NCBI GenBank assembly: GCA_016181935.1
Contig: JACOYI010000004.1
Location: 5,292-69,291 of the forward strand
Length of the DNA stretch: 64,000 bases
Direction of reading: 5' to 3'
From: Candidatus Niyogibacteria bacterium
GTDB taxonomy: Bacteria; Patescibacteriota; Minisyncoccia; HO2-45-28
Shown here: positions 1 through 64,000 of the stretch, one piece after another
Position numbering within the stretch: the first letter of the stretch is position 1
How the letters are laid out: every line of letters begins with the position of its first letter
Made by a program: the position numbers and the translations under genes
Notes under the pieces: model-generated
The model's input: only the letters and a program-made list of their open reading frames with translations
Told to the model about the DNA's origin: nothing
Database searches by the model: none

Positions 1-208
1 TCGGATTCTTCCTTTCCGTTTCCTTTCCCGGCTTACCAGCGCCCACTTCATATCCGTCGCCGGACCAAAGCACATGATATAACATCTCGTTTCGAGAGGG
101 ACCGCTTGGTAACGAAACCGAGTCCTCAATACTCTTCGCTCGAAGAGCTTTTGCAGACCCGATCTCCTCCGGATCAAGTTGTAGAAGTTTAGTTAGTTTC
201 TTTGACAT
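1..208 (-). CDS. hypothetical protein, partial (only N-terminal ~69 aa in window)
   Basis: Open minus-strand frame from ATG 206-208 to window edge (MSKKLTKLLQLDPEEIG...); divergent from dcm; no recognisable motif. Confidence 0.25.
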   Translation of the reverse strand, partial: MSKKLTKLLQLDPEEIGSAKALRAKSIEDSVSLPSGPSRNEMLYHVLWSGDGYEVGAGKPGKETERKNP

Positions 209-267
209 GAAGGTGTGGATAACTCGATCTTGATCGATCTCGTTGAATCTGATAAGATCAAAACGCT

Positions 268-1566
268 ATGCAAAAACGGCAGCCCAAGAATACAACAAAA
301 CAACGATTTACGCAAGACAGGCCGTTGCGGGTCGTGGAATTATTCGCCGGCGTCGGCGGCTTCCGTCTTGGTCTCGAAAATTGCAAAACGAAAAAAAAAT
401 TCAAATACAAAGTGGTATGGAGCAATCAATGGGAGCCCGCTACAAAAAAACAGCACGCATCTGAGGTTTATATAAATCGCTTTGAATCCGAAAATCATTC
501 GAACGAGGACATCGCACAAGTTAAAACATCCAACATTCCGGACCACGACCTGCTCGTCGGCGGATTCCCCTGCCAAGATTATTCGGTCGCGCGAGTGCTT
601 TCCCATGCTGCCGGGATTGTCGGGAAAAAAGGAGTTCTGTGGTGGCAAATTCATCGAATTTTAAAAGAAAAAGGCTCGCGGGCGCCGTCCTGTCTCATGC
701 TTGAAAATGTGGATCGCCTTTTGAAATCTCCCGTATCACAACGAGGGCGCGACTTTGCCATCATGCTCGCCTCGTTGAATGATCTCGGCTACGTCGTGGA
801 ATGGCGAGTGATCAATGCTGCCGATTATGGCATGCCGCAACGGCGTCGGCGCATATTCATATTGGGATATAAAAAAAACACCTCCATCTATCAAAAAATC
901 GCGGGCCTCAAAAATCCGTCCGACTGGATAAAAAACCACGGCACCGCGGCGAAGGCGTTTCCGATAAAAGAAAGCCTCGATTCCAAAAGTTTTAAAATTG
1001 ATGGTGGGTTCGCGGAAATCTCTGAAAATTTCAATAAAAATGGCGGCCAAACAACGCCATTCAAAAACGCTGGGATTGTGATAAATAGAAACGTGACAAC
1101 ACTCGAAACAAAGCCGAACTATCGAGGAAAACACTTGGTTCTCGGCGATATCACGCTCGATGAAAATGATGTCTCAAAGGAATTTTTCATAGAAAAAAAA
1201 GATCTGCCGCAATGGCAATATTTAAAAGGTGCGAAAAAAGAGGAAAGAAGTGGACAAAATGGGTTTAAATTTTTCTACAATGAGGGATCGATGGTCTTTC
1301 CGGATCCGTTAGATAAACCATCGCGAACGATCATCACCGGCGAGGGCGGCCCCACACCGTCTCGATTCAAACACGTCATCAAAACTGCATCCGGAAAACT
1401 GCGCCGACTTACTCCACTTGAACTCGAGCGTCTTTGTATGTTTCCCGAAGATCACACAGCGGGGCAACCCGATATAAAACGAGCATTTTTTATGGGAAAT
1501 GCGCTGGTCGTCGGTGTCATTGAAAAATTAGGCGAAGCATTGGCCCAAAAAATCAACGAGGCCTGA
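268..1566 (+). CDS. dcm: DNA (cytosine-5)-methyltransferase
   Basis: 432 aa; motif I ELFAGVGGFRLG, motif IV GGFPCQDYS, ENV motif; C-terminal target-recognition region. Confidence 0.9.
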   Translation: MQKRQPKNTTKQRFTQDRPLRVVELFAGVGGFRLGLENCKTKKKFKYKVVWSNQWEPATKKQHASEVYINRFESENHSNEDIAQVKTSNIPDHDLLVGGFPCQDYSVARVLSHAAGIVGKKGVLWWQIHRILKEKGSRAPSCLMLENVDRLLKSPVSQRGRDFAIMLASLNDLGYVVEWRVINAADYGMPQRRRRIFILGYKKNTSIYQKIAGLKNPSDWIKNHGTAAKAFPIKESLDSKSFKIDGGFAEISENFNKNGGQTTPFKNAGIVINRNVTTLETKPNYRGKHLVLGDITLDENDVSKEFFIEKKDLPQWQYLKGAKKEERSGQNGFKFFYNEGSMVFPDPLDKPSRTIITGEGGPTPSRFKHVIKTASGKLRRLTPLELERLCMFPEDHTAGQPDIKRAFFMGNALVVGVIEKLGEALAQKINEA

Positions 1567-1996
1567 CTTTCAATTTGTCTCTCAATTTTTCAATGACTTT
1601 ATTGGCATCTTTCTTGATATCACATTCCCAAATCACAACTGACGACCATCCCATTGCTCGTAATTCTCGAATTTTTTTCTTATCGCGAATCTGATTATTT
1701 AAAAATTTCTTACGCCAAAACTCTCGATTATGCTTCGGCATCGGATTCTCGCATTTCGGACATTGATGCCAAAAACAACCGTTTATGAAAATAGCCAGTT
1801 TCTTTTTTAGAAAAGCTATGTCCGGCCTACCCGGCAACGACGTATGCAAGCGAAAACCCTCAAGCCCTATTCGTCTTAACTCATGCCGAACTTGAAATTC
1901 TGGTGAAGTATTTTTACTACGATTCGCGCTCATCACCCTAGAAACGAATACGGATTTTGATTTGGGCGAACGTTTGTCTCGTAAAAATCTCGGCAT
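1553..1996 (-). CDS. vsr: very short patch repair endonuclease
   Basis: 147 aa; LPGRPD, GCFWH, FW..K...N..RD, GW..IWEC motifs match Vsr; convergent 14-nt overlap with dcm; AT-rich. Confidence 0.85.
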   Translation of the reverse strand: MPRFLRDKRSPKSKSVFVSRVMSANRSKNTSPEFQVRHELRRIGLEGFRLHTSLPGRPDIAFLKKKLAIFINGCFWHQCPKCENPMPKHNREFWRKKFLNNQIRDKKKIRELRAMGWSSVVIWECDIKKDANKVIEKLRDKLKVRPR

Positions 1997-2034
1997 AAAA
2001 AAATTAAATCGGGTCGCGAGATTTAAATCTTTTA

Positions 2035-2625
2035 CTATTTCGCTCCTGATTGCTTTTCCGTAATAAGATTTAGCTTATTTAGAGCCCCAACAGTAAGCTT
2101 GATTAACTCTTCACTATCTTTTGATATTTTCTCGCTTTCTTTAAATTCCTTATCCAAATCAAATTTCACCAATTTCATGCTACCCGGTTTTTTTTGTTTC
2201 TTGTCGTCTGGTAGCTCTTCGTTGCTCTTTCGGACGTAATAACCAACTCCTCCCTCGTTTGGAAAGACGAGATGATGATGAGCTAAGTTGTTTCTTATAT
2301 TTTGTAATCTTTTTATTGATTCGCAAATATCTAACCACCTCTTTTTTTCAAAACAAATCCCGTTTTCTTCGCAAACTCTCCAAACCCCTTTTATAACCTT
2401 AACCAACAAGCGCCTCTTGTTTTCAATACTCGGAAAGACATTTTCATCCGCCATCGCATCATTGAAAATAAAATTTTTTTCGGATTGTGGGTTGGAAATA
2501 TCGGTAAAGAAAATCGAGAGGGTTGTTATAATCAGGGTTTCTATTTTATTAAGATTATAAATAATTCCTCCAATATTTTTAAAAATTTCCGGATATTTTT
2601 CTTGTAATTCTCTGGTAGTTGTCAT
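2035..2625 (-). CDS. hypothetical protein with HEPN-like Rx4HH motif (possible Abi/HEPN RNase)
   Basis: ORF 2035..2787 trimmed to ATG at 2623-2625 because upstream part overlaps tRNA-Ser; 197 aa, very AT-rich, motif IRNNLAHHH. Confidence 0.45.
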   Translation of the reverse strand: MTTTRELQEKYPEIFKNIGGIIYNLNKIETLIITTLSIFFTDISNPQSEKNFIFNDAMADENVFPSIENKRRLLVKVIKGVWRVCEENGICFEKKRWLDICESIKRLQNIRNNLAHHHLVFPNEGGVGYYVRKSNEELPDDKKQKKPGSMKLVKFDLDKEFKESEKISKDSEELIKLTVGALNKLNLITEKQSGAK

Positions 2626-2732
2626 CTTATTAGCATTTTTACAAGCTCTTGCTTTGTGTCTGCCTCTAAGCAGGCGCACTCTTTCGCTTCTACGGCAAAA
2701 GCCGGGGTTTCTAGTATCCCGTATCTTCACAG

Positions 2733-2819
2733 CGGAGAGGGCGAGATTCGAACTCGCGGCGGAGTTTCCCCCGCACTTGCTTTCCAAGCAAGCGCACTAG
2801 ACCACTATGCGACCTCTCC
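2733..2819 (-). tRNA. tRNA-Ser (anticodon GGA)
   Basis: Cloverleaf read by eye: acceptor GGAGAGG/CCTCTCC, anticodon loop TTGGAAA, long variable arm, T-loop TTCGAAT. Confidence 0.85.
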
Positions 2820-2848
2820 GGATATTCGGAAGCCCATAGGGCTTCCGG

Positions 2849-3169
2849 TTATTTTTTCTTCTCGTCTTCCAACTGCTGGATCATCAGCTTGTTGCCGATG
2901 AATCCGACAAAGTGCTTCCGCGACGCATTCCCGCCCCGCGAAATCTCGGTGCGATATGCGCTGAACTCCTCGTTCGACAAGGCGTGGTTCCCGAGCTTCT
3001 CCCAGATGGCGCGGTCCTCCTCCGTCAATGCGTCCGGATTTAATTCCGAAAAATGCGCGGTTGCGGCCTCACCGGATTCCTCCTCCGCCTTCAGCTCCCA
3101 CATTTCGGCGCGAAAGGATTCGAGCCCGTTTTCGGACGATTCCATCGGCGTTTCTCGTTCGGCTTTCAT
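2849..3169 (-). CDS. hypothetical acidic protein
   Basis: 106 aa from ATG 3167-3169 with GAGGGA Shine-Dalgarno 7 nt upstream; ATGA start/stop overlap with htpX. Confidence 0.4.
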   Translation of the reverse strand: MKAERETPMESSENGLESFRAEMWELKAEEESGEAATAHFSELNPDALTEEDRAIWEKLGNHALSNEEFSAYRTEISRGGNASRKHFVGFIGNKLMIQQLEDEKKK

Positions 3170-4062
3170 ATCGTCATCCCTCGTAAGCGCGCGATTCGTT
3201 CCTGAATCGGTGGGTGCGTCATGAACAATTTCGCTACGGTAGTATGCGTCTTTCCGTGGGGATCCGCAAGCCACAGGTGCGCCGTGGCGTTGTTGGCTCG
3301 GCGCATCGGTTGAGTGTACGCTCCGATTTTCTCGAGCGCCGAGGCAAGCCCGTCGGGATAGCGCGTAAGCAACGCGCCAGACGCATCGGCCAAAAATTCG
3401 CGCTTACGCGAAATGGCGAGCTGGATGAGCATCGCCGCAATGGGCGCCAAAATGGATAACGCGATGCCGATAACAAGCATGATCGCGCCGCCGCGTCCGC
3501 TGTCGCGATCCCCGCCGCGAAACCCTCCCCAGAGCATCGAGCGCATGAACATGTCGGACAAAAGCGCGATGAACCCCACCAGAACTACCGCCACGGTCGA
3601 GACCAGCATGTCGCGATTGCCGATGTGGGAGAGTTCGTGGGCCAAAACCCCCTCGAGTTCGGTGCGATTCAGGCGCTCCAAAAGCCCGCGCGTTACGGCT
3701 ACTACGCCATGCTCGGCATTGCGCCCCGTCGCGAACGCATTGGGCGCGGCGTCATCCACGATGTATACGCGGGGCATCGGGAGACCGGCGGTGATGGCAA
3801 GATTTTCAACGACATTGTAGAGCTCCGGCGCCTGTGATTTTTGAATGGGTTTGGCCCCCGTCGCCGCCAAAACAATTTTGTCCGAATACCAATAGCTCAC
3901 CACATTCATGATGATGCTGAACAAAACCGCAAAAATCAGAATGGACGGGTTGCCATAGATGCGCGAAAACACCCACCCGATGCCGATGACCACGATGAAA
4001 AACAGGGTGAAAAGCGCCCATGTCCTGCGGATATTGGAATCGCGGTGCGTGTATAAGTCCAT
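3166..4062 (-). CDS. htpX: M48 family zinc metalloprotease HtpX
   Basis: 298 aa; HELSHIGNRD (HEXXH) motif, N-terminal TM helices. Confidence 0.9.
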   Translation of the reverse strand: MDLYTHRDSNIRRTWALFTLFFIVVIGIGWVFSRIYGNPSILIFAVLFSIIMNVVSYWYSDKIVLAATGAKPIQKSQAPELYNVVENLAITAGLPMPRVYIVDDAAPNAFATGRNAEHGVVAVTRGLLERLNRTELEGVLAHELSHIGNRDMLVSTVAVVLVGFIALLSDMFMRSMLWGGFRGGDRDSGRGGAIMLVIGIALSILAPIAAMLIQLAISRKREFLADASGALLTRYPDGLASALEKIGAYTQPMRRANNATAHLWLADPHGKTHTTVAKLFMTHPPIQERIARLRGMTI

Positions 4063-4127
4063 CCTCTATATATGAAGCAAAATGGCCCAAAAGAAAAGTC
4101 CCGCATCCACCAGTTGGCGGAGCGGGA

Positions 4128-4328
4128 TCAATGCTTGACTTCGACGAGTAGTTGCCTGCGTGCGGGCTCGCCCGGTTTCGGATCGGGAACGGGTTCCCAA
4201 TCCGTTTGAAAATATTTGAAACAGTGTGAACACCACGCGCCGCGAGTTGTATCCTGAAGGATGGTTTTGTCGTGCGGACACTTGAGCGGCCGCGGCACAA
4301 GCCCGCCACTGACAATTTCCTGCCCCAT
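4128..4328 (-). CDS. small zinc-ribbon-like hypothetical protein
   Basis: 66 aa from internal Met (MGQEIVSGG...); CPHD...CSHC cysteine/histidine pairs; sits in htpX-lemA intergenic gap. Confidence 0.3.
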   Translation of the reverse strand: MGQEIVSGGLVPRPLKCPHDKTILQDTTRGAWCSHCFKYFQTDWEPVPDPKPGEPARRQLLVEVKH

Positions 4329-4405
4329 GGCATTCTCCCGTCTAGAGTTCTGATCCAATTCCACTATACACCAAAAAAGCTCAAAGGGTAGTCCTTTGGG
4401 AAGGC

Positions 4406-4963
4406 CTAAAACTTCACCTTGACCGGCTCGCGCTCGGCCGCCGAGTCGATCTGGAAGAATTTTTCTTTCGAGAATTTAAAAAGCGAGGCAATGAAATTCG
4501 CGGGGAACGAATCCACCATCGTGTTCAACGCCATCACCGTGGAATTGTAGAACCGGCGCGCCGCCTGTATCTTGTTCTCCGTATCCGCAAGTTCGCGCTG
4601 AAGTTCGACAAAGTTGGTATTCGCCTTAAGGTCGGGATAATTTTCGGAGACCGCAAAGAGCGATTTTAACGCCGAGGTCAGCATATTGTCCTTGTCCGCG
4701 TGGTCGAGCGCCGAACCCGATGCGCCCATCGCTTCGGTCCGCGCGCGCGTCACATTTTCGAGCACGCTTTTTTCGTGCGCCATGTATCCTTTCACCGCCT
4801 CGATGAGATTCGGAATGAGGTCGAACCGCCGCTTGAGTTGCACATCAATATCCGAGAGCGCCTCGTGCGAACGGAACCGGAGCGTCACAAAACGGTTGTA
4901 CGCGTAGACGGCCCAAAGAACCGCGAGAACAACGACCCCTAGTACGAACCAAAGTATTTGCAT
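4406..4963 (-). CDS. lemA: LemA family protein
   Basis: 185 aa; N-terminal TM then LemA-like sequence; LemA-HtpX pairing is common. Confidence 0.8.
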   Translation of the reverse strand: MQILWFVLGVVVLAVLWAVYAYNRFVTLRFRSHEALSDIDVQLKRRFDLIPNLIEAVKGYMAHEKSVLENVTRARTEAMGASGSALDHADKDNMLTSALKSLFAVSENYPDLKANTNFVELQRELADTENKIQAARRFYNSTVMALNTMVDSFPANFIASLFKFSKEKFFQIDSAAEREPVKVKF

Positions 4964-5003
4964 GTATTCAGACTACCACTCGAGCAAATAAAAACAAGAG
5001 CCG

Positions 5004-5453
5004 CTAATGCGACTCTTGCGTATTTCTGCCTTCGGAAAACGGGAGCAGAGTGCCAACCAACAGCAACTCCGCCGCAAAGGACGTGAAAAGAACCAGCAGA
5101 AGCTGAAGGAATACGATCAAGGCCTGCGCGGGCCAACTTGCCGAATCAGAAAACTCGGGCACAATGGCCGGACTCATGACCATCGCGAACCAGCCCAAAA
5201 TCACCACACTTACCATAAAAACGAGCGTATGCGACCATCCCACGATGCCGTTCGGCATCGAAATCCTGATGTTGCAGTCTTCGTCGAGTTTTTTCGTGAA
5301 CTTTTTCTGGAACACCACGAATTTGATCGCGCCGCATACGGCGCCGATGAGCAAAAGCATCGAAACCACCTGCACGCCCCGCAACGCAAGAACCGCGAAG
5401 AAAAAGATACTGGCGAAGAACAAGGCGAACATGAACGCCGGATACCGCTCCAT
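5004..5453 (-). CDS. hypothetical membrane protein
   Basis: 149 aa, 4 predicted TM segments. Confidence 0.5.
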   Translation of the reverse strand: MERYPAFMFALFFASIFFFAVLALRGVQVVSMLLLIGAVCGAIKFVVFQKKFTKKLDEDCNIRISMPNGIVGWSHTLVFMVSVVILGWFAMVMSPAIVPEFSDSASWPAQALIVFLQLLLVLFTSFAAELLLVGTLLPFSEGRNTQESH

Positions 5454-5575
5454 GGGTGCCTCCTTATCAAAGAGTGCTGAAAATACCTTAAATCAAAATA
5501 TTCGCTATGTCAATGAACCAAAAACGCCTAATAAAGAAAACCCCTTGCCGAAGCAAGGAGTTGCGAACCGGAGAA

Positions 5576-6199
5576 CTATTTGACCAAGACCACGGGACAC
5601 GAATGTTCTTTGAGCGCGCGGAAAAATGCGGCAAGGAGCGGCACGCGGCCGAAAACCATGCCGATTGACGCTATCATAACCGCGAACAGCATAAGCGCCA
5701 AAATAAGGGATATGATCCAAAACCCCATAACGCCGCCCCCCTCCATGTCCTTCAGTTGGCTGAGCGGGACCCCGCGAGAAAGATAGAAGATGCCTGCGGC
5801 GAATCCCCAGAGCAAATATGCCAAAAACGCCACGACGACAACCACGACCAGCAACGCTACGCCGACCCAGACGGTCTTCCAGAAAATGGCACACCCCGAG
5901 AGCCGCCCCGGGTGCCACTTGTCTCCGTAGAACTCCTTCATCAGGCGGTAATACCCCGAGTTGTGGGGAATGATGAGGGCGCCGGACGATGGGTCAGCCG
6001 CGAACGTGGCGAAGCTCGACACGAAAAGGAAGATGGCGGGAATGAAAAACAGCGAGCTTCCTGTTGCCGCGAGTAGCGTGACGACCATCGGACCAGCTTC
6101 CGAAACGCCGAGCTCCGACGCCACCCAGCCCGCAAACCACGCGGATGCCGCCATGATCAGCAAAAGACCTGCGCGAAAGACGTTCAGACGAGAAAGCAT
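5576..6199 (-). CDS. hypothetical membrane protein
   Basis: 207 aa, multiple hydrophobic helices. Confidence 0.5.
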   Translation of the reverse strand: MLSRLNVFRAGLLLIMAASAWFAGWVASELGVSEAGPMVVTLLAATGSSLFFIPAIFLFVSSFATFAADPSSGALIIPHNSGYYRLMKEFYGDKWHPGRLSGCAIFWKTVWVGVALLVVVVVVAFLAYLLWGFAAGIFYLSRGVPLSQLKDMEGGGVMGFWIISLILALMLFAVMIASIGMVFGRVPLLAAFFRALKEHSCPVVLVK

Positions 6200-6280
6200 G
6201 CTGTTCTCCTTTGCGAGTTAATGTTCAAAACAAAGAATCCAATGCCATTAGAGCATCGGATTCTTTGAAAGTCAACTCTT

Positions 6281-6316
6281 AAGGGTTACCCTTAGGATCG
6301 GATAAGGGTAACCCTT
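6281..6316. repeat. REP-like palindromic element (AAGGGTTACCCTT-N10-AAGGGTAACCCTT)
   Basis: Inverted 13-mers with 10-nt spacer aggatcggat, between groEL stop and next gene. Confidence 0.7.
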
Positions 6317-6326
6317 GGGGGGGCGC

Positions 6327-7985
<1,659 letters not shown>

Positions 7986-7994
7986 CTAGTCGAA

Positions 7995-8297
7995 TTAGTT
8001 AATGATTGCGAGGATGTCCTCCTCCTTTACGATGAGATAATTCTTGCCGTCGAGTTTCAGCTCGGTCGGGCCGTATTTGGAAAACAACACGCGGTCGCCT
8101 TTTTTCACGGCGAGCGGGATCAATTTCCCTTCATCGGTATGACGGCCCTTGCCCGTTGCAATGACCTTTCCCTGCTCCGGACGCTCCTTTTCGGCGGTAT
8201 CCGGAATCACGAGGCCGGACTTGGTGCGGCCCTCCGTGTCCTCTTTTGACAAGGGCTCCACCAGCACCCGATCCCCCAATGGTTGAACTTTCAGCAT
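7995..8297 (-). CDS. groES: co-chaperonin GroES
   Basis: 100 aa Cpn10. Confidence 0.97.
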   Translation of the reverse strand: MLKVQPLGDRVLVEPLSKEDTEGRTKSGLVIPDTAEKERPEQGKVIATGKGRHTDEGKLIPLAVKKGDRVLFSKYGPTELKLDGKNYLIVKEEDILAIIN

Positions 8298-8338
8298 AAA
8301 AATGTGGTGAAAGAATGCTAATTGTTTTTACAAGACGC

Positions 8339-8366
8339 ATTATAGCGAGCGCCCGAAAATCGTCAA
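8339..8366 (-). promoter_or_regulatory. sigma70-like promoter of groES-groEL (TTGACG-N16-TATAAT)
   Basis: Minus-strand TTGACG (8361-8366) and TATAAT (8339-8344) about 45 nt upstream of groES ATG. Confidence 0.5.
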
Positions 8367-8405
8367 GTCCCGCCCGGACGCTCGCCCCCAAAGATGGTCC
8401 TTTTC

Positions 8406-8442
8406 AAGGGGAGTCCTTAGGAATCGGAAAAGGACTCCTCCT
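8406..8442. repeat. REP-like palindromic element (GGGGAGTCCTT-N11-AAGGACTCCTCC)
   Basis: Inverted repeat with spacer aggaatcggaa; same architecture as the other copies. Confidence 0.65.
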
Positions 8443-8454
8443 AAGGTATCCTTA

Positions 8455-8483
8455 ACAAAAAAACCGCGCTTTGTTCAGCGCGG
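8455..8483 (-). terminator. rho-independent terminator
   Basis: Minus strand CCGCGCT-GAACAA-AGCGCGG followed by TTTTTTT; overlaps stop codon of 8475..8714 gene. Confidence 0.7.
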
Positions 8484-8714
8484 CCAGTTGCAACTCACCG
8501 AGTCATAACCCAATCCCACAACACACTCGACACCACTCGACAAGCGAAGATAGTAAACAAAACCCGTATCGGTGATCAGTATCTTGCGAATTTCTACGGG
8601 CATTTCGTGCTTTGTGATTTTCTGAATTGTTTTCCATTCTTCCTTGCTCGCCTCACAGCCGCCAAGAATACCGATGATCGCCACAACGACCAAGACAATC
8701 GCCCATCGTTTCAT
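8475..8714 (-). CDS. small secreted lipoprotein, SCNWP C-terminal family
   Basis: 79 aa from ATG 8712-8714 (AAGGAG SD); signal peptide with lipobox ILGGC; C-terminus ...SVSCNWPR; paralog of 9769..10044. Confidence 0.5.
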   Translation of the reverse strand: MKRWAIVLVVVAIIGILGGCEASKEEWKTIQKITKHEMPVEIRKILITDTGFVYYLRLSSGVECVVGLGYDSVSCNWPR

Positions 8715-8759
8715 CACATTCTCCTTTGATGACAAGGTTCGTTCGGGGACTGAAAAGAA

Positions 8760-8793
8760 TATAGTACATCTTAAAATCCCTGTCAATCCTTTG
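8760..8793 (-). promoter_or_regulatory. strong promoter AAGGATTGACA-N17-TATATT
   Basis: Minus-strand TTGACA (8783-8788), 17-nt spacer, TATATT (8760-8765); first of four promoters sharing AAGGATTGACA. Confidence 0.5.
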
Positions 8794-8841
8794 CCAAGCA
8801 TGATACGATGGCAACGAGAAGAACTTTTTATCGGAGGAGCC

Positions 8842-9240
8842 ATGGCCTACAGCGAAAAGGTCCTCGACCATTACGCGAATCCCAAAAACGTGGGGACGCT
8901 CGACAGGAACGCCCCCGATGTCGGCACCGGACTGGTGGGTGCCCCCGAATGCGGCGACGTGATGAAACTGCAGATACAGGTGGACGAAAATGGCGTCATC
9001 GTGGACGCGAAATTCAAGACCTTTGGCTGCGGCTCGGCCATCGCGTCCTCCTCGCTCGCCACCGAATGGATCAAGGGCAAAACGCTCGAGGAGGCCGAGA
9101 AAATCAAAAACGTGGACATCGTGGAGGAGCTGTCGCTCCCACCCGTGAAGATCCACTGTTCGGTTCTCGCGGAGGACGCTATCAAATCCGCCATCGCGGA
9201 TTACAAGAAAAAACACGGCATTGAAGCTCCCGCGCCATAA
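8842..9240 (+). CDS. iscU: Fe-S cluster assembly scaffold IscU/NifU-like
   Basis: 132 aa from ATG 8842 (GGAGGAG SD); conserved cysteines and PPVKIHCS motif. Confidence 0.85.
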   Translation: MAYSEKVLDHYANPKNVGTLDRNAPDVGTGLVGAPECGDVMKLQIQVDENGVIVDAKFKTFGCGSAIASSSLATEWIKGKTLEEAEKIKNVDIVEELSLPPVKIHCSVLAEDAIKSAIADYKKKHGIEAPAP

Positions 9241-9243
9241 AAA

Positions 9244-9275
9244 TAGCCGCTAGCCATGGGCTGGCGGTTTTTTAG
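9244..9275 (+). terminator. rho-independent terminator after iscU
   Basis: GCCGCTAGCC-ATGG-GCTGGCGG hairpin followed by TTTTTT. Confidence 0.6.
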
Positions 9276-9287
9276 TTTAGAAAAAAA

Positions 9288-9524
9288 TTACCAAACACGC
9301 ACCGGACTTAATGGATGCAAAGGGTTCGCTGGACTTAGTGGGCTCAAAGGATCCAGAAGACTCTGAGGATTAGACTGATCTTTCCCGTGTTCCTCCGCTA
9401 GACGCTCGCGCGGCCTAATGTCGGACAAAATAATCGTACCGAGCACAGCGCCGAATATCATTATTGCCAATAGAACGATGCCAAAAATCATCCAGGGATC
9501 CCTCTGTTTGTTGCTCATAGACAC
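9288..9524 (-). CDS. small membrane protein with LSPLSPANPLHPLSP repeat
   Basis: 78 aa; one TM; preceded by AAGGATTGACA promoter (9570-9600) and 9-bp palindrome ATCGACATC-C-GATGTCGAT (9600-9618). Confidence 0.35.
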   Translation of the reverse strand: MSMSNKQRDPWMIFGIVLLAIMIFGAVLGTIILSDIRPRERLAEEHGKDQSNPQSLLDPLSPLSPANPLHPLSPVRVW

Positions 9525-9726
9525 GCCCCCTTCTGCTACGCGCTTACTGAATCTCCCCCACCAACCTATACAGTACTTAGAAAAGTGTCAATCCTTAATT
9601 CTATCGACATCCGATGTCGATAATTTTATCGGGGCGGTTTTTTCTTTTGCAATGAAAAGTCGGTCTAGAATAGCATCGTACACTTAAAATACGCTATAGC
9701 GTATTTTAAGTGTATGGGACGAATTG

Positions 9727-9763
9727 TTAAAAAAATAAATCCGCGCTCGCTTGGAACGCGGAT
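9727..9763 (-). terminator. rho-independent terminator
   Basis: Minus strand AATCCGCG...CGCGGATT hairpin followed by TTTATTTTTTT; near-identical copy at 10176-10204. Confidence 0.65.
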
Positions 9764-9768
9764 TCGGA

Positions 9769-10044
9769 CTACTTGGCCTGCGGCCAGTTGCAGGAAAGAC
9801 CCGCATGCGAATAGGACAAAACACAGGGGAGACCGTCGGGAAAACGAAAGCGCAGAGCGAGGATTATTGTCTCCCCCTTCTCGTTCAGAATTTGAAATGT
9901 TTGCCCAGATAGAACGGGAATTTCTTGCGCCGCCACCACTTCGCGCGGCTGGATGGCGGGTGTTTTGGTCAACCAAAGCGCGGCTGCAACAACAACGAAC
10001 AGCAAAGGAATCCAACCGTAAAGCACCCAATTTCGTTTCCACAT
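9769..10044 (-). CDS. small secreted protein, SCNWP C-terminal family
   Basis: 91 aa; signal anchor; C-terminus ...GLSCNWPQAK; aligns with 8475..8714 product over E-PV...C...SCNWP. Confidence 0.5.
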   Translation of the reverse strand: MWKRNWVLYGWIPLLFVVVAAALWLTKTPAIQPREVVAAQEIPVLSGQTFQILNEKGETIILALRFRFPDGLPCVLSYSHAGLSCNWPQAK

Positions 10045-10125
10045 TTCGCACTCCTTTCAATGTGCGTTTTTTCCGGACTGCTTTTCCAAATACTGTATAC
10101 AAAACTTCCGTGGGTTTGTCAACCA
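10045..10125 (-). promoter_or_regulatory. duplicated promoter + 5' leader (TTGACA-N17-TATACA, AAGGAG SD), copy 1
   Basis: About 80 nt nearly identical to 10608-10690; minus-strand ggTTGACA...TATACAgtatttggaaaagcagtccggaaaaaacgcacattgaaaggagtgcgaaATG. Confidence 0.6.
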
Positions 10126-10175
10126 TCACCGCAATCCTAGCCGCATTCCTACGGAATGCGGCATTTACTTTCAAT

Positions 10176-10204
10176 AAAAATCCGCGCTCACGGGGAACGC
10201 GGAC
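10176..10204 (-). terminator. rho-independent terminator
   Basis: TCCGCG..CGCGGA hairpin + T-run on minus strand; paralogous to 9727-9763. Confidence 0.6.
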
Positions 10205-10214
10205 TGACAAGACC

Positions 10215-10607
10215 TTACGGATGAACTGCGCTTCTTTTTACAGAAAGCTTCCGGACAAGAAACGTGGTCCCACCGTATACCGTCACAATGCCAGCGGGAA
10301 GCGTGGTTACAAAAAAAAGAAACTGGGACTCTCCTCCCCCATTACTTTCAGCGATGGCGAGGATGCCGATGAAGGTAGCGACAAGGAGGCCGATGACGAA
10401 AGCAGAACCATCTCCATCGGGGTCGATGCTGGTAAGGAAAAGAATGACGGCGAGGTAGAAAACAGCCGCGGAAACGATAAAGAGAACGAAGGAACCGGAA
10501 ACGGCGGCAAGGGCGAAGCCGTATTTCATATAGATGATCGTCCCGATAAGCAGCTGAACCGCGAAAACGCCCGTACTCCAAAACCAGATGATCGTCTTCT
10601 GACTCAT
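10215..10607 (-). CDS. small hydrophobic membrane protein
   Basis: 130 aa from ATG 10605-10607 (AAGGAGG SD), chosen by homology of the upstream region to the 10044 gene; 3-4 TM helices. Confidence 0.5.
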   Translation of the reverse strand: MSQKTIIWFWSTGVFAVQLLIGTIIYMKYGFALAAVSGSFVLFIVSAAVFYLAVILFLTSIDPDGDGSAFVIGLLVATFIGILAIAESNGGGESQFLFFVTTLPAGIVTVYGGTTFLVRKLSVKRSAVHP

Positions 10608-10690
10608 AACGCCTCCTTTTAATGTGCGTTTTTGCCGGACTGCTTTTCCAAATACTGTATACAAAACTTCCATGAGTTTGTCAATCCTTC
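10608..10690 (-). promoter_or_regulatory. duplicated promoter + 5' leader, copy 2
   Basis: cccgaaggaTTGACAaactcatggaagttttgTATACAgtatttggaaaagcagtccggcaaaaacgcacattaaaaggaggcgttATG on minus strand. Confidence 0.6.
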
Positions 10691-10740
10691 GGGCATACTC
10701 AGGATTGACCGTGAGTACGCCGAATCGGTCAACATCCGCC

Positions 10741-10824
10741 AAGGGTTCCCCTTAGGAACGGATAAGGGTAATTCCCCCAAGGGTAGTCCTTTTCTGATTC
10801 CTAAGGACTACCCTTGGGGAATCC
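10741..10824. repeat. two adjacent REP-like palindromic elements
   Basis: AAGGGTTCCCCTT-aggaacggat-AAGGGTAATTCCC then AAGGGTAGTCCTT-ttctgattcct-AAGGACTACCCTT. Confidence 0.7.
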
Positions 10825-10831
10825 TTTGAGA

Positions 10832-13738
10832 TCAATCCCTCGCAAGCCATTGGCCGGTGTAGGATTTTTTGTTGCGCGCGAGTTCTTCGGGAGACGCGGA
10901 CGCCACCACCATGCCGCCTTTCTCGCCTCCTTCGGGACCGAGGTCAATGACCCAATCCGCATTTTTAATGACATCCGGATTATGCTCGATGACAAGCACG
11001 GTATTTCCCTTTTCCACCAGCGCCACGAGTACGCCCAACAACTTCCGCGTGTCTTCAAAATGCAGACCGGTGGTCGGCTCATCCAAAATATATAAGGTTT
11101 TCCCGGTGGATTTACGAGCAAGCTCTGTTGCCAATTTCACGCGCTGGGCCTCGCCGCCCGAAAGTGTCGTCGCCGCCTGCCCCAATTTCATATACGACAG
11201 CCCGACCTCGACGAGCGTTTCGATGCGCGCTTTCAATTGCGGAATGTTTTTGAAAAACGCAAGCGCCTCCTCCGCCGTCATATCGAGAACCTCGGCGATG
11301 GTTTTCCCGTTGTATACAATAGAAAGGGCTTCGGCGTTATACCGCGTGCCTTTGCATTCCTCGCACTCCACATAAATATCGGGCAAAAAATGCATTTCGA
11401 TGCGTTTGACGCCCTGCCCCTCGCATTCCTCGCACCGCCCGCCTTTGACATTGAAACTGAATCGCCCCGCTTTGTAACCGCGCGCTCTGGCATCGCGCGT
11501 TGCCGCGAACAGATCGCGGATGAACGTGAACGCGCCCGTGTAGGTCGCAGGATTGGAGCGGGGCGTGCGTCCGATGGGCGACTGGTCCACCACGATGACC
11601 TTGTCGACATGGTGGACGCCCTCGATGGTTTTGTGAACGCCCGGCGCCTCACGCGAGCCGTAAAAATGCTGGGAAAGGGCACGCGCCAGAATGTCGTTGA
11701 CAAGCGTGGACTTGCCCGAACCCGACACGCCCGTAACACAGACGAATTTGGCCGTCGGAATTTCGACAGCGATGTTTTTTAAATTATGTTCCGCGGCTCC
11801 GCGAACAGTAAGCATTTTGGCTTTTTCGTGGACACGCGTGGCGCGCGCCCCCGCATTCCCCGCCTTCACTTCGCGCTGACCCGACAGATATTCGCCTGTC
11901 AGCGTTTTTGCTTTCAATAATTCTTTGTACGTTCCTTCAAAAATAACTTCCCCGCCGTGACGCCCCGCGCCGGGGCCGAGGTCGATGATCCAATCCGCAT
12001 TCGCCATCGTATCGCGGTCGTGCTCGACCACAATGACCGTGTTGCCGAGGTCGCGCAGATTTTTGAGTGTCTGAATCAAACGGCTGTGATCGCGCGGATG
12101 CAAACCGATGGACGGCTCATCGAGCACATAGATGACGCCGGAAAGACCGGAGCCGATCTGGGTCGCGAGCCGCACCCGCTGGCCCTCCCCGCCCGACAGC
12201 GTCGCGCTCGACCGGTCGAGCGTCAGGTATTCGAGTCCCACATCCAACAAAAATTGGAGACGCCGTACGATCTCTTTTGCGAGCGGCTTTGCGATGGCTT
12301 TCGTTTTTTGGCTTGAAAGTTTTTTCTCGAATGCGCGCATGAATCCGATGGCGGACGCGCACGGAAACGCCGAAACATCCGCGATGCTTTTGCCGTCGAG
12401 ACGCACCGCGAGCGCCTCGGGTTTCAATCGCCGCCCCTCGCAGGTCGGACATCGTTCGATCCGCATATAACGCTCGACCTCGGCGCGCGTCCATTCGGAA
12501 TCCGTTTCCTTCCAGCGGCGCTCCAAATTCGGAATGATGCCCTCAAAACTGGAGGCACGCTGGAGGCTGGGAGCTGGGAGCTGGGAGCTGGGAGCTGGAG
12601 ATTCGCCGCACAAAAGAATATCAATGATTTTTTGCGGAAGATCTTTGACGGGAACATCCAAAGAAAATTTGTACCGCTTCGCCAGATCCTCGAGCATCCA
12701 CCAATACCACGATTGCCGGCCCACGCGGTGTGCAGAGCGTGCCCACGGCTGGATGGCACCCTCCGAAAGCGTCAGATTTTTATTCGGTAAAACCAATTCC
12801 GGATCCACCTCGAGCCGCGAACCCAATCCGGTGCATGCGGGACATGCGCCGAACGGACTGTTGAACGAAAACAGGCGCGGCTCGATCGCGGGAAGCGAAA
12901 TGCCGCACACGGGGCAGGCAAAATGCTCGGAGAAGATCATTTCCGGAAATATTTTTTTGGCGCCTGACGCATCATCCGCGCTCGCCACGAGCACGATGCC
13001 CTTGCCGAGTCCGAGCGCCGCTTCGAACGAATCGCGCAGACGCTCTCGGTCGAGATCCTTGCCGATAACGATGCGATCCACAACGACCGCGATGGAATGC
13101 TGACGCTTGGGGTCGAGCTCCAGATCGAGCGCTTCATCCGTGCGCATCACGCCGCCGTCCACCCGCACGCGCAAAAACCCCTTCTTTTTCAATTCCTGCA
13201 AAATTTTTTTGTGTTCGCCTTTGCGGCCCGTAATGACCGGAGCGACGATCATGGCCAGCGCCCCCGACGGAAGCCCCGATACTTTTGAGAGCATTTCATC
13301 GATCGTTTGTTTTTTGACCGCCTGTCCGCATTGGGGACAATGCGGCTCGCCGAGGCGCGCAAAAAGTACGCGCAGGTAATCATAAATTTCGGTGATGGTG
13401 CCTACGGTGGAGCGCGGCGTGCGGGCTACCGACCGCTGGTCAATGGCGATGGCGGGCGATAATCCATCCATGGACTCCACGTCCGGTTTTTCCCGCACGC
13501 CCAAAAATTGCCGAGCATAACTCGACAAGGATTCCACGAACCGCCGTTCGGCCTCGGCATAGATCGTATCGAACGCAAGCGACGATTTGCCCGAACCCGA
13601 AAGGCCGGTGATGACAATGAGTTTATTTTTTGGAATATCCAGCGAAACATCCTTGAGGTTGTGGGCTTTCGCACCCCGAATCCGGATGACATCGGTGGCG
13701 GGCGTAGGCATAAAGCATTCATTATATAAACGTGTCAA
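10832..13738 (-). CDS. uvrA: excinuclease ABC subunit A
   Basis: 968 aa; two ABC ATPase modules, zinc fingers, LSGGE signatures. Confidence 0.97.
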   Translation of the reverse strand: MTRLYNECFMPTPATDVIRIRGAKAHNLKDVSLDIPKNKLIVITGLSGSGKSSLAFDTIYAEAERRFVESLSSYARQFLGVREKPDVESMDGLSPAIAIDQRSVARTPRSTVGTITEIYDYLRVLFARLGEPHCPQCGQAVKKQTIDEMLSKVSGLPSGALAMIVAPVITGRKGEHKKILQELKKKGFLRVRVDGGVMRTDEALDLELDPKRQHSIAVVVDRIVIGKDLDRERLRDSFEAALGLGKGIVLVASADDASGAKKIFPEMIFSEHFACPVCGISLPAIEPRLFSFNSPFGACPACTGLGSRLEVDPELVLPNKNLTLSEGAIQPWARSAHRVGRQSWYWWMLEDLAKRYKFSLDVPVKDLPQKIIDILLCGESPAPSSQLPAPSLQRASSFEGIIPNLERRWKETDSEWTRAEVERYMRIERCPTCEGRRLKPEALAVRLDGKSIADVSAFPCASAIGFMRAFEKKLSSQKTKAIAKPLAKEIVRRLQFLLDVGLEYLTLDRSSATLSGGEGQRVRLATQIGSGLSGVIYVLDEPSIGLHPRDHSRLIQTLKNLRDLGNTVIVVEHDRDTMANADWIIDLGPGAGRHGGEVIFEGTYKELLKAKTLTGEYLSGQREVKAGNAGARATRVHEKAKMLTVRGAAEHNLKNIAVEIPTAKFVCVTGVSGSGKSTLVNDILARALSQHFYGSREAPGVHKTIEGVHHVDKVIVVDQSPIGRTPRSNPATYTGAFTFIRDLFAATRDARARGYKAGRFSFNVKGGRCEECEGQGVKRIEMHFLPDIYVECEECKGTRYNAEALSIVYNGKTIAEVLDMTAEEALAFFKNIPQLKARIETLVEVGLSYMKLGQAATTLSGGEAQRVKLATELARKSTGKTLYILDEPTTGLHFEDTRKLLGVLVALVEKGNTVLVIEHNPDVIKNADWVIDLGPEGGEKGGMVVASASPEELARNKKSYTGQWLARD
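12571..12605. repeat. tandem heptanucleotide repeat (CTGGGAG)x4 plus flanking variants inside uvrA
   Basis: ctggagg ctgggag x4 ctggaga, about 42 nt; encodes SSQLPAPSSQLPAPS in the uvrA frame. Confidence 0.7.
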
Positions 13739-13756
13739 GACGATGTCAATGAATAA

Positions 13757-13813
13757 GGAACCCCCAAAGGGTAGTCCTTAGGAACGGAAAAGGACTACCC
13801 TTTGGGGGTTCCT
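13757..13813. repeat. REP-like palindromic element (23-bp perfect inverted repeat, 10-nt spacer)
   Basis: GGAACCCCCAAAGGGTAGTCCTT-aggaacggaa-AAGGACTACCCTTTGGGGGTTCC in the uvrA/uvrC divergent region. Confidence 0.8.
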
Positions 13814-13832
13814 TCGGCGTATAATAATCAAC

Positions 13833-15215
13833 GTGCCATCCGTACTCGAGAACACCAAAACCATTCCGGATTCGCCGGGCGTCTATTTTTTCCGCGACCG
13901 CGCGGGAACCGTCGTTTACGTCGGAAAAGCGCAAAATCTCAAGATGCGCCTGAATTCGTATTTCACGATAACCGGCGCCGAAGGCGATACCCGCAAACAG
14001 GCCATGCTCAAAGAAGCCACCTCCTTTGACTGGCAGGAATTGGGTTCGGACATTGAAGCGCTCATCCGCGAAGCGGAACTCATCAAAAAGCTCAAGCCGA
14101 AATATAACGTCCTGATGCGCGACGACAAAAACTTTTTTTACGTCGGCTTCACGCGCGGAAAATTTCCGCGGGTATTCATTACGCATCAACCCGATGAAGG
14201 GAGCACATCGGTAGCGCATCTCGGTCCGTACACGGATGGCGGAGCGCTCAAGCTCGTTTTAAAATCCCTCCGCAAGGCGTTCCCGTATTGCGAATGCGCA
14301 CGCTCGTCTCGCGCTCTGCATGACCGGCCATGCGAAAACGCCGAACTCGGCCGGTGCGCCGGCATCTGCTGCCTGAAAAAAAAGAAATGGCGCGATTTTT
14401 ACCCCGATGCCGAGGAACGCATTGACCGGTATCGCAAAAATATCGCGCTTTTAAAACGCATCCTTGCCGGGCGTTATACGGCTGTAACGCGGCGGCTGAA
14501 AAAAGAGATGCGAAAACTCTCGGAATCGCGCCAGTACGAGGAAGCTGCGGCCTTGCGCGACCAGATCGATGCGCTGGAAAATATTTTCGAGCATCGCGCA
14601 TTTCTGTCGAGGGACGACGAGGCGTGGCGCGAAAAGGGCCTTCGGCATCTCCTGACGGCGCTCGGCGCGAAAAGCGTCAAGCGCATCGAGGGATACGACA
14701 TTTCGAACATCCAAGGGACGGACGCGGTCGGTTCCATGGTGGTCTTCATCGACGGCGCGCCCTACAAAAACGATTACCGGCGGTTCAAGATCCGTTTGCC
14801 GGCGCGTCCCAACGACGTCGCCATGATCCGCGAGATCGTCACGCGCCGGATCGAACACCGCGAGTGGCCATTGCCCGCCGTCATGGTCATTGACGGAGGA
14901 AAAATGCAGTTGAACGCCGCGCTCGCGGCGGTCCAGCACCTGAAAAAAATCCGCGTCGTCTCTCTCGCAAAACGCGAAGAGGAACTTTATTTGCCCAATC
15001 GCACCACCCTTAAATTGAAGGAGAGCTCACAGCCCCTGCTTCACCTGATGCAGGCCGTCCGCAATGAGGCCCATCGCTTTGCGCTCGCCTACCATCATAA
15101 GCGCCGTAAAAAAACATTGTTCAAAGGAAAGCGCACAACAAAAGTCGCCCAAAGAGTGATCCTTAAGAATCGGAGCAAAAAAAAAGTTCGCGCCAAGGGT
15201 AGTCCCCAAGGGTAG
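13833..15215 (+). CDS. uvrC: excinuclease ABC subunit C (lacks C-terminal HhH domain)
   Basis: 460 aa; N-terminal GIY-YIG (GVYFFRDRAGTVVYVGKAQNLKMRLNSY), UvrBC region, RNase H-like endonuclease domain; C-terminus runs into a REP copy (..RAKGSPQG*). Confidence 0.85.
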   Translation: MPSVLENTKTIPDSPGVYFFRDRAGTVVYVGKAQNLKMRLNSYFTITGAEGDTRKQAMLKEATSFDWQELGSDIEALIREAELIKKLKPKYNVLMRDDKNFFYVGFTRGKFPRVFITHQPDEGSTSVAHLGPYTDGGALKLVLKSLRKAFPYCECARSSRALHDRPCENAELGRCAGICCLKKKKWRDFYPDAEERIDRYRKNIALLKRILAGRYTAVTRRLKKEMRKLSESRQYEEAAALRDQIDALENIFEHRAFLSRDDEAWREKGLRHLLTALGAKSVKRIEGYDISNIQGTDAVGSMVVFIDGAPYKNDYRRFKIRLPARPNDVAMIREIVTRRIEHREWPLPAVMVIDGGKMQLNAALAAVQHLKKIRVVSLAKREEELYLPNRTTLKLKESSQPLLHLMQAVRNEAHRFALAYHHKRRKKTLFKGKRTTKVAQRVILKNRSKKKVRAKGSPQG

Positions 15216-15263
15216 TCCATATCTCGTTCCTAAGGACTACCCTTTGAAAAGGACTACCCTTAG
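15195..15263. repeat. REP-like cluster (two direct + two inverted AAGGGTAGTCC units)
   Basis: AAGGGTAGTCC-cc-AAGGGTAGTCC-atatctcgttcct-AAGGACTACCCTT-tgaa-AAGGACTACCCTT. Confidence 0.8.
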
Positions 15264-15298
15264 GAAGCGTCCGCCGGCCAAACGGCGCCGCCACCGAA

Positions 15299-15367
15299 GA
15301 GCTGGAAGCTAGATTTCTGGAGACTGGATTTTCCAGCTTCTAGTTTCTAGGGTTCCAGCTTCCAGAG
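15299..15367. repeat. CTGGAA/CTAGA-rich hairpin element (intergenic copy of the rRNA IVS-like family)
   Basis: gagctggaagctagatttctggagactggattttccagcttctagtttctagggttccagcttccagag; same word composition as four insertions in 23S. Confidence 0.7.
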
Positions 15368-15403
15368 TTGACCCCCAGCCAAGGAGGTGCTATTGTGTAG
15401 GAA

Positions 15404-15634
15404 ATGCAGATTTTACGGACTCTGTTGCCGTACGCACAAATAGGCGTCGCTATCCTCCTCGCGATCACCATCCTCCTCCAGCAAAAAGGCGGTAGCGTGG
15501 GTTCGATTTTCGGCGGAGGCGAGGCAACTTTCTATCGCACCAAACGGGGCCTTGAACGAGGACTTTTCATTTCAACGATCATCCTCGGGATCGCATTCGT
15601 CGTTCTTGCGATTTTGGGTTTGACGCTCCGCTAG
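15404..15634 (+). CDS. secG: preprotein translocase subunit SecG (probable)
   Basis: 76 aa; two TM helices with glycine-rich loop LLQQKGGSVGSIFGGGEATF. Confidence 0.55.
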   Translation: MQILRTLLPYAQIGVAILLAITILLQQKGGSVGSIFGGGEATFYRTKRGLERGLFISTIILGIAFVVLAILGLTLR

Positions 15635-15662
15635 CCCAAAATCCCGCCCCTCCATCTATCTT

Positions 15663-17402
15663 GTGATAAAATCTTCTTTTCCGTTTGTAAAACGATCCTC
15701 GATTCCCACGCTTCTCGAACTTCGCGTTGTGTTGCGAGGGTTGGTGGCATGGGAAAAAATCGCCTTTCTTATCGCAACCGGCGCGATCGTTATCGGAACG
15801 CTCGGCTTCTGGATCCAATTGCAAAAACGATTCGCGGTCATGATCCCTGCGCCCGGCGGTTCTTTTGTCGAGGGCATCACGGGGACGCCGCACCTCGCGA
15901 ATCCTCTGCTTGCAAGCACGGAAGCGGATCGCGACCTTACGAATCTTTTGTATGCCGGCCTGATGAAATCGGACGGCACCGGCGGACTCGAAACGAACCT
16001 TGCGCAAAATTATACGATCTCGGAGGATGGTTTGGTCTATGAATTCACGCTTCGCGGCGGCCTCACGTGGCACGACGGGGAACCGATCACCGCGGACGAC
16101 GTCGCGTTCACGATACAGGCCGCAAAAAATCCGGCGATCAAAAGCCCGCTGCGCGCCAACTGGGAAGGCGTGGATATCGAAGTGGTGAATGACCATCAGA
16201 TCCGGTTCGTCTTAAAACGGCCGTACTCGCCCTTTCTTGAAAATATGACCGTCGGCATTCTCCCGCGCCACATTTGGAAAAATGCGACGTCGGACCAATT
16301 CAGCTTGTCCGAATACAATCGTAAGGTCATCGGCGCGGGCCCGTACGAGGTCGACGCGATCGAACGAAATGCCGCCGGCATCATTACGGCATACGAGCTT
16401 GGCGCATTTGAACACTACGCCTTAGGAAAACCGCTCATCCGGAAGATCACGCTCAGATTCTATAATTCGGAGGCCGAGGCGCTTTCGGCGCTCCGCGGAG
16501 GCGCCATCGACGCTCTGTCATCGCTCTCCGCCGACAAGACCGCCGAACTGCAGAACTTTGGAGACCGCTTGCGCCTGTTGTCGCTTCCCCGTATATTCGG
16601 CGTTTTCTTCAACCAAAACAAATCGGCGGCATTGCAGGATCGCGCCGTACGGCTGGCGCTGGTACAATCGATCGATAAAAAAGAGATCATTGAAACGGCG
16701 CTCGGCGGATTCGGCATCGCCATCGATGACCCGATCCCGCCCGAGATCCTGCACCGCGGCTCTCCGACCGATCGCTTCGATCTCCTGAATGCGTCGAGTA
16801 CGCTTGCGAAGGCGGGATGGAAATTGAATCCAACGACCGGGATCCGCGAAAAAGCCGAGGGTAAAAAGCCGGCGATCCCTTTGGCATTCACGATCTCGAC
16901 CGCAAATACGCCGGAATTGGCGGCCGCAGCCGAGATTGTCAGGAACCAATGGCGCGCGATCGGAGCGAATGTCGAAGTCAGAACATTCGAGATCGGCGAC
17001 CTGAACCAAAATATCATCCGCCCCCGCGAATATGAGGCGCTTCTCTTCGGCGAGGTCGTGGGGCGCGACCCCGATCCGTTTGCGTTCTGGCATTCATCCC
17101 AACGAAATGACCCGGGGCTCAATATCGCGCTCTATACCAACAAAACAACGGACAAGCTCGTCGAAGAGGCACGGACCACGCATGACGCGGTCCTGCGCCG
17201 CGAAAAATATGCCGCGTTTCTGGATGAGGTGCGAAAAGATGCGCCCGCCGCATTTCTCTATTCGCCATCCTATGTGTATGTGGCGGCTCCCGGGCTTCGC
17301 GGATTCGATACGCGGCTCATCACCGTTCCGGCGGAACGTTTCGCAAATGTCCACGCATGGCACCTGTATACGACGCGCGTATGGAAGATCTTTTTGAAGT
17401 AG
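15663..17402 (+). CDS. ABC transporter substrate-binding protein, family 5 (oligopeptide/nickel type)
   Basis: 579 aa; N-terminal TM anchor; SBP_bac_5-like core (TISEDGLVYEFTLRGGLTWHDGEPITADDV). Confidence 0.8.
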   Translation: MIKSSFPFVKRSSIPTLLELRVVLRGLVAWEKIAFLIATGAIVIGTLGFWIQLQKRFAVMIPAPGGSFVEGITGTPHLANPLLASTEADRDLTNLLYAGLMKSDGTGGLETNLAQNYTISEDGLVYEFTLRGGLTWHDGEPITADDVAFTIQAAKNPAIKSPLRANWEGVDIEVVNDHQIRFVLKRPYSPFLENMTVGILPRHIWKNATSDQFSLSEYNRKVIGAGPYEVDAIERNAAGIITAYELGAFEHYALGKPLIRKITLRFYNSEAEALSALRGGAIDALSSLSADKTAELQNFGDRLRLLSLPRIFGVFFNQNKSAALQDRAVRLALVQSIDKKEIIETALGGFGIAIDDPIPPEILHRGSPTDRFDLLNASSTLAKAGWKLNPTTGIREKAEGKKPAIPLAFTISTANTPELAAAAEIVRNQWRAIGANVEVRTFEIGDLNQNIIRPREYEALLFGEVVGRDPDPFAFWHSSQRNDPGLNIALYTNKTTDKLVEEARTTHDAVLRREKYAAFLDEVRKDAPAAFLYSPSYVYVAAPGLRGFDTRLITVPAERFANVHAWHLYTTRVWKIFLK

Positions 17403-17485
17403 AAAATCGCCCCGCGCGCGGATTTACTCCGCGCAGCGGGGCACCCTGGAAGGGGGAAGCAGTGAGCGAAAGCGAACGTCGGAAG

Positions 17486-17512
17486 GGGGAAACCCTTTCC
17501 GGGTTTCCCCCT
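17486..17512. other. perfect 11-bp stem hairpin GGGGGAAACCC-TTTCC-GGGTTTCCCCC upstream of tRNA-Leu
   Basis: Direct reading; 10 nt before tRNA 5' end, no T-run. Confidence 0.5.
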
Positions 17513-17522
17513 CCGAGTCATT

Positions 17523-17606
17523 GCCCCCGTGGTGGAATTGGCAGACACGCAGCGTTCAGGGCGCTGTTCCCGTAAGGGAGTAGAGGTTCAAATCCTCTCG
17601 GGGGCA
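17523..17606 (+). tRNA. tRNA-Leu (anticodon CAG)
   Basis: Acceptor GCCCCCG/CGGGGGC, anticodon stem CAGCG/CGCTG with loop TTCAGGG, long variable arm, T-loop TTCAAAT. Confidence 0.85.
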
Positions 17607-17647
17607 CTATGGGAATCTCATTATCAATTATTTATTCATTTAATCGC

Positions 17648-19486
17648 ATGATCACACGATCAAGAAATTACCGGCGAAAGCCGGCAGGAAAGTTCGCAAA
17701 AACGTCCGGACGCGTTTCCGATATCCGCGATGAATTAAAAGACGTAAAAAAAGCGACGTCGGCGGAAAAACTCGTCGTTCCCCACGGAAGCCCGAATGCA
17801 AAGATCCGGGTCGTTCCCGTTGGAGGACTCGAGGAAGTGGGCCGGAACATGATGTATCTGGAATATGTGGACCCGGGATCCAAATATCACGGCGACATCA
17901 TCGTGATCGACATCGGCCTCCAGTTTCCGGACGAAAACATGCCGGGAATCGATTACATCATTCCGAATATCACCTCCCTTCTGCCCAAAAAAGATAAGAT
18001 CAAAGCCGTCATTATCACGCATGCGCATTACGATCATATCGGCGGCATCCCGCATGTCATGCCGAAACTCGGCGCCGATATCCCGCTTTACGGGACCGAT
18101 CTTACGCTCGCCATCATCGCCAAGCGCCAGCGTGACTATGAACATCTGGGGGGGCATCTCAACCTCAATGAGATATCGAACGATACGAAACTTGACTTTG
18201 GAGCATTCCAAATCGAGTTTTTCGGCGTTTCGCATAATATCCCGGGATCGGTCGGCGTCATCCTGCATACGCCCGTCGGCATTCTCATCCATACGGGCGA
18301 CTTTAAGATCGATACGCGTTCCGGTATCGGGGGCGTGACCGAAATGGAAAAACTCCGGGAGCTGGGCGAAAAGAACGTGCTTTTGCTGATGTCCGACAGC
18401 ACGAATGCCCGCGAACCCGGCCATCAATTCAGCGAGGTGGACATTCAGCACGAAATGGAGGCGATCATACGGGATGCCGCCGGACGGCTCATCATCGGTA
18501 CCTTCGCATCGCTCTTGGGCCGCTTAAATGAAATTCTGCAGATCGCCGAAAAATACGATAAACGCGTCGCGATCGACGGCCGCAGCATGAAAACGAATAT
18601 CGAGATCGCGGAACACCTCGGATATATCAAAGTGAATCCGGCGATCCTGATCGATGCCGCAGACACGCACAAATACCCGTCCAAAAAAGTCGTGGTCCTC
18701 GTAACGGGCGCCCAGGGGGAAGAAAATGCGGTCTTGATGCGCATTGTCACGGGCCGCCACAAATTCCTGAAAATTCAAAGCGGCGATACCGTGGTCTTTT
18801 CGTCCTCGGTCATTCCGGGCAACGAGCGCTCGGTCCAGTATCTTACGGACAAGCTCTACCGCGACGGCGCGGATGTCATCAATTATAAAATGCTCGACAT
18901 TCATGCCGGAGGCCATGCAAAACAGGAGGACCTGAAACTCCTGATCGAGACGATCAAGCCTCAGTATCTCATGCCGATCGAAGGCAACCATTCGTTCTTG
19001 AAACTTCACGCGAAGGTCGGACGCCGCGCCGGAATGGCCGAGGAGAAGATCGTCGTCGCGGATAACGGGCAGGTCGCGGAGGTCAAAAAGGGCTCGGTCA
19101 TGCTCACCAAAGAACGGGTGCCGGCAAACTACGTCATGGTGGACGGCCTTGGGGTCGGCGACGTTCAGGAAGTGGTGCTCCGCGACCGGCAAATGCTCGC
19201 ATCCGACGGCATTTTCGTCATCATCGCGACCGTGGATTCGCAAACCGGCAAAGTCCGCGGATCGCCGGATATCATTTCGCGGGGATTCGTGTATTTGCGC
19301 GAATCCAAGGAACTCTTGTTCCAAGCGCGCCTGCTTGTCAAAAAGATCGTTGAACACTCGACGCATACCATGCATCCCGTCAACTGGACGTATGTCCGCG
19401 ACAACCTGCGCGATCAGGTCGGCGACTTTCTGTTCGAAAAAACCCACCGCCGCCCGATGGTCCTGCCCGTTGTGATCGAGGTGTAA
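17648..19486 (+). CDS. rnj: ribonuclease J (metallo-beta-lactamase / beta-CASP)
   Basis: About 612 aa; VIITHAHYDHIGG motif, beta-CASP and C-terminal domains; start uncertain (ORF opens at 17609 overlapping tRNA end). Confidence 0.9.
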   Translation: MITRSRNYRRKPAGKFAKTSGRVSDIRDELKDVKKATSAEKLVVPHGSPNAKIRVVPVGGLEEVGRNMMYLEYVDPGSKYHGDIIVIDIGLQFPDENMPGIDYIIPNITSLLPKKDKIKAVIITHAHYDHIGGIPHVMPKLGADIPLYGTDLTLAIIAKRQRDYEHLGGHLNLNEISNDTKLDFGAFQIEFFGVSHNIPGSVGVILHTPVGILIHTGDFKIDTRSGIGGVTEMEKLRELGEKNVLLLMSDSTNAREPGHQFSEVDIQHEMEAIIRDAAGRLIIGTFASLLGRLNEILQIAEKYDKRVAIDGRSMKTNIEIAEHLGYIKVNPAILIDAADTHKYPSKKVVVLVTGAQGEENAVLMRIVTGRHKFLKIQSGDTVVFSSSVIPGNERSVQYLTDKLYRDGADVINYKMLDIHAGGHAKQEDLKLLIETIKPQYLMPIEGNHSFLKLHAKVGRRAGMAEEKIVVADNGQVAEVKKGSVMLTKERVPANYVMVDGLGVGDVQEVVLRDRQMLASDGIFVIIATVDSQTGKVRGSPDIISRGFVYLRESKELLFQARLLVKKIVEHSTHTMHPVNWTYVRDNLRDQVGDFLFEKTHRRPMVLPVVIEV

Positions 19487-19505
19487 AAAAAGAAAAAGCG
19501 CCATC

Positions 19506-19976
19506 TTACTTCAGATGGCGCCAACTATAGCGCGACACAAGAATTTCGCCGACCATCCACGCCGCGCTAACGAAAAGCGCGATGCAAAGCTTTTTAAACC
19601 CGACCAGATCTATCGCTATTCCGTACGCAGTGAGAGCCGCGCCGGGAAAGATCAGAAGATCGCCGATACTCATCAGCCCGCGGCCCACATCAAACCGATC
19701 GCCAAGAAACTTCAACTGCGTGGATTCATCCATCGCGCAGTGGCGCCAGCTTCGCTCAACTCCGGACTTGTGCGTCCAATAAAAGCCTCCGTCGAGCCGC
19801 ACCGGCATTCTGCCGTTCAGTACGATGACGAGCGCGTTCAGCCACCCGCCCGTAAGAACGATGAATCCTCCGTACCGAATGAAAAGATTACCGAAGGCAC
19901 ATGCGGGGCTAAAAATTATCAGGGTGACAAGGGTCATGACAAACACCAACAAATAGGGGTACAGCGTTGTCTTCAT
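19506..19976 (-). CDS. hypothetical membrane protein (NG[RG]MPV motif family)
   Basis: 156 aa; shares WLNALVIVLNGRMPV / WLAVTVNGGHMPV block with 20107..20487 product (tandem paralogs). Confidence 0.5.
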   Translation of the reverse strand: MKTTLYPYLLVFVMTLVTLIIFSPACAFGNLFIRYGGFIVLTGGWLNALVIVLNGRMPVRLDGGFYWTHKSGVERSWRHCAMDESTQLKFLGDRFDVGRGLMSIGDLLIFPGAALTAYGIAIDLVGFKKLCIALFVSAAWMVGEILVSRYSWRHLK

Positions 19977-20077
19977 AGCTCCTCCTGGGGTTTGTCCTTA
20001 TTGCTTTTTAATGAGCAAGAGCATATTAACACAAAAATCATTACCAGTCAACCCCATCCGGTGGTCATCAAGGTGTA

Positions 20078-20106
20078 GAGAAAAACCGAGCAACAGTGTT
20101 GCTCGG
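20078..20106 (-). terminator. rho-independent terminator
   Basis: Minus strand CCGAGCAAC-actg-GTTGCTCGG followed by TTTTTCTCT. Confidence 0.7.
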
Positions 20107-20487
20107 TTACCGTTTCGGGGCGCTTTTGAAAATCCGCCGCAAAACGATAACGGCGATAATGATGACGCCCGCGCCGATCACGAAATCGCCGATGCTGTAA
20201 TATCCGGCAATATCCGTGGAATTGATGACGATATCGGTTTTCCAGAACGTTAGATGAAAAAGCTTCGGGATATGAAAGATATCGCAAAGCCACGGGAGTC
20301 GTGCGCCATCCAGATCGGTCCCGATGACCGGCATGTGACCGCCGTTCACGGTGACCGCCAGCCAATTCAAAAATACGCCGGTAAAGACAATGGCCGCGCA
20401 TATGCTCAAACTGCGCATGTGGGCGCGCCACAACAAAAATGCCGCCAACCCCAATACCGCGGCGAGCCCGTAGAGAGGAATGAACAT
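20107..20487 (-). CDS. hypothetical membrane protein (NG[RG]MPV motif family)
   Basis: 126 aa, paralog of 19506..19976. Confidence 0.5.
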   Translation of the reverse strand: MFIPLYGLAAVLGLAAFLLWRAHMRSLSICAAIVFTGVFLNWLAVTVNGGHMPVIGTDLDGARLPWLCDIFHIPKLFHLTFWKTDIVINSTDIAGYYSIGDFVIGAGVIIIAVIVLRRIFKSAPKR

Positions 20488-20541
20488 GGCGTCCTCGCTG
20501 TTTTAAGGGACGACGGATCTCATTCCATTATATCAAAATGA

Positions 20542-23500
20542 TTATTTCTCCGCTTTCTTCCGGTGAAATCCGGTTCCTGCCGGAATGACGCGGCCGATGA
20601 TGACGTTTTCTTTGAGCCCGCGCAGCGTATCCACGCGGCCTTCGAGCGCCGCGCTAATCAAGACGCGCGTGGTTTCCTGGAATGATGCCGCGGCAAGGAA
20701 GCTCGATGATGCCAGCGCCGAACGAGTGATGCCCAACGGAAACGGCTCGCCTTTCGCAGGTTTGCCGCCCATTTTTTTCGTATCGCGATTTTCTTCGAGG
20801 AATGCCGAATTTTTGACGCCGTCGCCGATCGCAAAATTGGTACTGCCCGGATCGCTGATGCGCACATGCGCGAACATTTGACGCACGATGATCTCCACGT
20901 GTTTCGAGTTAATGGATGCGCCTTGCAACGTATAGAGATGCGAAACCTCATCCAAAATATACCGCTCGGCCGCCTCCGGACCCATGAGCATGAAGAGCTG
21001 GCGGATATCGACCGGACCGTCGGACAGACGCATGCCCGGCACAACGTCGACGCCTTTTTCGACGGCCGGCATCCGGCCGAACGGGATCCGGAATTCCTTT
21101 GATTCGGCTTTTGATTTCTTGGGACCGACATCGCAGAGCACCTTGACCACGCGTTCATGGCCGTCTTCTTTGATATCGAGAACCGTTCCCGTACAATCCG
21201 CGAGGATCGCGGGATTCGCGGGCGTGCGGATCTCGAATAATTCCTCCACGCGCGGAAGACCCATGGTGATATCGCCGCCCACGGCAACGCCTCCGGTGTG
21301 GAATGTGCGCATGGTCAGCTGGGTTCCGGGTTCCCCGATCGCTTGCGCCGCCACGATTCCCACGGCCTCGCCGAGCGCCACCGGCTCATTCGTTCCCAGA
21401 TCATACCCGTAACACTGCTGGCAGATACCCCGGAATGTTTTGCATGTGAACGGGCTTCGGATGAAAACCTCGTCCACTTCGCTTTTCTCGATCTTCTCCG
21501 CGTCTTCAAAATTCAAAAAGTTTCCGCGCTTTGCCACCGTCTTTCCGTGACGATTGTTGACGTCGCGCGCGGCGACCCGGCCAAAAATACGGGATGCGAG
21601 CCCTTTGCCGAAATCCTCCGCCTCACGGCGTGTCACCAAAAATCCCTTATCATCCCCGCAATCCTCGTCTTCGACGATCACGTCCTGCGCCACATCCACC
21701 AGACGGCGCGTCAAATATCCGGCCGCTGAAGTTTTGAGCGCGGTATCCGCCGTTCCTTTTCGCGCGCCATGCGTTGAGATGAAATATTCCAAAACGCCCA
21801 ATCCCTCTTTGTAATTGGAAATGATCGGGAGCTCGATGATGCGGCCGGCGGGGTTCAACACCAATCCCCGCATGCCGGACATTTGCGAGACCTGGATCCA
21901 ATTTCCGCGAGCCGCGGACGACACCATGGCGTACACCGAACCATATTCGTCGAGCGCTTTCGGAACCAAATTATCCACTTTTTGCTTTACCCCCTTCCAA
22001 GTCTCGACGATTTTTTTGTACCGTTCGTCGTTGGTAAGAAGCCCCTCGTTGTATTGACGCTCGATCTCGGCCGCCTGCGCCTGAGCCTCCCGGATCAGCT
22101 GCGGTTTTTCTTCCGGTGTCCGGAGATCGTCGACGCCCCATGAAATACCGGATACGGTGGCGTATTGAAAACCGAACGTTTTGATCTTATCGAGAATTCC
22201 CGGGATCGCTTCGCGGCCATAGCGCGCAATGAGCATCGTGACCATCCGCTCCAGATCTTTTTTCTTCACCTCGTTGTTGAAATATTCAAAATCATCCGGC
22301 AGGGCGCTGTTGAAAAGCAAACGCCCGACGGACGTTTCAAGATAATCGCCCGCCTCGGCAATGAGACGATATTTCGGCGTCGCGGTGATCGCAACTTTGA
22401 TTGTTGCTTTCAGGTGCACGTCGCCGAATTCCGACGCCAAAATCGCTTCGTTCGGACTCGAATAGATATTTCCCTCGCCCTTGAATCCCGGAAAAATTTT
22501 TGTGAGCCAATAAATACCGAGCACCATATCCTGCGTCGGATTCACGATCGGATCACCCGTGCCGGGTTTCGTCAAATTACGGATGGACCACATGAGTTCT
22601 CTGGCCTCTTTTTGCGCCTCCTGGGTCAGCGGCACGTGAACCGCCATCTGGTCGCCGTCAAAGTCGGCGTTAAACGCCTGACACACCAGCGGATGGATCT
22701 GAAGCGCGTTGCCTTCGATGAGCACCGGCTGAAATGCCTGAACCCCCAGGCGATGCAATGTCGGCGCGCGGTTTAAAAGCACGAATTTGTCATGGATGAC
22801 CTCTTCCAATGCCGCCCACACATCCGGCGTCGGCTCATCGATCGTGCGGTTCGCCCCCCGGATATTGTGCGCCAATCCCTTGGAAATCAAATTCGAGATG
22901 ACAAACGGACGGAAGAGTTCCAACGCCATGTGCTTGGGAATGCCGCATTGGTGCAGTTTAAGCGCGGGACCCACGACAATAACGGAGCGCCCCGAATAAT
23001 CCACGCGCTTGCCCAGCAAATTCTGGCGGAACCGCCCCTGCTTTCCGCGGAGCGCGTCCGCAAGGGATTTAAGTGCGCGCTTTTGCGCCTGACTCGTCAC
23101 CGCCGCATGTCCCCGGCGGATACTGTTATCGAGAAGCGCGTCCACGGCCTCCTGCAACATGCGTTTTTCGTTGCGGACGATCACTTCCGGCGCGCCCAAT
23201 TCCATCAGCTTTTTCAAACGATTGTTGCGATTGATGACGCGGCGGTACAGATCGTTCACATCCGATGTCGCATGCCGCCCGCCGTCCAACGCCACCATGG
23301 GCCGGAATGCCGGCGGCGTAATGGGGATCACGGTCAAAAACATCCACTCGGGACGCACGCCCGCCCGGATCATTCCTTTCACCATGCCCAATCGGCGGAT
23401 GATCTTCTTTTGATCCTGCGTCTCGGTATTTTTCAATTCATCCTCCAATTCCGCGGCCAGTTTATGCAGGTCGATCGAGCGGGCGATCGCATGCAGGGCT

Positions 23501-24147
23501 TTTGCGCCGATATCGGCTTCAAACACATCCGCGAATTTCAAACTTAACCGATGATATTCGATCTCCGACAGGATCTCGAGCGGCCGCAGTCCTTCGAGTT
23601 CCGTTTTCGCTTTCTCGAATGCCGTTTTGAGTTTCGACAATGTCGCGCGGTCGGCCTCTTTTGATTTTTGTTTGAATTCGCGCCCAAGATCCGCGATCCG
23701 GTCCCGGCGCATCCCCTCGTCCACGCTCGTTACAATGTAGCCCGCGAAATAGATCACGCGCTCAAGCTCCGCAAGCGTCAGGTCGAACAAAAGCCCGACC
23801 CGCGACGGCACGCCGCGCAAGAACCAAATATGCGCGACGGGACTCGCGAGCGCAATGTGTCCCATCCGTTCGCGGCGGACGACCGAACGCGTCACTTCGA
23901 CGCCGCATTTATCGCACACGATCCCTTTGTAACGGATCCGGCGGTATTTGCCGCAATAACATTCATAATCCTTTTCCGGACCGAAAATGCGCTCATCGAA
24001 AAGGCCGTCCTTTTCCGCGCGCTGGGTCCGATAATTGATGGTTTCCGGTTTTGTCACCTCGCCTCGCGACCACGATAAAATCTTCTCGGGGGACGCGAGT
24101 TTCAACGAGATCGCCTTAAAATTGATCGGGGTTGTCGATGATTCCAT
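20542..24147 (-). CDS. rpoC: DNA-directed RNA polymerase subunit beta'
   Basis: 1201 aa; NADFDGD catalytic motif, zinc-binding cysteines. Confidence 0.98.
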
Positions 24148-24151
24148 GGAA

Positions 24152-27373
<3,222 letters not shown>

Positions 27374-27477
27374 AAAAAAATAAAAAAGTATAAAAATACC
27401 CCTAATATCCCTCTTTAAACGGGGCTTCTAATTGACTTCTTCCTTAATGACTATGGCGATACTGCACCTAATAATTC

Positions 27478-27524
27478 AGTATACTCCCCTCTTTTTTCTT
27501 GTCAAGCGCCCAGGGTGTGGATAA
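27478..27524 (-). promoter_or_regulatory. rpoB promoter TTGACA-N16-TATACT with TTATCCACA (DnaA-box 9-mer) 10 nt upstream of -35
   Basis: Minus strand: TTATCCACAccctgggcgcTTGACAagaaaaaagaggggagTATACT. Confidence 0.5.
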
Positions 27525-27546
27525 AAACAGCCGGGGGATTTGCTTA

Positions 27547-27700
27547 GAACTCATTTCAAAACCTCTCTTCTCTCGCGCATGCTGCGAGTAGGCACGCCGT
27601 ATTCTTCTGCTGAAGAATCGGCTTATTCTCGCGCCGTCGCGCTCCGAGAATCCTACTCGCAGCATGCGCTCGTTCCGATCAACGGTTTTGAAATGAGCTC
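27547..27700. promoter_or_regulatory. large interrupted inverted repeat upstream of the rpoB promoter
   Basis: Arms ctcatttcaaaacc (14 bp) + cgcatgctgcgagtagg (17 bp) pair with cctactcgcagcatgcg...ggttttgaaatgag; nested palindromes ATTCTTC-TGC-GAAGAAT and TTCTCG..CGAGAA in the centre. Confidence 0.55.
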
Positions 27701-28788
27701 TATTCCCGCCCGAGCGGGCGCTTGGATAAAGAATTCAAAATGCCAAGACCCATAAAAAGCGTTATCAGCGACGAGCCGCCATAACTGACAAAAGGAAGCG
27801 GCAAGCCCGTGATCGGAAGAAGCCCCACATTCATGCCGACATGGATAAAAAATTGCGCGATAATGATGCTCGAGAGCCCGATCGCGTAGAGCCGCTCAAA
27901 ATTCCCCTCGCCCATCACCCCCACGCGAAGGATCCGCCACACGACGATCCCGAAAAAAATAAGAAGTAAAAGCGAACCCGCGAATCCCCATTCTTCGGCG
28001 AATGCCGCGAACATAAAATCGGTTTCGGGTTCCGGTAAAAATTCGAGGCGCGACTGGCTGCCGTACCCGATCCCGCGCCCCCAGAAACTGCCCGCCCCAA
28101 CGGCGATCTGCGCTTGGATCGTATGATATCCGCCGCCGCGGGGATCGAGATACGGATCCAAAAACGAGTAAATGCGTTCGCGCTGATACGGCTCAAGAAC
28201 GAAAAACCATCCGATGATGACGGTCGCGACAGCCAAAAGGCCGAGCGCGAAAAAATGTTTTTTGGAAATGCCCGACGCCAAGACCATCGCAAGCCACAAT
28301 GCCGCCAAAATCAAAACCGATCCCAAGTCCGGCTGAATGAACACCAGCACGAGCGGAATGAGCACATAAAATCCCGAAACGATAATATGGCGGATATTCG
28401 CAATTTCAATGTGGCGGCGGGAAAAATATTTTGCAAGCATCAGCGCCAAGACGATTTTCATGGGTTCCACCGGCTCGAACGACAACGCTCCGACCCGAAA
28501 CCAGCTCGTGGCGCCCCGGATGGGATCCGCCGTGACAAAAAGCAGGAGAAGCGCCGCAAGGCCCGCCGCATACATTCCCACGAGCAGCGACCGGGAACGC
28601 AGGATCGAGGGATCCGAAAACGACATCCAAAGAAAAACGCCGAATGAAACTCCGACCCAAATAAGCTGACGCCAGAAAAAATAATCGTCCCCGCCGCCGA
28701 AGGACTTCATGGTGACGAGGCCCGCGAACAAAAGCGGGGTGAGCGACAGTAATAAAATCCAGTCGATCCGCTGAAGAAGGACGCGCAT
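27700..28788 (-). CDS. ftsW: FtsW/RodA/SpoVE family peptidoglycan glycosyltransferase
   Basis: 362 aa, about 10 TM helices, SEDS family blocks. Confidence 0.9.
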   Translation of the reverse strand: MRVLLQRIDWILLLSLTPLLFAGLVTMKSFGGGDDYFFWRQLIWVGVSFGVFLWMSFSDPSILRSRSLLVGMYAAGLAALLLLFVTADPIRGATSWFRVGALSFEPVEPMKIVLALMLAKYFSRRHIEIANIRHIIVSGFYVLIPLVLVFIQPDLGSVLILAALWLAMVLASGISKKHFFALGLLAVATVIIGWFFVLEPYQRERIYSFLDPYLDPRGGGYHTIQAQIAVGAGSFWGRGIGYGSQSRLEFLPEPETDFMFAAFAEEWGFAGSLLLLIFFGIVVWRILRVGVMGEGNFERLYAIGLSSIIIAQFFIHVGMNVGLLPITGLPLPFVSYGGSSLITLFMGLGILNSLSKRPLGRE

Positions 28789-28799
28789 ACGTCCTTACG

Positions 28800-29561
28800 T
28801 TAGCGGGGCGCGGGGGTTCGGACAAGCACGTCGATCGCGGAAGGTTCCGTAGTGACAGCGCCTGTAGGCCACGAAAATGACAACACGCGTTCCGCTCCCG
28901 CGCGCAATTCTTCAACCGCAGTTTGGCTTGCGCCGTAGGCGTTTCCCGCGGCGTCCAGAAGGATCGCGGATGCTTGGAGGTTCGCGCGATCCGCCGAGCC
29001 CGCATTGCGGATCGTGACAGACAATCGCGGACTCGGAGTGAGCGTAAAATCGCGCCGCACGACGAGAATATTCGGTTTTGCGTAATCCGCGTAACGCCAG
29101 CGGGTCGGTTCAAATTCAATGGAAACCCGCACGGGTTTGCGCTCGCCCGTAAAAAGTCCGGGTTCGAGTATCAAAAATCGTTCGGCGGGGTTGATGTACG
29201 TTTCGCCCGCGCGCTGTGAGATCAAAATGTTATTGGCATCGTAAAGTTTTACGCGGTAAAATGCGCGATCAGCCGCCGCGAAATTATGGATGTTTTCTAT
29301 GAAAGCGGCGGCCTCGTAGAGTCCCTCGCCCAATTGGAAAAACCGGGACCACAGCACCACGGGCTCGGAAAGATTTGCAAGGCAGGGCGTGCAGGGCCCG
29401 CCGCAATCCACGCCTTCCTCGCCTTGATTTTGACGGTTATCAAAACAGGTCGCTTCAGGGACCGCAAGAAACGCGAGATACGCAATGACGGCCGCGCCCG
29501 CAAGAATGAGCGCCCCGAAGACGACCAGCTGACGCTTCGCCTTCCACGAAAAAATCGGCAT
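28800..29561 (-). CDS. hypothetical secreted protein
   Basis: 253 aa; N-terminal TM/signal; cysteine-rich segment CFDNRQNQGEEGVDCGGPCTPC. Confidence 0.5.
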   Translation of the reverse strand: MPIFSWKAKRQLVVFGALILAGAAVIAYLAFLAVPEATCFDNRQNQGEEGVDCGGPCTPCLANLSEPVVLWSRFFQLGEGLYEAAAFIENIHNFAAADRAFYRVKLYDANNILISQRAGETYINPAERFLILEPGLFTGERKPVRVSIEFEPTRWRYADYAKPNILVVRRDFTLTPSPRLSVTIRNAGSADRANLQASAILLDAAGNAYGASQTAVEELRAGAERVLSFSWPTGAVTTEPSAIDVLVRTPAPR

Positions 29562-29583
29562 ATGCTCTTACTATATAGAAAGG

Positions 29584-29620
29584 AAAAGAAAAAGTCCCGC
29601 TATCCAAAAGGATGCGGGAT
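29584..29620 (-). terminator. rho-independent terminator
   Basis: Minus strand TCCCGCATCC-TTTT-GGATAGCGGGA + CTTTTTCTTTT; related hairpin at 30091-30127. Confidence 0.65.
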
Positions 29621-29638
29621 TTGATCCGGGAAAACGAT

Positions 29639-30094
29639 CTACTGGGCGGGTCGAAACACCAATTTCATGACGCCAAGGTCTACTGTCTGCACTTTTCCGG
29701 TGTAGTGAAGAATTTTCGGAACCGAATTATTGTACCCTACCACCAACAGAGAAAATTCGTAGAATCCCGGCGGCATGTTGTAAAGTACAAAAATCCCGCG
29801 TTCGTTGGTAAAAGTTATCCCTACCTGTTGATTATCCGATGTTCTCACCGAAACCGCTATCTGGTCAACAGGAACGCCATCCATATCAACAACCTGTCCG
29901 GTAATGATCGACAGGCCGGTTTTTTCTGCGCTCGATGCCGTTTTCCCTATGAAAGCGACGAACACGAAAAAAGAAATGAACAATACAACGACCGCTGCGG
30001 TTTTTGTCCTTGTCATTTCATACTCCTTTTCGTTGTTTCCTCCACTGCAAAATATAACAGATAAAGAAAGTCCGTCAAAAGAAATCGTGGGCAA
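29639..30094 (-). CDS. hypothetical secreted protein with carboxypeptidase-regulatory-like beta-sandwich domain
   Basis: 151 aa; signal peptide; ITGQVVDMDGVPVDQIAVSV...GFYEFSL pattern. Confidence 0.5.
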   Translation of the reverse strand: MPTISFDGLSLSVIFCSGGNNEKEYEMTRTKTAAVVVLFISFFVFVAFIGKTASSAEKTGLSIITGQVVDMDGVPVDQIAVSVRTSDNQQVGITFTNERGIFVLYNMPPGFYEFSLLVVGYNNSVPKILHYTGKVQTVDLGVMKLVFRPAQ

Positions 30095-30127
30095 AAAAGA
30101 ACCCCGCTATCCAAAAGGATAACGGGA
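30091..30127 (-). terminator. rho-independent terminator at end of rRNA/tRNA transcription unit
   Basis: Minus strand CCCGTTATCC-TTTT-GGATAGCGGGG + TTCTTTTTT. Confidence 0.65.
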
Positions 30128-30472
30128 GTAAACTCTGCACTGTGTCGGCTCACTCGGGCTTTCCAAGGGTTTCCCGAGGTCCGACTGCACCGGGTACCTG
30201 TACACGCCTTGAGGCAACTGGCGATAGTACAGCTTGGCGGCCAGAAAGCGGGTGCCTCTCGCTGCAAAGAACCGATTTATGGAGGAACGCAATCGCAGGA
30301 TTTTGGCAGCCGGGGCGGTGGCCGCCGAACTTAAAATCCCCCGAACTCAGAACGTCCTGCGATTGCGCGAAAGGGTCGGCGGAGATTCAGGCGTTGAGGC
30401 CCATCTCGTGACTTCCGTGGGGCCGCGTCTGACCGGATCCCCGCCGATTCGTTGAGTGAAAGAACTTCGGAA

Positions 30473-30553
30473 AGCGCCCGACGGGAATTGAACCCGTGAC
30501 CCCCGATCCAACACGCGTGCCGGATGGTGCTCTACCAGCTGAGCTACGGACGC
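30473..30553 (-). tRNA. tRNA-like gene with aberrant anticodon arm (possible pseudogene or non-canonical tRNA)
   Basis: Canonical acceptor GCGTCCG/CGGGCGC, D-arm GCTCAGCTGGTAGAGC, T-arm ACGGG-TTCAATT-CCCGT; anticodon region replaced by 8-bp stem ATCCGGCA/TGTTGGAT with 4-nt loop CGCG; 81 nt. Confidence 0.4.
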
Positions 30554-30967
30554 TTGCTTATGTGAAGTGGAGCAGGAAGGGTGGGTACGGTACGGCGTTC
30601 GCATACCTAGGATTTAGGACCACGGACCCTGCCGCGGAACGCTAGCCGCCTTCTGCGGCCCACCCCGTCCTGCATGTGAATCTGAAAAAGTTGAGTGGCT
30701 ATAGGGCTTGAGACGTCCCCTTCCATTTGGAAGTGATCATCCTCCGCGCAGCGCTTCCGTCGAAGTCCACGCCTTTCACTACCCCTCAATGACACCTAAC
30801 CGATGGTCACCAAGGTTAGTATAGAAAACTCAACTACAGCCACTCTGAAGAGGAATCTAGCACCTTCCTCTTTCCCTGTCAAGAGGTGGCGGCAGGCAGC
30901 CCACAAAGTAACAGCCGGGAAAGGAGGAGAACCCACCGCTACCCGAGAAGCCGCCTTGCCGCCAGAA

Positions 30968-31039
30968 AGCGCTTGGCCGGATTCGAACCGACGCTCGGGG
31001 TTTTGCAGACCCCCGCCTTACCAGCTTGGCTACAAGCGC
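30968..31039 (-). tRNA. tRNA-Cys (anticodon GCA)
   Basis: Acceptor GCGCTTG/CAAGCGC, anticodon stem GGGGT/ACCCC with loop CTGCAAA, T-loop TTCGAAT. Confidence 0.85.
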
Positions 31040-31254
31040 TTAAGAACTTTTCGTTTTCGCACGCTTTCGCGCGCCTGTTTTTGATATTTCAACCGCTCCA
31101 CCAGCGGCAATGAAACAAAATCTCCGCGATCAATGACGTCCGCGATCTTTCTTTCGTCTGAAGTCAACGGGACCGCATCCATCGACAAGTCGGTCAGGAT
31201 CCGCGTGATTTTTCCCATCGCACACCTCCGTTCGTAACAACTTTATTCAATCCC

Positions 31255-31370
31255 CGGTACTGGCGGCTGCCTACTGTCCCCTTGCGAGTATCATCGGCAG
31301 TAGAGCGTTTTACGACTCTGTTCGGAATGGGAAGAGGTAGTTCCACCCCCTCAAGCCACCAGAACCGGAG
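31255..31370 (-). rRNA. rrf: 5S ribosomal RNA
   Basis: Minus strand matches 5S consensus (CCGAACAGAGTCGTAAAACGCTCTACTGCCGATGATACTCGCAAGGGGACAGTAGGCAGCCGCCAG); helix I CTGGTGGC/GCCGCCAG. Confidence 0.85.
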
Positions 31371-31562
31371 ATTCAATTGCTTATTGCGTGTTCTAAAATG
31401 AATTTTCGGAATCACAAATCATAGAGCAGAAAAAGACGTCGAAACATCGGGATAAGACCGGTCGTTTAGTACTTCTCGGCTGAATCCCTTACGGGACTTA
31501 CACCTAAAGCCTATATGCGTGGTAATCTTCCACGGACCTTAACGATTTCTAATCTTGGGGCC

Positions 31563-31595
<33 letters not shown>

Positions 31596-31736
31596 GATCC
31601 GAACGTAGCTACCCAGCGGTGCCCTTGGCAGGACAGCTGGCAGACCAGAGGTTCGTTCATCCTGATCCTCTCGTACAGAGGACGAATCCCCTCAAAAATC
31701 AACGCCTGCAGTAGATAGGAGACCAACCTGTCTTAC

Positions 31737-32449
31737 GCATTTCTCAACAATTACTTGCTGTATGGACTATACCATCATCCCCGATTTCTCGGGGCGACCG
31801 ACGTGTTAGCAATTCGTTTCTGAATCACTCTGCCGCTCCGCCAGCTGGCGAACGCGACAAGTCTCTACGGGGTCAATGTACGTTTCTTCCGCTTTTTTGA
31901 ATAATTCAATTCGCGGAAGGAATCTATCATTTTCATCAAAACCTTAAAGTCGTTTGCCTTCTCGACTTTTTGCTTTTGATCGATAATTTTGAACATCAGC
32001 TCAACCTGTTTGCGTTTTAATATCACAAAAGGTCGAATCGATATGAGGAATTTTTTGATATTATCGATCCGATTGATCGTATACTCAAGAATTCCGTCGT
32101 TGCGATCCCTGATATGACCGAGACCGATCAGGGCACACAACTCCTCGAACTTACTGCGGTCCTTCGCGGATTGAAACAGCACAATATAGAGAGCGACCTG
32201 ATATCCGTACCGATAATCGGCATTCGGCTTAAGCCGCGCGTAAATACTGCCGTCCCCATCCAAAAAACCCGCTAAATAAGCTCTTCGTATCGACGAAAGT
32301 GATGATTTCATACACGACTTCCCTCGGTATTATCCTAACACACGACAGGTTGTTTTTGTAGTGTTAGGACTTCACCGATATGAGTCGGTTTTTCATGCGC
32401 AATTGCTCGCGCATGCCGCCGTGTTTGATGTCCTCGGTTCAAGTATTTT
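31737..32449 (-). mobile_element. 23S rRNA intron 1 (putative group I) at the E. coli L2593-equivalent site
   Basis: Exon homology to E. coli breaks between ..GGGTTCAAACCGTC and GTAAGACAGGTTGGTC.. (E. coli GAACGTC|GTGAGACAG); 713-nt insert containing a LAGLIDADG ORF. Confidence 0.7.
31865..32311 (-). CDS. LAGLIDADG homing endonuclease (intron-encoded)
   Basis: 148 aa; LAGFLDGDGS motif; AT-rich; inside 23S. Confidence 0.85.
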   Translation of the reverse strand: MKSSLSSIRRAYLAGFLDGDGSIYARLKPNADYRYGYQVALYIVLFQSAKDRSKFEELCALIGLGHIRDRNDGILEYTINRIDNIKKFLISIRPFVILKRKQVELMFKIIDQKQKVEKANDFKVLMKMIDSFRELNYSKKRKKRTLTP

Positions 32450-33083
32450 GACGGTTTGAACCCAGCTCGCGTACCTTTTTAATTGGCGAACAGCCAAACC
32501 CTTGGGAGCTTCTCCACCCCCAGGATAAGGTGAGCCGACATCGAGGTGCCGAACACCGCCGTCGCTATGGACGCTTGGGCGGTACCAGCCTGTTATCCCC
32601 GGAGTAACTTTTATCCGTTGAGCTTCCACGGCTTCTAATGCCCATGGTCGGATCACTATGTTCTGCTTTCGCACCTGCTTGACATGTCCGTCTCGCAGTT
32701 AAGCTGGTATGTGGCATTGCCCTATCGGTGCGATTTCCATCCGCACCTAACCAACCTTAATAAACTCCTCCATTACTTTTTAGGAGGAAAGTGCCCCACT
32801 TAAACTGCCCACCAGATACTGTTCCCGTCCCGTTTGACGGGACAGGTTAGATTTTACAACGCTCAAGATGGGTATTTCACGGGTGGCTCCATTCCGGCCG
32901 AAACCAAAACTTCAAAGCCTCCCCACTATGCTACGCATGAGAATCGTAAAGCCAATATCAAGTTGCAGTAAAGCTTCCGGGGTCTTTTCGTCTAACTGCA
33001 GGTAACCGGCATCTTCACCGGTATTGTATTTTCACCGGGCGCTTCTCCGAGACAGTCCTCCAGTCGTTACGCCTTTCGTGCGC

Positions 33084-33793
<710 letters not shown>

Positions 33794-33850
33794 ACCTTAG
33801 AACGATTATAGTTATCGCTGACATTGACGAGGGCTTCGGCCGGTCAGCCA

Positions 33851-33928
33851 CCCTGGAGGCTGGAAACCGGAAGCTAGTGTCTGGAATTTCTCCAGCATCT
33901 AGCATTCTAGCCTCTAGTCTCCAGAGTG
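33851..33928. repeat. CTGGAA/CTAGA-rich hairpin insertion in 23S (IVS-like), copy R1
   Basis: ccctggaggctggaaaccggaagctagtgtctggaatttctccagcatctagcattctagcctctagtctccagag, inserted next to conserved GGTTAACGTTGGCG (domain IV). Confidence 0.7.
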
Positions 33929-34530
33929 ACCGCCAACGTTAACCTTCTCGCATTGGTCAGGCGTCACCCCCTATACATCCTCTTACGAGTTCGCAGGGAG
34001 CTGTGTTTTTGATAAACAGTCGCCAGATTTGCCGAGTTCCTTGGAGAAGTCTCACCCGTTCGCCTTCGTCTTCTCGACGAGTCCACCTGTGTCGGTTTCC
34101 GGTACGGTTTCCGCATCGCGAGCCCTTAGAAGCTTTTCTTGGAAACGCGCTTTGCCCTATCCCCCGCCAAAGGCGGGGTTTCTCAAAAACTTGGATCCGC
34201 CTTGCGGCCGCTCGCCGGATTTTCCTAGCGAGCATCCTTATTTTTGAAACACAAATCCAATAACATGCAGGGCATACTGCATTCCGTCCCTTCGTCGGAA
34301 CGATACGGAAGTTGCCGAATATTAACGGCATGTCCATCAGCTGCGGCTTTCGCCATTGCCTTAGGACCGACTAACCCTTGGCTGATCATCGTTGCCAAGG
34401 AAACCTTGGACTTTCGGCGGTTTGGGATCTCACCAAACTTGTGGTTACTTGTGCCAACATTCTCACTTCCCAGCGCTCCATCCACGTCTCACGACGGGAC
34501 TTCATCGCCCTGGGAACGCTCTCCTACCAC

Positions 34531-34610
34531 TCTAGAAGCTAGAGGCTAGATACTGGATTGCTAGAAATTTCCAGCTTTCCAGCTTCCAGCGTCTAGCTTC
34601 CAAAGTTCTA
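34531..34610. repeat. IVS-like hairpin insertion in 23S, copy R2
   Basis: tctagaagctagaggctagatactggattgctagaaatttccagctttccagcttccagcgtctagcttccaaag. Confidence 0.7.
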
Positions 34611-34672
34611 ATCTTCGGTACTGTGCTTAGCCCCGATTATCTTCGGCGCGAAATCTCTAAACGAGTGAGCTG

Positions 34673-34715
<43 letters not shown>

Positions 34716-35113
34716 CGCTATCAGAGAAATCTCACCACCTTACTTGCACTTAGCACAGATTTAGGGACCTTAAATGTAGATGCGGGCTGTTTCCCTTTCG
34801 ACCGGTGGAGCTTAGCCCCCACGGTCTAACTGCCTCGATACCCCTCCGGTATTCGGAGTTTGGTAGGCATGACGAGATTGCTCCCTTTTCACGCCTTCCA
34901 GTAGCTCTACCCCCGGAAGTACTTCGAGACGCCAGCCCAAAAGCTGTTTCGGAGAGAACCAGCTATTACCAAATTCGATTAGCTTTTCACTCCTTGCCAC
35001 AACTCATCCGATAGTATTGCACGGCTAACCAGTTCGGGCCTCCCCCCGCATTTCTGCGGGGTTCACCCTGGTCATGGCAAGCTCATCTGGTTTCGGGTCT
35101 TACACGCACCACT

Positions 35114-35192
35114 TTCTAGAATCCGGAAGCTAGAAGCTGGAAACTGGAAAATTCCGGCCTCCAGCCTCTAGCTGTCTGGAAAATCTAGAGTA
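35114..35192. repeat. IVS-like hairpin insertion in 23S, copy R3
   Basis: ttctagaatccggaagctagaagctggaaactggaaaattccggcctccagcctctagctgtctggaaaatctagag; flanked by GGGAAACCGAGTG and GACCCGAAACC conserved blocks. Confidence 0.7.
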
Positions 35193-35296
35193 CGCGCTAT
35201 TCACACTCGGTTTCCCTTTGGATGCGTCCTGACGGACTTATCCGAGCGGTGCATATAAACTCGTTGGCTCATTCTTCAATAGGCACCCCGTCACAC

Positions 35297-35376
35297 CCTG
35301 GAGACTGGAAACTGGATTACCGGAAGCTGGAAATTTTCCAGCTTCCAGAGTTTCTAGTCTCTAGTCTCCAGAGTGC
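35297..35376. repeat. IVS-like hairpin insertion in 23S, copy R4
   Basis: cctggagactggaaactggattaccggaagctggaaattttccagcttccagagtttctagtctctagtctccagag; contains perfect 12-bp stem GGAAGCTGGAAA/TTTCCAGCTTCC. Confidence 0.7.
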
Positions 35377-36211
35377 TCCGAGTCCTTGTAAGCGCACGGT
35401 TTCAGGTACTATTTCATCGCCCTCTCGGGCTGCTTTTCACCTTTCCCTCACGGTACTGGTTCACTATCGATCTTGGAGAATATTTAGCCTTGGGAGTCAG
35501 TCCTCCCGAATTCCCCCGACGATTTCGTTTGTCGAGGTACTCACGTAACGATCCCGAGAGCGTAAGGCCGTTTTCGGTTACAGGGCTATTACCTGCTCTC
35601 TCCTTTGAGATTGCTCTCAAAACGGACCGCACGTATAACCTCCTGCACCTTGAAAACAAGGTGCAGGATTTGGGCTCTTCCCGTTTCGCTCGCCGCTACT
35701 TAGGGAATGAGCGAAATAATTCTTAAAGAGCGTAACTATCCGCCCTCAAAGAATGATTTCGCGAATTGTTTCTTTTCCTCCGCTTACTGAGATGTTTCAC
35801 TTCAGCGGGTTGGCAGCCCTGTCATACGACAGGGCTTTTTCGGTTTTACCGAAAAAGGTTTCCCCATTCGGACATCCCCGGATCAAAGGTTGCTAGACAC
35901 CTCCCCGAGGCGTATCGCCGTCACGCCGCGTCCTTCATCGCTTCTCCAAGTCAAGGCATCCACCGTGCGCTCTTATGTCTTATCCCGATGTTTCAACGTC
36001 TTAATCCTTCGACTGCGCTCAGGATTATCCTGAGTATGGCCGAAGGATAACTTTTTACCTGCTCTATGAAATTTTCAAAGTTCTCATCGCACTATGACCA
36101 ATCAAAAACCATCCGCCAGTCGGCGGACGGTTTGAAGAACAAACCTAAATCGTCTCTCCGCCGTTTCGCATATGACTGATGTGATTGGTTATCATATTTC
36201 GATGTAATTCG

Positions 36212-36240
36212 AGTATAGGCGATTCCCATCCTTGCGTCAA
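36212..36240 (-). promoter_or_regulatory. rRNA operon promoter TTGACG-N17-TATACT
   Basis: Minus strand gggcTTGACGcaaggatgggaatcgccTATACTcgaa about 200 nt upstream of 23S 5' end. Confidence 0.55.
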
Positions 36241-36308
36241 GCCCCAAAACGATGCGCTGTGAATAAGGTGGGGGGAACCCCCTCGCCCTTCGGACGGGCA
36301 AGAATAGA

Positions 36309-36338
36309 AAAACCCCTGATTTTCAGGGGTTTTTCGAA
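36309..36338. terminator. bidirectional rho-independent terminator
   Basis: AAAAACCCCTGATTTTCAGGGGTTTTTCG: A-run/hairpin/T-run symmetric. Confidence 0.7.
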
Positions 36339-36360
36339 AGCCGGACTAATTTCAAAACTC

Positions 36361-36389
36361 TTGACTTTCTATAGACAGCTTGTTAAAAT
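36361..36389 (+). promoter_or_regulatory. promoter TTGACT-N17-TAAAAT for membrane protein gene
   Basis: Direct reading; AAGGAG SD before ATG 36453. Confidence 0.5.
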
Positions 36390-36452
36390 AATCAACGTAG
36401 TTTGGGTCGTTGGCTCTTTGATTTGCAGTTAATCAGCGCATAAGGAGAAACC

Positions 36453-37460
36453 ATGCGTGCTTCGATCGCTACGGTTTTGCTCGGCGTCGCCCTCCTGCTG
36501 TTTCCGTTTCTGGCAAAAGCCGCGGAAACGGCGGTAAGCTGTCCGGAACTCACCGGACTTCAAGTGGCAGCGGGATTCATTACGTGGATGAACATTCTTC
36601 GCGTTCTCGCGATCGGCGTGGGGGTTGTGTGTCTCGGCTATCTGCTCTTCCGATGGTTCGGCTGGCTTCTCGAGATTTTCCTCTACATTCCCAAAGAAGT
36701 GTACGAGGGCGTCGGGTACGCGCTGAGCGTCGGCCTTATCATTTCAGGATACTGGCTTTCGGAAACGAATATGCTGTGGCCGGTACTCACGGGGTGTCTC
36801 CTTTTCGGAGCCATGCTCATCATCACAGGCGCGCTTCATAAGTTGGCGCCGAACTGGGAGCATTTCTTTGGCATTTTGTTTCTGGTATGGAGCGCAGTTG
36901 CGCTTTTTTACCAGAGTGCGCCCGTGGGTTTCATTGCGGTCGCAGCACTCATGGGGTTGGTCGGCTTTTCCGCGGCGGTGATTCCATGCGGTTACGCAAT
37001 CGGTTTTCGCGATGAAGATGCCGTGAGCCGGGCGACCACAACGGCATTCATCGTTCTGACGGGATTTGTTTTTCTGCGCGTGGTCGGGCAATCTCTTCCC
37101 TACATTCATGTGTTCGAGCAAGGAGCGCTCTGGCTCGGCAGCTTTGTCGGCTATGTCGGCCTCCTGATCGCTTCGAGCAGATGGTATGCGAAGCGGGCGA
37201 TTTATCCCGCGATGCAGTTGATCACTATACTACTCGGGATGGCGGCGATCGGCGCAGGTTCAGTGTTTGGGATTCCGCAACTTCTCGGGATCGGCGGTAC
37301 GTTTTTCGTGCTATATCTGATCGAGAAGCCGTTCGAAATCCCTGTTGAGAGCGCAGTCGGCTACGCCACTATCGGCCTTTTTGTTTCTTCCTGCGTCGGC
37401 GGGGGCGTGTGGTGGGCTCAAAATCACATGGATCTCGTGCGACCCTATCTTTTGTTTTAA
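36453..37460 (+). CDS. hypothetical polytopic membrane protein
   Basis: 335 aa, about 9 TM helices, signal-like N-terminus. Confidence 0.55.
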   Translation: MRASIATVLLGVALLLFPFLAKAAETAVSCPELTGLQVAAGFITWMNILRVLAIGVGVVCLGYLLFRWFGWLLEIFLYIPKEVYEGVGYALSVGLIISGYWLSETNMLWPVLTGCLLFGAMLIITGALHKLAPNWEHFFGILFLVWSAVALFYQSAPVGFIAVAALMGLVGFSAAVIPCGYAIGFRDEDAVSRATTTAFIVLTGFVFLRVVGQSLPYIHVFEQGALWLGSFVGYVGLLIASSRWYAKRAIYPAMQLITILLGMAAIGAGSVFGIPQLLGIGGTFFVLYLIEKPFEIPVESAVGYATIGLFVSSCVGGGVWWAQNHMDLVRPYLLF

Positions 37461-37587
37461 CAGTTGCAGCGGCGAATAGTGAACGAAAAAGGAAAAATCC
37501 GGTTGGATTGAGACCGAGGCAAAACGCGATCCCCGACACACGAAGTGTGTCGGGGATTTTTCATTCAGAAAAATTTCGCGCGGAGTT

Positions 37588-38277
37588 CTACCGGTTGTCC
37601 ATGATATCGTTCCGCAGACGTGCGATGAATTTCTCCGCCGCGTCTTTGCCCCCCAGACCGAACGACAAACCAATGGCAAGCGAGATCGCGGCAACCGCTC
37701 CGGTAAAGAGTGTTTGCACCAATGGCCCCGCAATGCCCAGCTGGAAGAGCGCGGCCAAAATCGCAAAGATCCAGATCGCCCATTTCGAGACACCGCCCAA
37801 AAACCCGGCGGACGGCAAATGCGCCGCGCGGGCCGAACCCGTCACGACGCGTTGGGTGATATCCGCAAGGACCGCCGACGCGACCAAAATGATCGCGGCA
37901 ACAATGACTTTCGGAAGGTACACCAATACGACGTCCGACAAAAAGATATTCACCTGCGTCAAACCGAGCACATCAACGGCGGCAACCAGAAATACGATGA
38001 TGACGAACCATTTTACGAGCGCGCCGATGAATGCGCCGGAATCCAACTGCCATCCTGCGCGCGACAACGGTTCTTCGAAGCCGATGCTTTGAAGCGCGCG
38101 GTCCACTTTCAGGGCGTGGAAAATTTGCGCGACAACCCGGTCAAGCGCCATGGCGATCACCCAGCCGACGACAAAAATAATGAGCGCAACGACAAGCTGT
38201 GGGATGAATCCGATAACGCCCGCCCATAACTGTTGGAAAGACGCCACCAGAACATCTCCCCACGTTTGTAACAACAT
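37588..38277 (-). CDS. mechanosensitive-channel-related protein (conserved TM-helix repeat family)
   Basis: 229 aa; repeated VVALIIFVVGWVIA / VKWFVIIVFLVAAVDVLG / IWIFAILAALFQLGI helices resembling the MscS-associated TM_helix repeat. Confidence 0.45.
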   Translation of the reverse strand: MLLQTWGDVLVASFQQLWAGVIGFIPQLVVALIIFVVGWVIAMALDRVVAQIFHALKVDRALQSIGFEEPLSRAGWQLDSGAFIGALVKWFVIIVFLVAAVDVLGLTQVNIFLSDVVLVYLPKVIVAAIILVASAVLADITQRVVTGSARAAHLPSAGFLGGVSKWAIWIFAILAALFQLGIAGPLVQTLFTGAVAAISLAIGLSFGLGGKDAAEKFIARLRNDIMDNR

Positions 38278-38460
38278 AATGCGTTAAATGTTAGATATTA
38301 ATTCTTATAAAGCAGAGATAGGGGGCATGCGGATTTATTCGACCGTTCCGCAGCCATTCTATCCCGTTTTAAATAAATAGCCCAAAAGGTGCATCGCTTA
38401 CTATTATATCATATTCCCGCTCTTAACTCACCGGCCTTCCTGTGGATGTGGATAAGTGCA

Positions 38461-38488
38461 AAGAAAAACTGCGCCCGAAGGCGCAGAT
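38461..38488 (-). terminator. rho-independent terminator
   Basis: Minus strand CTGCGCC-TTCG-GGCGCAG + TTTTTCTTTG. Confidence 0.6.
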
Positions 38489-38503
38489 GTCTGTGAAAAC
38501 TAC

Positions 38504-38970
38504 TTACGAAATCAGAGAGGAAATGAACCACGAAATGGCGAAACCGAACACGCTCCAGATCGCGGTCGCGATTCCGGCGATCACCAGAAGCGCCGCGAGG
38601 CGCCGCGAAGCATAAAACATCATGTGCGGCCCTTCTTCGTCATGCATATATTTGTAACTCAGCATACCGATGCCGAAAATCCACGACCACGGTTTCCCGT
38701 CCAGATCGTTGGCGTCCTGTACCGATTCGCTGTCCATCGTCGTGTAATACCGATGTCCGCTGGTTTCGTCTTCCCAGCGCAGACGGGCAAATAGACACCC
38801 CCGTCGAGCGCCGGGAAAAACCGATCGCGAAACCATGAGTACCGACTAGCTCCTGCCGGAATCTTCCAGTCGATCCGATACGGATGCTCGAACCCCGATG
38901 CCCAGACAACGAAAGAAAGCATCCATGCGAGCACAAGGCCGAAGAAGTACACACTCCAAAATATCACCAT
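38504..38970 (-). CDS. small membrane protein(s); two overlapping ORFs in different frames (possible frameshift)
   Basis: ORF 38659..38970 (N-terminal TM) and ORF 38504..38836 (C-terminal TM) overlap by 178 nt in different frames. Confidence 0.3.
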
Positions 38971-39058
38971 GCGGCACCTCCTTACGATTGGCTGTGGCGT
39001 GAAGAACCGTCAATGAACCTGACACGAGGATAAACTATAAAAATCAACCCGTCAAGGG

Positions 39059-39132
39059 TGCGCGCGCCTGGACTCGAACCAGGGGCCTTACGGATGTGAA
39101 CCGTACGCTCTAACCAACTGAGCTACGCGCGC
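39059..39132 (-). tRNA. tRNA-Val (anticodon CAC)
   Basis: Acceptor GCGCGCG/CGCGCGC, D-arm GCTCAGTTGGTTAGAGC, anticodon stem TACGG/CCGTA loop TTCACAT, T-loop TTCGAGT. Confidence 0.85.
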
Positions 39133-39154
39133 ATGCGCTCCTTTTAGTTTAGCG

Positions 39155-39769
39155 CTATGCTTTTTTCGACTCCATGCGATTCACCAGCGTTTCGTGCGGC
39201 GTCGCGAGAATGTCGCGCAAAAACCGATCGGACATTTTTATGCGATACTCGTATTCTTCAGACGTAAAATACACATAATTCACCGCGCGGCCGAAATCGG
39301 CCTCAATGGAACGCACTACCCGCTCAAGAGGCGTCCGCCGGATACCATCGCCTACCAGCAAAATATCCGTGCGCGCATTGTCCTGATCCAAAAATACGCC
39401 GGACAGCACCGCGAGTTTCAGCCGGCCGCCGAATGCCGCATCGAAACGTTTCAGAAGCGCCGTATTGGAGAGCGGAGCCTCTTTCATCAAAAGCGCGCGC
39501 AACGGCCGCAGCAATTCGAAATCGGAATTGAGCGCCCATCGTTTTGACGCGCTCTGGACTCCGACGCGCGCCTTGGTTCCTTTCCCTGCCGTCTGCAAAA
39601 ATCCGATCCTTGCAAGCACGCGGATCTCCTTCTCGACCGCCGTGCGGTCGCTCGCCGAACGTTCCGCCGCCTCTTCACTACCCAGCAGTTCCTGCGGATT
39701 ATGCAGGAACAACCGCATGACTTTTATCCGCGTATCGGAAAAAAGTTCAGAAAGGATATCGGCGGCCAT
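39155..39769 (-). CDS. hypothetical protein
   Basis: 204 aa soluble, no recognisable signature. Confidence 0.5.
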   Translation of the reverse strand: MAADILSELFSDTRIKVMRLFLHNPQELLGSEEAAERSASDRTAVEKEIRVLARIGFLQTAGKGTKARVGVQSASKRWALNSDFELLRPLRALLMKEAPLSNTALLKRFDAAFGGRLKLAVLSGVFLDQDNARTDILLVGDGIRRTPLERVVRSIEADFGRAVNYVYFTSEEYEYRIKMSDRFLRDILATPHETLVNRMESKKA

Positions 39770-39780
39770 GAATGCGGTGA

Positions 39781-40185
39781 TTATTTAAGCCCGACTTCCG
39801 CGCCTGCGGCTTCCAATTTTTTCTTAAGCTCTTCGGCTTCCTCTTTCTTGAGATTCTCTTTCACCGCTTTTGGCGCGGCATCCGCCAGATCTTTGGCCTC
39901 TTTCAATCCCAGACCCAACGCCTCCCGAAGCGCTTTGATGACCTGAATTTTTTGCGGGCCCGCGCTCTTCAGTTCCACGGTATACGCGGTTTTTTCTTCC
40001 GCCGCACTTGTATCCCCTCCTGCTTGCGGCGCCGCGGGCATCGCCATCGCCTGAGCCGATACGCCGAACTTTTCCTCAAAAACCTTCACCAATTCCGAAA
40101 GATCAAGAACGCTCATTGTGGAGATCGCGTCCACGATATCTTTGAACTTCGCGGGAACCTCAACATTCTTGGTATCGTCTGCCAT
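39781..40185 (-). CDS. rplL: 50S ribosomal protein L7/L12
   Basis: 134 aa; Ala/Glu-rich hinge; C-terminal domain ...[51 protein letters not shown]. Confidence 0.95.
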
Positions 40186-40277
40186 AGTATTAGTTTTGCT
40201 TTTTACTTATATTTGCGAGCGAGCCCGCAGGCGAAAGCTTGCTTTCATCTGGGGCGAGCGACGCAAATAAAGAAATG

Positions 40278-40868
40278 TTATTCCGTAACATTTCTTATTT
40301 GATTAATAACACCGACCAGGGATCGCGCGGGTCCCGAAAGGACGCGGACAAATCCGGTCATCGGAAACGCGAGCATGCCGGCCAATTGCGCAAGCAATAC
40401 TTCTCGGGGCGGAATGTCCGCGAATTGCTTCATCGCTTGCGCAAGCATATACTGCCCCGACACGATGCCGCCGACGATTTTCAAATTGTCATTCTTCTTC
40501 GCAAAATCTTTAATGGCCTTTGCCGCATCGGAGGCCTCTTCGTAGCCGAACGCTACCGCGATCTCGCCCTCAAGTCGGGGAAGCTCGCCCACAGTTCCAA
40601 ACGCGGAGAGCACCCGTTTCAAAAGCGTTTTTTTGATGATCGTGATGTCCGCGCCGAGTTTACGGAGCGCCACGCGAAGCTTGTTCATGTCCTGCGTTTT
40701 CACGCCGTGAAAATTCAAAAACACCGTGACTTTTGCCCGTTCGGCTTTTTCGTGTGCATCGCGGATGATGTCTTCTTTGAGCGCTCGCGTGGTCGGCATA
40801 TGGTTTAAAAAAATTGCGGCTTCGCGCCGCATGAGTATCCACCCCTTTTCGGGATCGAATGCCTCCAT
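40278..40868 (-). CDS. rplJ: 50S ribosomal protein L10
   Basis: 196 aa L10 fold; immediately upstream of rplL. Confidence 0.9.
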   Translation of the reverse strand: MEAFDPEKGWILMRREAAIFLNHMPTTRALKEDIIRDAHEKAERAKVTVFLNFHGVKTQDMNKLRVALRKLGADITIIKKTLLKRVLSAFGTVGELPRLEGEIAVAFGYEEASDAAKAIKDFAKKNDNLKIVGGIVSGQYMLAQAMKQFADIPPREVLLAQLAGMLAFPMTGFVRVLSGPARSLVGVINQIRNVTE

Positions 40869-40936
40869 AGGACTTACCGTATCCGTGCCTATGTTCTACG
40901 GCTACAAAAGCATCTTATGCAAAATATATTTGGATG

Positions 40937-41476
40937 TCAAGTTCGCGCGGTAAAAAACACCCCGCATGCACATGAAGTGCGCGGGGTTTGACTGGACCGT
41001 GCCGAGGGCGCGGCTAGTAGGTGAACTGGGAGAACCAGCCGGCGCGCTTCGGCGACCGGGGCCGGAGCGGCCGCGGGAGCTGCCGACGCGACCGGAGCGC
41101 TCGCACCATTGAGCAGGGCGAGCTCTTTGACCGCCTGCTCGAGTTCGTGGCGCCGCGCTTCCTTGGCGGAGGTCTGGTGTGTCTTGATGGCGCCCGTGAC
41201 TTCCGCTTCGAGTTCGCGGTTCGCTTCTTCCACGACGGCCGAGTAGTGCTTCTCGAGGCCACCGAGCTGCATTCTCAGCATGTGCCGCTGGCGCTTCACC
41301 CAGCCCGGACGGTGGATCTCGCCCGCGCCGAACGCCGTGCTCATGCTGCAGGCCGTGAACGGGACCCGCTTGCCGTTTTCCCGCCGCGCCGCGAGCTTCT
41401 GGATCGTGCGGTCGATCAACATCTTGAGACCCTGCTCGTAGGTCGGACGCAGGTCGATGGTCGCTGTGTGTTCCAT
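40937..41476 (-). CDS. hypothetical protein on a GC-rich (~66%) island
   Basis: 179 aa; Ala/Pro-rich tail; upstream TTGACA-N17-TAAGAA and GGGGA SD; C-terminal codons overlap terminator hairpin 40951-40988. Confidence 0.4.
   Translation of the reverse strand: MEHTATIDLRPTYEQGLKMLIDRTIQKLAARRENGKRVPFTACSMSTAFGAGEIHRPGWVKRQRHMLRMQLGGLEKHYSAVVEEANRELEAEVTGAIKTHQTSAKEARRHELEQAVKELALLNGASAPVASAAPAAAPAPVAEARRLVLPVHLLAAPSARSSQTPRTSCACGVFFTART
40951..40988 (-). terminator. rho-independent terminator
   Basis: Minus strand CAAACCCCGCGCACTTCATGTGCATGCGGGGTG + TTTTTT. Confidence 0.55.
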
Positions 41477-41702
41477 GGCTTTCCCCTTTCAAAAAGAGGG
41501 AGGTTAAAGAACGCGCGCGTTCGAAGCAACATTGCTTTTTACGCACCTTTTTCTTACCAAAAGGATGGCTGTATGTCAATCCCCCAATACCGTTTCCATA
41601 TTATTGACAAAAAATAGAAATATGGCGTGTGTCTGCGTGGACAGCAAGCCCCGCCTGTAGTACGCTCGAATCAAATTGCTGTTTAAAATTTAGAAAGGGT
41701 TC

Positions 41703-42863
41703 ATGGACGGATTGCGAACATGGATCGAGATCGATACGGATGCGCTCCGGCATAATTATCGAGCATTCAAAAAATATGTCGGCGGGCATTGCCGCGTGAT
41801 GGCGGTCGTCAAATCGAACGCGTACGGCCACGGTCTCATGGAAACCGCGGAGACGCTTCAAGATGCGGGGGCGGATTGTTTCGCGGTGGATTCCATTGTG
41901 GAAGCGCTCGCGCTTCGCAAGCGCGGCATCATGAGCGACATTTTGGTCCTCGGCCATACGCTAAAAGGACGATTCGCGGACGCCGCCTCCAACAGCATTG
42001 CGCTCACGATCGCCGGAATGGCGGATCTGAAAAATCTTCGCGAATCGCAACTCACCATGCTCCCTAAAATCATTCCATTGTACATCCACATCAAAATCGA
42101 TACGGGAATGCATCGTCAAGGATTTTCCCCTTCCGAACTTCCGCAAGTATTCGAGGCGCTCACCGTCCTTAGGGACAGTGGCACTATCTTATTGGACGGG
42201 CTGTACACGCATTTGGCGGCGGCCGGCGATCCCAAATTTTCCGAAGAAACGCGCGCACAGATCATGCTCTTTTCGGATATCGCGGATGGGATGCCGGAAA
42301 ACAAATTGTGGCCTGAGCATGTTCATGCCGCAGCCACGGCCGGCGCACTCGCCCATCCCGAAGCGCATTTCGATATGGTCCGCATCGGTATCGGGCTCTA
42401 CGGATATTGGCCAAGTCGTACGCCCGTCGTCGTTTTTCCGAACAGCGTTTTGAAGCCCGTTCTTTCATGGAAAACGATCGTCACGGATATCAAAAATTTT
42501 CCGAAAAACGAACGCATCGGCTATGGATTCAGCGAAAAACTGACCCGCAATTCGAGGGTCGCTCTTTTGCCGGTCGGTTATTGGCACGGCTATCGCGGCG
42601 CGCTTTCGCGCAAAGCGCATGTCTTGATCCGCGGAAAACGCGCAAAAGTTCTTGGACTGGTCTCGATGGACATGATGAGCGTGGATGTAACGGATATTCC
42701 GGAAGCAGAACCGGAGGATATCGCGACGCTCATCGGAGCGGACGGGAGCGAATTCGTCTCGGCGCACGAACTTGCGCATTGCGCCCGAACCTCGGTCTAT
42801 GAGATCCTCACCTGCATCAATCCGCGCATCCGGCGGATTCTCGTAAGCGCCAGCCAGAGCTAA
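41703..42863 (+). CDS. alr: alanine racemase
   Basis: 386 aa; PLP-lysine motif AVVKSNAYGHG. Confidence 0.9.
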   Translation: MDGLRTWIEIDTDALRHNYRAFKKYVGGHCRVMAVVKSNAYGHGLMETAETLQDAGADCFAVDSIVEALALRKRGIMSDILVLGHTLKGRFADAASNSIALTIAGMADLKNLRESQLTMLPKIIPLYIHIKIDTGMHRQGFSPSELPQVFEALTVLRDSGTILLDGLYTHLAAAGDPKFSEETRAQIMLFSDIADGMPENKLWPEHVHAAATAGALAHPEAHFDMVRIGIGLYGYWPSRTPVVVFPNSVLKPVLSWKTIVTDIKNFPKNERIGYGFSEKLTRNSRVALLPVGYWHGYRGALSRKAHVLIRGKRAKVLGLVSMDMMSVDVTDIPEAEPEDIATLIGADGSEFVSAHELAHCARTSVYEILTCINPRIRRILVSASQS

Positions 42864-42902
42864 GCTCTGGCTTTTTTGTTGACGAATGCAAAAATTCTAT
42901 CG

Positions 42903-43547
42903 CTAGACGGGCGCGCCGGGACAGAGGTCGCGGAGATGGATCTTCGCGTTTTCGCGGTTCGCTTTGTTTTTCATTGCGCGATTGTAGTTGATGATGCGAT
43001 AGGTCAGCCGGAACCATTCTTTTTTCGGAAACAACGCCATCAAGTCGCGCTCGATTTTTACGGGGTCGCTGTACGCCGACAAGTTGCAGTAATTGGCGAA
43101 TTGCCGGACATGCGTATCCACCGCGATTCCTTCCACCACACCGTACGCATTGCCGAGAACGATGTTCGCGGTCTTACGCGCGACGCCGCGGAGTTTTGTC
43201 ATTTCCTCCATCGTTTTGGGCAACCGGCCGCCAAATTTTTCAACCAGCATTTTTGCCGAGGCGATAATGCTCTTTGCCTTGGCATGGTAAAATCCGGTGG
43301 ATTTTATTTCTTTCTCAAATGTTTTCGGATTCGCCTCCGCAAAATTCTTCGCGGTTTTATATTTTTTGAAAAGCTCGCGCGTCACTTCGTTCACTTTTTT
43401 ATCCGTGCACTGCGCGGACAGGATGACCGCGACGAGTAATTGAATGGGATTGCCATACGTGAGCGCGATCTTCGCATCGGGGTATGCTTTTGAGAGCCGC
43501 TTTAAAATCGCGCCCGCGCGTTTCTTTTTTGCCGATTCATTTTCCAT
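42903..43547 (-). CDS. HhH-GPD superfamily DNA glycosylase (endonuclease III-like, no Fe-S cysteines)
   Basis: About 214 aa; HhH-GPD motif LRGVARKTANIVLGNAYG ... D; lacks C-terminal 4Cys cluster. Confidence 0.7.
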   Translation of the reverse strand: MENESAKKKRAGAILKRLSKAYPDAKIALTYGNPIQLLVAVILSAQCTDKKVNEVTRELFKKYKTAKNFAEANPKTFEKEIKSTGFYHAKAKSIIASAKMLVEKFGGRLPKTMEEMTKLRGVARKTANIVLGNAYGVVEGIAVDTHVRQFANYCNLSAYSDPVKIERDLMALFPKKEWFRLTYRIINYNRAMKNKANRENAKIHLRDLCPGAPV

Positions 43548-43586
43548 AGCGGCATCATAACAAAAAAACACCCCTCCGAAGAGGGG

Positions 43587-43961
43587 CTACGAAACAATAA
43601 CAGCTTCCCACGAGAATCGTTTCCCGCCTCGCCGAAGAGGCATGGGCATGGATTCCGGTCGCGCGTATGCGCGTTCTCCATCGTCGGCCAGTATGACCAG
43701 AAGGATCTTCACGCGTTCGGGATGGGCGCGGGCTTTCTGCACAAGATACACCAAAAAGTTCGCATCGCGCACCATGCTCTCAAGCGCATGCATACGCTGA
43801 TGTTCGAGTATATGCACATCGCCTTCGGTGAGCCGGATCTTCAGTCGCTTTTCGGCGTCGCCGATCCACTCGACCCCGATGCCCAGCTTTTCGAATATAT
43901 AGATAAGGTCATCCACCTTCCCGTGGTAGACGAACTTCCTTCTCTCTATTCGGGGCCTCAT
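43587..43961 (-). CDS. hypothetical protein
   Basis: 124 aa, no signature. Confidence 0.4.
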   Translation of the reverse strand: MRPRIERRKFVYHGKVDDLIYIFEKLGIGVEWIGDAEKRLKIRLTEGDVHILEHQRMHALESMVRDANFLVYLVQKARAHPERVKILLVILADDGERAYARPESMPMPLRRGGKRFSWEAVIVS

Positions 43962-44066
43962 GCTCCTCCGTGGCTCGATTTACTGGAAAAGAACATTTTA
44001 ATTATAGCATACCTGCAGAAAAAATCAAGAGCTAACAAAAAACCGCCGGCTCGAAGCCGACGGCGA

Positions 44067-54049: not shown

Positions 54050-54386
54050 AAATTTTCTTAATTTAACTCTGCAGAGTTCGCTTAAACTTCGACTAGTTAA
54101 GTCCTCTGCATTAAATAATCAATCTAATAACAATTTTCGGAAGATGGAATCAAATTCCGAATCGTCTCGCGATCCGCCAACGGGCGGAGGCGGACGATCA
54201 TCGACCGTTCAATCCCATCATTAATAGCAATTGAATTAAGAGACCACCATCGGTATTTAATTATCAACGTGCGCGTTGTGTCCGTATTTCAGAAATACAG
54301 GAAAGAAGCCGCGCTTCGGCTCTTTTAAATTACGCTCTGCTCGAAAACAGTCGTGCATTCGCACCGACAATCAGCATTACGTTTCT

Positions 54387-54433
54387 ATTATACGGCGTCT
54401 TCAAATCCATGCAATGTTCTTCCGTGTGGATAA
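54387..54433 (-). promoter_or_regulatory. promoter TTGCAT-N16-TATAAT with TTATCCACA exactly 10 nt upstream of -35
   Basis: Minus strand TTATCCACAcggaagaacaTTGCATggatttgaagacgccgTATAAT; same spacing as rpoB promoter. Confidence 0.45.
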
Positions 54434-54527
54434 CTTATTGCGTCGTTTGAAGACAATTTTCAGCGTATCGTTTCCTGAAGAAATGGTCAATAAAAAACCG
54501 CAATAAGGGTATAAATCCCGAAAAATG

Positions 54528-55220
54528 TCAATTTCCCGCCATTTTATACCGCCGCCAGCGCTTATCGCCTTCTTTCAAAAGCAGTCCTTCGTTCGCCATT
54601 CCGACAAGATCGCGCTGGATGGTCTTGGCGCTCGCCTGGCCCTGAAAAACCGACATAAGATCCCCGATACTCACCCAATCCTGCCCCCCTATAAATGAAA
54701 GGATTTTTTCTCGCCGCTCCTGATTGGCTAACGCACCCGAATGTGAAACCCCGCTTTCTTTTCGCTTAACCGAGCCGGCCTTCGAATGACCGATCTGTAA
54801 TGGACGCGTGGAATCATCGGACAAATCAATGGATTCCGTTAGAAAGGCGTCTTTCTGGCTTATTAAAAAGTCCATTACCATTGAATATTCCCTCTTTAGG
54901 ACATTGAAGTTTATCTCGGACACAAAAGAATTGGACGCGGCAAGTTCCAATACACGCAGAGACCGACTGATACCTTCGCGAATTGACTCTATCTCTCGAA
55001 CGCGCTCCGGAAGAGAGATCGAGCGAATCTTTAGTATTGAATTGAGGGTCTCGATCGCCTCTTTCCGCAATGTCCACTTGAGCGGCTCCGTGTCCTTGAA
55101 AAAATCCGTCACCCGATACAGGGCTTCTGTTATTTTTTGAGCGCGATCCGAAAGATGATCAATATGTCCTTGAGTGTCGGCCATTGAACTCACCGTACCG
55201 CGCTTTCCCCATTCGGACAA
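54528..55220 (-). CDS. putative transcriptional regulator with C-terminal winged-helix domain
   Basis: 230 aa; C-terminal ILSFIGGQDWVSIGDLMSVFQGQASAKTIQRDLVGMANEGLL (DeoR/wHTH-like). Confidence 0.45.
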   Translation of the reverse strand: MSEWGKRGTVSSMADTQGHIDHLSDRAQKITEALYRVTDFFKDTEPLKWTLRKEAIETLNSILKIRSISLPERVREIESIREGISRSLRVLELAASNSFVSEINFNVLKREYSMVMDFLISQKDAFLTESIDLSDDSTRPLQIGHSKAGSVKRKESGVSHSGALANQERREKILSFIGGQDWVSIGDLMSVFQGQASAKTIQRDLVGMANEGLLLKEGDKRWRRYKMAGN

Positions 55221-55238
55221 CTTGTCCTTATCTAAAAA

Positions 55239-56972
55239 TCATTGCGTAGCGAGAGAATCCCGCTTATAAATTCGAAATACTTCTTCTCCGCGCGGATTCT
55301 GGATGCCGTTATACGGCAAGTCGCGGGCCAACGCCTGAAATTCGGACGTGGGAACGATCGCCGTGTGAAAGACAAAATAATAGTTACGAAACCCGACACG
55401 GTCATAATAATCGGGTCCCTGTTCGCGCAAATATCGAAAATAGGTTTCGAGCGTAATGACGGGCCAGCCGTGATAGATATGAAGCCGGTCGAGCACCCAG
55501 AGTTTTGCCCCTCGGTCAACATTACCGTAGATCACGATCATCGCGGGGTACGGCTGTTTTCCCGCTTCCCTATCGCGGCGCAAAAATCGTTCCTGCATAT
55601 CGTCAAGAAATTGATACCGCACATCGAACCGGAGTGCCGGCATTGTGCCCGAGAGCTCTTTTTTGAAATAATCGGCGAGCGCATTGTATCCCCAATTATA
55701 ATTTTCGTAGCGCACCTTTGACGCAAGCCATGGTGTAGGGCCTGCCGGATAATATGCAATGACATTATTGGCCGTATAAAAAAGTTCGAATGCGACGAGC
55801 ACCGCGAGTGCTGCGAACCCAAAGCGGCGGCGATTCTCAAAGAACGGCGCGAGCGTGTCCAGCCCGAGCGCAGCGATGAGCGCCAAAAATGGCGTAAGCA
55901 TCGTCAAAAAACGATATGAAGGGCCGATCTTTAAAAGCAGGAGCAAAAGCCAGAAAACGCTCAAGGCGAGAAGCGCGTGGCGCCGAAAACCAAGAACTGC
56001 TCTAAAGAAACCCCCTATGAGGACCCTTAAGCGCACCGCGAAACCCGCGAGCGACGCGACAACGAGCGTCAGAAAAACCCACGAATTCGTGGCAATGAGC
56101 CGCGGAATAAAATTCGCCACGCGCTCCGTAACGGTACCGATATCTTTTCCGGGGGTCGCCTGCCACACCTCCGGATGCTGACCAAAAACAAACGAGAGCT
56201 GAAAATCAAAATGCCCGACAGCGCGATAAAGCATTGCATTGTAAATAATAACGGGGCTTGCCATGGCAACGGCAAGCAATACGCCGAACCATATCTCTTT
56301 CCTGCGAAAACAATCGCGCCGGAAAAATCCCGCATAAGTAAGAATGATCGGCGCGAGGATCGCGGCGTTATATTTGGCAAGGAATCCGAGCCCGACCGCC
56401 GCCCCCACTCCGGGCCAATACCGGTCGTCATCGAGCGCCCGTCCGAAAAAATAAAGCCCTAGAAGCAAGAAAAAAATCACATACGCCTCCTGCATCCCAA
56501 GGCGCGAAATGTAATTGTGATTAAGCGTTATCGCCAAGAGCAGGGCCGCAATGAGTCCCGCGCGCTCTGAATACAACCGGCGGCCCAAAAGATATAAAAG
56601 ATAAACGGATGCGACGCCGAATACTGCGGACGGAAACCGCATCCCAAAATTATTTTCTCCAAAAATGCCGATGGAGAGATGCTCGATCCAAAAAACAAGC
56701 GGCGGATGGTCGTGGAACGACCAGTGCGCCCACCATGGGATATCGGCTTGCCCGCCTAAATTTTCCGCAGCGGAATTTTGGCGGGAATCGAACCATTCCC
56801 AAGGCGTGGTCTGATGCTCCGCCTCGTCAAAATCCATAAGGCCGATGGCGCGAAACCCGTAAAAAACCTCGTCATTGACCGGATCCCCGCGCGCAATCCA
56901 GCCGACGCGCAACACGGCCGCGAGCACGAGGATCGCGATCAATGCATACCGGAATGTCGGTTTTTTCCCCAT
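55239..56972 (-). CDS. GT39/GT83 (ArnT/PMT-like) glycosyltransferase
   Basis: 577 aa; multi-TM with conserved N-terminal loop (DEVFYGFRA..) characteristic of the dolichyl-phosphate-mannose protein mannosyltransferase/ArnT fold. Confidence 0.75.
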   Translation of the reverse strand: MGKKPTFRYALIAILVLAAVLRVGWIARGDPVNDEVFYGFRAIGLMDFDEAEHQTTPWEWFDSRQNSAAENLGGQADIPWWAHWSFHDHPPLVFWIEHLSIGIFGENNFGMRFPSAVFGVASVYLLYLLGRRLYSERAGLIAALLLAITLNHNYISRLGMQEAYVIFFLLLGLYFFGRALDDDRYWPGVGAAVGLGFLAKYNAAILAPIILTYAGFFRRDCFRRKEIWFGVLLAVAMASPVIIYNAMLYRAVGHFDFQLSFVFGQHPEVWQATPGKDIGTVTERVANFIPRLIATNSWVFLTLVVASLAGFAVRLRVLIGGFFRAVLGFRRHALLALSVFWLLLLLLKIGPSYRFLTMLTPFLALIAALGLDTLAPFFENRRRFGFAALAVLVAFELFYTANNVIAYYPAGPTPWLASKVRYENYNWGYNALADYFKKELSGTMPALRFDVRYQFLDDMQERFLRRDREAGKQPYPAMIVIYGNVDRGAKLWVLDRLHIYHGWPVITLETYFRYLREQGPDYYDRVGFRNYYFVFHTAIVPTSEFQALARDLPYNGIQNPRGEEVFRIYKRDSLATQ

Positions 56973-56991
56973 TTACTATTACTATAAACGC

Positions 56992-58446
56992 ATGTCGGCA
57001 CCATCGTCTAAAATATTGCTTGGCGTTTTTATTGCCGCATACATCCTTGTTTTCGGAACGCTCACCCTCCTCCGCCACGCCGATTTTCAAACGCAGGCAT
57101 GGGATATGGGTATTTTCCAGCAAACATTCTGGAATACCATCCATGGCCGCGTGATGCAAAACACCATCGAGGAAATTCCGAATCACCTCGGCATTCACAT
57201 GAGCCCGCTCTTGTTCCTTCTCGTACCGGGCTTTGCCTTGTTCCCGAGTCCTTACTATTTATTGGTGATACAAACCCTGGCCTTGGCGCTGGGCGCGATC
57301 CCCGCTTACCTGCTTGCGCTGCACATTCTCAAAAACCGGCGCCTCGCGCTGTTTTTTGCGGGCGCGTATCTTCTGTACCCGCCGCTTCATTGGGTCAACT
57401 GGTTCGATTTCCACGAGATCGCTTTTTTCGTGCCGCTCGCGCTCGGCGGGCTGTATTTTCTGGAACAGCGACGCTGGGGCTGGGCATGGATTTTTCTCAT
57501 TCTTGCGGCAAGCACAAAAGAAGACGCAATCCTCGCGGTCGCGGCGATCGGTTTTTGGCTTTTTGTTAAAAAATACCCTTTATCAACAGTTTATCCACCT
57601 AAAGGACTAACCTTTGGGTTTTTGACCAAAGAACGCATCCATGGGGCGCTTCTTTTGACTGTCATGCTCGGCTATTTTATCATCGCCACCAAACTTATCA
57701 TGCCGGCGCTCGGCGGCGGACTTGTGCGATTAGATCGCTATGCCGAGCTGGGAGAAACCTCGCTCGCAATCGTCAAAAATCTTCTTCTTCATCCATCGCT
57801 TCTCATTCAAACCGTTATTACGGTTGAAAAAATCAATTATGTTTTCTGGCTCCTTGCCTCTTTCGCGTTCCTGCCTCTTGCCGCCGGACGCGCGCTGATT
57901 CTTGCGGCACCCGGCTTTCTTGAAAATTTGCTGACGGCATTTAAATTCCAATTTTCATCTTTTTATCAATATGACGCCATCCTCATTCCGGCGCTTCTTG
58001 TCGCGTCGCTCTACGGCTTCGACCGCCTTCGTGTCCGGTGGCCGAAACAAGAAAAAGTATTCGCGAGTATTTTTTTGATCATAGTGGGTGGCGCATTCGT
58101 TCTTCGCTCACCCATCGGCCCTCTTTCGTTTCCCACGGAATTTTTCCGCGCCAACCCCCATCGGGACGCCTATCGCGCAATGATCCGTGAGGTTCCCAAC
58201 GAAGCAAGCGTTGCCGCATACACGAATCTCATTCCCCATCTTTCAAATCGCGAACACGTCTACATGCTTGGCCAGGAACCGTTTACGGCAGACGTCATAC
58301 TCCTCGACGGGGGTGATTATTTCGGCTTTCCGGATCCCAAAGCCTTCCAAATATATGCGGATTCATACGCTCTATCGGAACTTTATGACATTCGCATCAT
58401 TGATGAACGGTATTTCATCTTCACCCGTAAAAATTTTTCGCAATAA
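56992..58446 (+). CDS. DUF2079 family membrane protein
   Basis: 484 aa from ATG 56992; multi-TM; AWDMGIFQQTFWNT..HF.P pattern typical of DUF2079. Confidence 0.6.
   Translation: MSAPSSKILLGVFIAAYILVFGTLTLLRHADFQTQAWDMGIFQQTFWNTIHGRVMQNTIEEIPNHLGIHMSPLLFLLVPGFALFPSPYYLLVIQTLALALGAIPAYLLALHILKNRRLALFFAGAYLLYPPLHWVNWFDFHEIAFFVPLALGGLYFLEQRRWGWAWIFLILAASTKEDAILAVAAIGFWLFVKKYPLSTVYPPKGLTFGFLTKERIHGALLLTVMLGYFIIATKLIMPALGGGLVRLDRYAELGETSLAIVKNLLLHPSLLIQTVITVEKINYVFWLLASFAFLPLAAGRALILAAPGFLENLLTAFKFQFSSFYQYDAILIPALLVASLYGFDRLRVRWPKQEKVFASIFLIIVGGAFVLRSPIGPLSFPTEFFRANPHRDAYRAMIREVPNEASVAAYTNLIPHLSNREHVYMLGQEPFTADVILLDGGDYFGFPDPKAFQIYADSYALSELYDIRIIDERYFIFTRKNFSQ
57580..57612. repeat. degenerate REP copy inside DUF2079 coding sequence
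   Basis: tttatccacctaaaggactaacctttgggtt. Confidence 0.45.
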
Positions 58447-58556
58447 AAACCCAAAGGGTAGTCCTTTGTGTTAACAATCTGTGGATAACTAAAGCAAAAA
58501 GGCAACTTATGCACAGGTTATCCACCCAAAGGACTACCCTTTGGGTGTTTATCCAC
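58447..58556. repeat. BIME-like composite REP
   Basis: CCCAAAGGGTAGTCCTTTG-..ctgtggataact..-GGTTATCCACCCAAAGGACTACCCTTTGGG-tgtttatccac. Confidence 0.85.
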
Positions 58557-59298
58557 GAAGACGTAGCAGAAGCACCTTCCGAAAACTTTCGATGATGATG
58601 CCGAGATTCATTTTGGAAACACCGTGCTTGCGTTCCGTGAACACGATGGGAATCTCCGTGATGCGGAGCCCCTTACGGTGCACTTTGTATACCGTCTCGA
58701 TCTGAAAATTGTACCCCATGGAACTCACCTCCCCCCAATCGATCGCCTCGAGCGCCGCTCTCCGGTAACATTTGAATCCGGCGGTCAGGTCGCGGTACGG
58801 AACGCCGAGAACCGCCCTCGCATATACATTCGCAAAAAAAGAAAGCGCCCTGCGCGCGCGGTCCCAGTTCCGTATGCCGCCGCCCGCAATATAGCGCGAA
58901 CCGATCACCACATCGGCATCCTGTACCGCCTCGAGAAGGCGCGGAATGACCGTGGGATCATGCGACCAGTCGGCGTCCATCTGGATGACATGGTCGGGAA
59001 CGCCCCAATCACAGATTTGTCCCGCGAGGATGGCGCGGAACGCCTCGGCATATGCCGTACCCAGCCCACGTTTTGCGGGGCGTCCGATCAAATGGACCGG
59101 ATATAATGCCGCAAGTTCCCGCACCGCATCCGCTGTGCCGTCCGGCGATGCATCATCCACGACGATCATTTTCAGGTCCGGAACCCCTAATGCAAAAATG
59201 GCACGACCCAGCGCCCCGATATTATCCCGCTCGTTATAGGTGGGAATGACGATGAAAACAGACATTATTCGTGTTTTGACAACCGCCGTTTTTGCCAA
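58549..59298 (-). CDS. GT2 polyprenol-phosphate sugar synthase (Dpm1-like)
   Basis: 249 aa; TTG start with AAAGGA SD; IVIPTYNE..DDASPDGT..D.D motifs. Confidence 0.8.
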   Translation of the reverse strand: MAKTAVVKTRIMSVFIVIPTYNERDNIGALGRAIFALGVPDLKMIVVDDASPDGTADAVRELAALYPVHLIGRPAKRGLGTAYAEAFRAILAGQICDWGVPDHVIQMDADWSHDPTVIPRLLEAVQDADVVIGSRYIAGGGIRNWDRARRALSFFANVYARAVLGVPYRDLTAGFKCYRRAALEAIDWGEVSSMGYNFQIETVYKVHRKGLRITEIPIVFTERKHGVSKMNLGIIIESFRKVLLLRLRG

Positions 59299-59825
59299 AC
59301 ATCATATCCTTTATTCGCCGCTATCCCGATGAAAACACCGAGAAGCGCCCCGCCCGCGATGTCGCTCGGCCAGTGGACGCCCGCAAAAATGCGCGCGACC
59401 CCCATGATGATCGAGGCCGCAAAAAACCAGATGCCGAGCTTCCGATGAAAATGAAAAAGGACCGTGGAAAGCGCGAAGAAAAAAATCGCGTGTCCCGACG
59501 GGAACGAATTCCAATACTCCTCTAAGGACTTTGCGATCAGCACGGAACTGTCCGGAAACAAAACGAACGGCCGTGCGCGCTCCGTGAAAAAAACGATCGC
59601 GGGCTTGACGACGAATCGTGCGACAACAGCGGCGCCAAGCCCCCACGCGACCATCGTCCGATTGCGCGCCCGTTCGGATAACGGCCGCCACAAAAATACG
59701 AGCACCAACAAAACAAGAATATATTGGCTGTACGCGGCCACAAAAATACCCGCGGCATCCATGAGGCGCGATGTGCCGGCAAAATTATTCAGGAAATGGA
59801 ACAAAGCCGCATCCAGCGCCCGCAT
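59265..59825 (-). CDS. PAP2 family phosphatase
   Basis: 186 aa; KxxxxxxRP ... PSGH ... R....GVHWPSD motifs. Confidence 0.8.
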   Translation of the reverse strand: MRALDAALFHFLNNFAGTSRLMDAAGIFVAAYSQYILVLLVLVFLWRPLSERARNRTMVAWGLGAAVVARFVVKPAIVFFTERARPFVLFPDSSVLIAKSLEEYWNSFPSGHAIFFFALSTVLFHFHRKLGIWFFAASIIMGVARIFAGVHWPSDIAGGALLGVFIGIAANKGYDVWQKRRLSKHE

Positions 59826-59930
59826 AATTCTCTTACTCTAAAGCCAAAACCCGCCGCGCTCAAGTGCGGCGGGTTTTCACATAGAACCATTGGGTGAAGG
59901 CAACCCTAGTCGCCGTTCATCCCCTTGTCC

Positions 59931-60194
59931 TTATCGTTTCGAGAAGTAGTTGTAGAACCAGCCCCACGCGTACCCGATCAGCCATCCGAATACGGCGAGT
60001 GCGACCAGCATCCCCACAAAATCCCCGAACGCGATGGACTTGGGAACCATTTTTGCGATATCGGCCCCAAAAAACTGCGCGTTGAACAGGAATTTGAACG
60101 CCTCCGGCATCGCCGTCCACAGCACATAAAATACGATGTAGACAGCGGCGGTGATGGCGGCCAACGAATTGGCAAGTGCGATTTTATTGAACAT
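59931..60194 (-). CDS. small membrane protein
   Basis: 87 aa, two TM helices. Confidence 0.45.
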   Translation of the reverse strand: MFNKIALANSLAAITAAVYIVFYVLWTAMPEAFKFLFNAQFFGADIAKMVPKSIAFGDFVGMLVALAVFGWLIGYAWGWFYNYFSKR

Positions 60195-60318
60195 AGACCG
60201 CGGTATTTCTATTTCTAATAAATTCTAATAAAAGAGACCTTTTTTTAATTCTTTTTCAGTATACCACATCAACCGGCCGCCGCCACCCGATGGTGGGGAT
60301 AAATAGCGGATCGAAGTG

Positions 60319-60389
60319 CTGCGGGGCTTGGATTCGAACCAAAATACCATGCTTCAGAGGCATGTGTCCTACCGTTAGACGACCCCGCA
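60319..60389 (-). tRNA. tRNA-Gln (anticodon CTG)
   Basis: U1-A72 acceptor TGCGGGG/CCCCGCA, anticodon stem CATGC/GCATG with loop CTCTGAA, T-loop TTCGAAT. Confidence 0.8.
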
Positions 60390-60710
60390 ATATGTTCTTA
60401 TTCTATGGCAATTGGCACACACCAAATCGCATTTATCAATTTCTGCCAAAATCTTATCTTTGGAATAACTATGCACATTGATCATCTGATTAATACCCGC
60501 CATCTTTGTTTTTCTGTCTCTATGATCAAAATCCATTACATAGGATGGATATTGCATTCCGCAATCCGTACAGGGTTTTTGCTTTAAAGCATTCACAAAC
60601 TTAATCAAATTCTCTCTTCTTTTGATGTTTTTCTGCCTATAAAGCTGCCTATTTCTCAAATAGTATCTTTTGTGGCATTCCCTTCTTTTGACAATATCCT
60701 TATATGGCAC
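60375..60710 (-). CDS. HNH endonuclease
   Basis: 111 aa; CTDCG...MDFDH...CANCH zinc-finger HNH motif; about 35% GC; 3' end overlaps tRNA-Gln by 15 nt. Confidence 0.7.
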   Translation of the reverse strand: MPYKDIVKRRECHKRYYLRNRQLYRQKNIKRRENLIKFVNALKQKPCTDCGMQYPSYVMDFDHRDRKTKMAGINQMINVHSYSKDKILAEIDKCDLVCANCHRIRTYCGVV

Positions 60711-60750
60711 TATTTAACTTTATAGCATATGAACCATGTTATCAAATTCA

Positions 60751-60783
60751 GAGTCCGCTATCCTACCGTTAGATGACCCGGCA
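60751..60783 (-). repeat. duplicated 5' fragment of tRNA-Gln (direct repeat bounding the HNH insert)
   Basis: tcctaccgttagatgacccggca vs tRNA tcctaccgttagacgaccccgca (21/23). Confidence 0.65.
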
Positions 60784-60794
60784 ATGATAAACCC

Positions 60795-61709
60795 TTATAC
60801 CTTAAGATACCGCCGGATGGCAATGACGGACGAGAGTGTTCCCAACAGAATGCCGCAAGAAAGCAAAATGAGAAAGATCTGGAAAAAATGCGCGAGATAA
60901 TAATGAAAGAGATTCAATCCCCCGAAAAATTTTGCCGCCTGCGGCCCGAACCAGAATGTCAGCGGATAAAAAAGGACCGTGGTGATGAATGCCGCAAAGA
61001 TCCCATAAAGCGCCCCGCTCACCACAAAAGGTCCGCGCACATAGGCGGATGACGCGCCAACGACTTTCATGACCGAGATCTCGTCCCGGGCGACATAGAT
61101 CGCGAGCCGAATGGTGTTCAGCACCACAAGAACCGCGATCGCGGCAAGCGCTATCGTGATCCCGAGGCCGACCGCGCGCCCGGCCGAAAGCACTTTCGAC
61201 AGCCGTTCGATCACCACCTGATTTTGAAAATAATTGACCTTATCAATGATCGCCTGATAGACGCTCGATTCCAGAAATCGCGCGATCACTTCGTATTGTT
61301 CCGGACTTTCGGCGCGGATATTCAAACTTGCCTGCAACGGGTTATCCGCAAGCTCATCGAGCGATTGGGTGATCAGCGCATTGCCCGCATGGCGCGCCCG
61401 GAATTTGGCAAGCGCGTCATCGCGCGAAACATACGCAATAGACCTCACTTGAGGCAATTGGGCGATCGCGGCGTTCGCGGCAAGAATATCCTGTTCCGCC
61501 GCATCCGTCCGAAAATAGACGCTGATATCCACCTGCCCCTCGATCTGGGAAAGCGCCGAGGTCAGCAAAACATTCGAGAACAGGAGCGAGCCGATGACAA
61601 AAACCGCGAGCGTCATGACAAGCGTCGCGGTCAGCGACACCCAGCCGTTCCGCCAAAAACTCATGAACCCGCCTCTGATGATCCGCTGGATAGTGACTCC
61701 GGTTGCCAT
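60795..61709 (-). CDS. ftsX: cell division ABC transporter permease FtsX
   Basis: 304 aa; 4 TM with large periplasmic loop. Confidence 0.85.
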   Translation of the reverse strand: MATGVTIQRIIRGGFMSFWRNGWVSLTATLVMTLAVFVIGSLLFSNVLLTSALSQIEGQVDISVYFRTDAAEQDILAANAAIAQLPQVRSIAYVSRDDALAKFRARHAGNALITQSLDELADNPLQASLNIRAESPEQYEVIARFLESSVYQAIIDKVNYFQNQVVIERLSKVLSAGRAVGLGITIALAAIAVLVVLNTIRLAIYVARDEISVMKVVGASSAYVRGPFVVSGALYGIFAAFITTVLFYPLTFWFGPQAAKFFGGLNLFHYYLAHFFQIFLILLSCGILLGTLSSVIAIRRYLKV

Positions 61710-61713
61710 AGCC

Positions 61714-62397
61714 CTATTTAATCATATACCGCCCTTTTTTGTCGTCGCGCACGACCTTCCCCGACTCGATGGTGACCACCCGCTTCTCAAGGGCGTTGAC
61801 AATATCATGATTGTGCGTCGCCAAAATCACGGTCGTTCCCAGCTCATTGATGCTTTTCAGGAGTCCCATGATCTCGCGCATGGAAATCGGATCGAGATTT
61901 CCGGTCGGTTCGTCCGCCAATACGACATCCGGCCGGTTGACAATGGCTCTGGCGATCGCGACCCGCTGTTTTTCGCCGCCCGACAATTCATTCGGAAAAT
62001 GCCACGCCTTGTCCGCGAGTCCCACAAGTTCGAGCGCTTGCGGAACATCCACCGCGATATCGGCATCGGCGGCCCCCGCCGCCTCCATGGCAAACGCGAT
62101 ATTCTCAAATGCGGTCTTCGACGGCAACAGACGGAAATCCTGAAACACGCACCCGATCCGGCGCCGGATCTGGATTACTTCATTCGGCGTCGCGTTATGG
62201 ACATTGAACGATTCAAAATACACTTCTCCGGAGGAGGGTTTTTCTTCCGCAAGCAGTAATTTTAAAAGCGTGGTTTTGCCTGCGCCCGACCTCCCCACGA
62301 TCGAAACGAATTCCTTGGGTTCGATCGCCAAACTCACCCCGTCGAGCGCGATCGAGGTTGCCGAATAGGTTTTAGATACTTTGTCGAAATAGATCAT
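61714..62397 (-). CDS. ftsE: cell division ATP-binding protein FtsE
   Basis: About 227 aa from MIYFDKVSK; Walker A GRSGAGKTT, LSGGEKQR, Walker B. Confidence 0.9.
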   Translation of the reverse strand: MIYFDKVSKTYSATSIALDGVSLAIEPKEFVSIVGRSGAGKTTLLKLLLAEEKPSSGEVYFESFNVHNATPNEVIQIRRRIGCVFQDFRLLPSKTAFENIAFAMEAAGAADADIAVDVPQALELVGLADKAWHFPNELSGGEKQRVAIARAIVNRPDVVLADEPTGNLDPISMREIMGLLKSINELGTTVILATHNHDIVNALEKRVVTIESGKVVRDDKKGRYMIK

Positions 62398-62413
62398 GCC
62401 AATTTGGACGGGA

Positions 62414-63494
62414 TTATTTAAGTTCAAGCTCCGCGTCAATAAATGAATCCAATTTCCCGTCGAGCACCGCCTCCACATCGCTCGTTTCAACTCCTGTCCG
62501 GTGATCTTTTACCATTTTATAGGGATGAAAAACGTACGAACGGATCTGATGTCCCCATTCGGCGGTTCCCGAACCGCCCTCCACCGTGAACGCGACGCCT
62601 TCTTTTTCCCGCTGTAGGCGCTCCCGCTTGTAGAGTCTGGCACGCAAGAGCTCCATGGCTTTTTCGCGGTTTTGCGATTGCGACCGCTCCGAATCCACAT
62701 GCACCTGAATGTTCGTCGGTTTATGGACGATGCGGACCGCGGTTTCGCGTTTATTCACATTCTGCCCGCCCGGACCCGATGAGCGCGCAAAGCTCACTTC
62801 GATATCGTCCGGACGGATATCCATTTCCTCGGCGTTCACACGCGCGGGCACGACCTCCACCAACGCGAATGACGTGTGCCGGAGTTTTTTGGCCGAAAAC
62901 GGCGAGATGCGCACTAGACGATGCACGCCCGCCTCGCCTTTCAGATATCCGTAGGCATAGGGCCCGTTCACTTCAAAGGTCACGTTTTTCGTCCCGCCGG
63001 TCTCATTCTGATGATGATGCAGAAGTTTTGCCGAGAAATGCATTTTTTCGGCCGCGCGGCGATACATATCGAGAAGGATGCGCGTCCAATCCTCGGCGTC
63101 ATCCCCGCCCGCACCTGCATAGATCGAGATCACCGCTGATTCCTTGTCGTATTTTCCCGACAGAAATGCCTTCTTTTTTTCGCGCTCGAATGTCCGTTCG
63201 AGCTCGGCAATATCCGCCTCAAGCAGAGCGGGATCCGGCTCTTTTTCGATGAGTTCCCGCAAGGATTCAACGTCGTCCCGTAATTTCTTCCATATCTCCT
63301 CCCCCTTTTTCAGATCGCCGAGGCGAGCCATGACACCTTCGGCTCGCTTCCGGTCATCCCAGAAATCCGGACGTGCGGTTTCTTTTTCGAGCGCCTCGAT
63401 CTCCCCGCGCTTTTTCGCGAGGTCAAAGACGGTCCGCCATGCGGCGGACGTTATCGTATAAAACACCGACCCGGTCTTTGAACATATCGGCCAT
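62414..63494 (-). CDS. prfB: peptide chain release factor 2, with programmed +1 frameshift
   Basis: Frame 0 ATG 63494 ...MADRL then CTT TGA C at 63428-63422; +1 frame continues [13 protein letters not shown]...SGPGGQ. Confidence 0.9.
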
Positions 63495-63549
63495 AGCGAT
63501 ATTTTATCACAAACCGGCCGGCAAACCAAGGGGAAAAAATCAATATCGG

Positions 63550-63622
63550 AGCCGACCCGGGGAGTTGAACCCCGAACCTACGGTTTACGATACCGTTGCT
63601 CTACCAATTGAGCTAGGTCGGC
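63550..63622 (-). tRNA. tRNA-Thr (anticodon CGT)
   Basis: Acceptor GCCGACC/GGTCGGC, D-arm GCTCAATTGGTAGAGC, anticodon stem ACGGT/ACCGT loop ATCGTAA, T-loop TTCAACT. Confidence 0.85.
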
Positions 63623-63678
63623 CTAATGACAACCAGTATAGACGAAACGGTTGAAAAATAAAGACGCTCGGTGGTATC

Positions 63679-64000: not shown

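What the first reader, a model, noticed from the sequence alone, without database searches (positions are those of the whole stretch)
214..58478. Strong enrichment of the DnaA-box 9-mer TTATCCACA, twice at a fixed 10-nt distance upstream of a -35 hexamer
Perfect TTATCCACA / TGTGGATAA occurs at 214, 27516, 38447, 48645, 49432, 54425 and 58470, against about 0.4 expected by composition in 64 kb. Near-matches TTATACACA and TTATCCACC add more. Three sit in extended REPs. In the rpoB promoter (TTATCCACA-N10-TTGACA-N16-TATACT) and in a promoter at 54387-54433 (TTATCCACA-N10-TTGCAT-N16-TATAAT) the box is positioned identically, suggesting an activator/UP-like site (DnaA acting as a transcription factor, or another regulator with the same specificity). 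The three boxes within 80 bp next to the RAYT gene could also be read as an oriC-like cluster, but no dnaA/dnaN is nearby.
Basis: seen in the sequence. Interest (0 to 1): 0.55.

Follow-up and report, generated by a model that had tools for sequence, protein, structure and literature searches.

The report
Conserved DnaA-box sites at promoters and repeats
In this uncultivated ultra-small bacterium (Candidatus Niyogibacteria), the 9-base sequence that the replication initiator DnaA normally binds sits just upstream of the promoters of the RNA polymerase, ribosomal RNA and surface-protein genes, stays there in related genomes, and has also been built into a mobile repeat, which suggests that DnaA or a look-alike factor controls core growth genes.

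Summary
TTATCCACA occurs 9 times in 64 kb, against 0.3-1.0 expected.

The copies fall into three classes:
- Two lie in coding sequence and look incidental.
- Three, plus about eight near-matches, form the 'head' of a lineage-specific REP element: TTATNCACA, 2 nt, TTATCCACC, then a hairpin. This head is kept in a sister genome even though the hairpin stem has changed.
- Four are single boxes next to promoters: rpoBC, a 1211-aa surface protein, a mechanosensitive-channel-like gene and a C5 methylase. A fifth, the variant TTATTCACA, precedes the 23S rRNA promoter.

Four of these five promoter sites recur at the same place in relatives whose flanking DNA is unalignable. Seven of 31 Patescibacteria rpoB upstream regions carry an exact box, against 0.1 expected. 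These are therefore conserved cis-regulatory sites, not chance and not an origin, since GC skew never changes sign.

The '10-nt fixed distance' is only approximate: N9-N12 at rpoB and N7-N17 elsewhere.

DnaA acting as a transcription factor is the best candidate binder but is untested. An unknown regulator with the same specificity remains possible.

I rate this a new variant of a known kind, of moderate interest.

The parts
27516..27524 (-). Exact box TTATCCACA, 10 nt upstream of the rpoBC promoter -35 (about -53 to -45)
   Evidence: The box is conserved in L081 (TTATCCCCA), L082, L164 and L109, and is inverted in L083.
27478..27505 (-). rpoBC promoter TTGACA-N16-TATACT, followed by a conserved leader of about 100 nt; rpoB ATG at 27373
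   Evidence: 11/12 match to consensus. Alignment A1.
54425..54433 (-). Exact box 10 nt upstream of the -35 of the promoter of the 1211-aa surface-protein gene
   Evidence: Conserved in L168 (N11) and L109 (N10), in both cases upstream of the homologous gene.
54387..54414 (-). Promoter TTGCAT-N16-TATAAT, followed by a leader of about 340 nt to the ATG at 54049
   Evidence: The leader is conserved in L168 and has no Rfam match.
38447..38455 (-). Exact box 38 nt upstream of the extended -10 (TGaTATAAT, 38403-38411) of the mechanosensitive-channel-like gene (37588-38277)
   Evidence: The orthologue in L171 has an exact box 37 nt from TGgTATAAT, with an unrelated spacer and a different upstream gene.
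36258..36266 (-). Variant box TTATTCACA, 17 nt upstream of the 23S rRNA promoter TTGACG-N17-TATACT (36212-36240)
   Evidence: The same variant sits N7 upstream of TTGACA-N16-TATACT before the 23S gene in L171. Both genomes have a 6/9 partner box at a 2-bp gap.
214..222 (-). Exact box in the 60-nt divergent intergenic region. Read on the + strand it is an inverted box, N7 upstream of TTGATC-N17-TGaTAAGAT of the C5 DNA methylase gene (ATG 268). It lies 5 nt upstream of the ATG (208) of a minus-strand gene that runs off the window.
   Evidence: The geometry matches the inverted boxes in L083 (rpoB) and L091 (lexA-like gene). No orthologue was available to test conservation.
49399..49493 (.). Inverted pair of headed REPs between the TPR gene and the RAYT gene. 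The minus-strand copy is TTATCCACA-gt-TTATCCACC plus hairpin; the plus-strand copy is TTATCCACC plus hairpin.
   Evidence: An orthologous pair lies at L168 9890-9975.
48624..48659 (-). Headed REP just downstream of the RAYT gene: TTATCCACA-gt-ATCCACC plus the hairpin CCAAAGGACTACCCTTTGG
   Evidence: The same sequence is present in L167.
50259..50296 (+). Headed REP TTATACACA-gg-TTATCCACC plus hairpin. On the minus strand it is an inverted double box, N20 upstream of the TPR-gene promoter.
   Evidence: The arrangement is orthologous in L168 9060-9180.
57580..57617 (+). Headed REP TTATCAACA-gt-TTATCCACC plus hairpin
58451..58544 (.). Inverted pair of headed REPs. The minus-strand copy has TTATCCACA plus a degenerate second unit; the plus-strand copy is TTATGCACA-gg-TTATCCACC.
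   Evidence: An orthologous pair lies at L168 1570-1660.
48660..49373 (-). RAYT-like Y1 transposase gene (237 aa, MERKF...). It is flanked by headed REPs and carries a headless copy of the REP hairpin inside its coding sequence at 49192-49210.
   Evidence: Pfam Y1_Tnp 33 bits, above its cut-off. NCBIfam REP_Tyr_transpos 39 bits, below its cut-off of 80..
24547..24555 (-). Exact 9-mer inside rpoB coding sequence (codons for K-LIHM-V); judged incidental
   Evidence: It lies in the conserved RpoB segment MKLIHMVEEK.
48332..48340 (+). Exact 9-mer antisense to the 157-aa gene 48124-48597; judged incidental
60294..60302 (-). One-mismatch box TTATCCCCA, 30 nt upstream of TGgTATACT; a possible further site, not tested

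Best explanation
The 9-mers are functional protein-binding sites with the specificity of the replication initiator DnaA (TTATNCACA). They are used in two ways in this Candidatus Niyogibacteria genome.

(1) Promoter sites. Single boxes lie immediately upstream of the core promoter, with the end of the box 29-40 nt from the -10 hexamer (about -45 to -60). The genes are the rpoBC operon, the 23S rRNA operon (variant TTATTCACA), a large surface protein, a mechanosensitive-channel-like gene and probably a C5 methylase. From that position the bound protein most likely modulates RNA polymerase recruitment. Its position upstream of, and not overlapping, the -35 hexamer favours activation. This would tie expression of the transcription, translation and envelope machinery to the cell's DnaA status.

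(2) REP heads. Two boxes in tandem with a 2-bp gap form the head of a lineage-specific REP element associated with a RAYT transposase. This creates dispersed high-affinity double sites.

Shown: the enrichment, the positions, the orthologous conservation, and the double-box geometry. Inferred: that DnaA is the binder, and the direction of regulation.
For: Enrichment:
- 9 exact copies against 0.3-1.0 expected.
- 4 copies in 8.4 kb of non-REP intergenic DNA.

Conservation at orthologous promoters, with unalignable spacers and flanks:
- rpoB, in relatives with 90, 80, 77 and 69% RpoB identity, and inverted in a 65% relative.
- The surface-protein gene, in L168 and L109.
- The MS-channel gene and the 23S promoter, in L171.
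- The upstream neighbour gene differs between genomes at rpoB (ftsW versus a ParE-like gene) and at the MS-channel gene. The box therefore travels with the downstream promoter.

Across Patescibacteria, 7 of 31 rpoB upstream regions (12.7 kb) hold an exact box against 0.10 expected, and 14 of 31 hold a box with at most one mismatch, against 2.7 hits expected.

Agreement with DnaA specificity:
- The sequence is a 9/9 match to the DnaA consensus.
- Tolerated variants concentrate at position 5 (TTATACACA, TTATGCACA twice, TTATTCACA), which is the N of TTATNCACA.
- REP heads are tandem boxes 2 bp apart. That is the 'double DnaA box' geometry which E. coli DnaA needs in vivo (PMC11317965).
- In other Patescibacteria, exact boxes precede a DNA polymerase III delta' gene and a lexA-like gene, which are typical DnaA-regulon functions (PMC11317965).
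- DnaA is an established activator and repressor, for example at nrdAB, where upstream boxes stabilise RNA polymerase (PMC8203912).

REP heads are under their own constraint:
- They are conserved between the window and L168 although the hairpin stem has changed.
- REPs of more distant RAYTs (61% and 30% identity) lack heads. The head is therefore an add-on module, not a requirement of the RAYT family.
Against: - No binding data exist, and no dnaA gene or origin from this lineage could be retrieved to confirm its box consensus (the source contig was not retrievable).
- Most promoter boxes are single, with no second box at 2-3 bp. In E. coli, single consensus boxes are often unoccupied: only 13 of 32 lie in a bound region (PMC11317965).
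- Spacing to the core promoter varies between promoters (d = 29-40 nt), and the box is inverted in some lineages.
- rpoB, rRNA and surface-protein genes are not known DnaA targets in model bacteria.
- Some variants break the CACA core: TTATCCCCA at the L081 rpoB promoter, and TTATCCACC as the proximal REP unit.
- An HTH protein of unknown function is encoded directly upstream of the surface-protein promoter in three lineages and could be the real binder there.
Confidence: 0.55

Rival explanations
1. The sites are conserved and functional, but a different sequence-specific regulator of Patescibacteria binds them. Its specificity coincides with, or overlaps, the DnaA box. One candidate is the conserved 230-aa protein with a weak C-terminal HTH_DeoR match, encoded just upstream of the surface-protein promoter. 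This regulator would control a small regulon of highly expressed genes.
For: - Most promoter sites are single boxes, unlike in vivo DnaA sites in E. coli.
- The regulon (rpoBC, 23S rRNA, surface protein) is unlike known DnaA regulons.
- The HTH gene is syntenic with the boxed promoter in the window, L168 and L109, ending 11 nt before the box in L109.
- The variant TTATCCCCA is tolerated at the L081 rpoB promoter.
Against: - A 9/9 match to the DnaA consensus, repeated in many lineages, is hard to reach by coincidence.
- The variable position coincides with the N of the DnaA consensus.
- The REP heads have the 2-bp tandem geometry typical of cooperative DnaA binding.
- Boxes precede holB and lexA-like genes in other Patescibacteria.
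- The HTH protein has no informative family or structure match and was found only next to the surface-protein gene.
Confidence: 0.3
2. The promoter boxes are non-functional debris: solo heads left behind by the headed REP family. Their position near promoters only reflects that REPs land in intergenic DNA.
For: The REP heads carry the same 9-mer, and REPs are intergenic. One REP double box lies upstream of the TPR-gene promoter in both the window and L168.
Against: - The promoter boxes are conserved in genomes where no headed REP was seen, in the roughly 54 kb sampled from them (L082 and L171; L164).
- They are also conserved in lineages with only 65-69% RpoB identity.
- No hairpin remnants flank the promoter boxes.
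- Headed REPs were found only in the window and L168.
Confidence: 0.04
3. The cluster of boxes beside the RAYT gene is a replication origin, or a datA/DARS-like DnaA-titrating locus, and is not part of a repeat family.
For: There are three to four box-like 9-mers within 80 bp at 49417-49475. Double boxes are what DnaA binds best.
Against: - GC skew is negative throughout, and cumulative skew falls monotonically, so there is no origin or terminus here.
- No dnaA or dnaN is present.
- The same head-plus-hairpin unit recurs at five loci in the window and at orthologous places in L168.
- Dispersed titration by the REP heads remains possible, but as a consequence of the best explanation and not as a rival to it.
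Confidence: 0.03
4. The excess is a compositional or chance effect with no biological meaning.
For: Two of the nine copies are in coding sequence and are explained by codons. Three other 9-mers also reach 4 copies in intergenic DNA.
Against: - 0 of 100 shuffles reach 9 copies, and the Markov expectation is at most 1.0 up to order 5.
- The other 4-copy 9-mers are A/T-rich and share no context.
- Orthologous conservation has been shown at four promoters.
Confidence: 0.01

Closest known systems
DnaA boxes acting as transcription-factor sites (E. coli dnaA, nrdAB, mioC and purH; B. subtilis and Caulobacter DnaA regulons)
   Same: The same 9-mer consensus. The sites lie in promoter regions, and upstream boxes can stabilise RNA polymerase, as at nrdAB (PMC8203912). 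The regulon is compact and linked to replication, repair and RNA metabolism (PMC11317965).
   Different: The target genes here (rpoBC, 23S rRNA, a surface protein, an MS-channel-like gene) are not known DnaA targets. Most sites are single boxes, whereas E. coli DnaA needs pairs in vivo. The association with rpoB extends across many Patescibacteria lineages. Binding is untested.
'Double DnaA box': two tandem boxes 2-3 bp apart (Stringer, Fitzgerald and Wade 2024, PMC11317965), and the 2-bp-spaced low-affinity arrays of E. coli oriC
   Same: The REP heads are two direct 9-mers separated by exactly 2 bp, with one unit at or near consensus and the other at 8/9.
   Different: Here the double box is fused to a REP hairpin and dispersed as a repeat. 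The proximal unit overlaps the stem of the hairpin.
REP/BIME elements and their RAYT (TnpA-REP) transposases
   Same: Short intergenic palindromes in many copies, often in inverted pairs, with a Y1-transposase gene flanked by copies of its own REP.
   Different: - A GTAG motif lies in the hairpin loop, rather than 5' of the stem.
- A conserved 20-nt double-box head precedes the hairpin in this lineage only.
- The RAYT coding sequence itself contains a cognate hairpin.
- The RAYT scores below the NCBIfam equivalog cut-off.
Host-factor sites in mobile or repeated elements (the DnaA box in the IS50/Tn5 outside end; IHF sites in some E. coli BIMEs). Cited from my own knowledge, not checked here.
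   Same: A repeated or mobile element that carries a binding site for a host DNA-binding protein.
   Different: I know of no described REP family that carries DnaA boxes. What the head does is unknown.
UP element (alpha-CTD binding site at -40 to -60)
   Same: The same position relative to the core promoter.
   Different: The box is not an A/T tract. It is sequence-specific, present at only a few promoters, and works in either orientation.

Membership tests
DnaA box (DnaA-binding site) | 9-mer matching TTATCCACA or TT(A/T)TNCACA | tested here: met
   9 exact copies. The variants TTATACACA, TTATGCACA and TTATTCACA fit the relaxed consensus.
DnaA box (DnaA-binding site) | Bound by the organism's DnaA protein | not testable with these tools
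   No dnaA gene is present in the window or in any fetched locus.
DnaA box (DnaA-binding site) | The same consensus clustered at the organism's own oriC | not testable with these tools
   The source contig and the dnaA region could not be retrieved.
DnaA box (DnaA-binding site) | In vivo sites are pairs of boxes 2-3 bp apart (the E. coli rule, PMC11317965) | tested here: inconclusive
   Met by the REP heads (8/9 partner at a 2-bp gap). Weakly met at the 23S promoter (6/9 partner in both genomes). Not met at the rpoB, surface-protein and window MS-channel promoters.
DnaA-regulated promoter | The box lies in or next to a promoter and is conserved with it | tested here: met
   Four promoters have orthologous boxes.
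Replication origin (oriC) | GC-skew sign change | tested here: not met
   GC skew is negative in all windows, and the cumulative curve is monotonic.
Replication origin (oriC) | Adjacent dnaA/dnaN, and a unique cluster of boxes | tested here: not met
   No dnaA is present (Pfam). The cluster is a repeated REP unit found at five loci.
REP/RAYT system | Multi-copy intergenic imperfect palindrome | tested here: met
   15 matches to the hairpin core against 0 expected. All are intergenic except the one inside the RAYT gene.
REP/RAYT system | A Y1 (HUH) transposase gene flanked by cognate REPs | tested here: met
   Pfam Y1_Tnp is above its cut-off. REPs flank the gene at 48624-48659 and 49399-49436. 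The pattern is the same in L168, L164 and L169.
REP/RAYT system | Membership of the curated RAYT equivalog (NCBIfam NF047646) | tested here: not met
   39.1 bits against a cut-off of 80. It is a distant RAYT-like family, widespread in Patescibacteria.
REP/RAYT system | Conserved GTAG tetranucleotide 5' of the hairpin (feature recalled from my own knowledge) | tested here: not met
   GTAG occurs in the loop (CCAAAGG-GTAGT-CCTTTGG on the opposite strand). The 5' flank is the box head instead.
UP element | A/T-rich tract at -40 to -60, general to strong promoters | tested here: not met
   The box is not an A/T tract. Only 2 of 7 strong intergenic promoters have it.

The most novel reading that the evidence does not exclude
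The REP family of this lineage has captured a double DnaA box as a functional module. One possibility is that DnaA bound next to the hairpin helps to open the duplex, so that the single-strand-specific RAYT can act on its REP. Another is that the dispersed heads form a genome-wide DnaA-titration system, a mobile equivalent of datA, in a genome of about 1 Mb. Together with the single boxes at the rpoBC, rRNA and surface-protein promoters, this would make DnaA the master growth regulator of these regulator-poor ultra-small bacteria.
Probability: 0.15. Interest if true: 0.8.

Novelty: new variant of a known kind. Interest (0 to 1): 0.55.

Why it matters
Patescibacteria (the candidate phyla radiation) are almost entirely uncultivated, have genomes of about 1 Mb and few recognisable transcription factors. 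How they regulate growth genes is essentially unknown. No paper ranked in the top 15 of a full-text search of the held library combined 'DnaA box' with these phyla.

A consensus DnaA box kept directly upstream of the rpoBC promoter in many lineages, and of the rRNA and surface-protein promoters in this family, gives a concrete and testable hypothesis. The hypothesis is that replication-initiator status is wired directly to the synthesis of RNA polymerase, ribosomes and envelope. It can be tested with recombinant proteins and without cultivating the organism.

The REP family with a double-box head would be the first REP known to me that carries initiator-binding sites. It raises the question whether mobile repeats can reshape DnaA titration or exploit DnaA.

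Tried and rejected
- Retrieving the source genome by exact protein look-up (RAYT, RpoB, GroEL, P0001) failed: nothing was on record. A whole-genome count was therefore impossible.
- A metagenome scan with the 19-nt REP core found nothing.
- The genome contigs and metagenome-contig scans with RpoB returned mostly distant relatives (at most 69% identity) and many Actinobacteria, because the peptide patterns were generic. They were still useful for the survey of rpoB upstream regions across Patescibacteria.
- A global alignment of the surface-protein upstream regions of the window and L109 did not align the promoters. The comparison had to be anchored on the box and the -10 hexamer.
- Rfam searches of the two conserved leaders found nothing meaningful.
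- NCBIfam and PDB sequence searches of the HTH protein gave nothing.
- L163 has only 88 nt upstream of rpoB, too little to include the box.
- Other 9-mers with 4 intergenic copies (TTCCGAAAA, ATTCAGAAA, AAAAATCAA) were examined and dismissed because they share no context.
- A general upstream promoter element was rejected.
- The idea that the RAYT recognises the head as a family-wide feature was rejected, because REPs of RAYTs at 61% and 30% identity have no head.

Full report
**Source**

The window comes from an uncultivated Patescibacteria (CPR) bacterium.
- Its RpoB, RAYT and MS-channel proteins are 100% identical to NCBI proteins named 'Candidatus Niyogibacteria bacterium', on a contig of 89,786 bp.
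- That contig could not be fetched.
- Gene content is typical of CPR: groES/EL, uvrA, uvrC, RNase J, rpoBC preceded by ftsW, rplJ/L, and a 3.6-kb 23S rRNA gene with LAGLIDADG ORFs plus a 5S gene. There is also a 1211-aa secreted protein with a peptidoglycan-binding domain, glycosyltransferases, and a Y1-transposase (RAYT-like) gene.
- Most genes are on the minus strand. GC skew is negative in every 4-kb window.

**Checking the observation**

TTATCCACA occurs 9 times. Expected counts are 0.30 from shuffles and 0.26-1.0 from Markov orders 0-5. Eight copies are on the minus strand, which is also the strand of most genes.
Three coordinates are off by 4-10 nt, and two coding-sequence copies were missed.
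- With one mismatch allowed there are 31 matches against 8.7 expected.
- For scale, E. coli has 32 consensus boxes in 4.6 Mb (PMC11317965).

**Three classes of copies**

*(a) Incidental copies in coding sequence.* 24547 encodes L-I-H-M in the conserved RpoB segment MKLIHMVEEK. 48332 is antisense in a small gene.

*(b) REP heads.*
- A hairpin, CCAAAGGACTACCCTTTGG, has 15 matches in the window with up to 3 mismatches, against 0 expected.
- In seven copies it is preceded by a 'head': a distal 9-mer, 2 nt, and the proximal unit TTATCCACC, whose last bases enter the stem. The distal unit is TTATCCACA in three copies and TTATACACA, TTATGCACA or TTATCAACA in one each; one copy has only the proximal unit.
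- The perfect boxes at 48651, 49428 and 58480 are such heads.
- The 'three boxes within 80 bp' beside the RAYT gene are simply an inverted pair of headed REPs.

*(c) Single promoter-proximal boxes* at 27516, 54425, 38447 and 214, plus the variant TTATTCACA at 36258.

**Conservation of the promoter boxes**

This is the main evidence. The relatives were reached through protein homologues.

rpoB:

| Source | RpoB identity | Architecture |
|---|---|---|
| window | - | TTATCCACA-N10-TTGACA-N16-TATACT |
| L081 | 90% | TTATCCCCA-N10-TTGACA-N16-TATACT |
| L082 | 80% | TTATCCACA-N11-TTGACA-N16-TATACT |
| L164 | 77% | TTATCCACA-N12-TTGACA-N16-TATAAT |
| L109 | 69% | TTATCCACA-N9-TTGCGC-N17-TATACT |
| L083 | 65% | inverted: TGTGGATAA-N6-TTGACT-N17-TACAAT |

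In alignment A1 the box and the two hexamers are conserved while the spacer and the upstream flank are not. The upstream neighbour gene also differs: ftsW in the window and L164, a ParE-like gene in L082.

Surface-protein gene:
- The syntenic sister genome L168 has TTATCCACA-N11-TTGCAT-N17-TATAAT, followed by a near-identical leader.
- L109 has TTATCCACA-N10-TTGCTA-N17-TATACT, 455 nt upstream of the 1195-aa homologue. The rest of the region is unalignable.

MS-channel-like gene:
- L171 has an exact box 37 nt from TGgTATAAT. The window has one 38 nt from TGaTATAAT.
- The spacer is unrelated and the upstream gene is different.

23S rRNA promoter:
- Both genomes carry the same variant, TTATTCACA.
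- It sits N17 from the -35 in the window and N7 in L171, a difference of 10 bp. The distance from the box end to the -10 is 40 nt versus 29 nt, about one helical turn.

Box at 214:
- Read on the + strand, it is an inverted box N7 upstream of TTGATC-N17-TGaTAAGAT of the C5 methylase gene.
- The geometry is the same as in L083 (rpoB) and in L091, where the gene downstream is lexA-like.
- No orthologue was available to test it.

Survey across Patescibacteria:
- 7 of 31 rpoB upstream regions (12.7 kb in total) carry an exact box, against 0.10 expected.
- 14 of 31 carry a box with at most one mismatch, against 2.7 hits expected.
- These lineages are related, so the counts are not independent events. 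However, the surrounding DNA is not conserved.

The box is not a general promoter element. Of seven strong intergenic promoters in the window, only the rpoB promoter (exact box) and the 23S promoter (variant) have it.

**The REP heads**
- L168 has a RAYT 78% identical to the window's and is syntenic from the glycosyltransferase gene to the RAYT gene. It carries REPs at the orthologous places. Their stems have changed (CCCGAGGACTCCCCTCGGGG versus CCAAAGGACTACCCTTTGG), but the heads are unchanged: TTATCCACA-gt-TTATCCACC, TTATCCACA-gt-TTATGCACA and TTATCCCCA-ga-TTATCCACC.
- REPs of RAYTs at 61% identity (L169) and 30% identity (L164) have no such head. The head is therefore a lineage-specific module under its own constraint, not a requirement of the RAYT family.
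- Its geometry is two direct 9-mers 2 bp apart. That is the 'double DnaA box' which E. coli DnaA needs for in vivo binding, and which mirrors the low-affinity arrays in oriC (PMC11317965).
- Of the five substitutions seen in the distal unit or in the alternative proximal unit, three are at position 5, the N of TTATNCACA. This is a small, post hoc count.
- One REP double box lies N20 upstream of the TPR-gene promoter in both genomes.

**Which protein binds**

This is inferred, not shown.

For DnaA:
- The match to the near-universal consensus is 9/9.
- The pattern of tolerated variants fits the DnaA consensus.
- The REP heads have the double-box geometry.
- In other Patescibacteria, boxes precede a DNA polymerase III delta' gene (18 nt upstream in L003) and a lexA-like gene.
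- DnaA is a known activator and repressor, including stabilising RNA polymerase from upstream boxes at nrdAB and contacting the beta subunit (PMC8203912).

Against DnaA:
- The promoter boxes are mostly single.
- The target genes are unprecedented for DnaA.
- Spacing varies between promoters and the box is sometimes inverted.
- No dnaA gene or origin of this lineage could be examined.
- A conserved gene for a protein of unknown function with a weak HTH match sits directly upstream of the boxed surface-protein promoter in three lineages.

I put DnaA at about 0.55 and another regulator at about 0.3. The statement that these are conserved functional cis-regulatory sites, whatever binds them, I put at about 0.9. 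The position upstream of, and not overlapping, the -35 hexamer favours activation or recruitment. Repression by oligomerisation from the box cannot be excluded.

**Rejected readings**
- Origin: the skew is monotonic, there is no dnaA, and the cluster is a repeated unit.
- REP debris: the boxes are conserved in the L082/L171 and L164 genomes, where about 54 kb of sampled sequence shows no headed REP.
- Chance: excluded.
- UP element: excluded.

**Novelty**

DnaA-box regulatory sites and REP/RAYT systems are both known kinds. The new parts are:
- the conserved association of the box with the rpoBC promoter across many Patescibacteria, and with the rRNA and surface-protein promoters within this family;
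- a REP family whose head is a double DnaA box.

A full-text search combining 'DnaA box' with CPR names listed no paper holding both among its 15 top-ranked results.

Noticed in passing
window 49192-49210 (inside the RAYT gene 48660-49373); also L168 about 10163-10184, L164 17628-17658, L169 10164-10192: Each of four RAYT-like genes carries, at the same codon position (about aa 55-66), a headless copy of its own genome's REP hairpin. The internal copy co-varies with the flanking REPs (CCAAAGGACTACCCTTTGG, CCCGAGGACTCCCCTCGGGG, TTGTTAAACACGGAGTGTTCAA, CCCAAAGGAGCTTCCTTTGG). The encoded peptide differs accordingly. This suggests a DNA- or RNA-level function inside the coding sequence, such as autoregulation or self-recognition.
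   Followed up: partly
window 48624-58544 compared with L168 1570-10751: REPs sit at orthologous intergenic positions in the two genomes. All copies within one genome share that genome's stem variant (AAAGG/CCTTT versus CGAGG/CCTCG). This implies either concerted evolution of the hairpins or repeated re-insertion next to resident box heads.
   Followed up: partly
window 4381-4399, about 8417, 10776-10818, 13764-13805, 15206-15264: A second, headless REP subfamily (CCTAAGGACTACCCTTGGG and GAAAAGGACTACCCTTTGG) occurs as tight inverted pairs embedded in longer palindromes, around groES, uvrA and uvrC. One pair lies directly upstream of the uvrA promoter TTGACA-N17-TATAAT (13749).
   Followed up: no
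window 54050-54386 (-): The leader between the boxed promoter and the surface-protein ATG is about 340 nt long. It is almost identical in L168 and has no Rfam match. It may be a structured or stabilising 5' UTR.
   Followed up: partly
window 27374-27477 (-): The rpoB leader contains blocks conserved in L081, L082, L163 and L164 (ATTATTAGGTGC..., AGTCATTAA, and a GCCCC...GGGGT hairpin). It has no significant Rfam match. It may be a regulatory leader of the rpoBC operon, which here is separated from rplJL.
   Followed up: partly
window 54528-55220 (-): A 230-aa protein with only a weak C-terminal HTH_DeoR match is encoded immediately upstream of the boxed surface-protein promoter in the window, L168 (74% identity) and L109 (37% identity). 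It is a candidate local or global regulator.
   Followed up: partly
window 31258-35985 (-): The 23S rRNA gene spans 3.6 kb against a 2.9-kb model and contains a LAGLIDADG endonuclease ORF (33200-33685). A second LAGLIDADG ORF (31865-32311) lies between the 23S and 5S genes. No 16S gene is adjacent. Two tRNA-Cys(GCA) genes lie at 30472-30554 and 30967-31040.
   Followed up: partly
window 60230-60302 (-): TTATCCCCA lies 30 nt upstream of TGgTATACT, just after tRNA-Gln. About 430 nt with no convincing ORF follow before the PAP2 gene (start 59825). This may be another boxed promoter with a long leader or a small RNA.
   Followed up: no
L003 19517, 20836, 22158 (Saccharibacteria MAG): Three exact boxes lie within 2.7 kb, and two of them share a longer flank (ATACCCATAAAGTTATCCACAGCC). 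One is 18 nt upstream of a DNA polymerase III delta' gene. Another precedes TATAAT and a large, possibly surface-associated, protein. The box-promoter association may therefore extend to Saccharibacteria.
   Followed up: partly
window 206-270: The C5 DNA methylase gene (ATG 268) and a divergent gene that runs off the window (ATG 208) are separated by only about 60 nt. The predicted methylase promoter would give a nearly leaderless mRNA.
   Followed up: no

Follow-up and report, generated by a model that had tools for sequence, protein, structure and literature searches.

A low-GC probable defence islet beside tRNA-Ser(GGA) in Candidatus Niyogibacteria, with a putative type II restriction-modification/Vsr cassette and a probable HEPN-superfamily protein

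In E. coli, dcm and vsr are co-directional, and vsr overlaps the 3′ end of dcm. Patescibacteria have tiny genomes and used to be regarded as having few defence systems. Genes for HEPN proteins have been described as embedded in restriction-modification (R-M) operons, where suicide through RNase activity was proposed as a second line of defence once restriction fails (Anantharaman et al., 2013, PMC3710099). The validated PD-T4-2 system, in turn, is made up of a DUF262 protein and a PF18735 protein (Vassallo et al., 2022, summarised in PMC10952713). Here, we describe one end of a window of 64,000 nucleotides from a Candidatus Niyogibacteria genome (the window being the whole stretch of DNA that was analysed), in which genes for a Dcm-type methylase, a Vsr endonuclease and a protein of an unannotated family, ORF3, lie next to a tRNA gene (Table 1). 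We consider it rather probable that this part of the window makes up the rightmost 2.8 kb of a horizontally acquired defence islet of about 4.2 kb, which extends from tRNA-Ser(GGA) to ung and combines independent modules in a mosaic, including a type II R-M/Vsr cassette and the solo HEPN-like ORF3. The locus type is ordinary, with one new protein family, that of ORF3, inside it.

Table 1. Features of the islet within the window
Feature	Position	Strand	Basis or remark
First 69 codons of 254-aa candidate type II restriction endonuclease	1-208	(-)	Rest left of window; L006 2597-3361
Divergent intergenic region, 59 nt, between candidate endonuclease gene and dcm	209-267	.	Presumed shared promoter/control region
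Dcm-type C5-cytosine DNA methyltransferase, 432 aa	268-1566	(+)	Pfam, NCBIfam, PADLOC profiles
Vsr very-short-patch-repair endonuclease, 147 aa	1553-1996	(-)	TIGR00632, PF03852
ORF3, 196 aa, unannotated family, probable solo HEPN-superfamily RNase	2035-2625	(-)	ATG at 2625, stop 2035-2037
Predicted catalytic motif codons R111-N112-N113-L114-A115-H116	2278-2295	(-)	Read from sequence
Spacer from tRNA 3′ end to ORF3 start, 106 nt	2626-2731	(-)	No detectable RNA element
tRNA-Ser(GGA)	2732-2819	(-)	ARAGORN; Rfam tRNA 59.8 bits

Extent and composition of the islet

The DNA of a public contig, L006, is 100% identical to the window over their overlap, and on this contig the islet runs left through a Fic toxin/antitoxin-like pair as far as ung, its left end. 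The pair is a third module that lies just outside the window and comprises a 67-aa protein with a Fic-inhibitor motif and a Fic AMPylase. On the right, the low-GC block ends at tRNA-Ser(GGA), the 3′ end of which points into the islet, and at this gene the GC content rises from 35-46% to 56-63%. Dcm has a GC content of 46.3%, Vsr 40.1% and ORF3 34.0%, against 52.8% (sd 4.1%, 600-nt windows) for positions 3000-64000. ORF3, described earlier as very AT-rich, lies below any other 600-nt window, the lowest of which has 38.2% GC.

Base composition, cross-phylum homologues of ORF3 and its recurrent placement next to tRNA genes support the earlier proposal that the islet was acquired horizontally. Neither an att-type direct repeat of the tRNA 3′ end nor an integrase was found bordering the islet, and consensus scans for promoters and terminators gave background-level results only. 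A 14-nt inverted repeat that brackets the islet was rejected as a border signal, given that approximately two such repeats are expected by chance.

The methylase, Vsr and their divergent neighbour

The methylase matches PF00145 (DNA_methylase; E 2.9e-62, profile positions 2-322 of 324), TIGR00675 (E 1.3e-71) and, in PADLOC, MTase_II PDLC03329 (E 1.8e-163). Its translation carries FAGVGG, GFPCQ, ENV, QRRRR and GNALV, as expected for the catalytic motifs of a C5 methyltransferase, and the closest solved structure is M.HhaI, which is matched over the catalytic domain alone (E 1.9e-31). Vsr scores 105.5 bits against TIGR00632 (cutoff 97.85) and has an E-value of 2.3e-17 against PF03852; GRPD, GCFWHQC and WEC in its translation retain what we take, from established knowledge of E. 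coli Vsr, to be the catalytic Asp and the Zn ligands. These matches support the view that both proteins are real and apparently intact. Vsr would then be a nicking endonuclease that repairs T:G mismatches arising from the deamination of 5-methylcytosine.

That the two genes converge with a 14-nt overlap had been noted previously, and is confirmed by the positions of their stop codons (1564-1566 for Dcm and 1553-1555 for Vsr). Methylases of sister cassettes are 56-63% identical to Dcm, and sister Vsr proteins (49-54% identity) likewise converge on dcm in L012, L013/L014, L021, L023 and L024, with an annotated overlap of 93-105 nt in L014, L023 and L024. A tblastn search located Vsr in every fetched locus with sequence past the 3′ end of dcm, except L015. 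The arrangement resembles that of E. coli in that genes for a C5 methylase and Vsr overlap and both proteins belong to the same families, but differs in that the window genes converge upon each other's 3′ ends, and in that the methylase has a conserved, divergently transcribed candidate endonuclease partner.

The partner is a 254-aa protein, identical (100%) to HYT22_01690 from a Candidatus Niyogibacteria MAG at NCBI. The original prediction had suggested, from the partial reading frame at the edge of the window, that it could be a restriction partner. In every context fetched, an orthologous PF00145 methylase gene lies beside this gene in divergent orientation (L006, L012, L013/L014, L015 and L020-L024; 9/9 further loci), and its homologues remain in this position across 38-86% identity and differing flanks. 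It is this conserved place beside sister Dcm genes that makes the protein a candidate restriction endonuclease. However, it resembles no known family: there was no match in Pfam, PADLOC, the PDB (single sequence and profile) or plasmids (tblastn), and no nuclease homology was detected. Its family comprises 97 homologous clusters, all labelled "hypothetical" and mostly from Patescibacteria, with the conserved motifs GKPGKE, NPxDM, LDH, ALNEDxKY and GRxNN. A D73...E170-D171-x-K173 arrangement is possible in the window protein, as a visual suggestion only. A sigma-70 consensus scan of the divergent intergenic region gave nothing above background, so that its control role is a presumption. The predicted R/M/Vsr cassette is shown to be conserved, and it is common in Patescibacteria.

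Since orphan dcm-vsr pairs are well known, as in E. coli, and comparison with restriction-enzyme models in PADLOC, Pfam and the PDB gave no match for the 254-aa protein, one could suppose that Dcm and Vsr, like those of E. coli K-12, form an orphan methylation and repair pair that serves epigenetic or housekeeping purposes, that the 254-aa gene has nothing to do with restriction, and that the block is not strictly a defence islet. We regard this as unlikely. Restriction enzymes commonly lack detectable homology, the persistent divergent placement beside the methylase is typical of R-M pairs, and the block has a foreign base composition, with other genes of defence type on its flanks (Fic, PD-T4-2-like pairs and, in L022, an IS110 transposase). 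Under the R-M reading, which we prefer, the 254-aa protein would be the endonuclease partner of the C5 methylase, and its family a candidate new restriction enzyme with a ready-made cognate methylase.

ORF3 and its relation to HEPN proteins

ORF3 immediately precedes vsr and shares its strand; the gap is 38 nt, and the two genes are probably co-transcribed. Its product is 196 aa, one residue shorter than first stated (197 aa), and an independent gene call on the identical public contig yields the same product. A longer, TTG-initiated version reaching to 2787 is spurious, as it runs into the tRNA. Homologues are few: three in a word-indexed search of 5.8 billion proteins, and 47 clusters among 1.84 billion representatives. 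A three-sequence alignment led to three genome and four metagenome loci, and homologues occur in Acidobacteriota and Gammaproteobacteria MAGs. As judged from these searches, the family is rare; it has no entry in Pfam, PADLOC, NCBIfam or PHROGs, and represents a blind spot of current defence-system annotation.

The codons for an extended motif, R111-N-N-L-A-H116-H-H, occupy positions 2272-2295. A lone Rx4H in a protein of 196 aa is not significant, given that roughly 0.2-0.5 are expected per protein from rough amino-acid frequencies; it becomes meaningful because it is invariant across homologues. In an alignment of 35 sequences with identities down to 18%, R111, N112 and H116 (RNxxAH) are the only invariant columns, and A115 is conserved in at least 90% of sequences. 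The residues on which the original HEPN call was founded are, therefore, conserved in homologues.

In profile searches, HEPN models were matched by members of the family, but not above threshold by the window protein itself, the best Pfam match of which is HEPN_Cthe2314 at an E-value of 0.064 (13.7 bits; cutoff 27.1), and which has no match above threshold in PADLOC, NCBIfam or PHROG. Residues 28-141 of the homologue P0028 (family E 1.4e-23) align to positions 295-394 of the 426 in the CARF_HEPN model with an E-value of 2.2e-6, and a family member matches the Csx1 profile at 4e-4. At E<=1, members match 22 PADLOC families, mostly Csx1, Csm6, CARF-HEPN, Cas13a and PD-T4-2_B models. The only Pfam families matched by more than one member are HEPN_LA2681 (0.006) and Cas_Csm6_HEPN (0.006), both below the gathering score; the RiboL-PSP and Cthe2314 HEPN models are also matched below threshold. 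These matches come from a minority of members and mostly have E-values of 1e-2 to 1e-4. The family consensus sequence had no match in PADLOC, and a profile search of 5.8 billion proteins with the 35-sequence alignment returned six family members only, with no bridge to Pfam-annotated HEPN proteins. When the family profile was aligned by hhalign with the lone HEPN_RiboL-PSP protein of L012, the probability was 0.2%, a single sequence being too little for such a comparison.

In the AF2 model of ORF3 (pLDDT 96, pTM 0.87), considered for its secondary structure only, RNNLAH ends a helix of residues 94-116 and is followed by a loop/hairpin and by helices 157-171 and 174-195. [quoted passage not shown] Foldseek, on the other hand, gave no HEPN structure in the PDB for two ORF3 models; with the pLDDT-96 model it returned only generic or designed helical bundles (best E 0.31), with no Csm6, Csx1 or HepT among the best 50. 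An earlier model had one BFVD match, to the unnamed protein A0A4Y5TZQ9 (E 0.016, TM 0.51-0.61), and phmmer and profile searches of PDB sequences with ORF3, the family alignment and two members gave chance matches only. Because ORF3 falls below curated thresholds and Foldseek recovers no HEPN fold, its assignment to the HEPN superfamily is probable rather than proven.

The same results could be accommodated if ORF3 were not a nuclease at all, but a helical-bundle protein that regulated the R-M/Vsr cassette, acted as its adaptor or countered defence or restriction, and in which RNxxAH served binding or structure. The generic bundles from Foldseek and the failure of the window protein to pass any curated HEPN model are in keeping with this, and inactive HEPN-like domains exist (table in PMC3710099). 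Nevertheless, strict invariance of just R, N and H in an otherwise variable protein is a signature of catalytic and not of structural residues, the similarity of members to HEPN-domain profiles extends over approximately 100 residues, beyond the motif, and ORF3 has no HTH domain. Moreover, searches of viral contigs, phage genomes and plasmids turned up no homologues, so that an anti-defence gene of phage origin is less likely. We therefore judge a non-nuclease role to be distinctly improbable, and favour a HEPN ribonuclease.

Genomic contexts and known systems

An all-against-all BLAST of the neighbours of ORF3 homologues at eight loci revealed nothing in common except the homologue itself, which rules out a conserved partner gene. 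R-M linkage is facultative (2/8 contexts), and Vsr adjoins a homologue in the window only. P0003 is nested between hsdM and hsdS and adjoins a SMODS/CD-NTase gene; in L001, a SMODS/CD-NTase-type gene lies two genes upstream, with a multi-TM protein between. P0002 adjoins a patatin gene and tRNA-Gln, and the order at P0004 is tRNA-Gln, a GIY-YIG gene and the homologue, in a pocket of 33-38% GC. At three of the eight independent loci, the family gene is located 100-450 nt downstream of, and co-oriented with, a tRNA gene. The neighbourhoods of the two most divergent members gave nothing informative. The original statement that the trio of dcm, vsr and ORF3 has no 1:1 counterpart is borne out, because the block is a mosaic of independent modules and not one system.

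Many HEPN proteins are toxins of toxin-antitoxin (TA) systems (HepT/MNT, RnlA, AbiF), and ORF3 could conceivably be another, with an overlooked antitoxin (a very small ORF, an AbiF-type RNA or the co-transcribed Vsr) and a role in plasmid or islet addiction instead of that of a phage-triggered effector. The short distance to vsr on the same strand would suit such an arrangement, and the islet already holds a TA-like pair in the 67-aa protein and Fic. We nonetheless consider it improbable, as no neighbour is conserved across the eight loci, Vsr included, and no MNT-type nucleotidyltransferase adjoins ORF3 in the window or its homologues in the seven other loci. A type III TA or AbiF-like RNA antitoxin upstream of ORF3 was also rejected: TRF found no repeats at 2600-2750, Rfam identified only the tRNA, and the folding z-score was -0.53, indicating no stable structure.

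We favour a model in which ORF3 would be a metal-independent endoribonuclease of the HEPN superfamily. If it resembles other HEPN enzymes, it would work as a dimer in which the R111/N112/H116 triads of both subunits build a composite active site. Upon phage infection or failed restriction, ORF3 may cleave cellular RNA (tRNA, mRNA or rRNA), and the resulting growth arrest would amount to abortive infection. As ORF3 lacks a conserved partner gene, any control would have to lie within the protein or act in trans, and a candidate for a regulatory element is the conserved beta-hairpin/helix insert (residues 117-156) that immediately follows the predicted catalytic His. A solo RNase left unregulated would be toxic, yet the search for an antitoxin, a sensor domain or an RNA antitoxin of ORF3 yielded none. 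A more ambitious reading would have the family be a self-sufficient, minimal (~190 aa) HEPN ribonuclease and single-gene abortive-infection module, able to replace PD-T4-2 in a "HEPN-to-vsr" slot of Patescibacterial R-M cassettes; its tRNA placement would reflect a dedicated way of inserting close to tRNA genes or of being transcribed with them, perhaps linked to tRNA cleavage, and the 254-aa protein would be the first member of a new family of restriction endonucleases. Taken together, this is doubtful.

Should ORF3 prove to be an active solo HEPN RNase, it would be among the smallest stand-alone HEPN effectors, and the islet would be a compact defence stack of R-M, Vsr, HEPN and Fic on about 4 kb in Patescibacteria. 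These findings extend known themes and overturn no existing idea. ORF3 shares with Csx1/Csm6/CARF_HEPN proteins an Rx4H motif of the RNxxAH type, in which N follows R, alignment of family members over ~60-115 residues to the C-terminal HEPN part of the profiles, and, in its model, a helical fold in which a long helix ends in the motif. It differs in having no CARF sensor domain or CRISPR-Cas neighbourhood, in its size, in the insert after the motif, and in that the window protein itself is unmatched, also by Foldseek. ApeA and DARNA (PD-T7-3) are likewise stand-alone HEPN effectors without an antitoxin, and the DARNA HEPN domain is Csm6-like, with R117x4H122 at nearly the same distance from the N-terminus as the ORF3 motif. 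Both, however, are far larger (456 aa for DARNA), with extra sensor or oligomerisation domains, and no ORF3-family member matches their PADLOC models at E<=1.

With the HEPN genes embedded in R-M operons, the window has in common a predicted HEPN RNase alongside R-M, and P0003 lies inside a type I hsdR-hsdM-...-hsdS operon; ORF3 nevertheless falls into none of the families of PMC3710099 at curated thresholds, and the linkage is not general. As for PD-T4-2, the window has no DUF262 partner (tblastn found no GmrSD_N in L006, and ORF3 sits directly between tRNA-Ser and vsr), ORF3 is below the PF18735 and PD-T4-2_B thresholds, and its family is solo in all loci examined. Even so, three family members weakly match PD-T4-2_B (best E 1.6e-4, P0028), 3-4 of the 35 reach E 1e-4 to 1e-2 against PF18735 or PD-T4-2_B, and in sister R-M cassettes exactly this position, upstream of vsr, is filled by PD-T4-2-like pairs. 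There, GmrSD_N is accompanied either by a bona fide HEPN_RiboL-PSP protein (E 2e-16) or by one of 177 aa that carries WRDLAAH, an architecture that is that of PD-T4-2. Comparison of the cassettes shows the HEPN slot exchanged between PD-T4-2-like pairs and the solo ORF3 gene, and this swap offers a natural system in which to test the long-standing prediction that HEPN RNases act as a backup for R-M.

Anatomy and composition of the islet

The original prediction described an AT-rich, horizontally acquired islet in which dcm and vsr converge and a HEPN-like gene lies beside tRNA-Ser(GGA). The observation was confirmed, and its interpretation was supported with refinements. Both enzymes were identified as predicted, by PF00145, TIGR00675 and MTase_II matches for Dcm, in which every classical methylase motif is visible, and by TIGR00632 for Vsr. 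The dcm stop codon occupies 1564-1566 and that of vsr 1553-1555, giving the expected 14-nt convergent overlap. ORF3, the HEPN-like candidate next to the tRNA, was present, at 196 rather than 197 aa, and an independent gene call on the matching public contig gave the same length. A longer, TTG-started version (to 2787) was rejected as an artefact that runs over the tRNA.

Features of the islet (window coordinates unless marked L006, the public contig that matches the window)
Feature	Position	Strand	Evidence
67-aa ORF and fic	L006 3487-4342, immediately left of window position 1		motifs; PADLOC
C5-cytosine methyltransferase (Dcm), 432 aa	268-1566	+	PF00145 E 2.9e-62; TIGR00675 E 1.3e-71; PADLOC MTase_II PDLC03329 E 1.8e-163
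Vsr, 147 aa	1553-1996	-	TIGR00632 105.5 bits (cutoff 97.85)
ORF3, 196 aa	2035-2625 (ATG at 2625)	-	ORF listing; between vsr and tRNA
ORF3 motif R111-NNLA-H116-HH	2272-2295 (coding positions)	-	sequence
tRNA-Ser(GGA)	2732-2819	-	tRNA search

The AT-richness also held: the GC content of ORF3, Vsr and Dcm is 34.0%, 40.1% and 46.3%, respectively, against a mean of 52.8% in the other 61 kb (600-nt windows; s.d. 4.1%, minimum 38.2%), so that no stretch of the window is more AT-rich than ORF3. L006, a Logan contig, is identical to the window across their overlap and reaches 2.1 kb further left. There, the partial ORF at 1-208 proved to be the N-terminal start of a 254-aa protein, whose gene is followed by a 67-aa ORF, 8 nt on by a 214-aa Fic gene, and then by ung. 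The latter, on the opposite strand and at 59.8% GC, is the left border of the islet; with tRNA-Ser on the right, this delimits a foreign block of ~4.2 kb, mosaic in composition. Neither an att repeat nor an integrase was found in the window's islet. The whole islet is bracketed by an imperfect 14-nt inverted repeat (one mismatch; AAACCCCGGCTTTT / AAGAGCCGGGGTTT; L006 95-108 and 4308-4321), its right copy at approximately 2697-2710 of the window, just inside the tRNA, and its left copy at the end of fic, left of the window. Chance alone would yield some two pairs of this kind in 4.9 kb, so the repeat is probably meaningless.

HPFRDGNGR is present in the Fic protein, which matches SoFic/PDC-S04 in PADLOC. 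The inhibitory motif of Fic proteins is (S/T)xxxE(G/N), which SSTLEG in the upstream 67-aa ORF fits; the arrangement resembles a FicTA-like pair of class I or else a class-II Fic that has been split.

Elsewhere in the window, a second AT-rich pocket (60100-60710; 38-41% GC) holds a small HNH-like ORF (CTDCG...DFDH...CANCH; 60375-60710, minus strand), another small nuclease gene at a tRNA: it adjoins tRNA-Gln(CTG) (60318-60389), which its annotated 5′ end overlaps. Two minus-strand tRNA-Cys(GCA) genes of 83 and 74 nt (30472-30554 and 30967-31040) lie ~400 nt apart.

A conserved cassette of candidate endonuclease, methylase and Vsr

The 254-aa protein is 100% identical to one encoded by a Candidatus Niyogibacteria MAG, of the Patescibacteria/Parcubacteria group. 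It has homologues in 97 clusters (90% identity), all annotated "hypothetical" and mostly from Patescibacteria. In every locus fetched (L012, L013/L014, L015 and L020-L024), its gene, encoding a protein 86% down to 38% identical to that of the window, stands divergently beside a PF00145 methylase that is 56-63% identical to the window Dcm. A vsr gene converges on the methylase in L012, L013/L014, L021, L023 and L024, its product 49-54% identical to the window Vsr by tblastn, which recovered the gene in L012, L013 and L021, where gene callers had overlooked it. The divergent pairing and converging vsr, repeated across loci, mark R<->M><Vsr as a mobile cassette, conserved itself but variable in its flanks, one of which (in L022) holds an IS110 transposase. 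Methylase and Vsr are intact in the window. Where vsr is annotated, it overlaps the methylase gene by 93-105 nt (L014 679-2355; L023 1815-3491; L024 1845-3521); the 3′ overlap is thus kept across the family at variable length, down to the 14 nt of the window.

The suggestion that the ORF at 1-208 encodes a restriction partner gained from the conserved pairing with the methylase, but not from any nuclease family match, as searches of Pfam, PADLOC, plasmids and, by sequence and by profile, the PDB gave no match to the 254-aa family. The residues invariant in this family (GKPGKE, NPxDM, LDH, ALNEDxKY and GRxNN) would permit a PD...(D/E)xK-like site, which is offered only as a suggestion. From its position alone, the protein is probably the cognate endonuclease, and probably represents a new endonuclease family. 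The window Dcm resembles M.HhaI in the catalytic domain only, and the R-M/Vsr part of the islet belongs to an already known kind of system. The methylase would shield host DNA at its site while the candidate endonuclease cuts unmodified DNA, Vsr would nick T:G mismatches arising from 5mC deamination, and the convergent overlap may couple expression of vsr and dcm.

The ORF3 family

ORF3 belongs to a rare family: 3 matches turned up in a word-indexed search of 5.8 billion proteins, and 47 clusters (E<=1e-3) when 1.84 billion representatives were searched exhaustively. Beyond Patescibacteria, the family extends to Acidobacteriota and Gammaproteobacteria MAGs; it was absent from the viral contigs, phage genomes and plasmids searched. 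When 35 full-length members, with identity down to 18%, were aligned, just three positions proved invariant, namely R111, N112 and H116; A115, K70, F92, Q108 and L157 are at least 90% conserved. An AlphaFold2 model built with this alignment (pLDDT 96.0, pTM 0.87) has helices at 12-40, 48-59, 67-87, 94-116, 157-171 and 174-195, with a beta-hairpin and short helix (127-155) between the fourth and fifth. RNNLAH forms the end of helix 94-116, and alignment and model together point to a putative catalytic motif.

The HEPN reading stood in part. ORF3 itself reached only E 0.064 in Pfam, against HEPN_Cthe2314. Among the 35 members scanned, the only Pfam families that matched more than one were HEPN_LA2681 (3) and Cas_Csm6_HEPN (2), while HEPN_RiboL-PSP and HEPN_Cthe2314 matched one each, all below the gathering score. 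The members' PADLOC matches were mostly to HEPN-containing models: CARF_HEPN PDLC01803 (5 members, best E 2.2e-6), Csx1 (3 members, 4e-4), PD-T4-2_B (3 members, 1.6e-4), several other Csm6/Csx1 models and Cas13a. These alignments fall in the C-terminal HEPN part over ~60-115 residues (in homologue P0028, for example, residues 28-141 align with positions 295-394 of the 426 in the model), and so involve more than the hexapeptide. The profile evidence is real but modest. Foldseek comparison of either ORF3 model with the PDB returned generic helical bundles only, the single BFVD match was an unnamed protein, and PDB sequence and profile searches with the family were empty. On this balance, we rate HEPN membership as probable, not established.

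The homologues' neighbourhoods differ. For homologue P0003 the setting is a type I R-M operon (hsdR-NYN-hsdM-[SMODS/CD_NTase_C]-[177-aa multi-TM protein]-P0003-hsdS); the SMODS/CD_NTase_C gene and that for the 177-aa protein with several hydrophobic segments (with P0003, L001 6541-8576) might be a minimal CBASS-like pair. P0002 has a patatin gene, tRNA-Gln(CTG) and a small DUF559/Vsr-fold-like ORF (weak match) before it and rplJ-rplL after it. P0004 lies between a GIY-YIG gene, preceded by tRNA-Gln(TTG), and a 234-aa ORF, where GC drops to 33-38% in a contig otherwise at 44-50%, and an Acidobacteriaceae homologue stands between an HTH_3 gene and hslVU. A homologue in L019 (863-1422) is split between two frames (tblastn HSPs 863-1108 and 1111-1347), as a frameshifted pseudogene or by assembly error. 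All-against-all BLAST of eight loci found no shared neighbour except the homologue itself: the family is mobile and solo, its members combining an invariant helix-terminal RNxxAH with affinity to HEPN profiles. At three of eight independent loci the gene lies 100-450 nt downstream of a co-oriented tRNA gene. With ~45 tRNA genes per Mb, the chance is roughly 2% per gene; tRNA proximity is clearly enriched by this rough estimate, and fits tRNA-proximal insertion hot spots.

An ORF3 dimer would form a composite, metal-independent RNase site and, once triggered, could cut cellular RNA, leading to growth arrest or abortive infection. Neighbour comparison and upstream RNA searches revealed no antitoxin gene or RNA; speculatively, the conserved insert at 117-156, right after the predicted catalytic histidine, is the best candidate regulatory element.

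The slot upstream of vsr and known systems

In sister cassettes, vsr is preceded, 24-46 nt away and in the same orientation, by a GmrSD_N-containing, PD-T4-2-like pair. Its second member is a bona fide HEPN_RiboL-PSP protein in L012 (2591-4154; GmrSD_N is DUF262; PF18735 E 2e-16) and a 177-aa WRDLAAH protein in L021 (3509-5128), L023 (149-1768) and L024 (179-1798); the latter had no Pfam HEPN match and, by its motif, may be another unannotated HEPN variant. L013/L014 has an unrelated 67-aa Myb-like ORF in the slot. In the window, ORF3 occupies it, 38 nt upstream of vsr, without a DUF262 gene. A HEPN-type gene is therefore a recurrent but exchangeable companion of the cassette. The predicted trio of dcm, vsr and HEPN gene survived as recurring separate components, not as one system: these recur independently, and the locus is a typical small defence islet. 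Its moderately new elements, in Patescibacteria, are limited to a candidate restriction enzyme, so far uncharacterised, and a solo HEPN-like family that lacks annotation.

A HEPN companion agrees with a long-standing prediction in which HEPN RNases back up R-M systems as a suicidal second line (PMC3710099). In its proposed action, ORF3 resembles solo or R-M-associated HEPN effectors, yet it lies outside every curated family, below the thresholds of PF18735/PD-T4-2_B, Csm6/Csx1, Abi2 and others. The experimentally validated PD-T4-2 combines DUF262 with PF18735 (PMC10952713) and is counted among HEPN systems, HepT/MntA has an MNT partner and AbiF-type systems have RNA repeats, whereas ORF3 has neither partner and no such repeats. 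It would be a new minimal family of the HEPN superfamily, a membership we consider likely though short of established.

Follow-up and report, generated by a model that had tools for sequence, protein, structure and literature searches.

A small-protein gene cluster and iscU in the uvrA-groES interval of a Candidatus Niyogibacteria genome

Genes of the uvrA-groES interval

The 2.4-kb interval between uvrA and groES in a MAG of Candidatus Niyogibacteria, a CPR bacterium, contains a cluster of small-protein genes together with iscU. It was analyzed as part of a 64-kb stretch of DNA, here called the window, and its features are listed in Table 1. The four minus-strand open reading frames (ORFs) named in a preliminary description of this DNA are all present, and their products are predicted to be small membrane or exported proteins, as had been proposed: gene 1 encodes a lipobox, genes 2 and 3 each encode a hydrophobic helix at the N-terminus, and the gene 4 product has four helices. 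The same description found no obvious named family, and searches of genes 1-4 against Pfam, NCBIfam, PHROGs, PADLOC, and PDB sequences indeed gave no named-family match above threshold. It had overlooked the plus-strand iscU gene and the hairpin repeats on either side of the cluster. The window contains no IscS-like gene. No match to plasmids or phages was obtained by blastn with positions 9241-10784, and exact-protein look-ups among contigs for genes 1 and 3, GroES, and IscU returned no record.

Table 1. Features of the uvrA-groES interval, in window coordinates
Feature	Position	Strand	Remarks
REP-like hairpin, groES-side border	8400..8446		32-nt arm 8405-8436, 94% complementary to 10785-10816
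Gene 1 intrinsic terminator	8462..8485	-	-17.9 kcal/mol; stem overlaps last codons and stop, then T7 run
Gene 1	8475..8714	-	79-aa predicted lipoprotein; annotated HYT22_01755
Gene 1 promoter	8758..8791	-	AAGGATTGACA-N17-TATATT, 11/12; divergent from iscU
iscU, Fe-S scaffold	8842..9240	+	Pfam NifU_N 3e-54; TIGR01999 6e-67; opposite strand within cluster
Bidirectional terminator, iscU and gene 2 (convergent)	9245..9269		-19.5 kcal/mol on +, -13.5 on -
Gene 2	9288..9524 (78 aa, GTG) or 9288..9518 (76 aa, ATG)	-	Doubtful; apparently absent from public annotation
Gene 2 promoter word AAGGATTGACA	9586..9596	-	-35 perfect, -10 poor
Perfect palindrome ATCGACATC-C-GATGTCGAT	9603..9621		6 nt upstream of gene 2 AAGGA word
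Perfect 36-nt palindrome	9679..9714		18+18, no spacer; z -7.2; between gene 3 terminator and gene 2 promoter
Gene 3 intrinsic terminator	9737..9765	-	-18.4 kcal/mol; near-copy of gene 4 terminator
Gene 3	9769..10044	-	91-aa predicted signal-anchored or secreted gene 1 paralog; annotated HYT22_01765
Promoter + 5'UTR module, copy A (gene 3)	10051..10122	-	TTGACA -35 to SD; 94% identical to 10613-10684
Perfect palindrome CCGCATTCC-N3-GGAATGCGG	10141..10161		Between gene 4 terminator and gene 3 promoter
Gene 4 intrinsic terminator	10179..10205	-	-16.6 kcal/mol
Gene 4	10215..10607	-	130-aa predicted four-helix membrane protein, rare family; apparently absent from public annotation
Promoter + 5'UTR module, copy B (gene 4)	10613..10689	-	AAGGA word included
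Inverted AGGATTGAC copy	10701..10709	+	With gene 4 -35 region: 9-nt perfect inverted repeat, 12-nt spacer
Two REP-like hairpins, uvrA-side border	10734-10774 and 10771-10823 (10734..10823)		-35.1 kcal/mol

Genes 1, 3, and 4 are convincing small membrane- or exported-protein genes, and gene 2 is doubtful. The three are judged real because genes 1 and 3 are paralogous at the protein level with a switch of serine codon family, because of their coding scores, because gene 4 has distant homologs, and because all three carry full expression signals. The frame of the small gene is the best-scoring of six at each of the four loci. Against a coding mean of 0.32 per codon and a coding 5th percentile of 0.05, genes 1 and 4 each score 0.28; gene 3, at 0.10, is borderline but exceeds the 95th percentile for non-coding frames. 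Upstream starts that would lengthen gene 1 to 122 aa and gene 4 to 175 aa were rejected, as each extended frame would contain the gene's own promoter. A 302-aa ORF on the plus strand (9714-10622), which runs antisense to genes 3 and 4, was also rejected as a gene; it has a coding score of -0.125 and no Pfam match, and it spans promoters and terminators.

The products of genes 1 and 3 align by BLASTP at 3e-7, with a local score of 62 compared with 20 +/- 4 for shuffled sequences, and have identical C-x10-C spacing (C64 and C75 in gene 1, C74 and C85 in gene 3). Their paralogy had been noted in the preliminary description, although the shared C-terminal motif is SCNWP (SCNWPR in gene 1, SCNWPQAK in gene 3) and not LSCNWP. 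At the DNA level just 13 nt are identical, and the serine codon is AGT in one gene and TCC in the other. This protein-level paralogy excludes chance ORFs for genes 1 and 3. In gene 1, an n-region containing K/R and a hydrophobic h-region precede the lipobox ILGG-C20, and MKRWAIVLVVVAIIGILGG-C20 satisfies a PROSITE-like lipobox rule; the product would be exported and lipid-anchored at Cys-20 via the Lgt/Lsp pathway. A tblastn search of the 64-kb window with E. coli Lgt and LspA gave nothing credible. Gene 3 likewise has n- and h-regions, with an N-terminal hydrophobic helix at residues 6-26, and its 20-residue h-region and T-P-A site are compatible both with a signal that is cleaved and with a signal anchor, so that its product may be Sec-exported or signal-anchored. 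Both mature products are predicted to be small (~55-60 aa) with one disulfide, and would display a β-rich extramembrane domain of ~45 residues, closed by the C-x10-C disulfide and ending in SCNWP. Statements on fold are weak, because AF2 confidence is low (pLDDT 57 for gene 3 and 53 for gene 4). Searches of 5.8 billion proteins and of JGI metagenome contigs found no homologs of genes 1 and 3, and a metagenome scan with the gene 1/3 alignment gave no confirmed relatives. Both genes weakly touch phrog_3641 (E 0.06 and 0.014, respectively); this link was discarded after tblastn against 50,697 phage records returned noise only.

Gene 4 belongs to a family with three known members. A phmmer search over 1.84 billion representatives detected one distant homolog (P0003) with an E value of 1e-4 over residues 7-121, which is near full length, and a profile search detected a second (P0004) at 3.5e-9. 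The family is marked by an N-terminal motif, W..T.VFA.Q..I.Y, and a C-terminal motif, F..F...LP.G..TV.GG. No confirmed relatives emerged from a metagenome scan with the family alignment. The gene 4 product is probably a four-helix integral membrane protein of this sparse family.

Promoters, terminators, and palindromes

The preliminary description gave each gene a consensus promoter, and this holds for genes 1, 3, and 4. The spacing and hexamers are TTGACA-N17-TATATT at gene 1 and TTGACA-N17-TATACA at genes 3 and 4, the latter -10 sequence being without the conserved final T. The general form TTGACA-N17-TATAYW matches three times in 64 kb, at these genes only, compared with 0 expected. Scored as σ70-type promoters, the sites reach 11/12 at gene 1 and 10/12 at genes 3 and 4, and their activity is predicted; 5 of the 21 promoter-like sites in the window that score at least 10/12 fall within 8339-10684. 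A Shine-Dalgarno (SD) site is present at all three genes. Gene 2 departs from the proposed pattern in having a perfect -35 alone; its -10 candidates, TATAGG (at 15 nt) and TAGGTT (at 17 nt), are poor. An upstream word said to be common to all four genes is shared by three: AAGGATTGACA occurs exactly three times, at genes 1, 2, and 4, and its counterpart at gene 3 is GATGGTTGACA.

The reported near-identity of the promoters proved to be, for genes 3 and 4, a 72-nt direct repeat that is 94% identical from the -35 hexamer to the SD and stands ahead of unrelated ORFs. The leaders of this 5'UTR module are unstructured as judged by folding (z about 0). High expression of the cluster genes, as suggested in the preliminary description, may be predicted on the sole basis of the promoter consensus.

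All four units end in a GC-rich hairpin followed by a T-run just past the stop codon (z -2.9 to -5.0). The terminator is the gene's own at genes 1, 3, and 4, as had been claimed for every gene; that of gene 2 is the iscU terminator read on the opposite strand, a shared bidirectional hairpin, and is the weakest of the set. The gene 3 and gene 4 terminators are near-copies, as described earlier, being 84% alike over 31 nt. Two sub-threshold chance matches were the only hits of Rfam covariance models over positions 7900-11000.

Of two perfect palindromes reported previously, the one at 10141-10161 is exact and the other lies at 9603-9621 rather than 9600-9618. The 36-nt palindrome at 9679-9714 had been missed and is unexplained.

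Islet borders and competing interpretations

The whole segment is missing from the nearest available relatives, all of which are different species or more distant. One relative (L001) has groES 104 nt after uvrA and no islet. In a congener (L007-L011; 82-84% nucleotide identity in groESL), a divergent PDZ gene lies upstream of groES and homology ends at the groES promoter. Conservation in close relatives had been put forward as the means of telling the small genes from chance ORFs, and the outcome is the one named there as refuting: none of the relatives retrieved has the cluster, and searches elsewhere gave no homologs of genes 1-3. Even so, the internal evidence given above argues that genes 1, 3, and 4 are real. 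Absence from other species gives no measure of purifying selection within a species. Across groESL from the cluster, a second lineage-specific insertion (4965-6326) contains orphan membrane-protein genes.

The border hairpins belong to a REP-like repeat that occurs genome-wide and are not dedicated mobile-element ends. The REP-like core has 20 matches in 64 kb compared with 0.45 expected, and copies also stand after groEL, between uvrA and uvrC, after uvrC, and at the border of the second insertion. The hairpin is maintained with compensatory changes and has a GTAG tetranucleotide in its core; its long form has a conserved 11-nt loop. REP-like copies at 48627 and 49402 flank an ORF at 48660-49385 encoding a RAYT-like Y1 transposase, which matches Pfam Y1_Tnp at 7e-8 (above the cut-off) and whose best NCBIfam match, NF047646, scores 39 bits, under the cut-off of 80. 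A mobile or invertible element with the 32-nt inverted repeat as its unique termini was considered, and was rejected when a short-word BLAST search revealed the dispersed family. DnaA-box-like words by the short REPs were rejected as an origin, since they are a recurrent component of the repeat unit. A search of the available literature found nothing specific on small proteins of Niyogibacteria, nor on REP/RAYT in CPR.

From its sequence, we read the segment 8437-10784 as a probable lineage-specific islet (probability about 0.65) between uvrA and the groES promoter, for fast-evolving, species-specific envelope or surface proteins that are expressed singly. It would consist of the housekeeping gene iscU plus four minus-strand transcription units, separate from one another, that encode small cell-envelope proteins. 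CPR bacteria rely on cell contact, and their envelope proteins are mostly uncharacterized orphans; a role of this set in host contact is possible and purely speculative. The cluster is real but fairly ordinary. What the preliminary description observed is thus partly confirmed, holding largely with the corrections given here, and its interpretation is partly supported.

An alternative is that the islet is cargo that has been moved, or can flip, when the inverted REP-like hairpins at its ends recombine, either by REP/RAYT translocation or as an invertible segment. The inverted repeat, 94% complementary over 32 nt, does bracket exactly the DNA that is missing in relatives, the same core word stands on both sides of the RAYT-like gene, and the insertion at 4965-6326 likewise has a border hairpin. 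We nevertheless consider this origin improbable. The hairpin family is dispersed, so that a pair of copies at gene ends is to be expected in any case; the inverted-repeat arms have no visible target-site duplication beside them, no recombinase gene was found in 8437-10784, and the alternative orientation was not recovered from any collection searched. RAYTs are known to mobilize REPs rather than multi-gene cargo. It is just as improbable that ready-made expression shells, each an identical promoter plus open leader and an identical terminator, are copied around unrelated or new short ORFs, with islets at REP-like borders representing modular surface-protein making in a reduced CPR genome that has a RAYT-like transposase; if true, new surface proteins would be produced and deployed by this modular route.

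A more serious alternative, to which we give somewhat less than an even chance, is that gene 2 especially, and possibly gene 3, is a chance ORF or young proto-gene in a transcribed spacer, the product being nothing or a non-coding RNA. The coding score of gene 2 is -0.13 per codon, under the coding 5th percentile, its -10 is poor, no homolog was found by protein search, and its exact sequence is missing from a 15-billion-protein collection that contains the neighboring annotated proteins. Spurious ORFs of ~80 codons are numerous in the 64-kb window, and GC3 is 0.51-0.59 in the islet ORFs compared with 0.64 in core genes. On the other hand, the gene 2 frame is still the best of six, and it encodes a clean 23-residue N-terminal TM helix with a Pro-rich PLSP tail; an SD-like GGGGG lies 7 nt ahead of the ATG at 9518, the AAGGATTGACA word is present, and the terminator follows right after the stop codon. 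If translated, gene 2 would yield a bitopic protein whose external tail is Pro-rich. Elsewhere in the islet, chance is countered by the paralogy of genes 1 and 3 and by the homologs of gene 4, and a non-coding RNA by the lack of an Rfam family match in the region. It is unlikely that gene 4 serves the IscU/NifU Fe-S scaffold as a small partner protein in the membrane, which would make the cluster partly an Fe-S locus. Gene 4 lies ~1 kb from iscU in the same islet, and in one locus (L004) the P0003 gene follows a same-strand NifU_N gene by 85 nt and precedes a ferredoxin gene by 82 nt; however, a NifU gene is nearby in only two of the three known family members, P0004 being located between rnc and smc, and gene 4 and iscU are encoded on opposite strands and separated by two units. 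In addition, the association was spotted after the fact. Least probable, and very unlikely in our view, is an antagonism locus in which genes 3 and/or 1 encode Sec-exported, disulfide-containing bacteriocin-like peptides and gene 4 and/or the lipoprotein confers immunity. The size and single disulfide of the mature products, the small four-helix membrane protein adjoining them, individual promoters that look strong, and a strain-specific range with fast sequence divergence would suit such a locus. Yet a double-glycine leader is lacking, the neighbors (uvrA, groESL, and iscU) include no ABC exporter or modification enzyme, Pfam, NCBIfam, and PADLOC give no match, and a lipid-anchored paralog is less in keeping with a diffusible toxin than with a surface protein.

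Relation to known systems

The border hairpins, as distinct from the cluster genes, resemble the REP/BIME and RAYT systems of Proteobacteria in being repeated short extragenic palindromes with a GTAG core and paired inverted copies, accompanied by a Y1 (HUH) transposase gene flanked by repeats. They differ in their CPR host, in the low score of the transposase (39 versus 80 bits), and in the long form with its conserved 11-nt loop. Integron cassette arrays are similar to the islet in presenting a row of short, unrelated, same-strand ORFs with repeated non-coding modules between them. However, integron cassettes are promoterless, whereas the islet ORFs each have their own promoter and the repeated modules are promoter plus leader and terminator; no integrase ORF was found in or beside the islet, and no attC sites. 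Sec-dependent class II bacteriocin and immunity clusters share small, one-disulfide exported peptides, an adjoining multi-helix membrane protein, and strain specificity, but the islet has no known leader type, exporter, or family match, and one of its paralogs is predicted to be lipid-anchored.

Gene 1 is like the lipoproteins that are substrates of Lgt and LspA in its positive n-region, hydrophobic h-region, and I-L-G-G-C20 lipobox, and differs from known lipoproteins in that its mature part is just 59 aa with no known domain.

The present evidence makes the islet a descriptive addition rather than a new mechanism. It shows quick turnover of such genes between close species, and as a set of individually promoted small-protein genes among CPR envelope orphans, with a paralog pair that shares a conserved disulfide motif and two genes that automatic annotation seems to have passed over, it could be a practical target for transcriptomics or proteomics in enrichments. 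The closest likeness of its genes is to the ORFan small membrane and surface genes of CPR/Patescibacteria, which are likewise short, encode an N-terminal hydrophobic segment, lack a Pfam family, are limited to one species, and are located between conserved housekeeping genes. The islet differs from these in having a near-consensus promoter (apart from the poor -10 of gene 2) and a terminator for each unit, and in two units whose duplicated regulatory shells enclose unrelated ORFs.

Organization of the islet and its transcription signals

Four small minus-strand ORFs (genes 1-4) lie between uvrA and groES, at the positions assigned to them in a preliminary description of this DNA. The cluster is interrupted by iscU, a housekeeping gene on the opposite strand that the preliminary description lacked. 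We refer to the segment holding these five genes, at approximately 8437-10784, as the islet. The perfect palindrome between genes 3 and 2 has two 18-nt arms with no spacer (-23.3 kcal/mol, z -7.2) and is present as a single copy in the window; it overlaps a promoter-like site scoring 10/12 (9730-9703, minus strand).

Features of the islet and its borders, with codon scores per codon, and positions of REP-like repeats in the window
Feature	Coordinates	Strand	Product or location	Codon score
uvrA	10832-13738	minus		
Two hairpins	10734-10823		between uvrA and gene 4	
Gene 4	10215-10607	minus	130 aa	0.28, clearly coding-like
Palindrome	10141-10161		between genes 4 and 3	
Gene 3	9769-10044	minus	91 aa	0.10, borderline, slightly above both 5% tails
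Perfect 36-nt palindrome	9679-9714		between genes 3 and 2	
Palindrome	9603-9621		upstream of gene 2	
Gene 2	9288-9518/9524	minus	76/78 aa	-0.13, under coding range, still best frame of six
Bidirectional terminator	9245-9269		between gene 2 and iscU	
iscU	8842-9240	plus	NifU_N 3e-54, TIGR01999 6e-67	
Gene 1	8475-8714	minus	79 aa	0.28, clearly coding-like
Hairpin	8400-8446		after gene 1, before groES promoter	
groES promoter, then groES-groEL			low-coordinate side of hairpin 8400-8446	
REP-like repeats	4384, 6281-6316, 8406, 10779-10815, 13767-13802, 15195-15261, 48627, 49195, 49402, 49478, 50281, 57602, 58454, 58529			

All three copies of the promoter sequence TTGACA-N17-TATAYW in the 64-kb window belong to the cluster (genes 1, 3 and 4), and 100 shuffles gave none. 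A consensus promoter had been claimed for every gene; gene 2 has the -35 element only. Judged from their sequence, the cluster promoters would be strong; the -10 form TATACA is without the conserved final T. The upstream word said to be common to all four genes, AAGGATTGACA, has exactly three copies, at genes 1, 2 and 4, its AAGGA part being missing at gene 3. The shorter AGGATTGAC was observed five times against 0.43 expected, with four of the five inside the islet; one of these copies, at 10701-10709, is inverted and pairs with the gene 4 -35 region. The window has 21 promoter-like sites with scores of 10/12 or more, 5 of them within 8339-10684. Perfect or near-perfect sites also precede uvrA and groES, indicating that the organism uses canonical promoters. 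The uvrA promoter (13709-13749, minus strand) is a 12/12 match to TTGACA-17-TATAAT and falls within the uvrA ORF as listed mechanically. Translation probably starts at the ATG at 13711, 9 nt past the -10 element and without a preceding Shine-Dalgarno (SD) site, so the uvrA mRNA may have little or no leader. Elsewhere in the window there are two tRNA-Cys(GCA) genes separated by 400 nt (30472-30554 and 30967-31040), one of which, at 83 nt, is unusually long.

The terminators of all four units fold well (-16.6, -18.4, -13.5 and -17.9 kcal/mol; z -2.9 to -5.0), that of gene 2 being the reverse face of the iscU terminator. The two described as near-copies are those of genes 3 and 4, which are 84% alike over 31 nt. 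The promoters of these two genes form part of a 72-nt direct repeat, 94% identical (10051-10122 and 10613-10684), that starts precisely with the first -35 base and reaches to the SD site. The ORFs of genes 3 and 4 have no similarity at the DNA or protein level. Their common leader is unstructured (z 0.2-0.6), matches no Rfam family and looks like an open, translation-friendly sequence rather than a riboswitch. A 19-nt word within the 72-nt repeat, TATACAGTATTTGGAAAAG, covers the -10 and start regions of both genes (10081-10099 and 10643-10661) and recurs inverted, with 17/19 matches, between the -35 and -10 positions of gene 2 (9567-9585); the recurrence may reflect an operator common to these genes, or chance.

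Coding evidence and predicted products

Per codon, log-odds scores trained on 16 long ORFs of the window came to 0.32 +/- 0.14 in coding windows and -0.41 +/- 0.27 in other frames. A 302-aa plus-strand ORF antisense to genes 3 and 4 scored -0.125, had no Pfam match and was rejected as a gene. The proposed paralogy of two products proved sound for genes 1 and 3, which match each other at 3e-7 in BLASTP, with a local score of 62 against 20 +/- 4 in shuffles. They have in common the pattern R-x3-G-x2-C-V-x8-S-C-N-W-P, with identical C-x10-C spacing. At the DNA level only 13 consecutive bases are identical, and the conserved serine is encoded by AGT in one gene and TCC in the other. This protein-level likeness despite DNA divergence, together with the serine codon switch, argues for selection on the protein. 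Among 1.84 billion representatives, a search with gene 4 found one homolog, matching over nearly its full length (E 1e-4), and a two-sequence profile found a second at 3.5e-9; motifs in the first and last helices are kept in the resulting three-member family. The search for gene 2 homologs found none.

Gene 1 has an N-terminus, MKRWAIVLVVVAIIGILGG-C20, that fits the lipobox rule, and a predicted mature part of 59 residues with two more cysteines. Gene 3 encodes a 20-residue hydrophobic helix, which may be a cleaved signal or a retained anchor, followed by four predicted beta-strands (AF2 model of low confidence, pLDDT 57). Gene 2 encodes one transmembrane (TM) helix and a proline-rich tail with PLSP repeats, and gene 4 four predicted hydrophobic helices (AF2 pLDDT 53). 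As had been proposed, the products match no named family: nothing scored above threshold in Pfam, NCBIfam, PHROGs, PADLOC or PDB sequences. The products of genes 2 and 3 both have a TM helix followed by I-(R/Q)-P-R-E (9390-9494 and 9925-10029; 28.6% identity over 35 aa, with a 19-nt DNA repeat at 79%), a weak hint that gene 3 might be a mosaic, resembling gene 2 at its N-terminus and gene 1 at its C-terminus.

The public protein collection lists the products of genes 1 and 3, IscU and GroES under a Candidatus Niyogibacteria MAG (contig of 89,786 nt; locus tags HYT22_01755 and HYT22_01765; accessions MBI2038988-90). The exact products of genes 2 and 4, with either start, are absent from a 15-billion-protein collection that holds their neighbours from the same MAG, and the gene 4 profile search gave no self-hit. 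Both genes are thus apparently unannotated. Since distant homologs exist, gene 4 is probably a missed gene.

Lineage specificity and the bordering hairpins

A genome-collection scan with UvrC identified a Patescibacteria MAG (60% UvrC identity) that has uvrC, uvrA, groES and groEL in the order of the window, with groES 104 nt after uvrA. Five contigs of another species were reached through GroES proteins sharing at least 90% identity with that of the window; over groES-groEL and LemA the contigs have 82-84% nucleotide identity to the window. In these contigs groES has a divergent PDZ-protein gene upstream, and homology with the window ends at the groES promoter. The expected conservation of the small ORFs was not borne out for genes 1-3, which have no relatives in any of these loci. 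A gene 1/3 profile found nothing beyond genes 1 and 3 among 5.8 billion proteins, and a tblastn-confirmed scan of JGI metagenome contigs found no further relatives. The relatives' loci without the islet and the lack of gene 1/3 homologs elsewhere indicate that the islet is specific to its lineage. A second insertion, at 4965-6326, replaces the 63-nt groEL-LemA spacer of one of the five contigs; it holds two orphan multi-helix membrane ORFs (5004-5453 and 5576-6199) and has a REP-like hairpin (6281-6311) at its border. Between the groES promoter and start codon, the relatives have a CIRCE-like inverted repeat, TTAGCGCTC-N9-GAGTGCCAA or TTGGCATTC-N9-GAGTGCCAA (4588-4691 in the Patescibacteria MAG locus); the window has a shorter groES leader with only the left arm, TTAGCATTC (8298-8370).

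A 32-nt inverted repeat (8405-8436 and 10785-10816), 94% complementary, brackets exactly the lineage-specific DNA. It was rejected as a feature unique to the islet ends, its core being dispersed through the window: AAGGGTAGTCCTT has 20 matches with up to two mismatches against 0.45 expected. Long hairpin copies also follow groEL, lie in the uvrA-uvrC interval and stand at the uvrC end. An alignment of six long copies has the conserved loop AGGAAYCGGAA and a 19-bp stem with 95% pairing. At seven stem pairs both bases have changed, a result that none of 500 shuffles equalled. A short form, CCCAAAGG-GTAGT-CCTTTGGG, flanks a minus-strand ORF (48660-49385) that matches Pfam Y1_Tnp at 7e-8 and has as its best NCBIfam match the REP-associated tyrosine transposase model, below that model's cut-off. 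One core copy lies in frame inside this RAYT-like ORF. Such repeats were not seen in the relatives' loci or viral contigs, and the literature searched contained nothing on REP/RAYT in CPR. The dispersed core family, the long copies elsewhere and the covarying stem make the bordering hairpins best read as REP-like elements at gene ends, which could have been past recombination substrates.

Interpretation and comparison with known systems

The best-supported reading, with a probability of about 0.65 and covering genes 1, 3 and 4, is a lineage-specific islet whose genes for small envelope proteins are each transcribed on their own. The set would comprise a lipoprotein (gene 1), its exported paralog (gene 3), a four-helix membrane protein (gene 4) and a doubtful bitopic protein (gene 2), with iscU interleaved. 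That gene 2 is instead non-functional has somewhat less than even odds; the same explanation is less likely for gene 3. The part in host interaction that the preliminary description proposed for the products is speculative.

REP-mediated movement or inversion of the islet is improbable, as the islet has neither a target duplication nor a recombinase. Slightly less probable again is that the gene 4 family is functionally linked to IscU. Such a link would agree with the locus of one distant homolog, P0003 (L004, 3-1057), which is flanked on the same strand by a partial NifU_N gene, 85 nt before it, and a 4Fe-4S ferredoxin gene, 82 nt after it, but the third family member, P0004, has no such neighbours. 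Least probable is that these small exported and membrane proteins constitute a bacteriocin/immunity locus. Beyond the reading as an islet of envelope-protein genes, it is a long shot that modular expression shells and REP-bordered islets are a route for new surface proteins.

The components of the islet are all conventional, namely sigma-70 promoters, SD sites, intrinsic terminators, a lipobox and REP-like repeats, and CPR genomes commonly encode small orphan membrane proteins. Less usual are two ORFs that seem to lack annotation, how densely palindromes stand before the promoters, and the use of copied shells of promoter-leader and terminator for unrelated ORFs.

Follow-up and report, generated by a model that had tools for sequence, protein, structure and literature searches.

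SegB, a free-standing GIY-YIG homing endonuclease encoded within the tRNA gene cluster of bacteriophage T4, has its target in the conserved T-psi-C motif, and its homing carries the nuclease gene and the adjacent tRNA genes into the recipient genome, thereby displacing the markers of the recipient tRNA region (PMC2330249). The locus described here, located in the window (that is, the whole 64-kb stretch of DNA that was analyzed), resembles the SegB system in three respects, namely a free-standing nuclease gene among tRNA genes, a presumed target in tRNA-gene DNA, and the dragging along of tRNA genes. It differs from that system in that SegB belongs to the GIY-YIG rather than the HNH class, is not associated with a tRNA stub, and is encoded by an ORF that does not read into a tRNA. 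Furthermore, SegB acts between co-infecting phages sharing long flanking homology, whereas the window case is chromosomal, belongs to a bacterium of the candidate phyla radiation (CPR), and involves a tRNA that is probably single-copy and essential.

HNH genes are described, in those passages of PMC5966550 that deal with coding sequences in tRNA arrays (citing Pope et al. 2014), as the most widespread coding sequences in the tRNA arrays of mycobacteria, their plasmids, and actinophages, and as suspected reshufflers of the tRNA repertoire. Phage homologues of the window HNH protein are likewise encoded beside tRNA genes. The reports on mycobacterial and actinophage arrays are, however, concerned with co-occurrence only, and the papers searched present no unit composed of a stub, a nuclease gene, and a tRNA gene, no replacement of a resident tRNA, no empty-site comparison, and no overlap between an ORF and a tRNA.

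Bacterial tRNA group I introns sit in the anticodon loop, and the endonuclease of the Synechocystis tRNA-fMet intron is an example of an intron-encoded homing endonuclease in a bacterial tRNA gene. Such elements resemble the window locus in that an endonuclease has a tRNA gene as its target, in or close to the anticodon loop, and in that the insertion interrupts the gene partway along. The rescue of the interrupted gene differs: intron-containing tRNAs are rescued by RNA splicing, whereas the window element contains no intron and its target is rescued by a whole new tRNA gene. Group I introns have been reviewed elsewhere (PMC3984707).

Integrase-dependent islands and prophages in tRNA genes, from which tRNA gene fragments usually stem, offer another comparison, in that the element carries tRNA sequence that preserves an intact tRNA and a partial tRNA marks its other end. 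These islands nevertheless depend on a site-specific recombinase, are bounded by att repeats that are identical copies of the tRNA 3′ part, and extend over kilobases, whereas the window element has no recombinase, a non-identical 5′ stub, and an insert of 0.4 kb. In the sections of PMC9897764 that discuss their origin, tRNA gene fragments are ascribed to integrases and CRISPR (with Williams 2002 as cited there), and endonucleases are not mentioned. A literature search, of incomplete coverage, returned no description of stub-nuclease-tRNA cassettes, of chromosomal tRNA replacement in CPR bacteria, or of ORFs terminating inside tRNAs.

The locus lies on the minus strand of the window, between ftsX and a DUF5676 gene, and is made up of the following features, given in minus-strand order.

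60795..61709, minus strand: ftsX (Pfam FtsX_ECD and FtsX), the upstream flank and the left limit of the replaced segment
60747..60783, minus strand: 5′ stub corresponding to nt 1–37 of a native-lineage tRNA-Gln(CUG), from the 5′ strand of the acceptor stem to the end of the anticodon loop
60711..60746, minus strand: cassette spacer of 36 nt with promoter-like hexamers found by a promoter scan, the putative promoter
60375..60710, minus strand: HNH endonuclease ORF of 111 aa, with a GTG start and a TAA stop at 60377..60375
60375..60389, minus strand: overlap between the ORF and the tRNA, read from the sequence as the codons for C-G-V-V plus the stop codon, the latter being tRNA nt 13–15
60318..60389, minus strand: intact tRNA-Gln(CUG), probably cassette-borne (ARAGORN and Rfam, 58.7 bits)
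59931..60194, minus strand: DUF5676 gene (Pfam DUF5676), the downstream flank

Read in this way, the unit begins with a promoter-like spacer, continues with an HNH ORF of 111 aa that has no stop codon to itself, and closes with an entire tRNA-Gln gene, whose first nucleotides supply the end of the ORF. The 3′ end of the ORF runs through the codons ACA TAT and then TGC GGG GTC GTC TAA, the last five being nt 1–15 of the tRNA. A first-pass annotation of this DNA had noted a 111-aa HNH gene of about 35% GC overlapping the 5′ region of tRNA-Gln, and this description is borne out, with the GC content of the ORF being 0.357 and four codons and the stop occupying tRNA nt 1–15. Over the element as a whole, the GC content drops to 0.345, compared with about 0.55 in the flanks. 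The spacer contains TTGATA at 60745..60740 and, as the second hexamer, either TAAAGT at 60722..60717 or TGn-TATAAA at 60727..60719, with the HNH start codon following about 8 nt past the candidate second hexamer; a block of the form TTGAyA...TAtAAt...ATG is kept at the same place in the related loci L001–L009 and L086–L098. This spacer block may act as a promoter.

When the region was compared by blastn with the full 64 kb of the window, the stub paired with the intact tRNA (E = 5e-5, 39 nt, 82% identity), with 30 of 37 positions matching between the stub and nt 1–37 of the adjacent intact tRNA. The inner end of the stub is the exact 3′ end of the anticodon loop (CUCUGAA), and 357 nt separate the stub from the intact tRNA. 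The repeat that the first-pass annotation had reported, a 23-nt near-copy of the tRNA about 360 nt upstream, is therefore statistically supported, but its length is 37 nt rather than 23 nt. The two copies differ at several places: in the D-stem, the stub has A10-U25 where the intact tRNA has G10-C25, a compensatory change, and further differences are found in an anticodon-stem strand and at position 4 (C4 in the stub, G4 in the tRNA). The compensatory change implies that the stub derives from another functional tRNA-Gln and not from a decayed copy of its neighbor. A native counterpart of the stub was found in the relative L253, which has an intact, HNH-free tRNA-Gln(CUG) directly after ftsX; that tRNA agrees with the stub at each of its first 37 nt (37/37), and the agreement extends to the following base. 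In addition, the first 23 nt of the stub are identical to those of the stub in a sister genome, L081. These alignments indicate that the stub is the leftover of a former resident tRNA-Gln gene, and not a duplicate of the present tRNA. Accordingly, the earlier view that the 5′ half had been duplicated stands as regards the part of the tRNA concerned, but not as regards duplication. That the leftover piece is the 5′ part follows from the position of the cassette upstream of its own tRNA. A TCCGC motif 10 nt 3′ of the intact tRNA was considered as a remnant of the native gene, namely its missing 3′ anticodon-stem strand, and was rejected because no T-arm or acceptor strand follows it.

The window belongs to a Candidatus Niyogibacteria genome, and its FtsX is 100% identical to P0121. 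Empty sites, in the form of a plain tRNA-Gln after ftsX without an HNH gene, occur in five relatives, whose FtsX proteins are 75% (L253), 78% (L251), 70% (L252), and 69% (both L082 and L083) identical to that of the window, such that the presence and absence of the element can be compared at an identifiable target. The empty-site comparison, which had been proposed along with the first-pass annotation, thus goes against a single arrangement shared by all relatives. Taken with the identity of the stub to the L253 gene, the empty sites mean that the resident gene was broken after nt 37/38 and that everything 3′ of the break was replaced. As far as these alignments go, insertion into and replacement of the resident tRNA gene after ftsX at nt 37/38, with the 5′ part left behind as a dead stub, has been shown.

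The sister genome L081, with an FtsX 90% identical to that of the window, presents a third state of the same site. Its flanks match the window with 85% DNA identity as far as position 60796 and again from 60195 (blastn), with the interval between being unlike; by eye, the match is restored at TTTATCCCCACC, about 15 nt beyond the 3′ end of the intact tRNA. The L081 interval contains the same stub, cut at nt 23 (TGCCGGGTCATCTAACGGTAGGA), then a LAGLIDADG gene, and then another intact tRNA-Gln(CUG), which is 79% identical to that of the window. The endonuclease is encoded by a 232-aa LAGLIDADG_3 ORF (34.1 bits against a cutoff of 22.5) and has more than 1,000 LAGLIDADG homologues. Three further LAGLIDADG loci with DNA (L168, L169, and L170, of which L168 and L169 share gene context and one is assigned to Zambryskibacteria) consist of tRNA-Gln nt 1–24, TGnTATAAT, a LAGLIDADG ORF, and an intact tRNA-Gln, and lie in other gene contexts. 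From these layouts, the LAGLIDADG and HNH families, which are mutually unrelated, appear to share the cassette design by convergence.

The intact tRNA of the window resembles HNH-linked tRNAs from elsewhere more than it does native tRNAs of its own lineage. It is identical at 69 of 72 positions (96%) to the HNH-linked tRNA of L255, a locus with flanks of 37% GC and unrelated neighboring genes, and is 88–92% identical to the HNH-linked tRNAs of L003 (92%), L086, and L002. Identity to the native L253 tRNA is 82%, and to the native tRNAs of other relatives 75–85%. Co-conversion of a flanking marker is therefore seen at this locus, over a short signal of 72 nt, and the intact tRNA, the one now serving the cell, was probably brought in with the cassette. 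The anticodon loop of the cassette tRNA is the same as that in the presumed target, and no substitution was found that consistently separates HNH-linked from HNH-free tRNAs and could confer resistance.

The same unit recurs widely. Between the window and L001–L006 and L086–L098, DNA similarity of 73–83% is confined to positions 60318 to about 60786, with unrelated flanks; it spans the interval from the 3′ end of the tRNA to the 5′ end of the stub and goes no further, defining a unit of about 470 bp. In all of these loci, the tRNA-like sequence of the stub ends after nt 38 and is followed by the promoter-like block, and the same unit boundaries were found in at least 12 distinct genomes. A search for other copies of the HNH gene, also suggested at the outset, yielded more than 1,100 homologues, spanning CPR bacteria, Acidobacteriota, Actinomycetota, Planctomycetota, and one archaeon, with the unit itself recurrent in other CPR bacteria. 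Dozens of homologues with 60–86% identity are exactly 111 aa long and end in ...RTYC(G/R/P)(V/I)V, a C-terminus from which it follows that their ORFs also read into tRNA-Gln. L001–L003 share the prfB-ftsE-ftsX neighborhood with the window, and their HNH proteins are 81–85% identical to that of the window, compared with only 44–64% for FtsX, FtsE, and PrfB. Across hosts with a flank GC content of 0.32–0.52, the GC content of the HNH gene is 0.27–0.39. In L254, the HNH ORF has a GTG start and the cassette adjoins a second intact tRNA-Gln, showing that replacement is not the sole outcome. Homologues of 64–83 aa (P0080, P0088, and others) were considered as decayed copies; the two inspected, at L254 and L255, turned out to be full-length ORFs miscalled by gene finders.

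The tie to tRNA genes extends over the family. With adjacency defined as a tRNA gene no more than 150 nt downstream or 300 nt upstream, 134 of the 160 cellular homologue loci have an adjacent tRNA, and different HNH sub-clades pair with different tRNAs, including Gln-CTG, Arg-TCG, Phe-GAA, Arg-ACG, Trp, Met, and others. Where the tRNA lies downstream, the ORF mostly terminates within it, overlapping it by either 14 nt (stop at nt 13–15) or 9 nt (stop at U8-A9-G10); the 14-nt form was observed at 23 tRNA-Gln(CTG) loci, and both lengths occur with other tRNA species. Of 102 distinct loci, 21 have a statistically detectable stub. Among the 5′ stubs, the inner ends are clustered at nt 35–45, about 36–40 nt ahead of the start codon, and the Arg-ACG clade shows a mirrored arrangement, with the intact tRNA first, then the ORF, and then a 3′ stub beginning at nt 38–54.

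With respect to the protein, the HNH ORF matches PHROG 3106 (1.1e-26) and PHROG 2255 (2e-23), both named 'HNH endonuclease', whereas Pfam and NCBIfam gave no match even at E = 10, and a profile search of PDB sequences gave only chance zinc-ribbon matches. An AlphaFold2 model (pLDDT 89.4) predicts a helical hairpin at the N-terminus and, after it, a beta-beta-alpha core, in the order strand 59–63, helices, strand 94–98, and helix 99–108, consistent with membership in the beta-beta-alpha-metal fold. A Foldseek search of the model against BFVD, a collection of predicted viral structures, returned 50 matches at E ≤ 1e-3, mostly annotated as HNH endonucleases, the best being a phage HNH endonuclease (E = 7e-9, TM 0.82, both structures being predicted). 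Matches to solved structures are weak (E 0.5–5), though the top ones are HNH proteins. Among 56 homologues, C47, C50, C98, C101, D60, D62, N100, and H102 are invariant and H63 is kept in at least 90%, and both CxxC pairs, the D-H motif, and the N-x-H motif (N-C-H) are all present in the window protein. From its PHROG matches, conserved residues, predicted fold, and the pairwise dN/dS of 0.05–0.14 among HNH copies, the window protein looks like a working nuclease.

Overall, the element is probably a free-standing homing endonuclease cassette specialized on the tRNA-Gln(CUG) gene and carrying a replacement tRNA. Its nuclease ORF lies outside any intron or intein, with no ribozyme present and the ORF placed between the stub and the intact tRNA. 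The suggestion of a free-standing, homing-type HNH gene, one of those offered in the first-pass annotation, is the one that the empty sites in relatives and the 37/37 identity of the stub to the native L253 tRNA favor. From the fixed junction at nt 37/38, we infer that the nuclease cleaves cassette-free tRNA-Gln and thereby drives homing.

In the proposed mechanism, the nuclease would cut or nick a cassette-free tRNA-Gln gene near the 3′ side of the anticodon loop, and the broken left end (native nt 1–38) would pair with the stub of a donor cassette. Repair synthesis, of the type known from synthesis-dependent strand annealing, would then extend through the spacer, the HNH gene, and the donor tRNA, and the new strand would rejoin within the tRNA or at its end. 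Priming of the native left end on the donor stub would account for the combination of a native stub with a donor-like tRNA. The right-side arm of the break (tRNA nt 39–72) is short, and, given a tRNA of donor-like appearance over its full length, the right junction would lie at the very end of the tRNA or have been formed without homology. The carried replacement tRNA would let the element enter an essential gene without an intron or intein. The tRNA would probably be transcribed from the cassette promoter, and an RNase P cut at the 5′ end of the tRNA would leave the nuclease mRNA without its stop codon, an effect that might hold the level of the nuclease low.

A different reading is that the HNH gene has been domesticated and is passed on vertically as a host gene that is co-transcribed with tRNA-Gln and is useful to the cell, for example, in DNA repair, defense, or maintenance of the tRNA locus, with its patchy distribution reflecting repeated loss. 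Pairwise dN/dS among the HNH copies is 0.05–0.14, indicative of strong purifying selection, and dS is saturated (>1.2), as expected of long persistence; the precise conservation of the ORF/tRNA junction in dozens of homologues points in the same direction. The saturated dS values do mean that the copies are old and that their high protein identity owes as much to selection as to recent transfer, and the argument for transfer consequently rests on GC3 and the empty sites. On both of these counts, however, domestication fares poorly: the GC3 of the HNH gene is 0.405, compared with 0.62–0.73 in the neighboring genes (0.25 lower), and five relatives lack the gene while the sister genome has a LAGLIDADG gene in its place. 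Moreover, the stub means that the insertion destroyed an earlier tRNA gene, and a near-identical tRNA is linked to HNH in the unrelated L255 locus, where the HNH protein is of full length but has changes at three otherwise invariant positions (D60G, D62N, and C94Y); these substitutions would fit a decaying selfish gene. Domestication is thus considered unlikely.

Just as improbable is a single capture, by illegitimate recombination, of a module of nuclease and tRNA of the type found in phage or plasmid tRNA clusters, with the nuclease being inert in its spread and the stub being an accidental scar. Phage homologues (about 45% identity) do adjoin tRNA genes in Streptomyces phages, an adjacent tRNA was found in 25 of 80 viral loci, and HNH genes are the commonest coding sequences of mycobacterial tRNA arrays in the passages devoted to them (PMC5966550). 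A single accident would nevertheless hardly account for junctions at tRNA nt 38 and tRNA nt 1 that recur in many genomes with differing flanks, or for the same design in an unrelated endonuclease family that has its own fixed junction at nt 24. In IMG/VR, furthermore, the best match to the Gln-type nuclease is only 50% identical, which speaks against such a capture and leaves the homing cassette, too, without a viral vector in that collection.

Far less plausible still is the remnant of an integrase-mediated island or prophage in tRNA-Gln that has lost its integrase and cargo, although att sites are classically recognized by just such directly repeated tRNA sequence on either side of foreign, low-GC DNA. 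The repeat here is the 5′ part of the tRNA with its inner end in the anticodon loop, the copies are only 357 nt apart, and they differ from each other (30/37) and derive from different tRNAs, whereas att repeats would be identical. The absence of an integrase, already remarked in the first-pass annotation, was also confirmed: no integrase or recombinase gene lies among the neighbors (encoding FtsX, FtsE, PrfB, DUF5676, PAP2, and a GT2 glycosyltransferase, that is, housekeeping functions), the HNH gene is the sole ORF between the two tRNA copies, and no recombinase gene was found in the window or in any related locus inspected. The companion idea of a minimal or degraded tRNA-targeted integrative element is not supported, since larger islands that decayed independently would not be expected to leave a unit of about 470 bp with the same two boundaries, identical across 12 or more distinct genomes. 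Finally, a degenerate intron (group I or other) with an endonuclease ORF in the anticodon loop of tRNA-Gln, as might be suggested by the end of the stub in the usual seat of bacterial tRNA group I introns and by LAGLIDADG ORFs in and beside the 23S rRNA of the window, can be set aside as very improbable, given that a permissive Rfam search (E ≤ 10) of 59800..61200 found no intron, ribozyme, or other RNA family in the element, that the downstream tRNA is complete and contiguous, and that the stub is unable to pair with the 3′ half of the tRNA (a C:C mismatch in the acceptor stem, with GCGGA facing GCAUG in the anticodon stem).

Returning to the homing cassette, a broader proposal can be offered tentatively, as possible rather than probable: that bringing along a substitute for the target is a third route of homing endonucleases into essential genes, besides introns and inteins, with HNH nucleases, each clade of which keeps to one tRNA species, and LAGLIDADG nucleases having converged on stub-promoter-nuclease-tRNA cassettes that overwrite resident tRNAs, leading to repeated horizontal exchange of tRNA genes in small genomes, and with the end of the ORF inside the tRNA coupling expression to RNase P. 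If the mechanism holds, a selfish nuclease can colonize an essential gene by supplying a substitute for it, with no need of an intron or intein. A stop codon placed within the tRNA also hints that nuclease dosage is tied to processing by RNase P. These cassettes would also be a third source of tRNA gene fragments beside integrases and CRISPR, the two given in the relevant sections of PMC9897764. The family comprises many small nucleases (about 110 aa), each seemingly adapted to another conserved stretch of tRNA-gene DNA, which makes them possible tools. For the reduced genomes of CPR bacteria, the finding would mean that even core tRNA genes turn over horizontally, as in the two sister genomes compared here, which have flanks of 85% identity and very different tRNA-Gln genes between them.

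In the genome carrying locus L254, one of the loci at which HNH homologues were found, the HNH cassette lies beside a second, intact tRNA-Gln gene:

L254 1381..1452: intact tRNA-Gln(CTG), the HNH cassette's own
L254 1592..1663: intact tRNA-Gln(CTG), the other gene, 140 nt later

These two genes differ from each other, being identical at 52 of 72 positions. The L254 genome has gained the HNH cassette and lost no other tRNA-Gln gene.

The stubs, that is, the 5′ parts of former resident tRNA-Gln genes left upstream of the HNH ORF, are split in four loci (L001, L004, L095, and L098) by a palindromic insert (CCTGCC...GGCAGG) at tRNA nt 10/11. This insert was found to be 18 nt long in L001 and ~77 nt long in the other three.

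L001 ~3545..3585: stub with palindromic insert

Extra sequence was also observed at the tRNA-Gln locus of relatives. In L082, a relative with an empty site, the tRNA-Gln 3′ end is repeated over 20 nt (GAATCCTAGCCCGGCAGCCA) ~290 nt past the intact tRNA-Gln (region ~4535..4853), with an inverted copy of the T-arm of the same tRNA also present and the segment between the two being GC-rich and structured-looking; this repeat region may represent a further small element associated with that tRNA-Gln. In the sister genome (L081), ~690 additional nt (4416..5110) separate ftsX from the stub, and contain the following features, the ORF being without a match in Pfam or PHROG:

L081 4416-4433 and 4558-4575: long inverted repeat
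L081 4609..4983, opposite strand: Cys-rich ORF, 124 aa

Within the window itself, the 23S rRNA gene is interrupted, and two tRNA-Cys calls, separated by 413 nt, were obtained:

30473..30553, minus strand: tRNA-Cys(GCA)
30968..31039, minus strand: tRNA-Cys(GCA)
31865..32311, minus strand: second LAGLIDADG_1 ORF (44 bits), between the 23S and 5S genes
32374..35985, minus strand: 23S rRNA gene, 3,612 nt versus 2,925 nt for the model
33200..33685, minus strand: LAGLIDADG_1 ORF (81 bits), inside the 23S rRNA gene

The length of the 23S rRNA gene relative to the model corresponds to an insertion of ~690 nt. The insertion and the LAGLIDADG_1 ORFs together are an instance of a pattern already known in CPR bacteria, that of homing endonucleases accompanying rRNA introns. 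The downstream tRNA-Cys (48.9 bits; 83 nt as called by ARAGORN) shows an anticodon arm of 21 nt rather than 13 nt, and could be either a tRNA carrying a small insertion or a pseudogene. The spacer between the two calls is GC-rich and gave no match in Rfam.

With respect to the wider HNH family, homologues were found within dense tRNA arrays in an actinomycetotal locus (L019) and in one from the archaeon Nitrosotalea (L021), with 8–17 tRNA genes lying within 1.5–1.8 kb either side of the HNH gene. Through these array-borne homologues, the HNH family is connected with the tRNA array units that have been described for mycobacteria.
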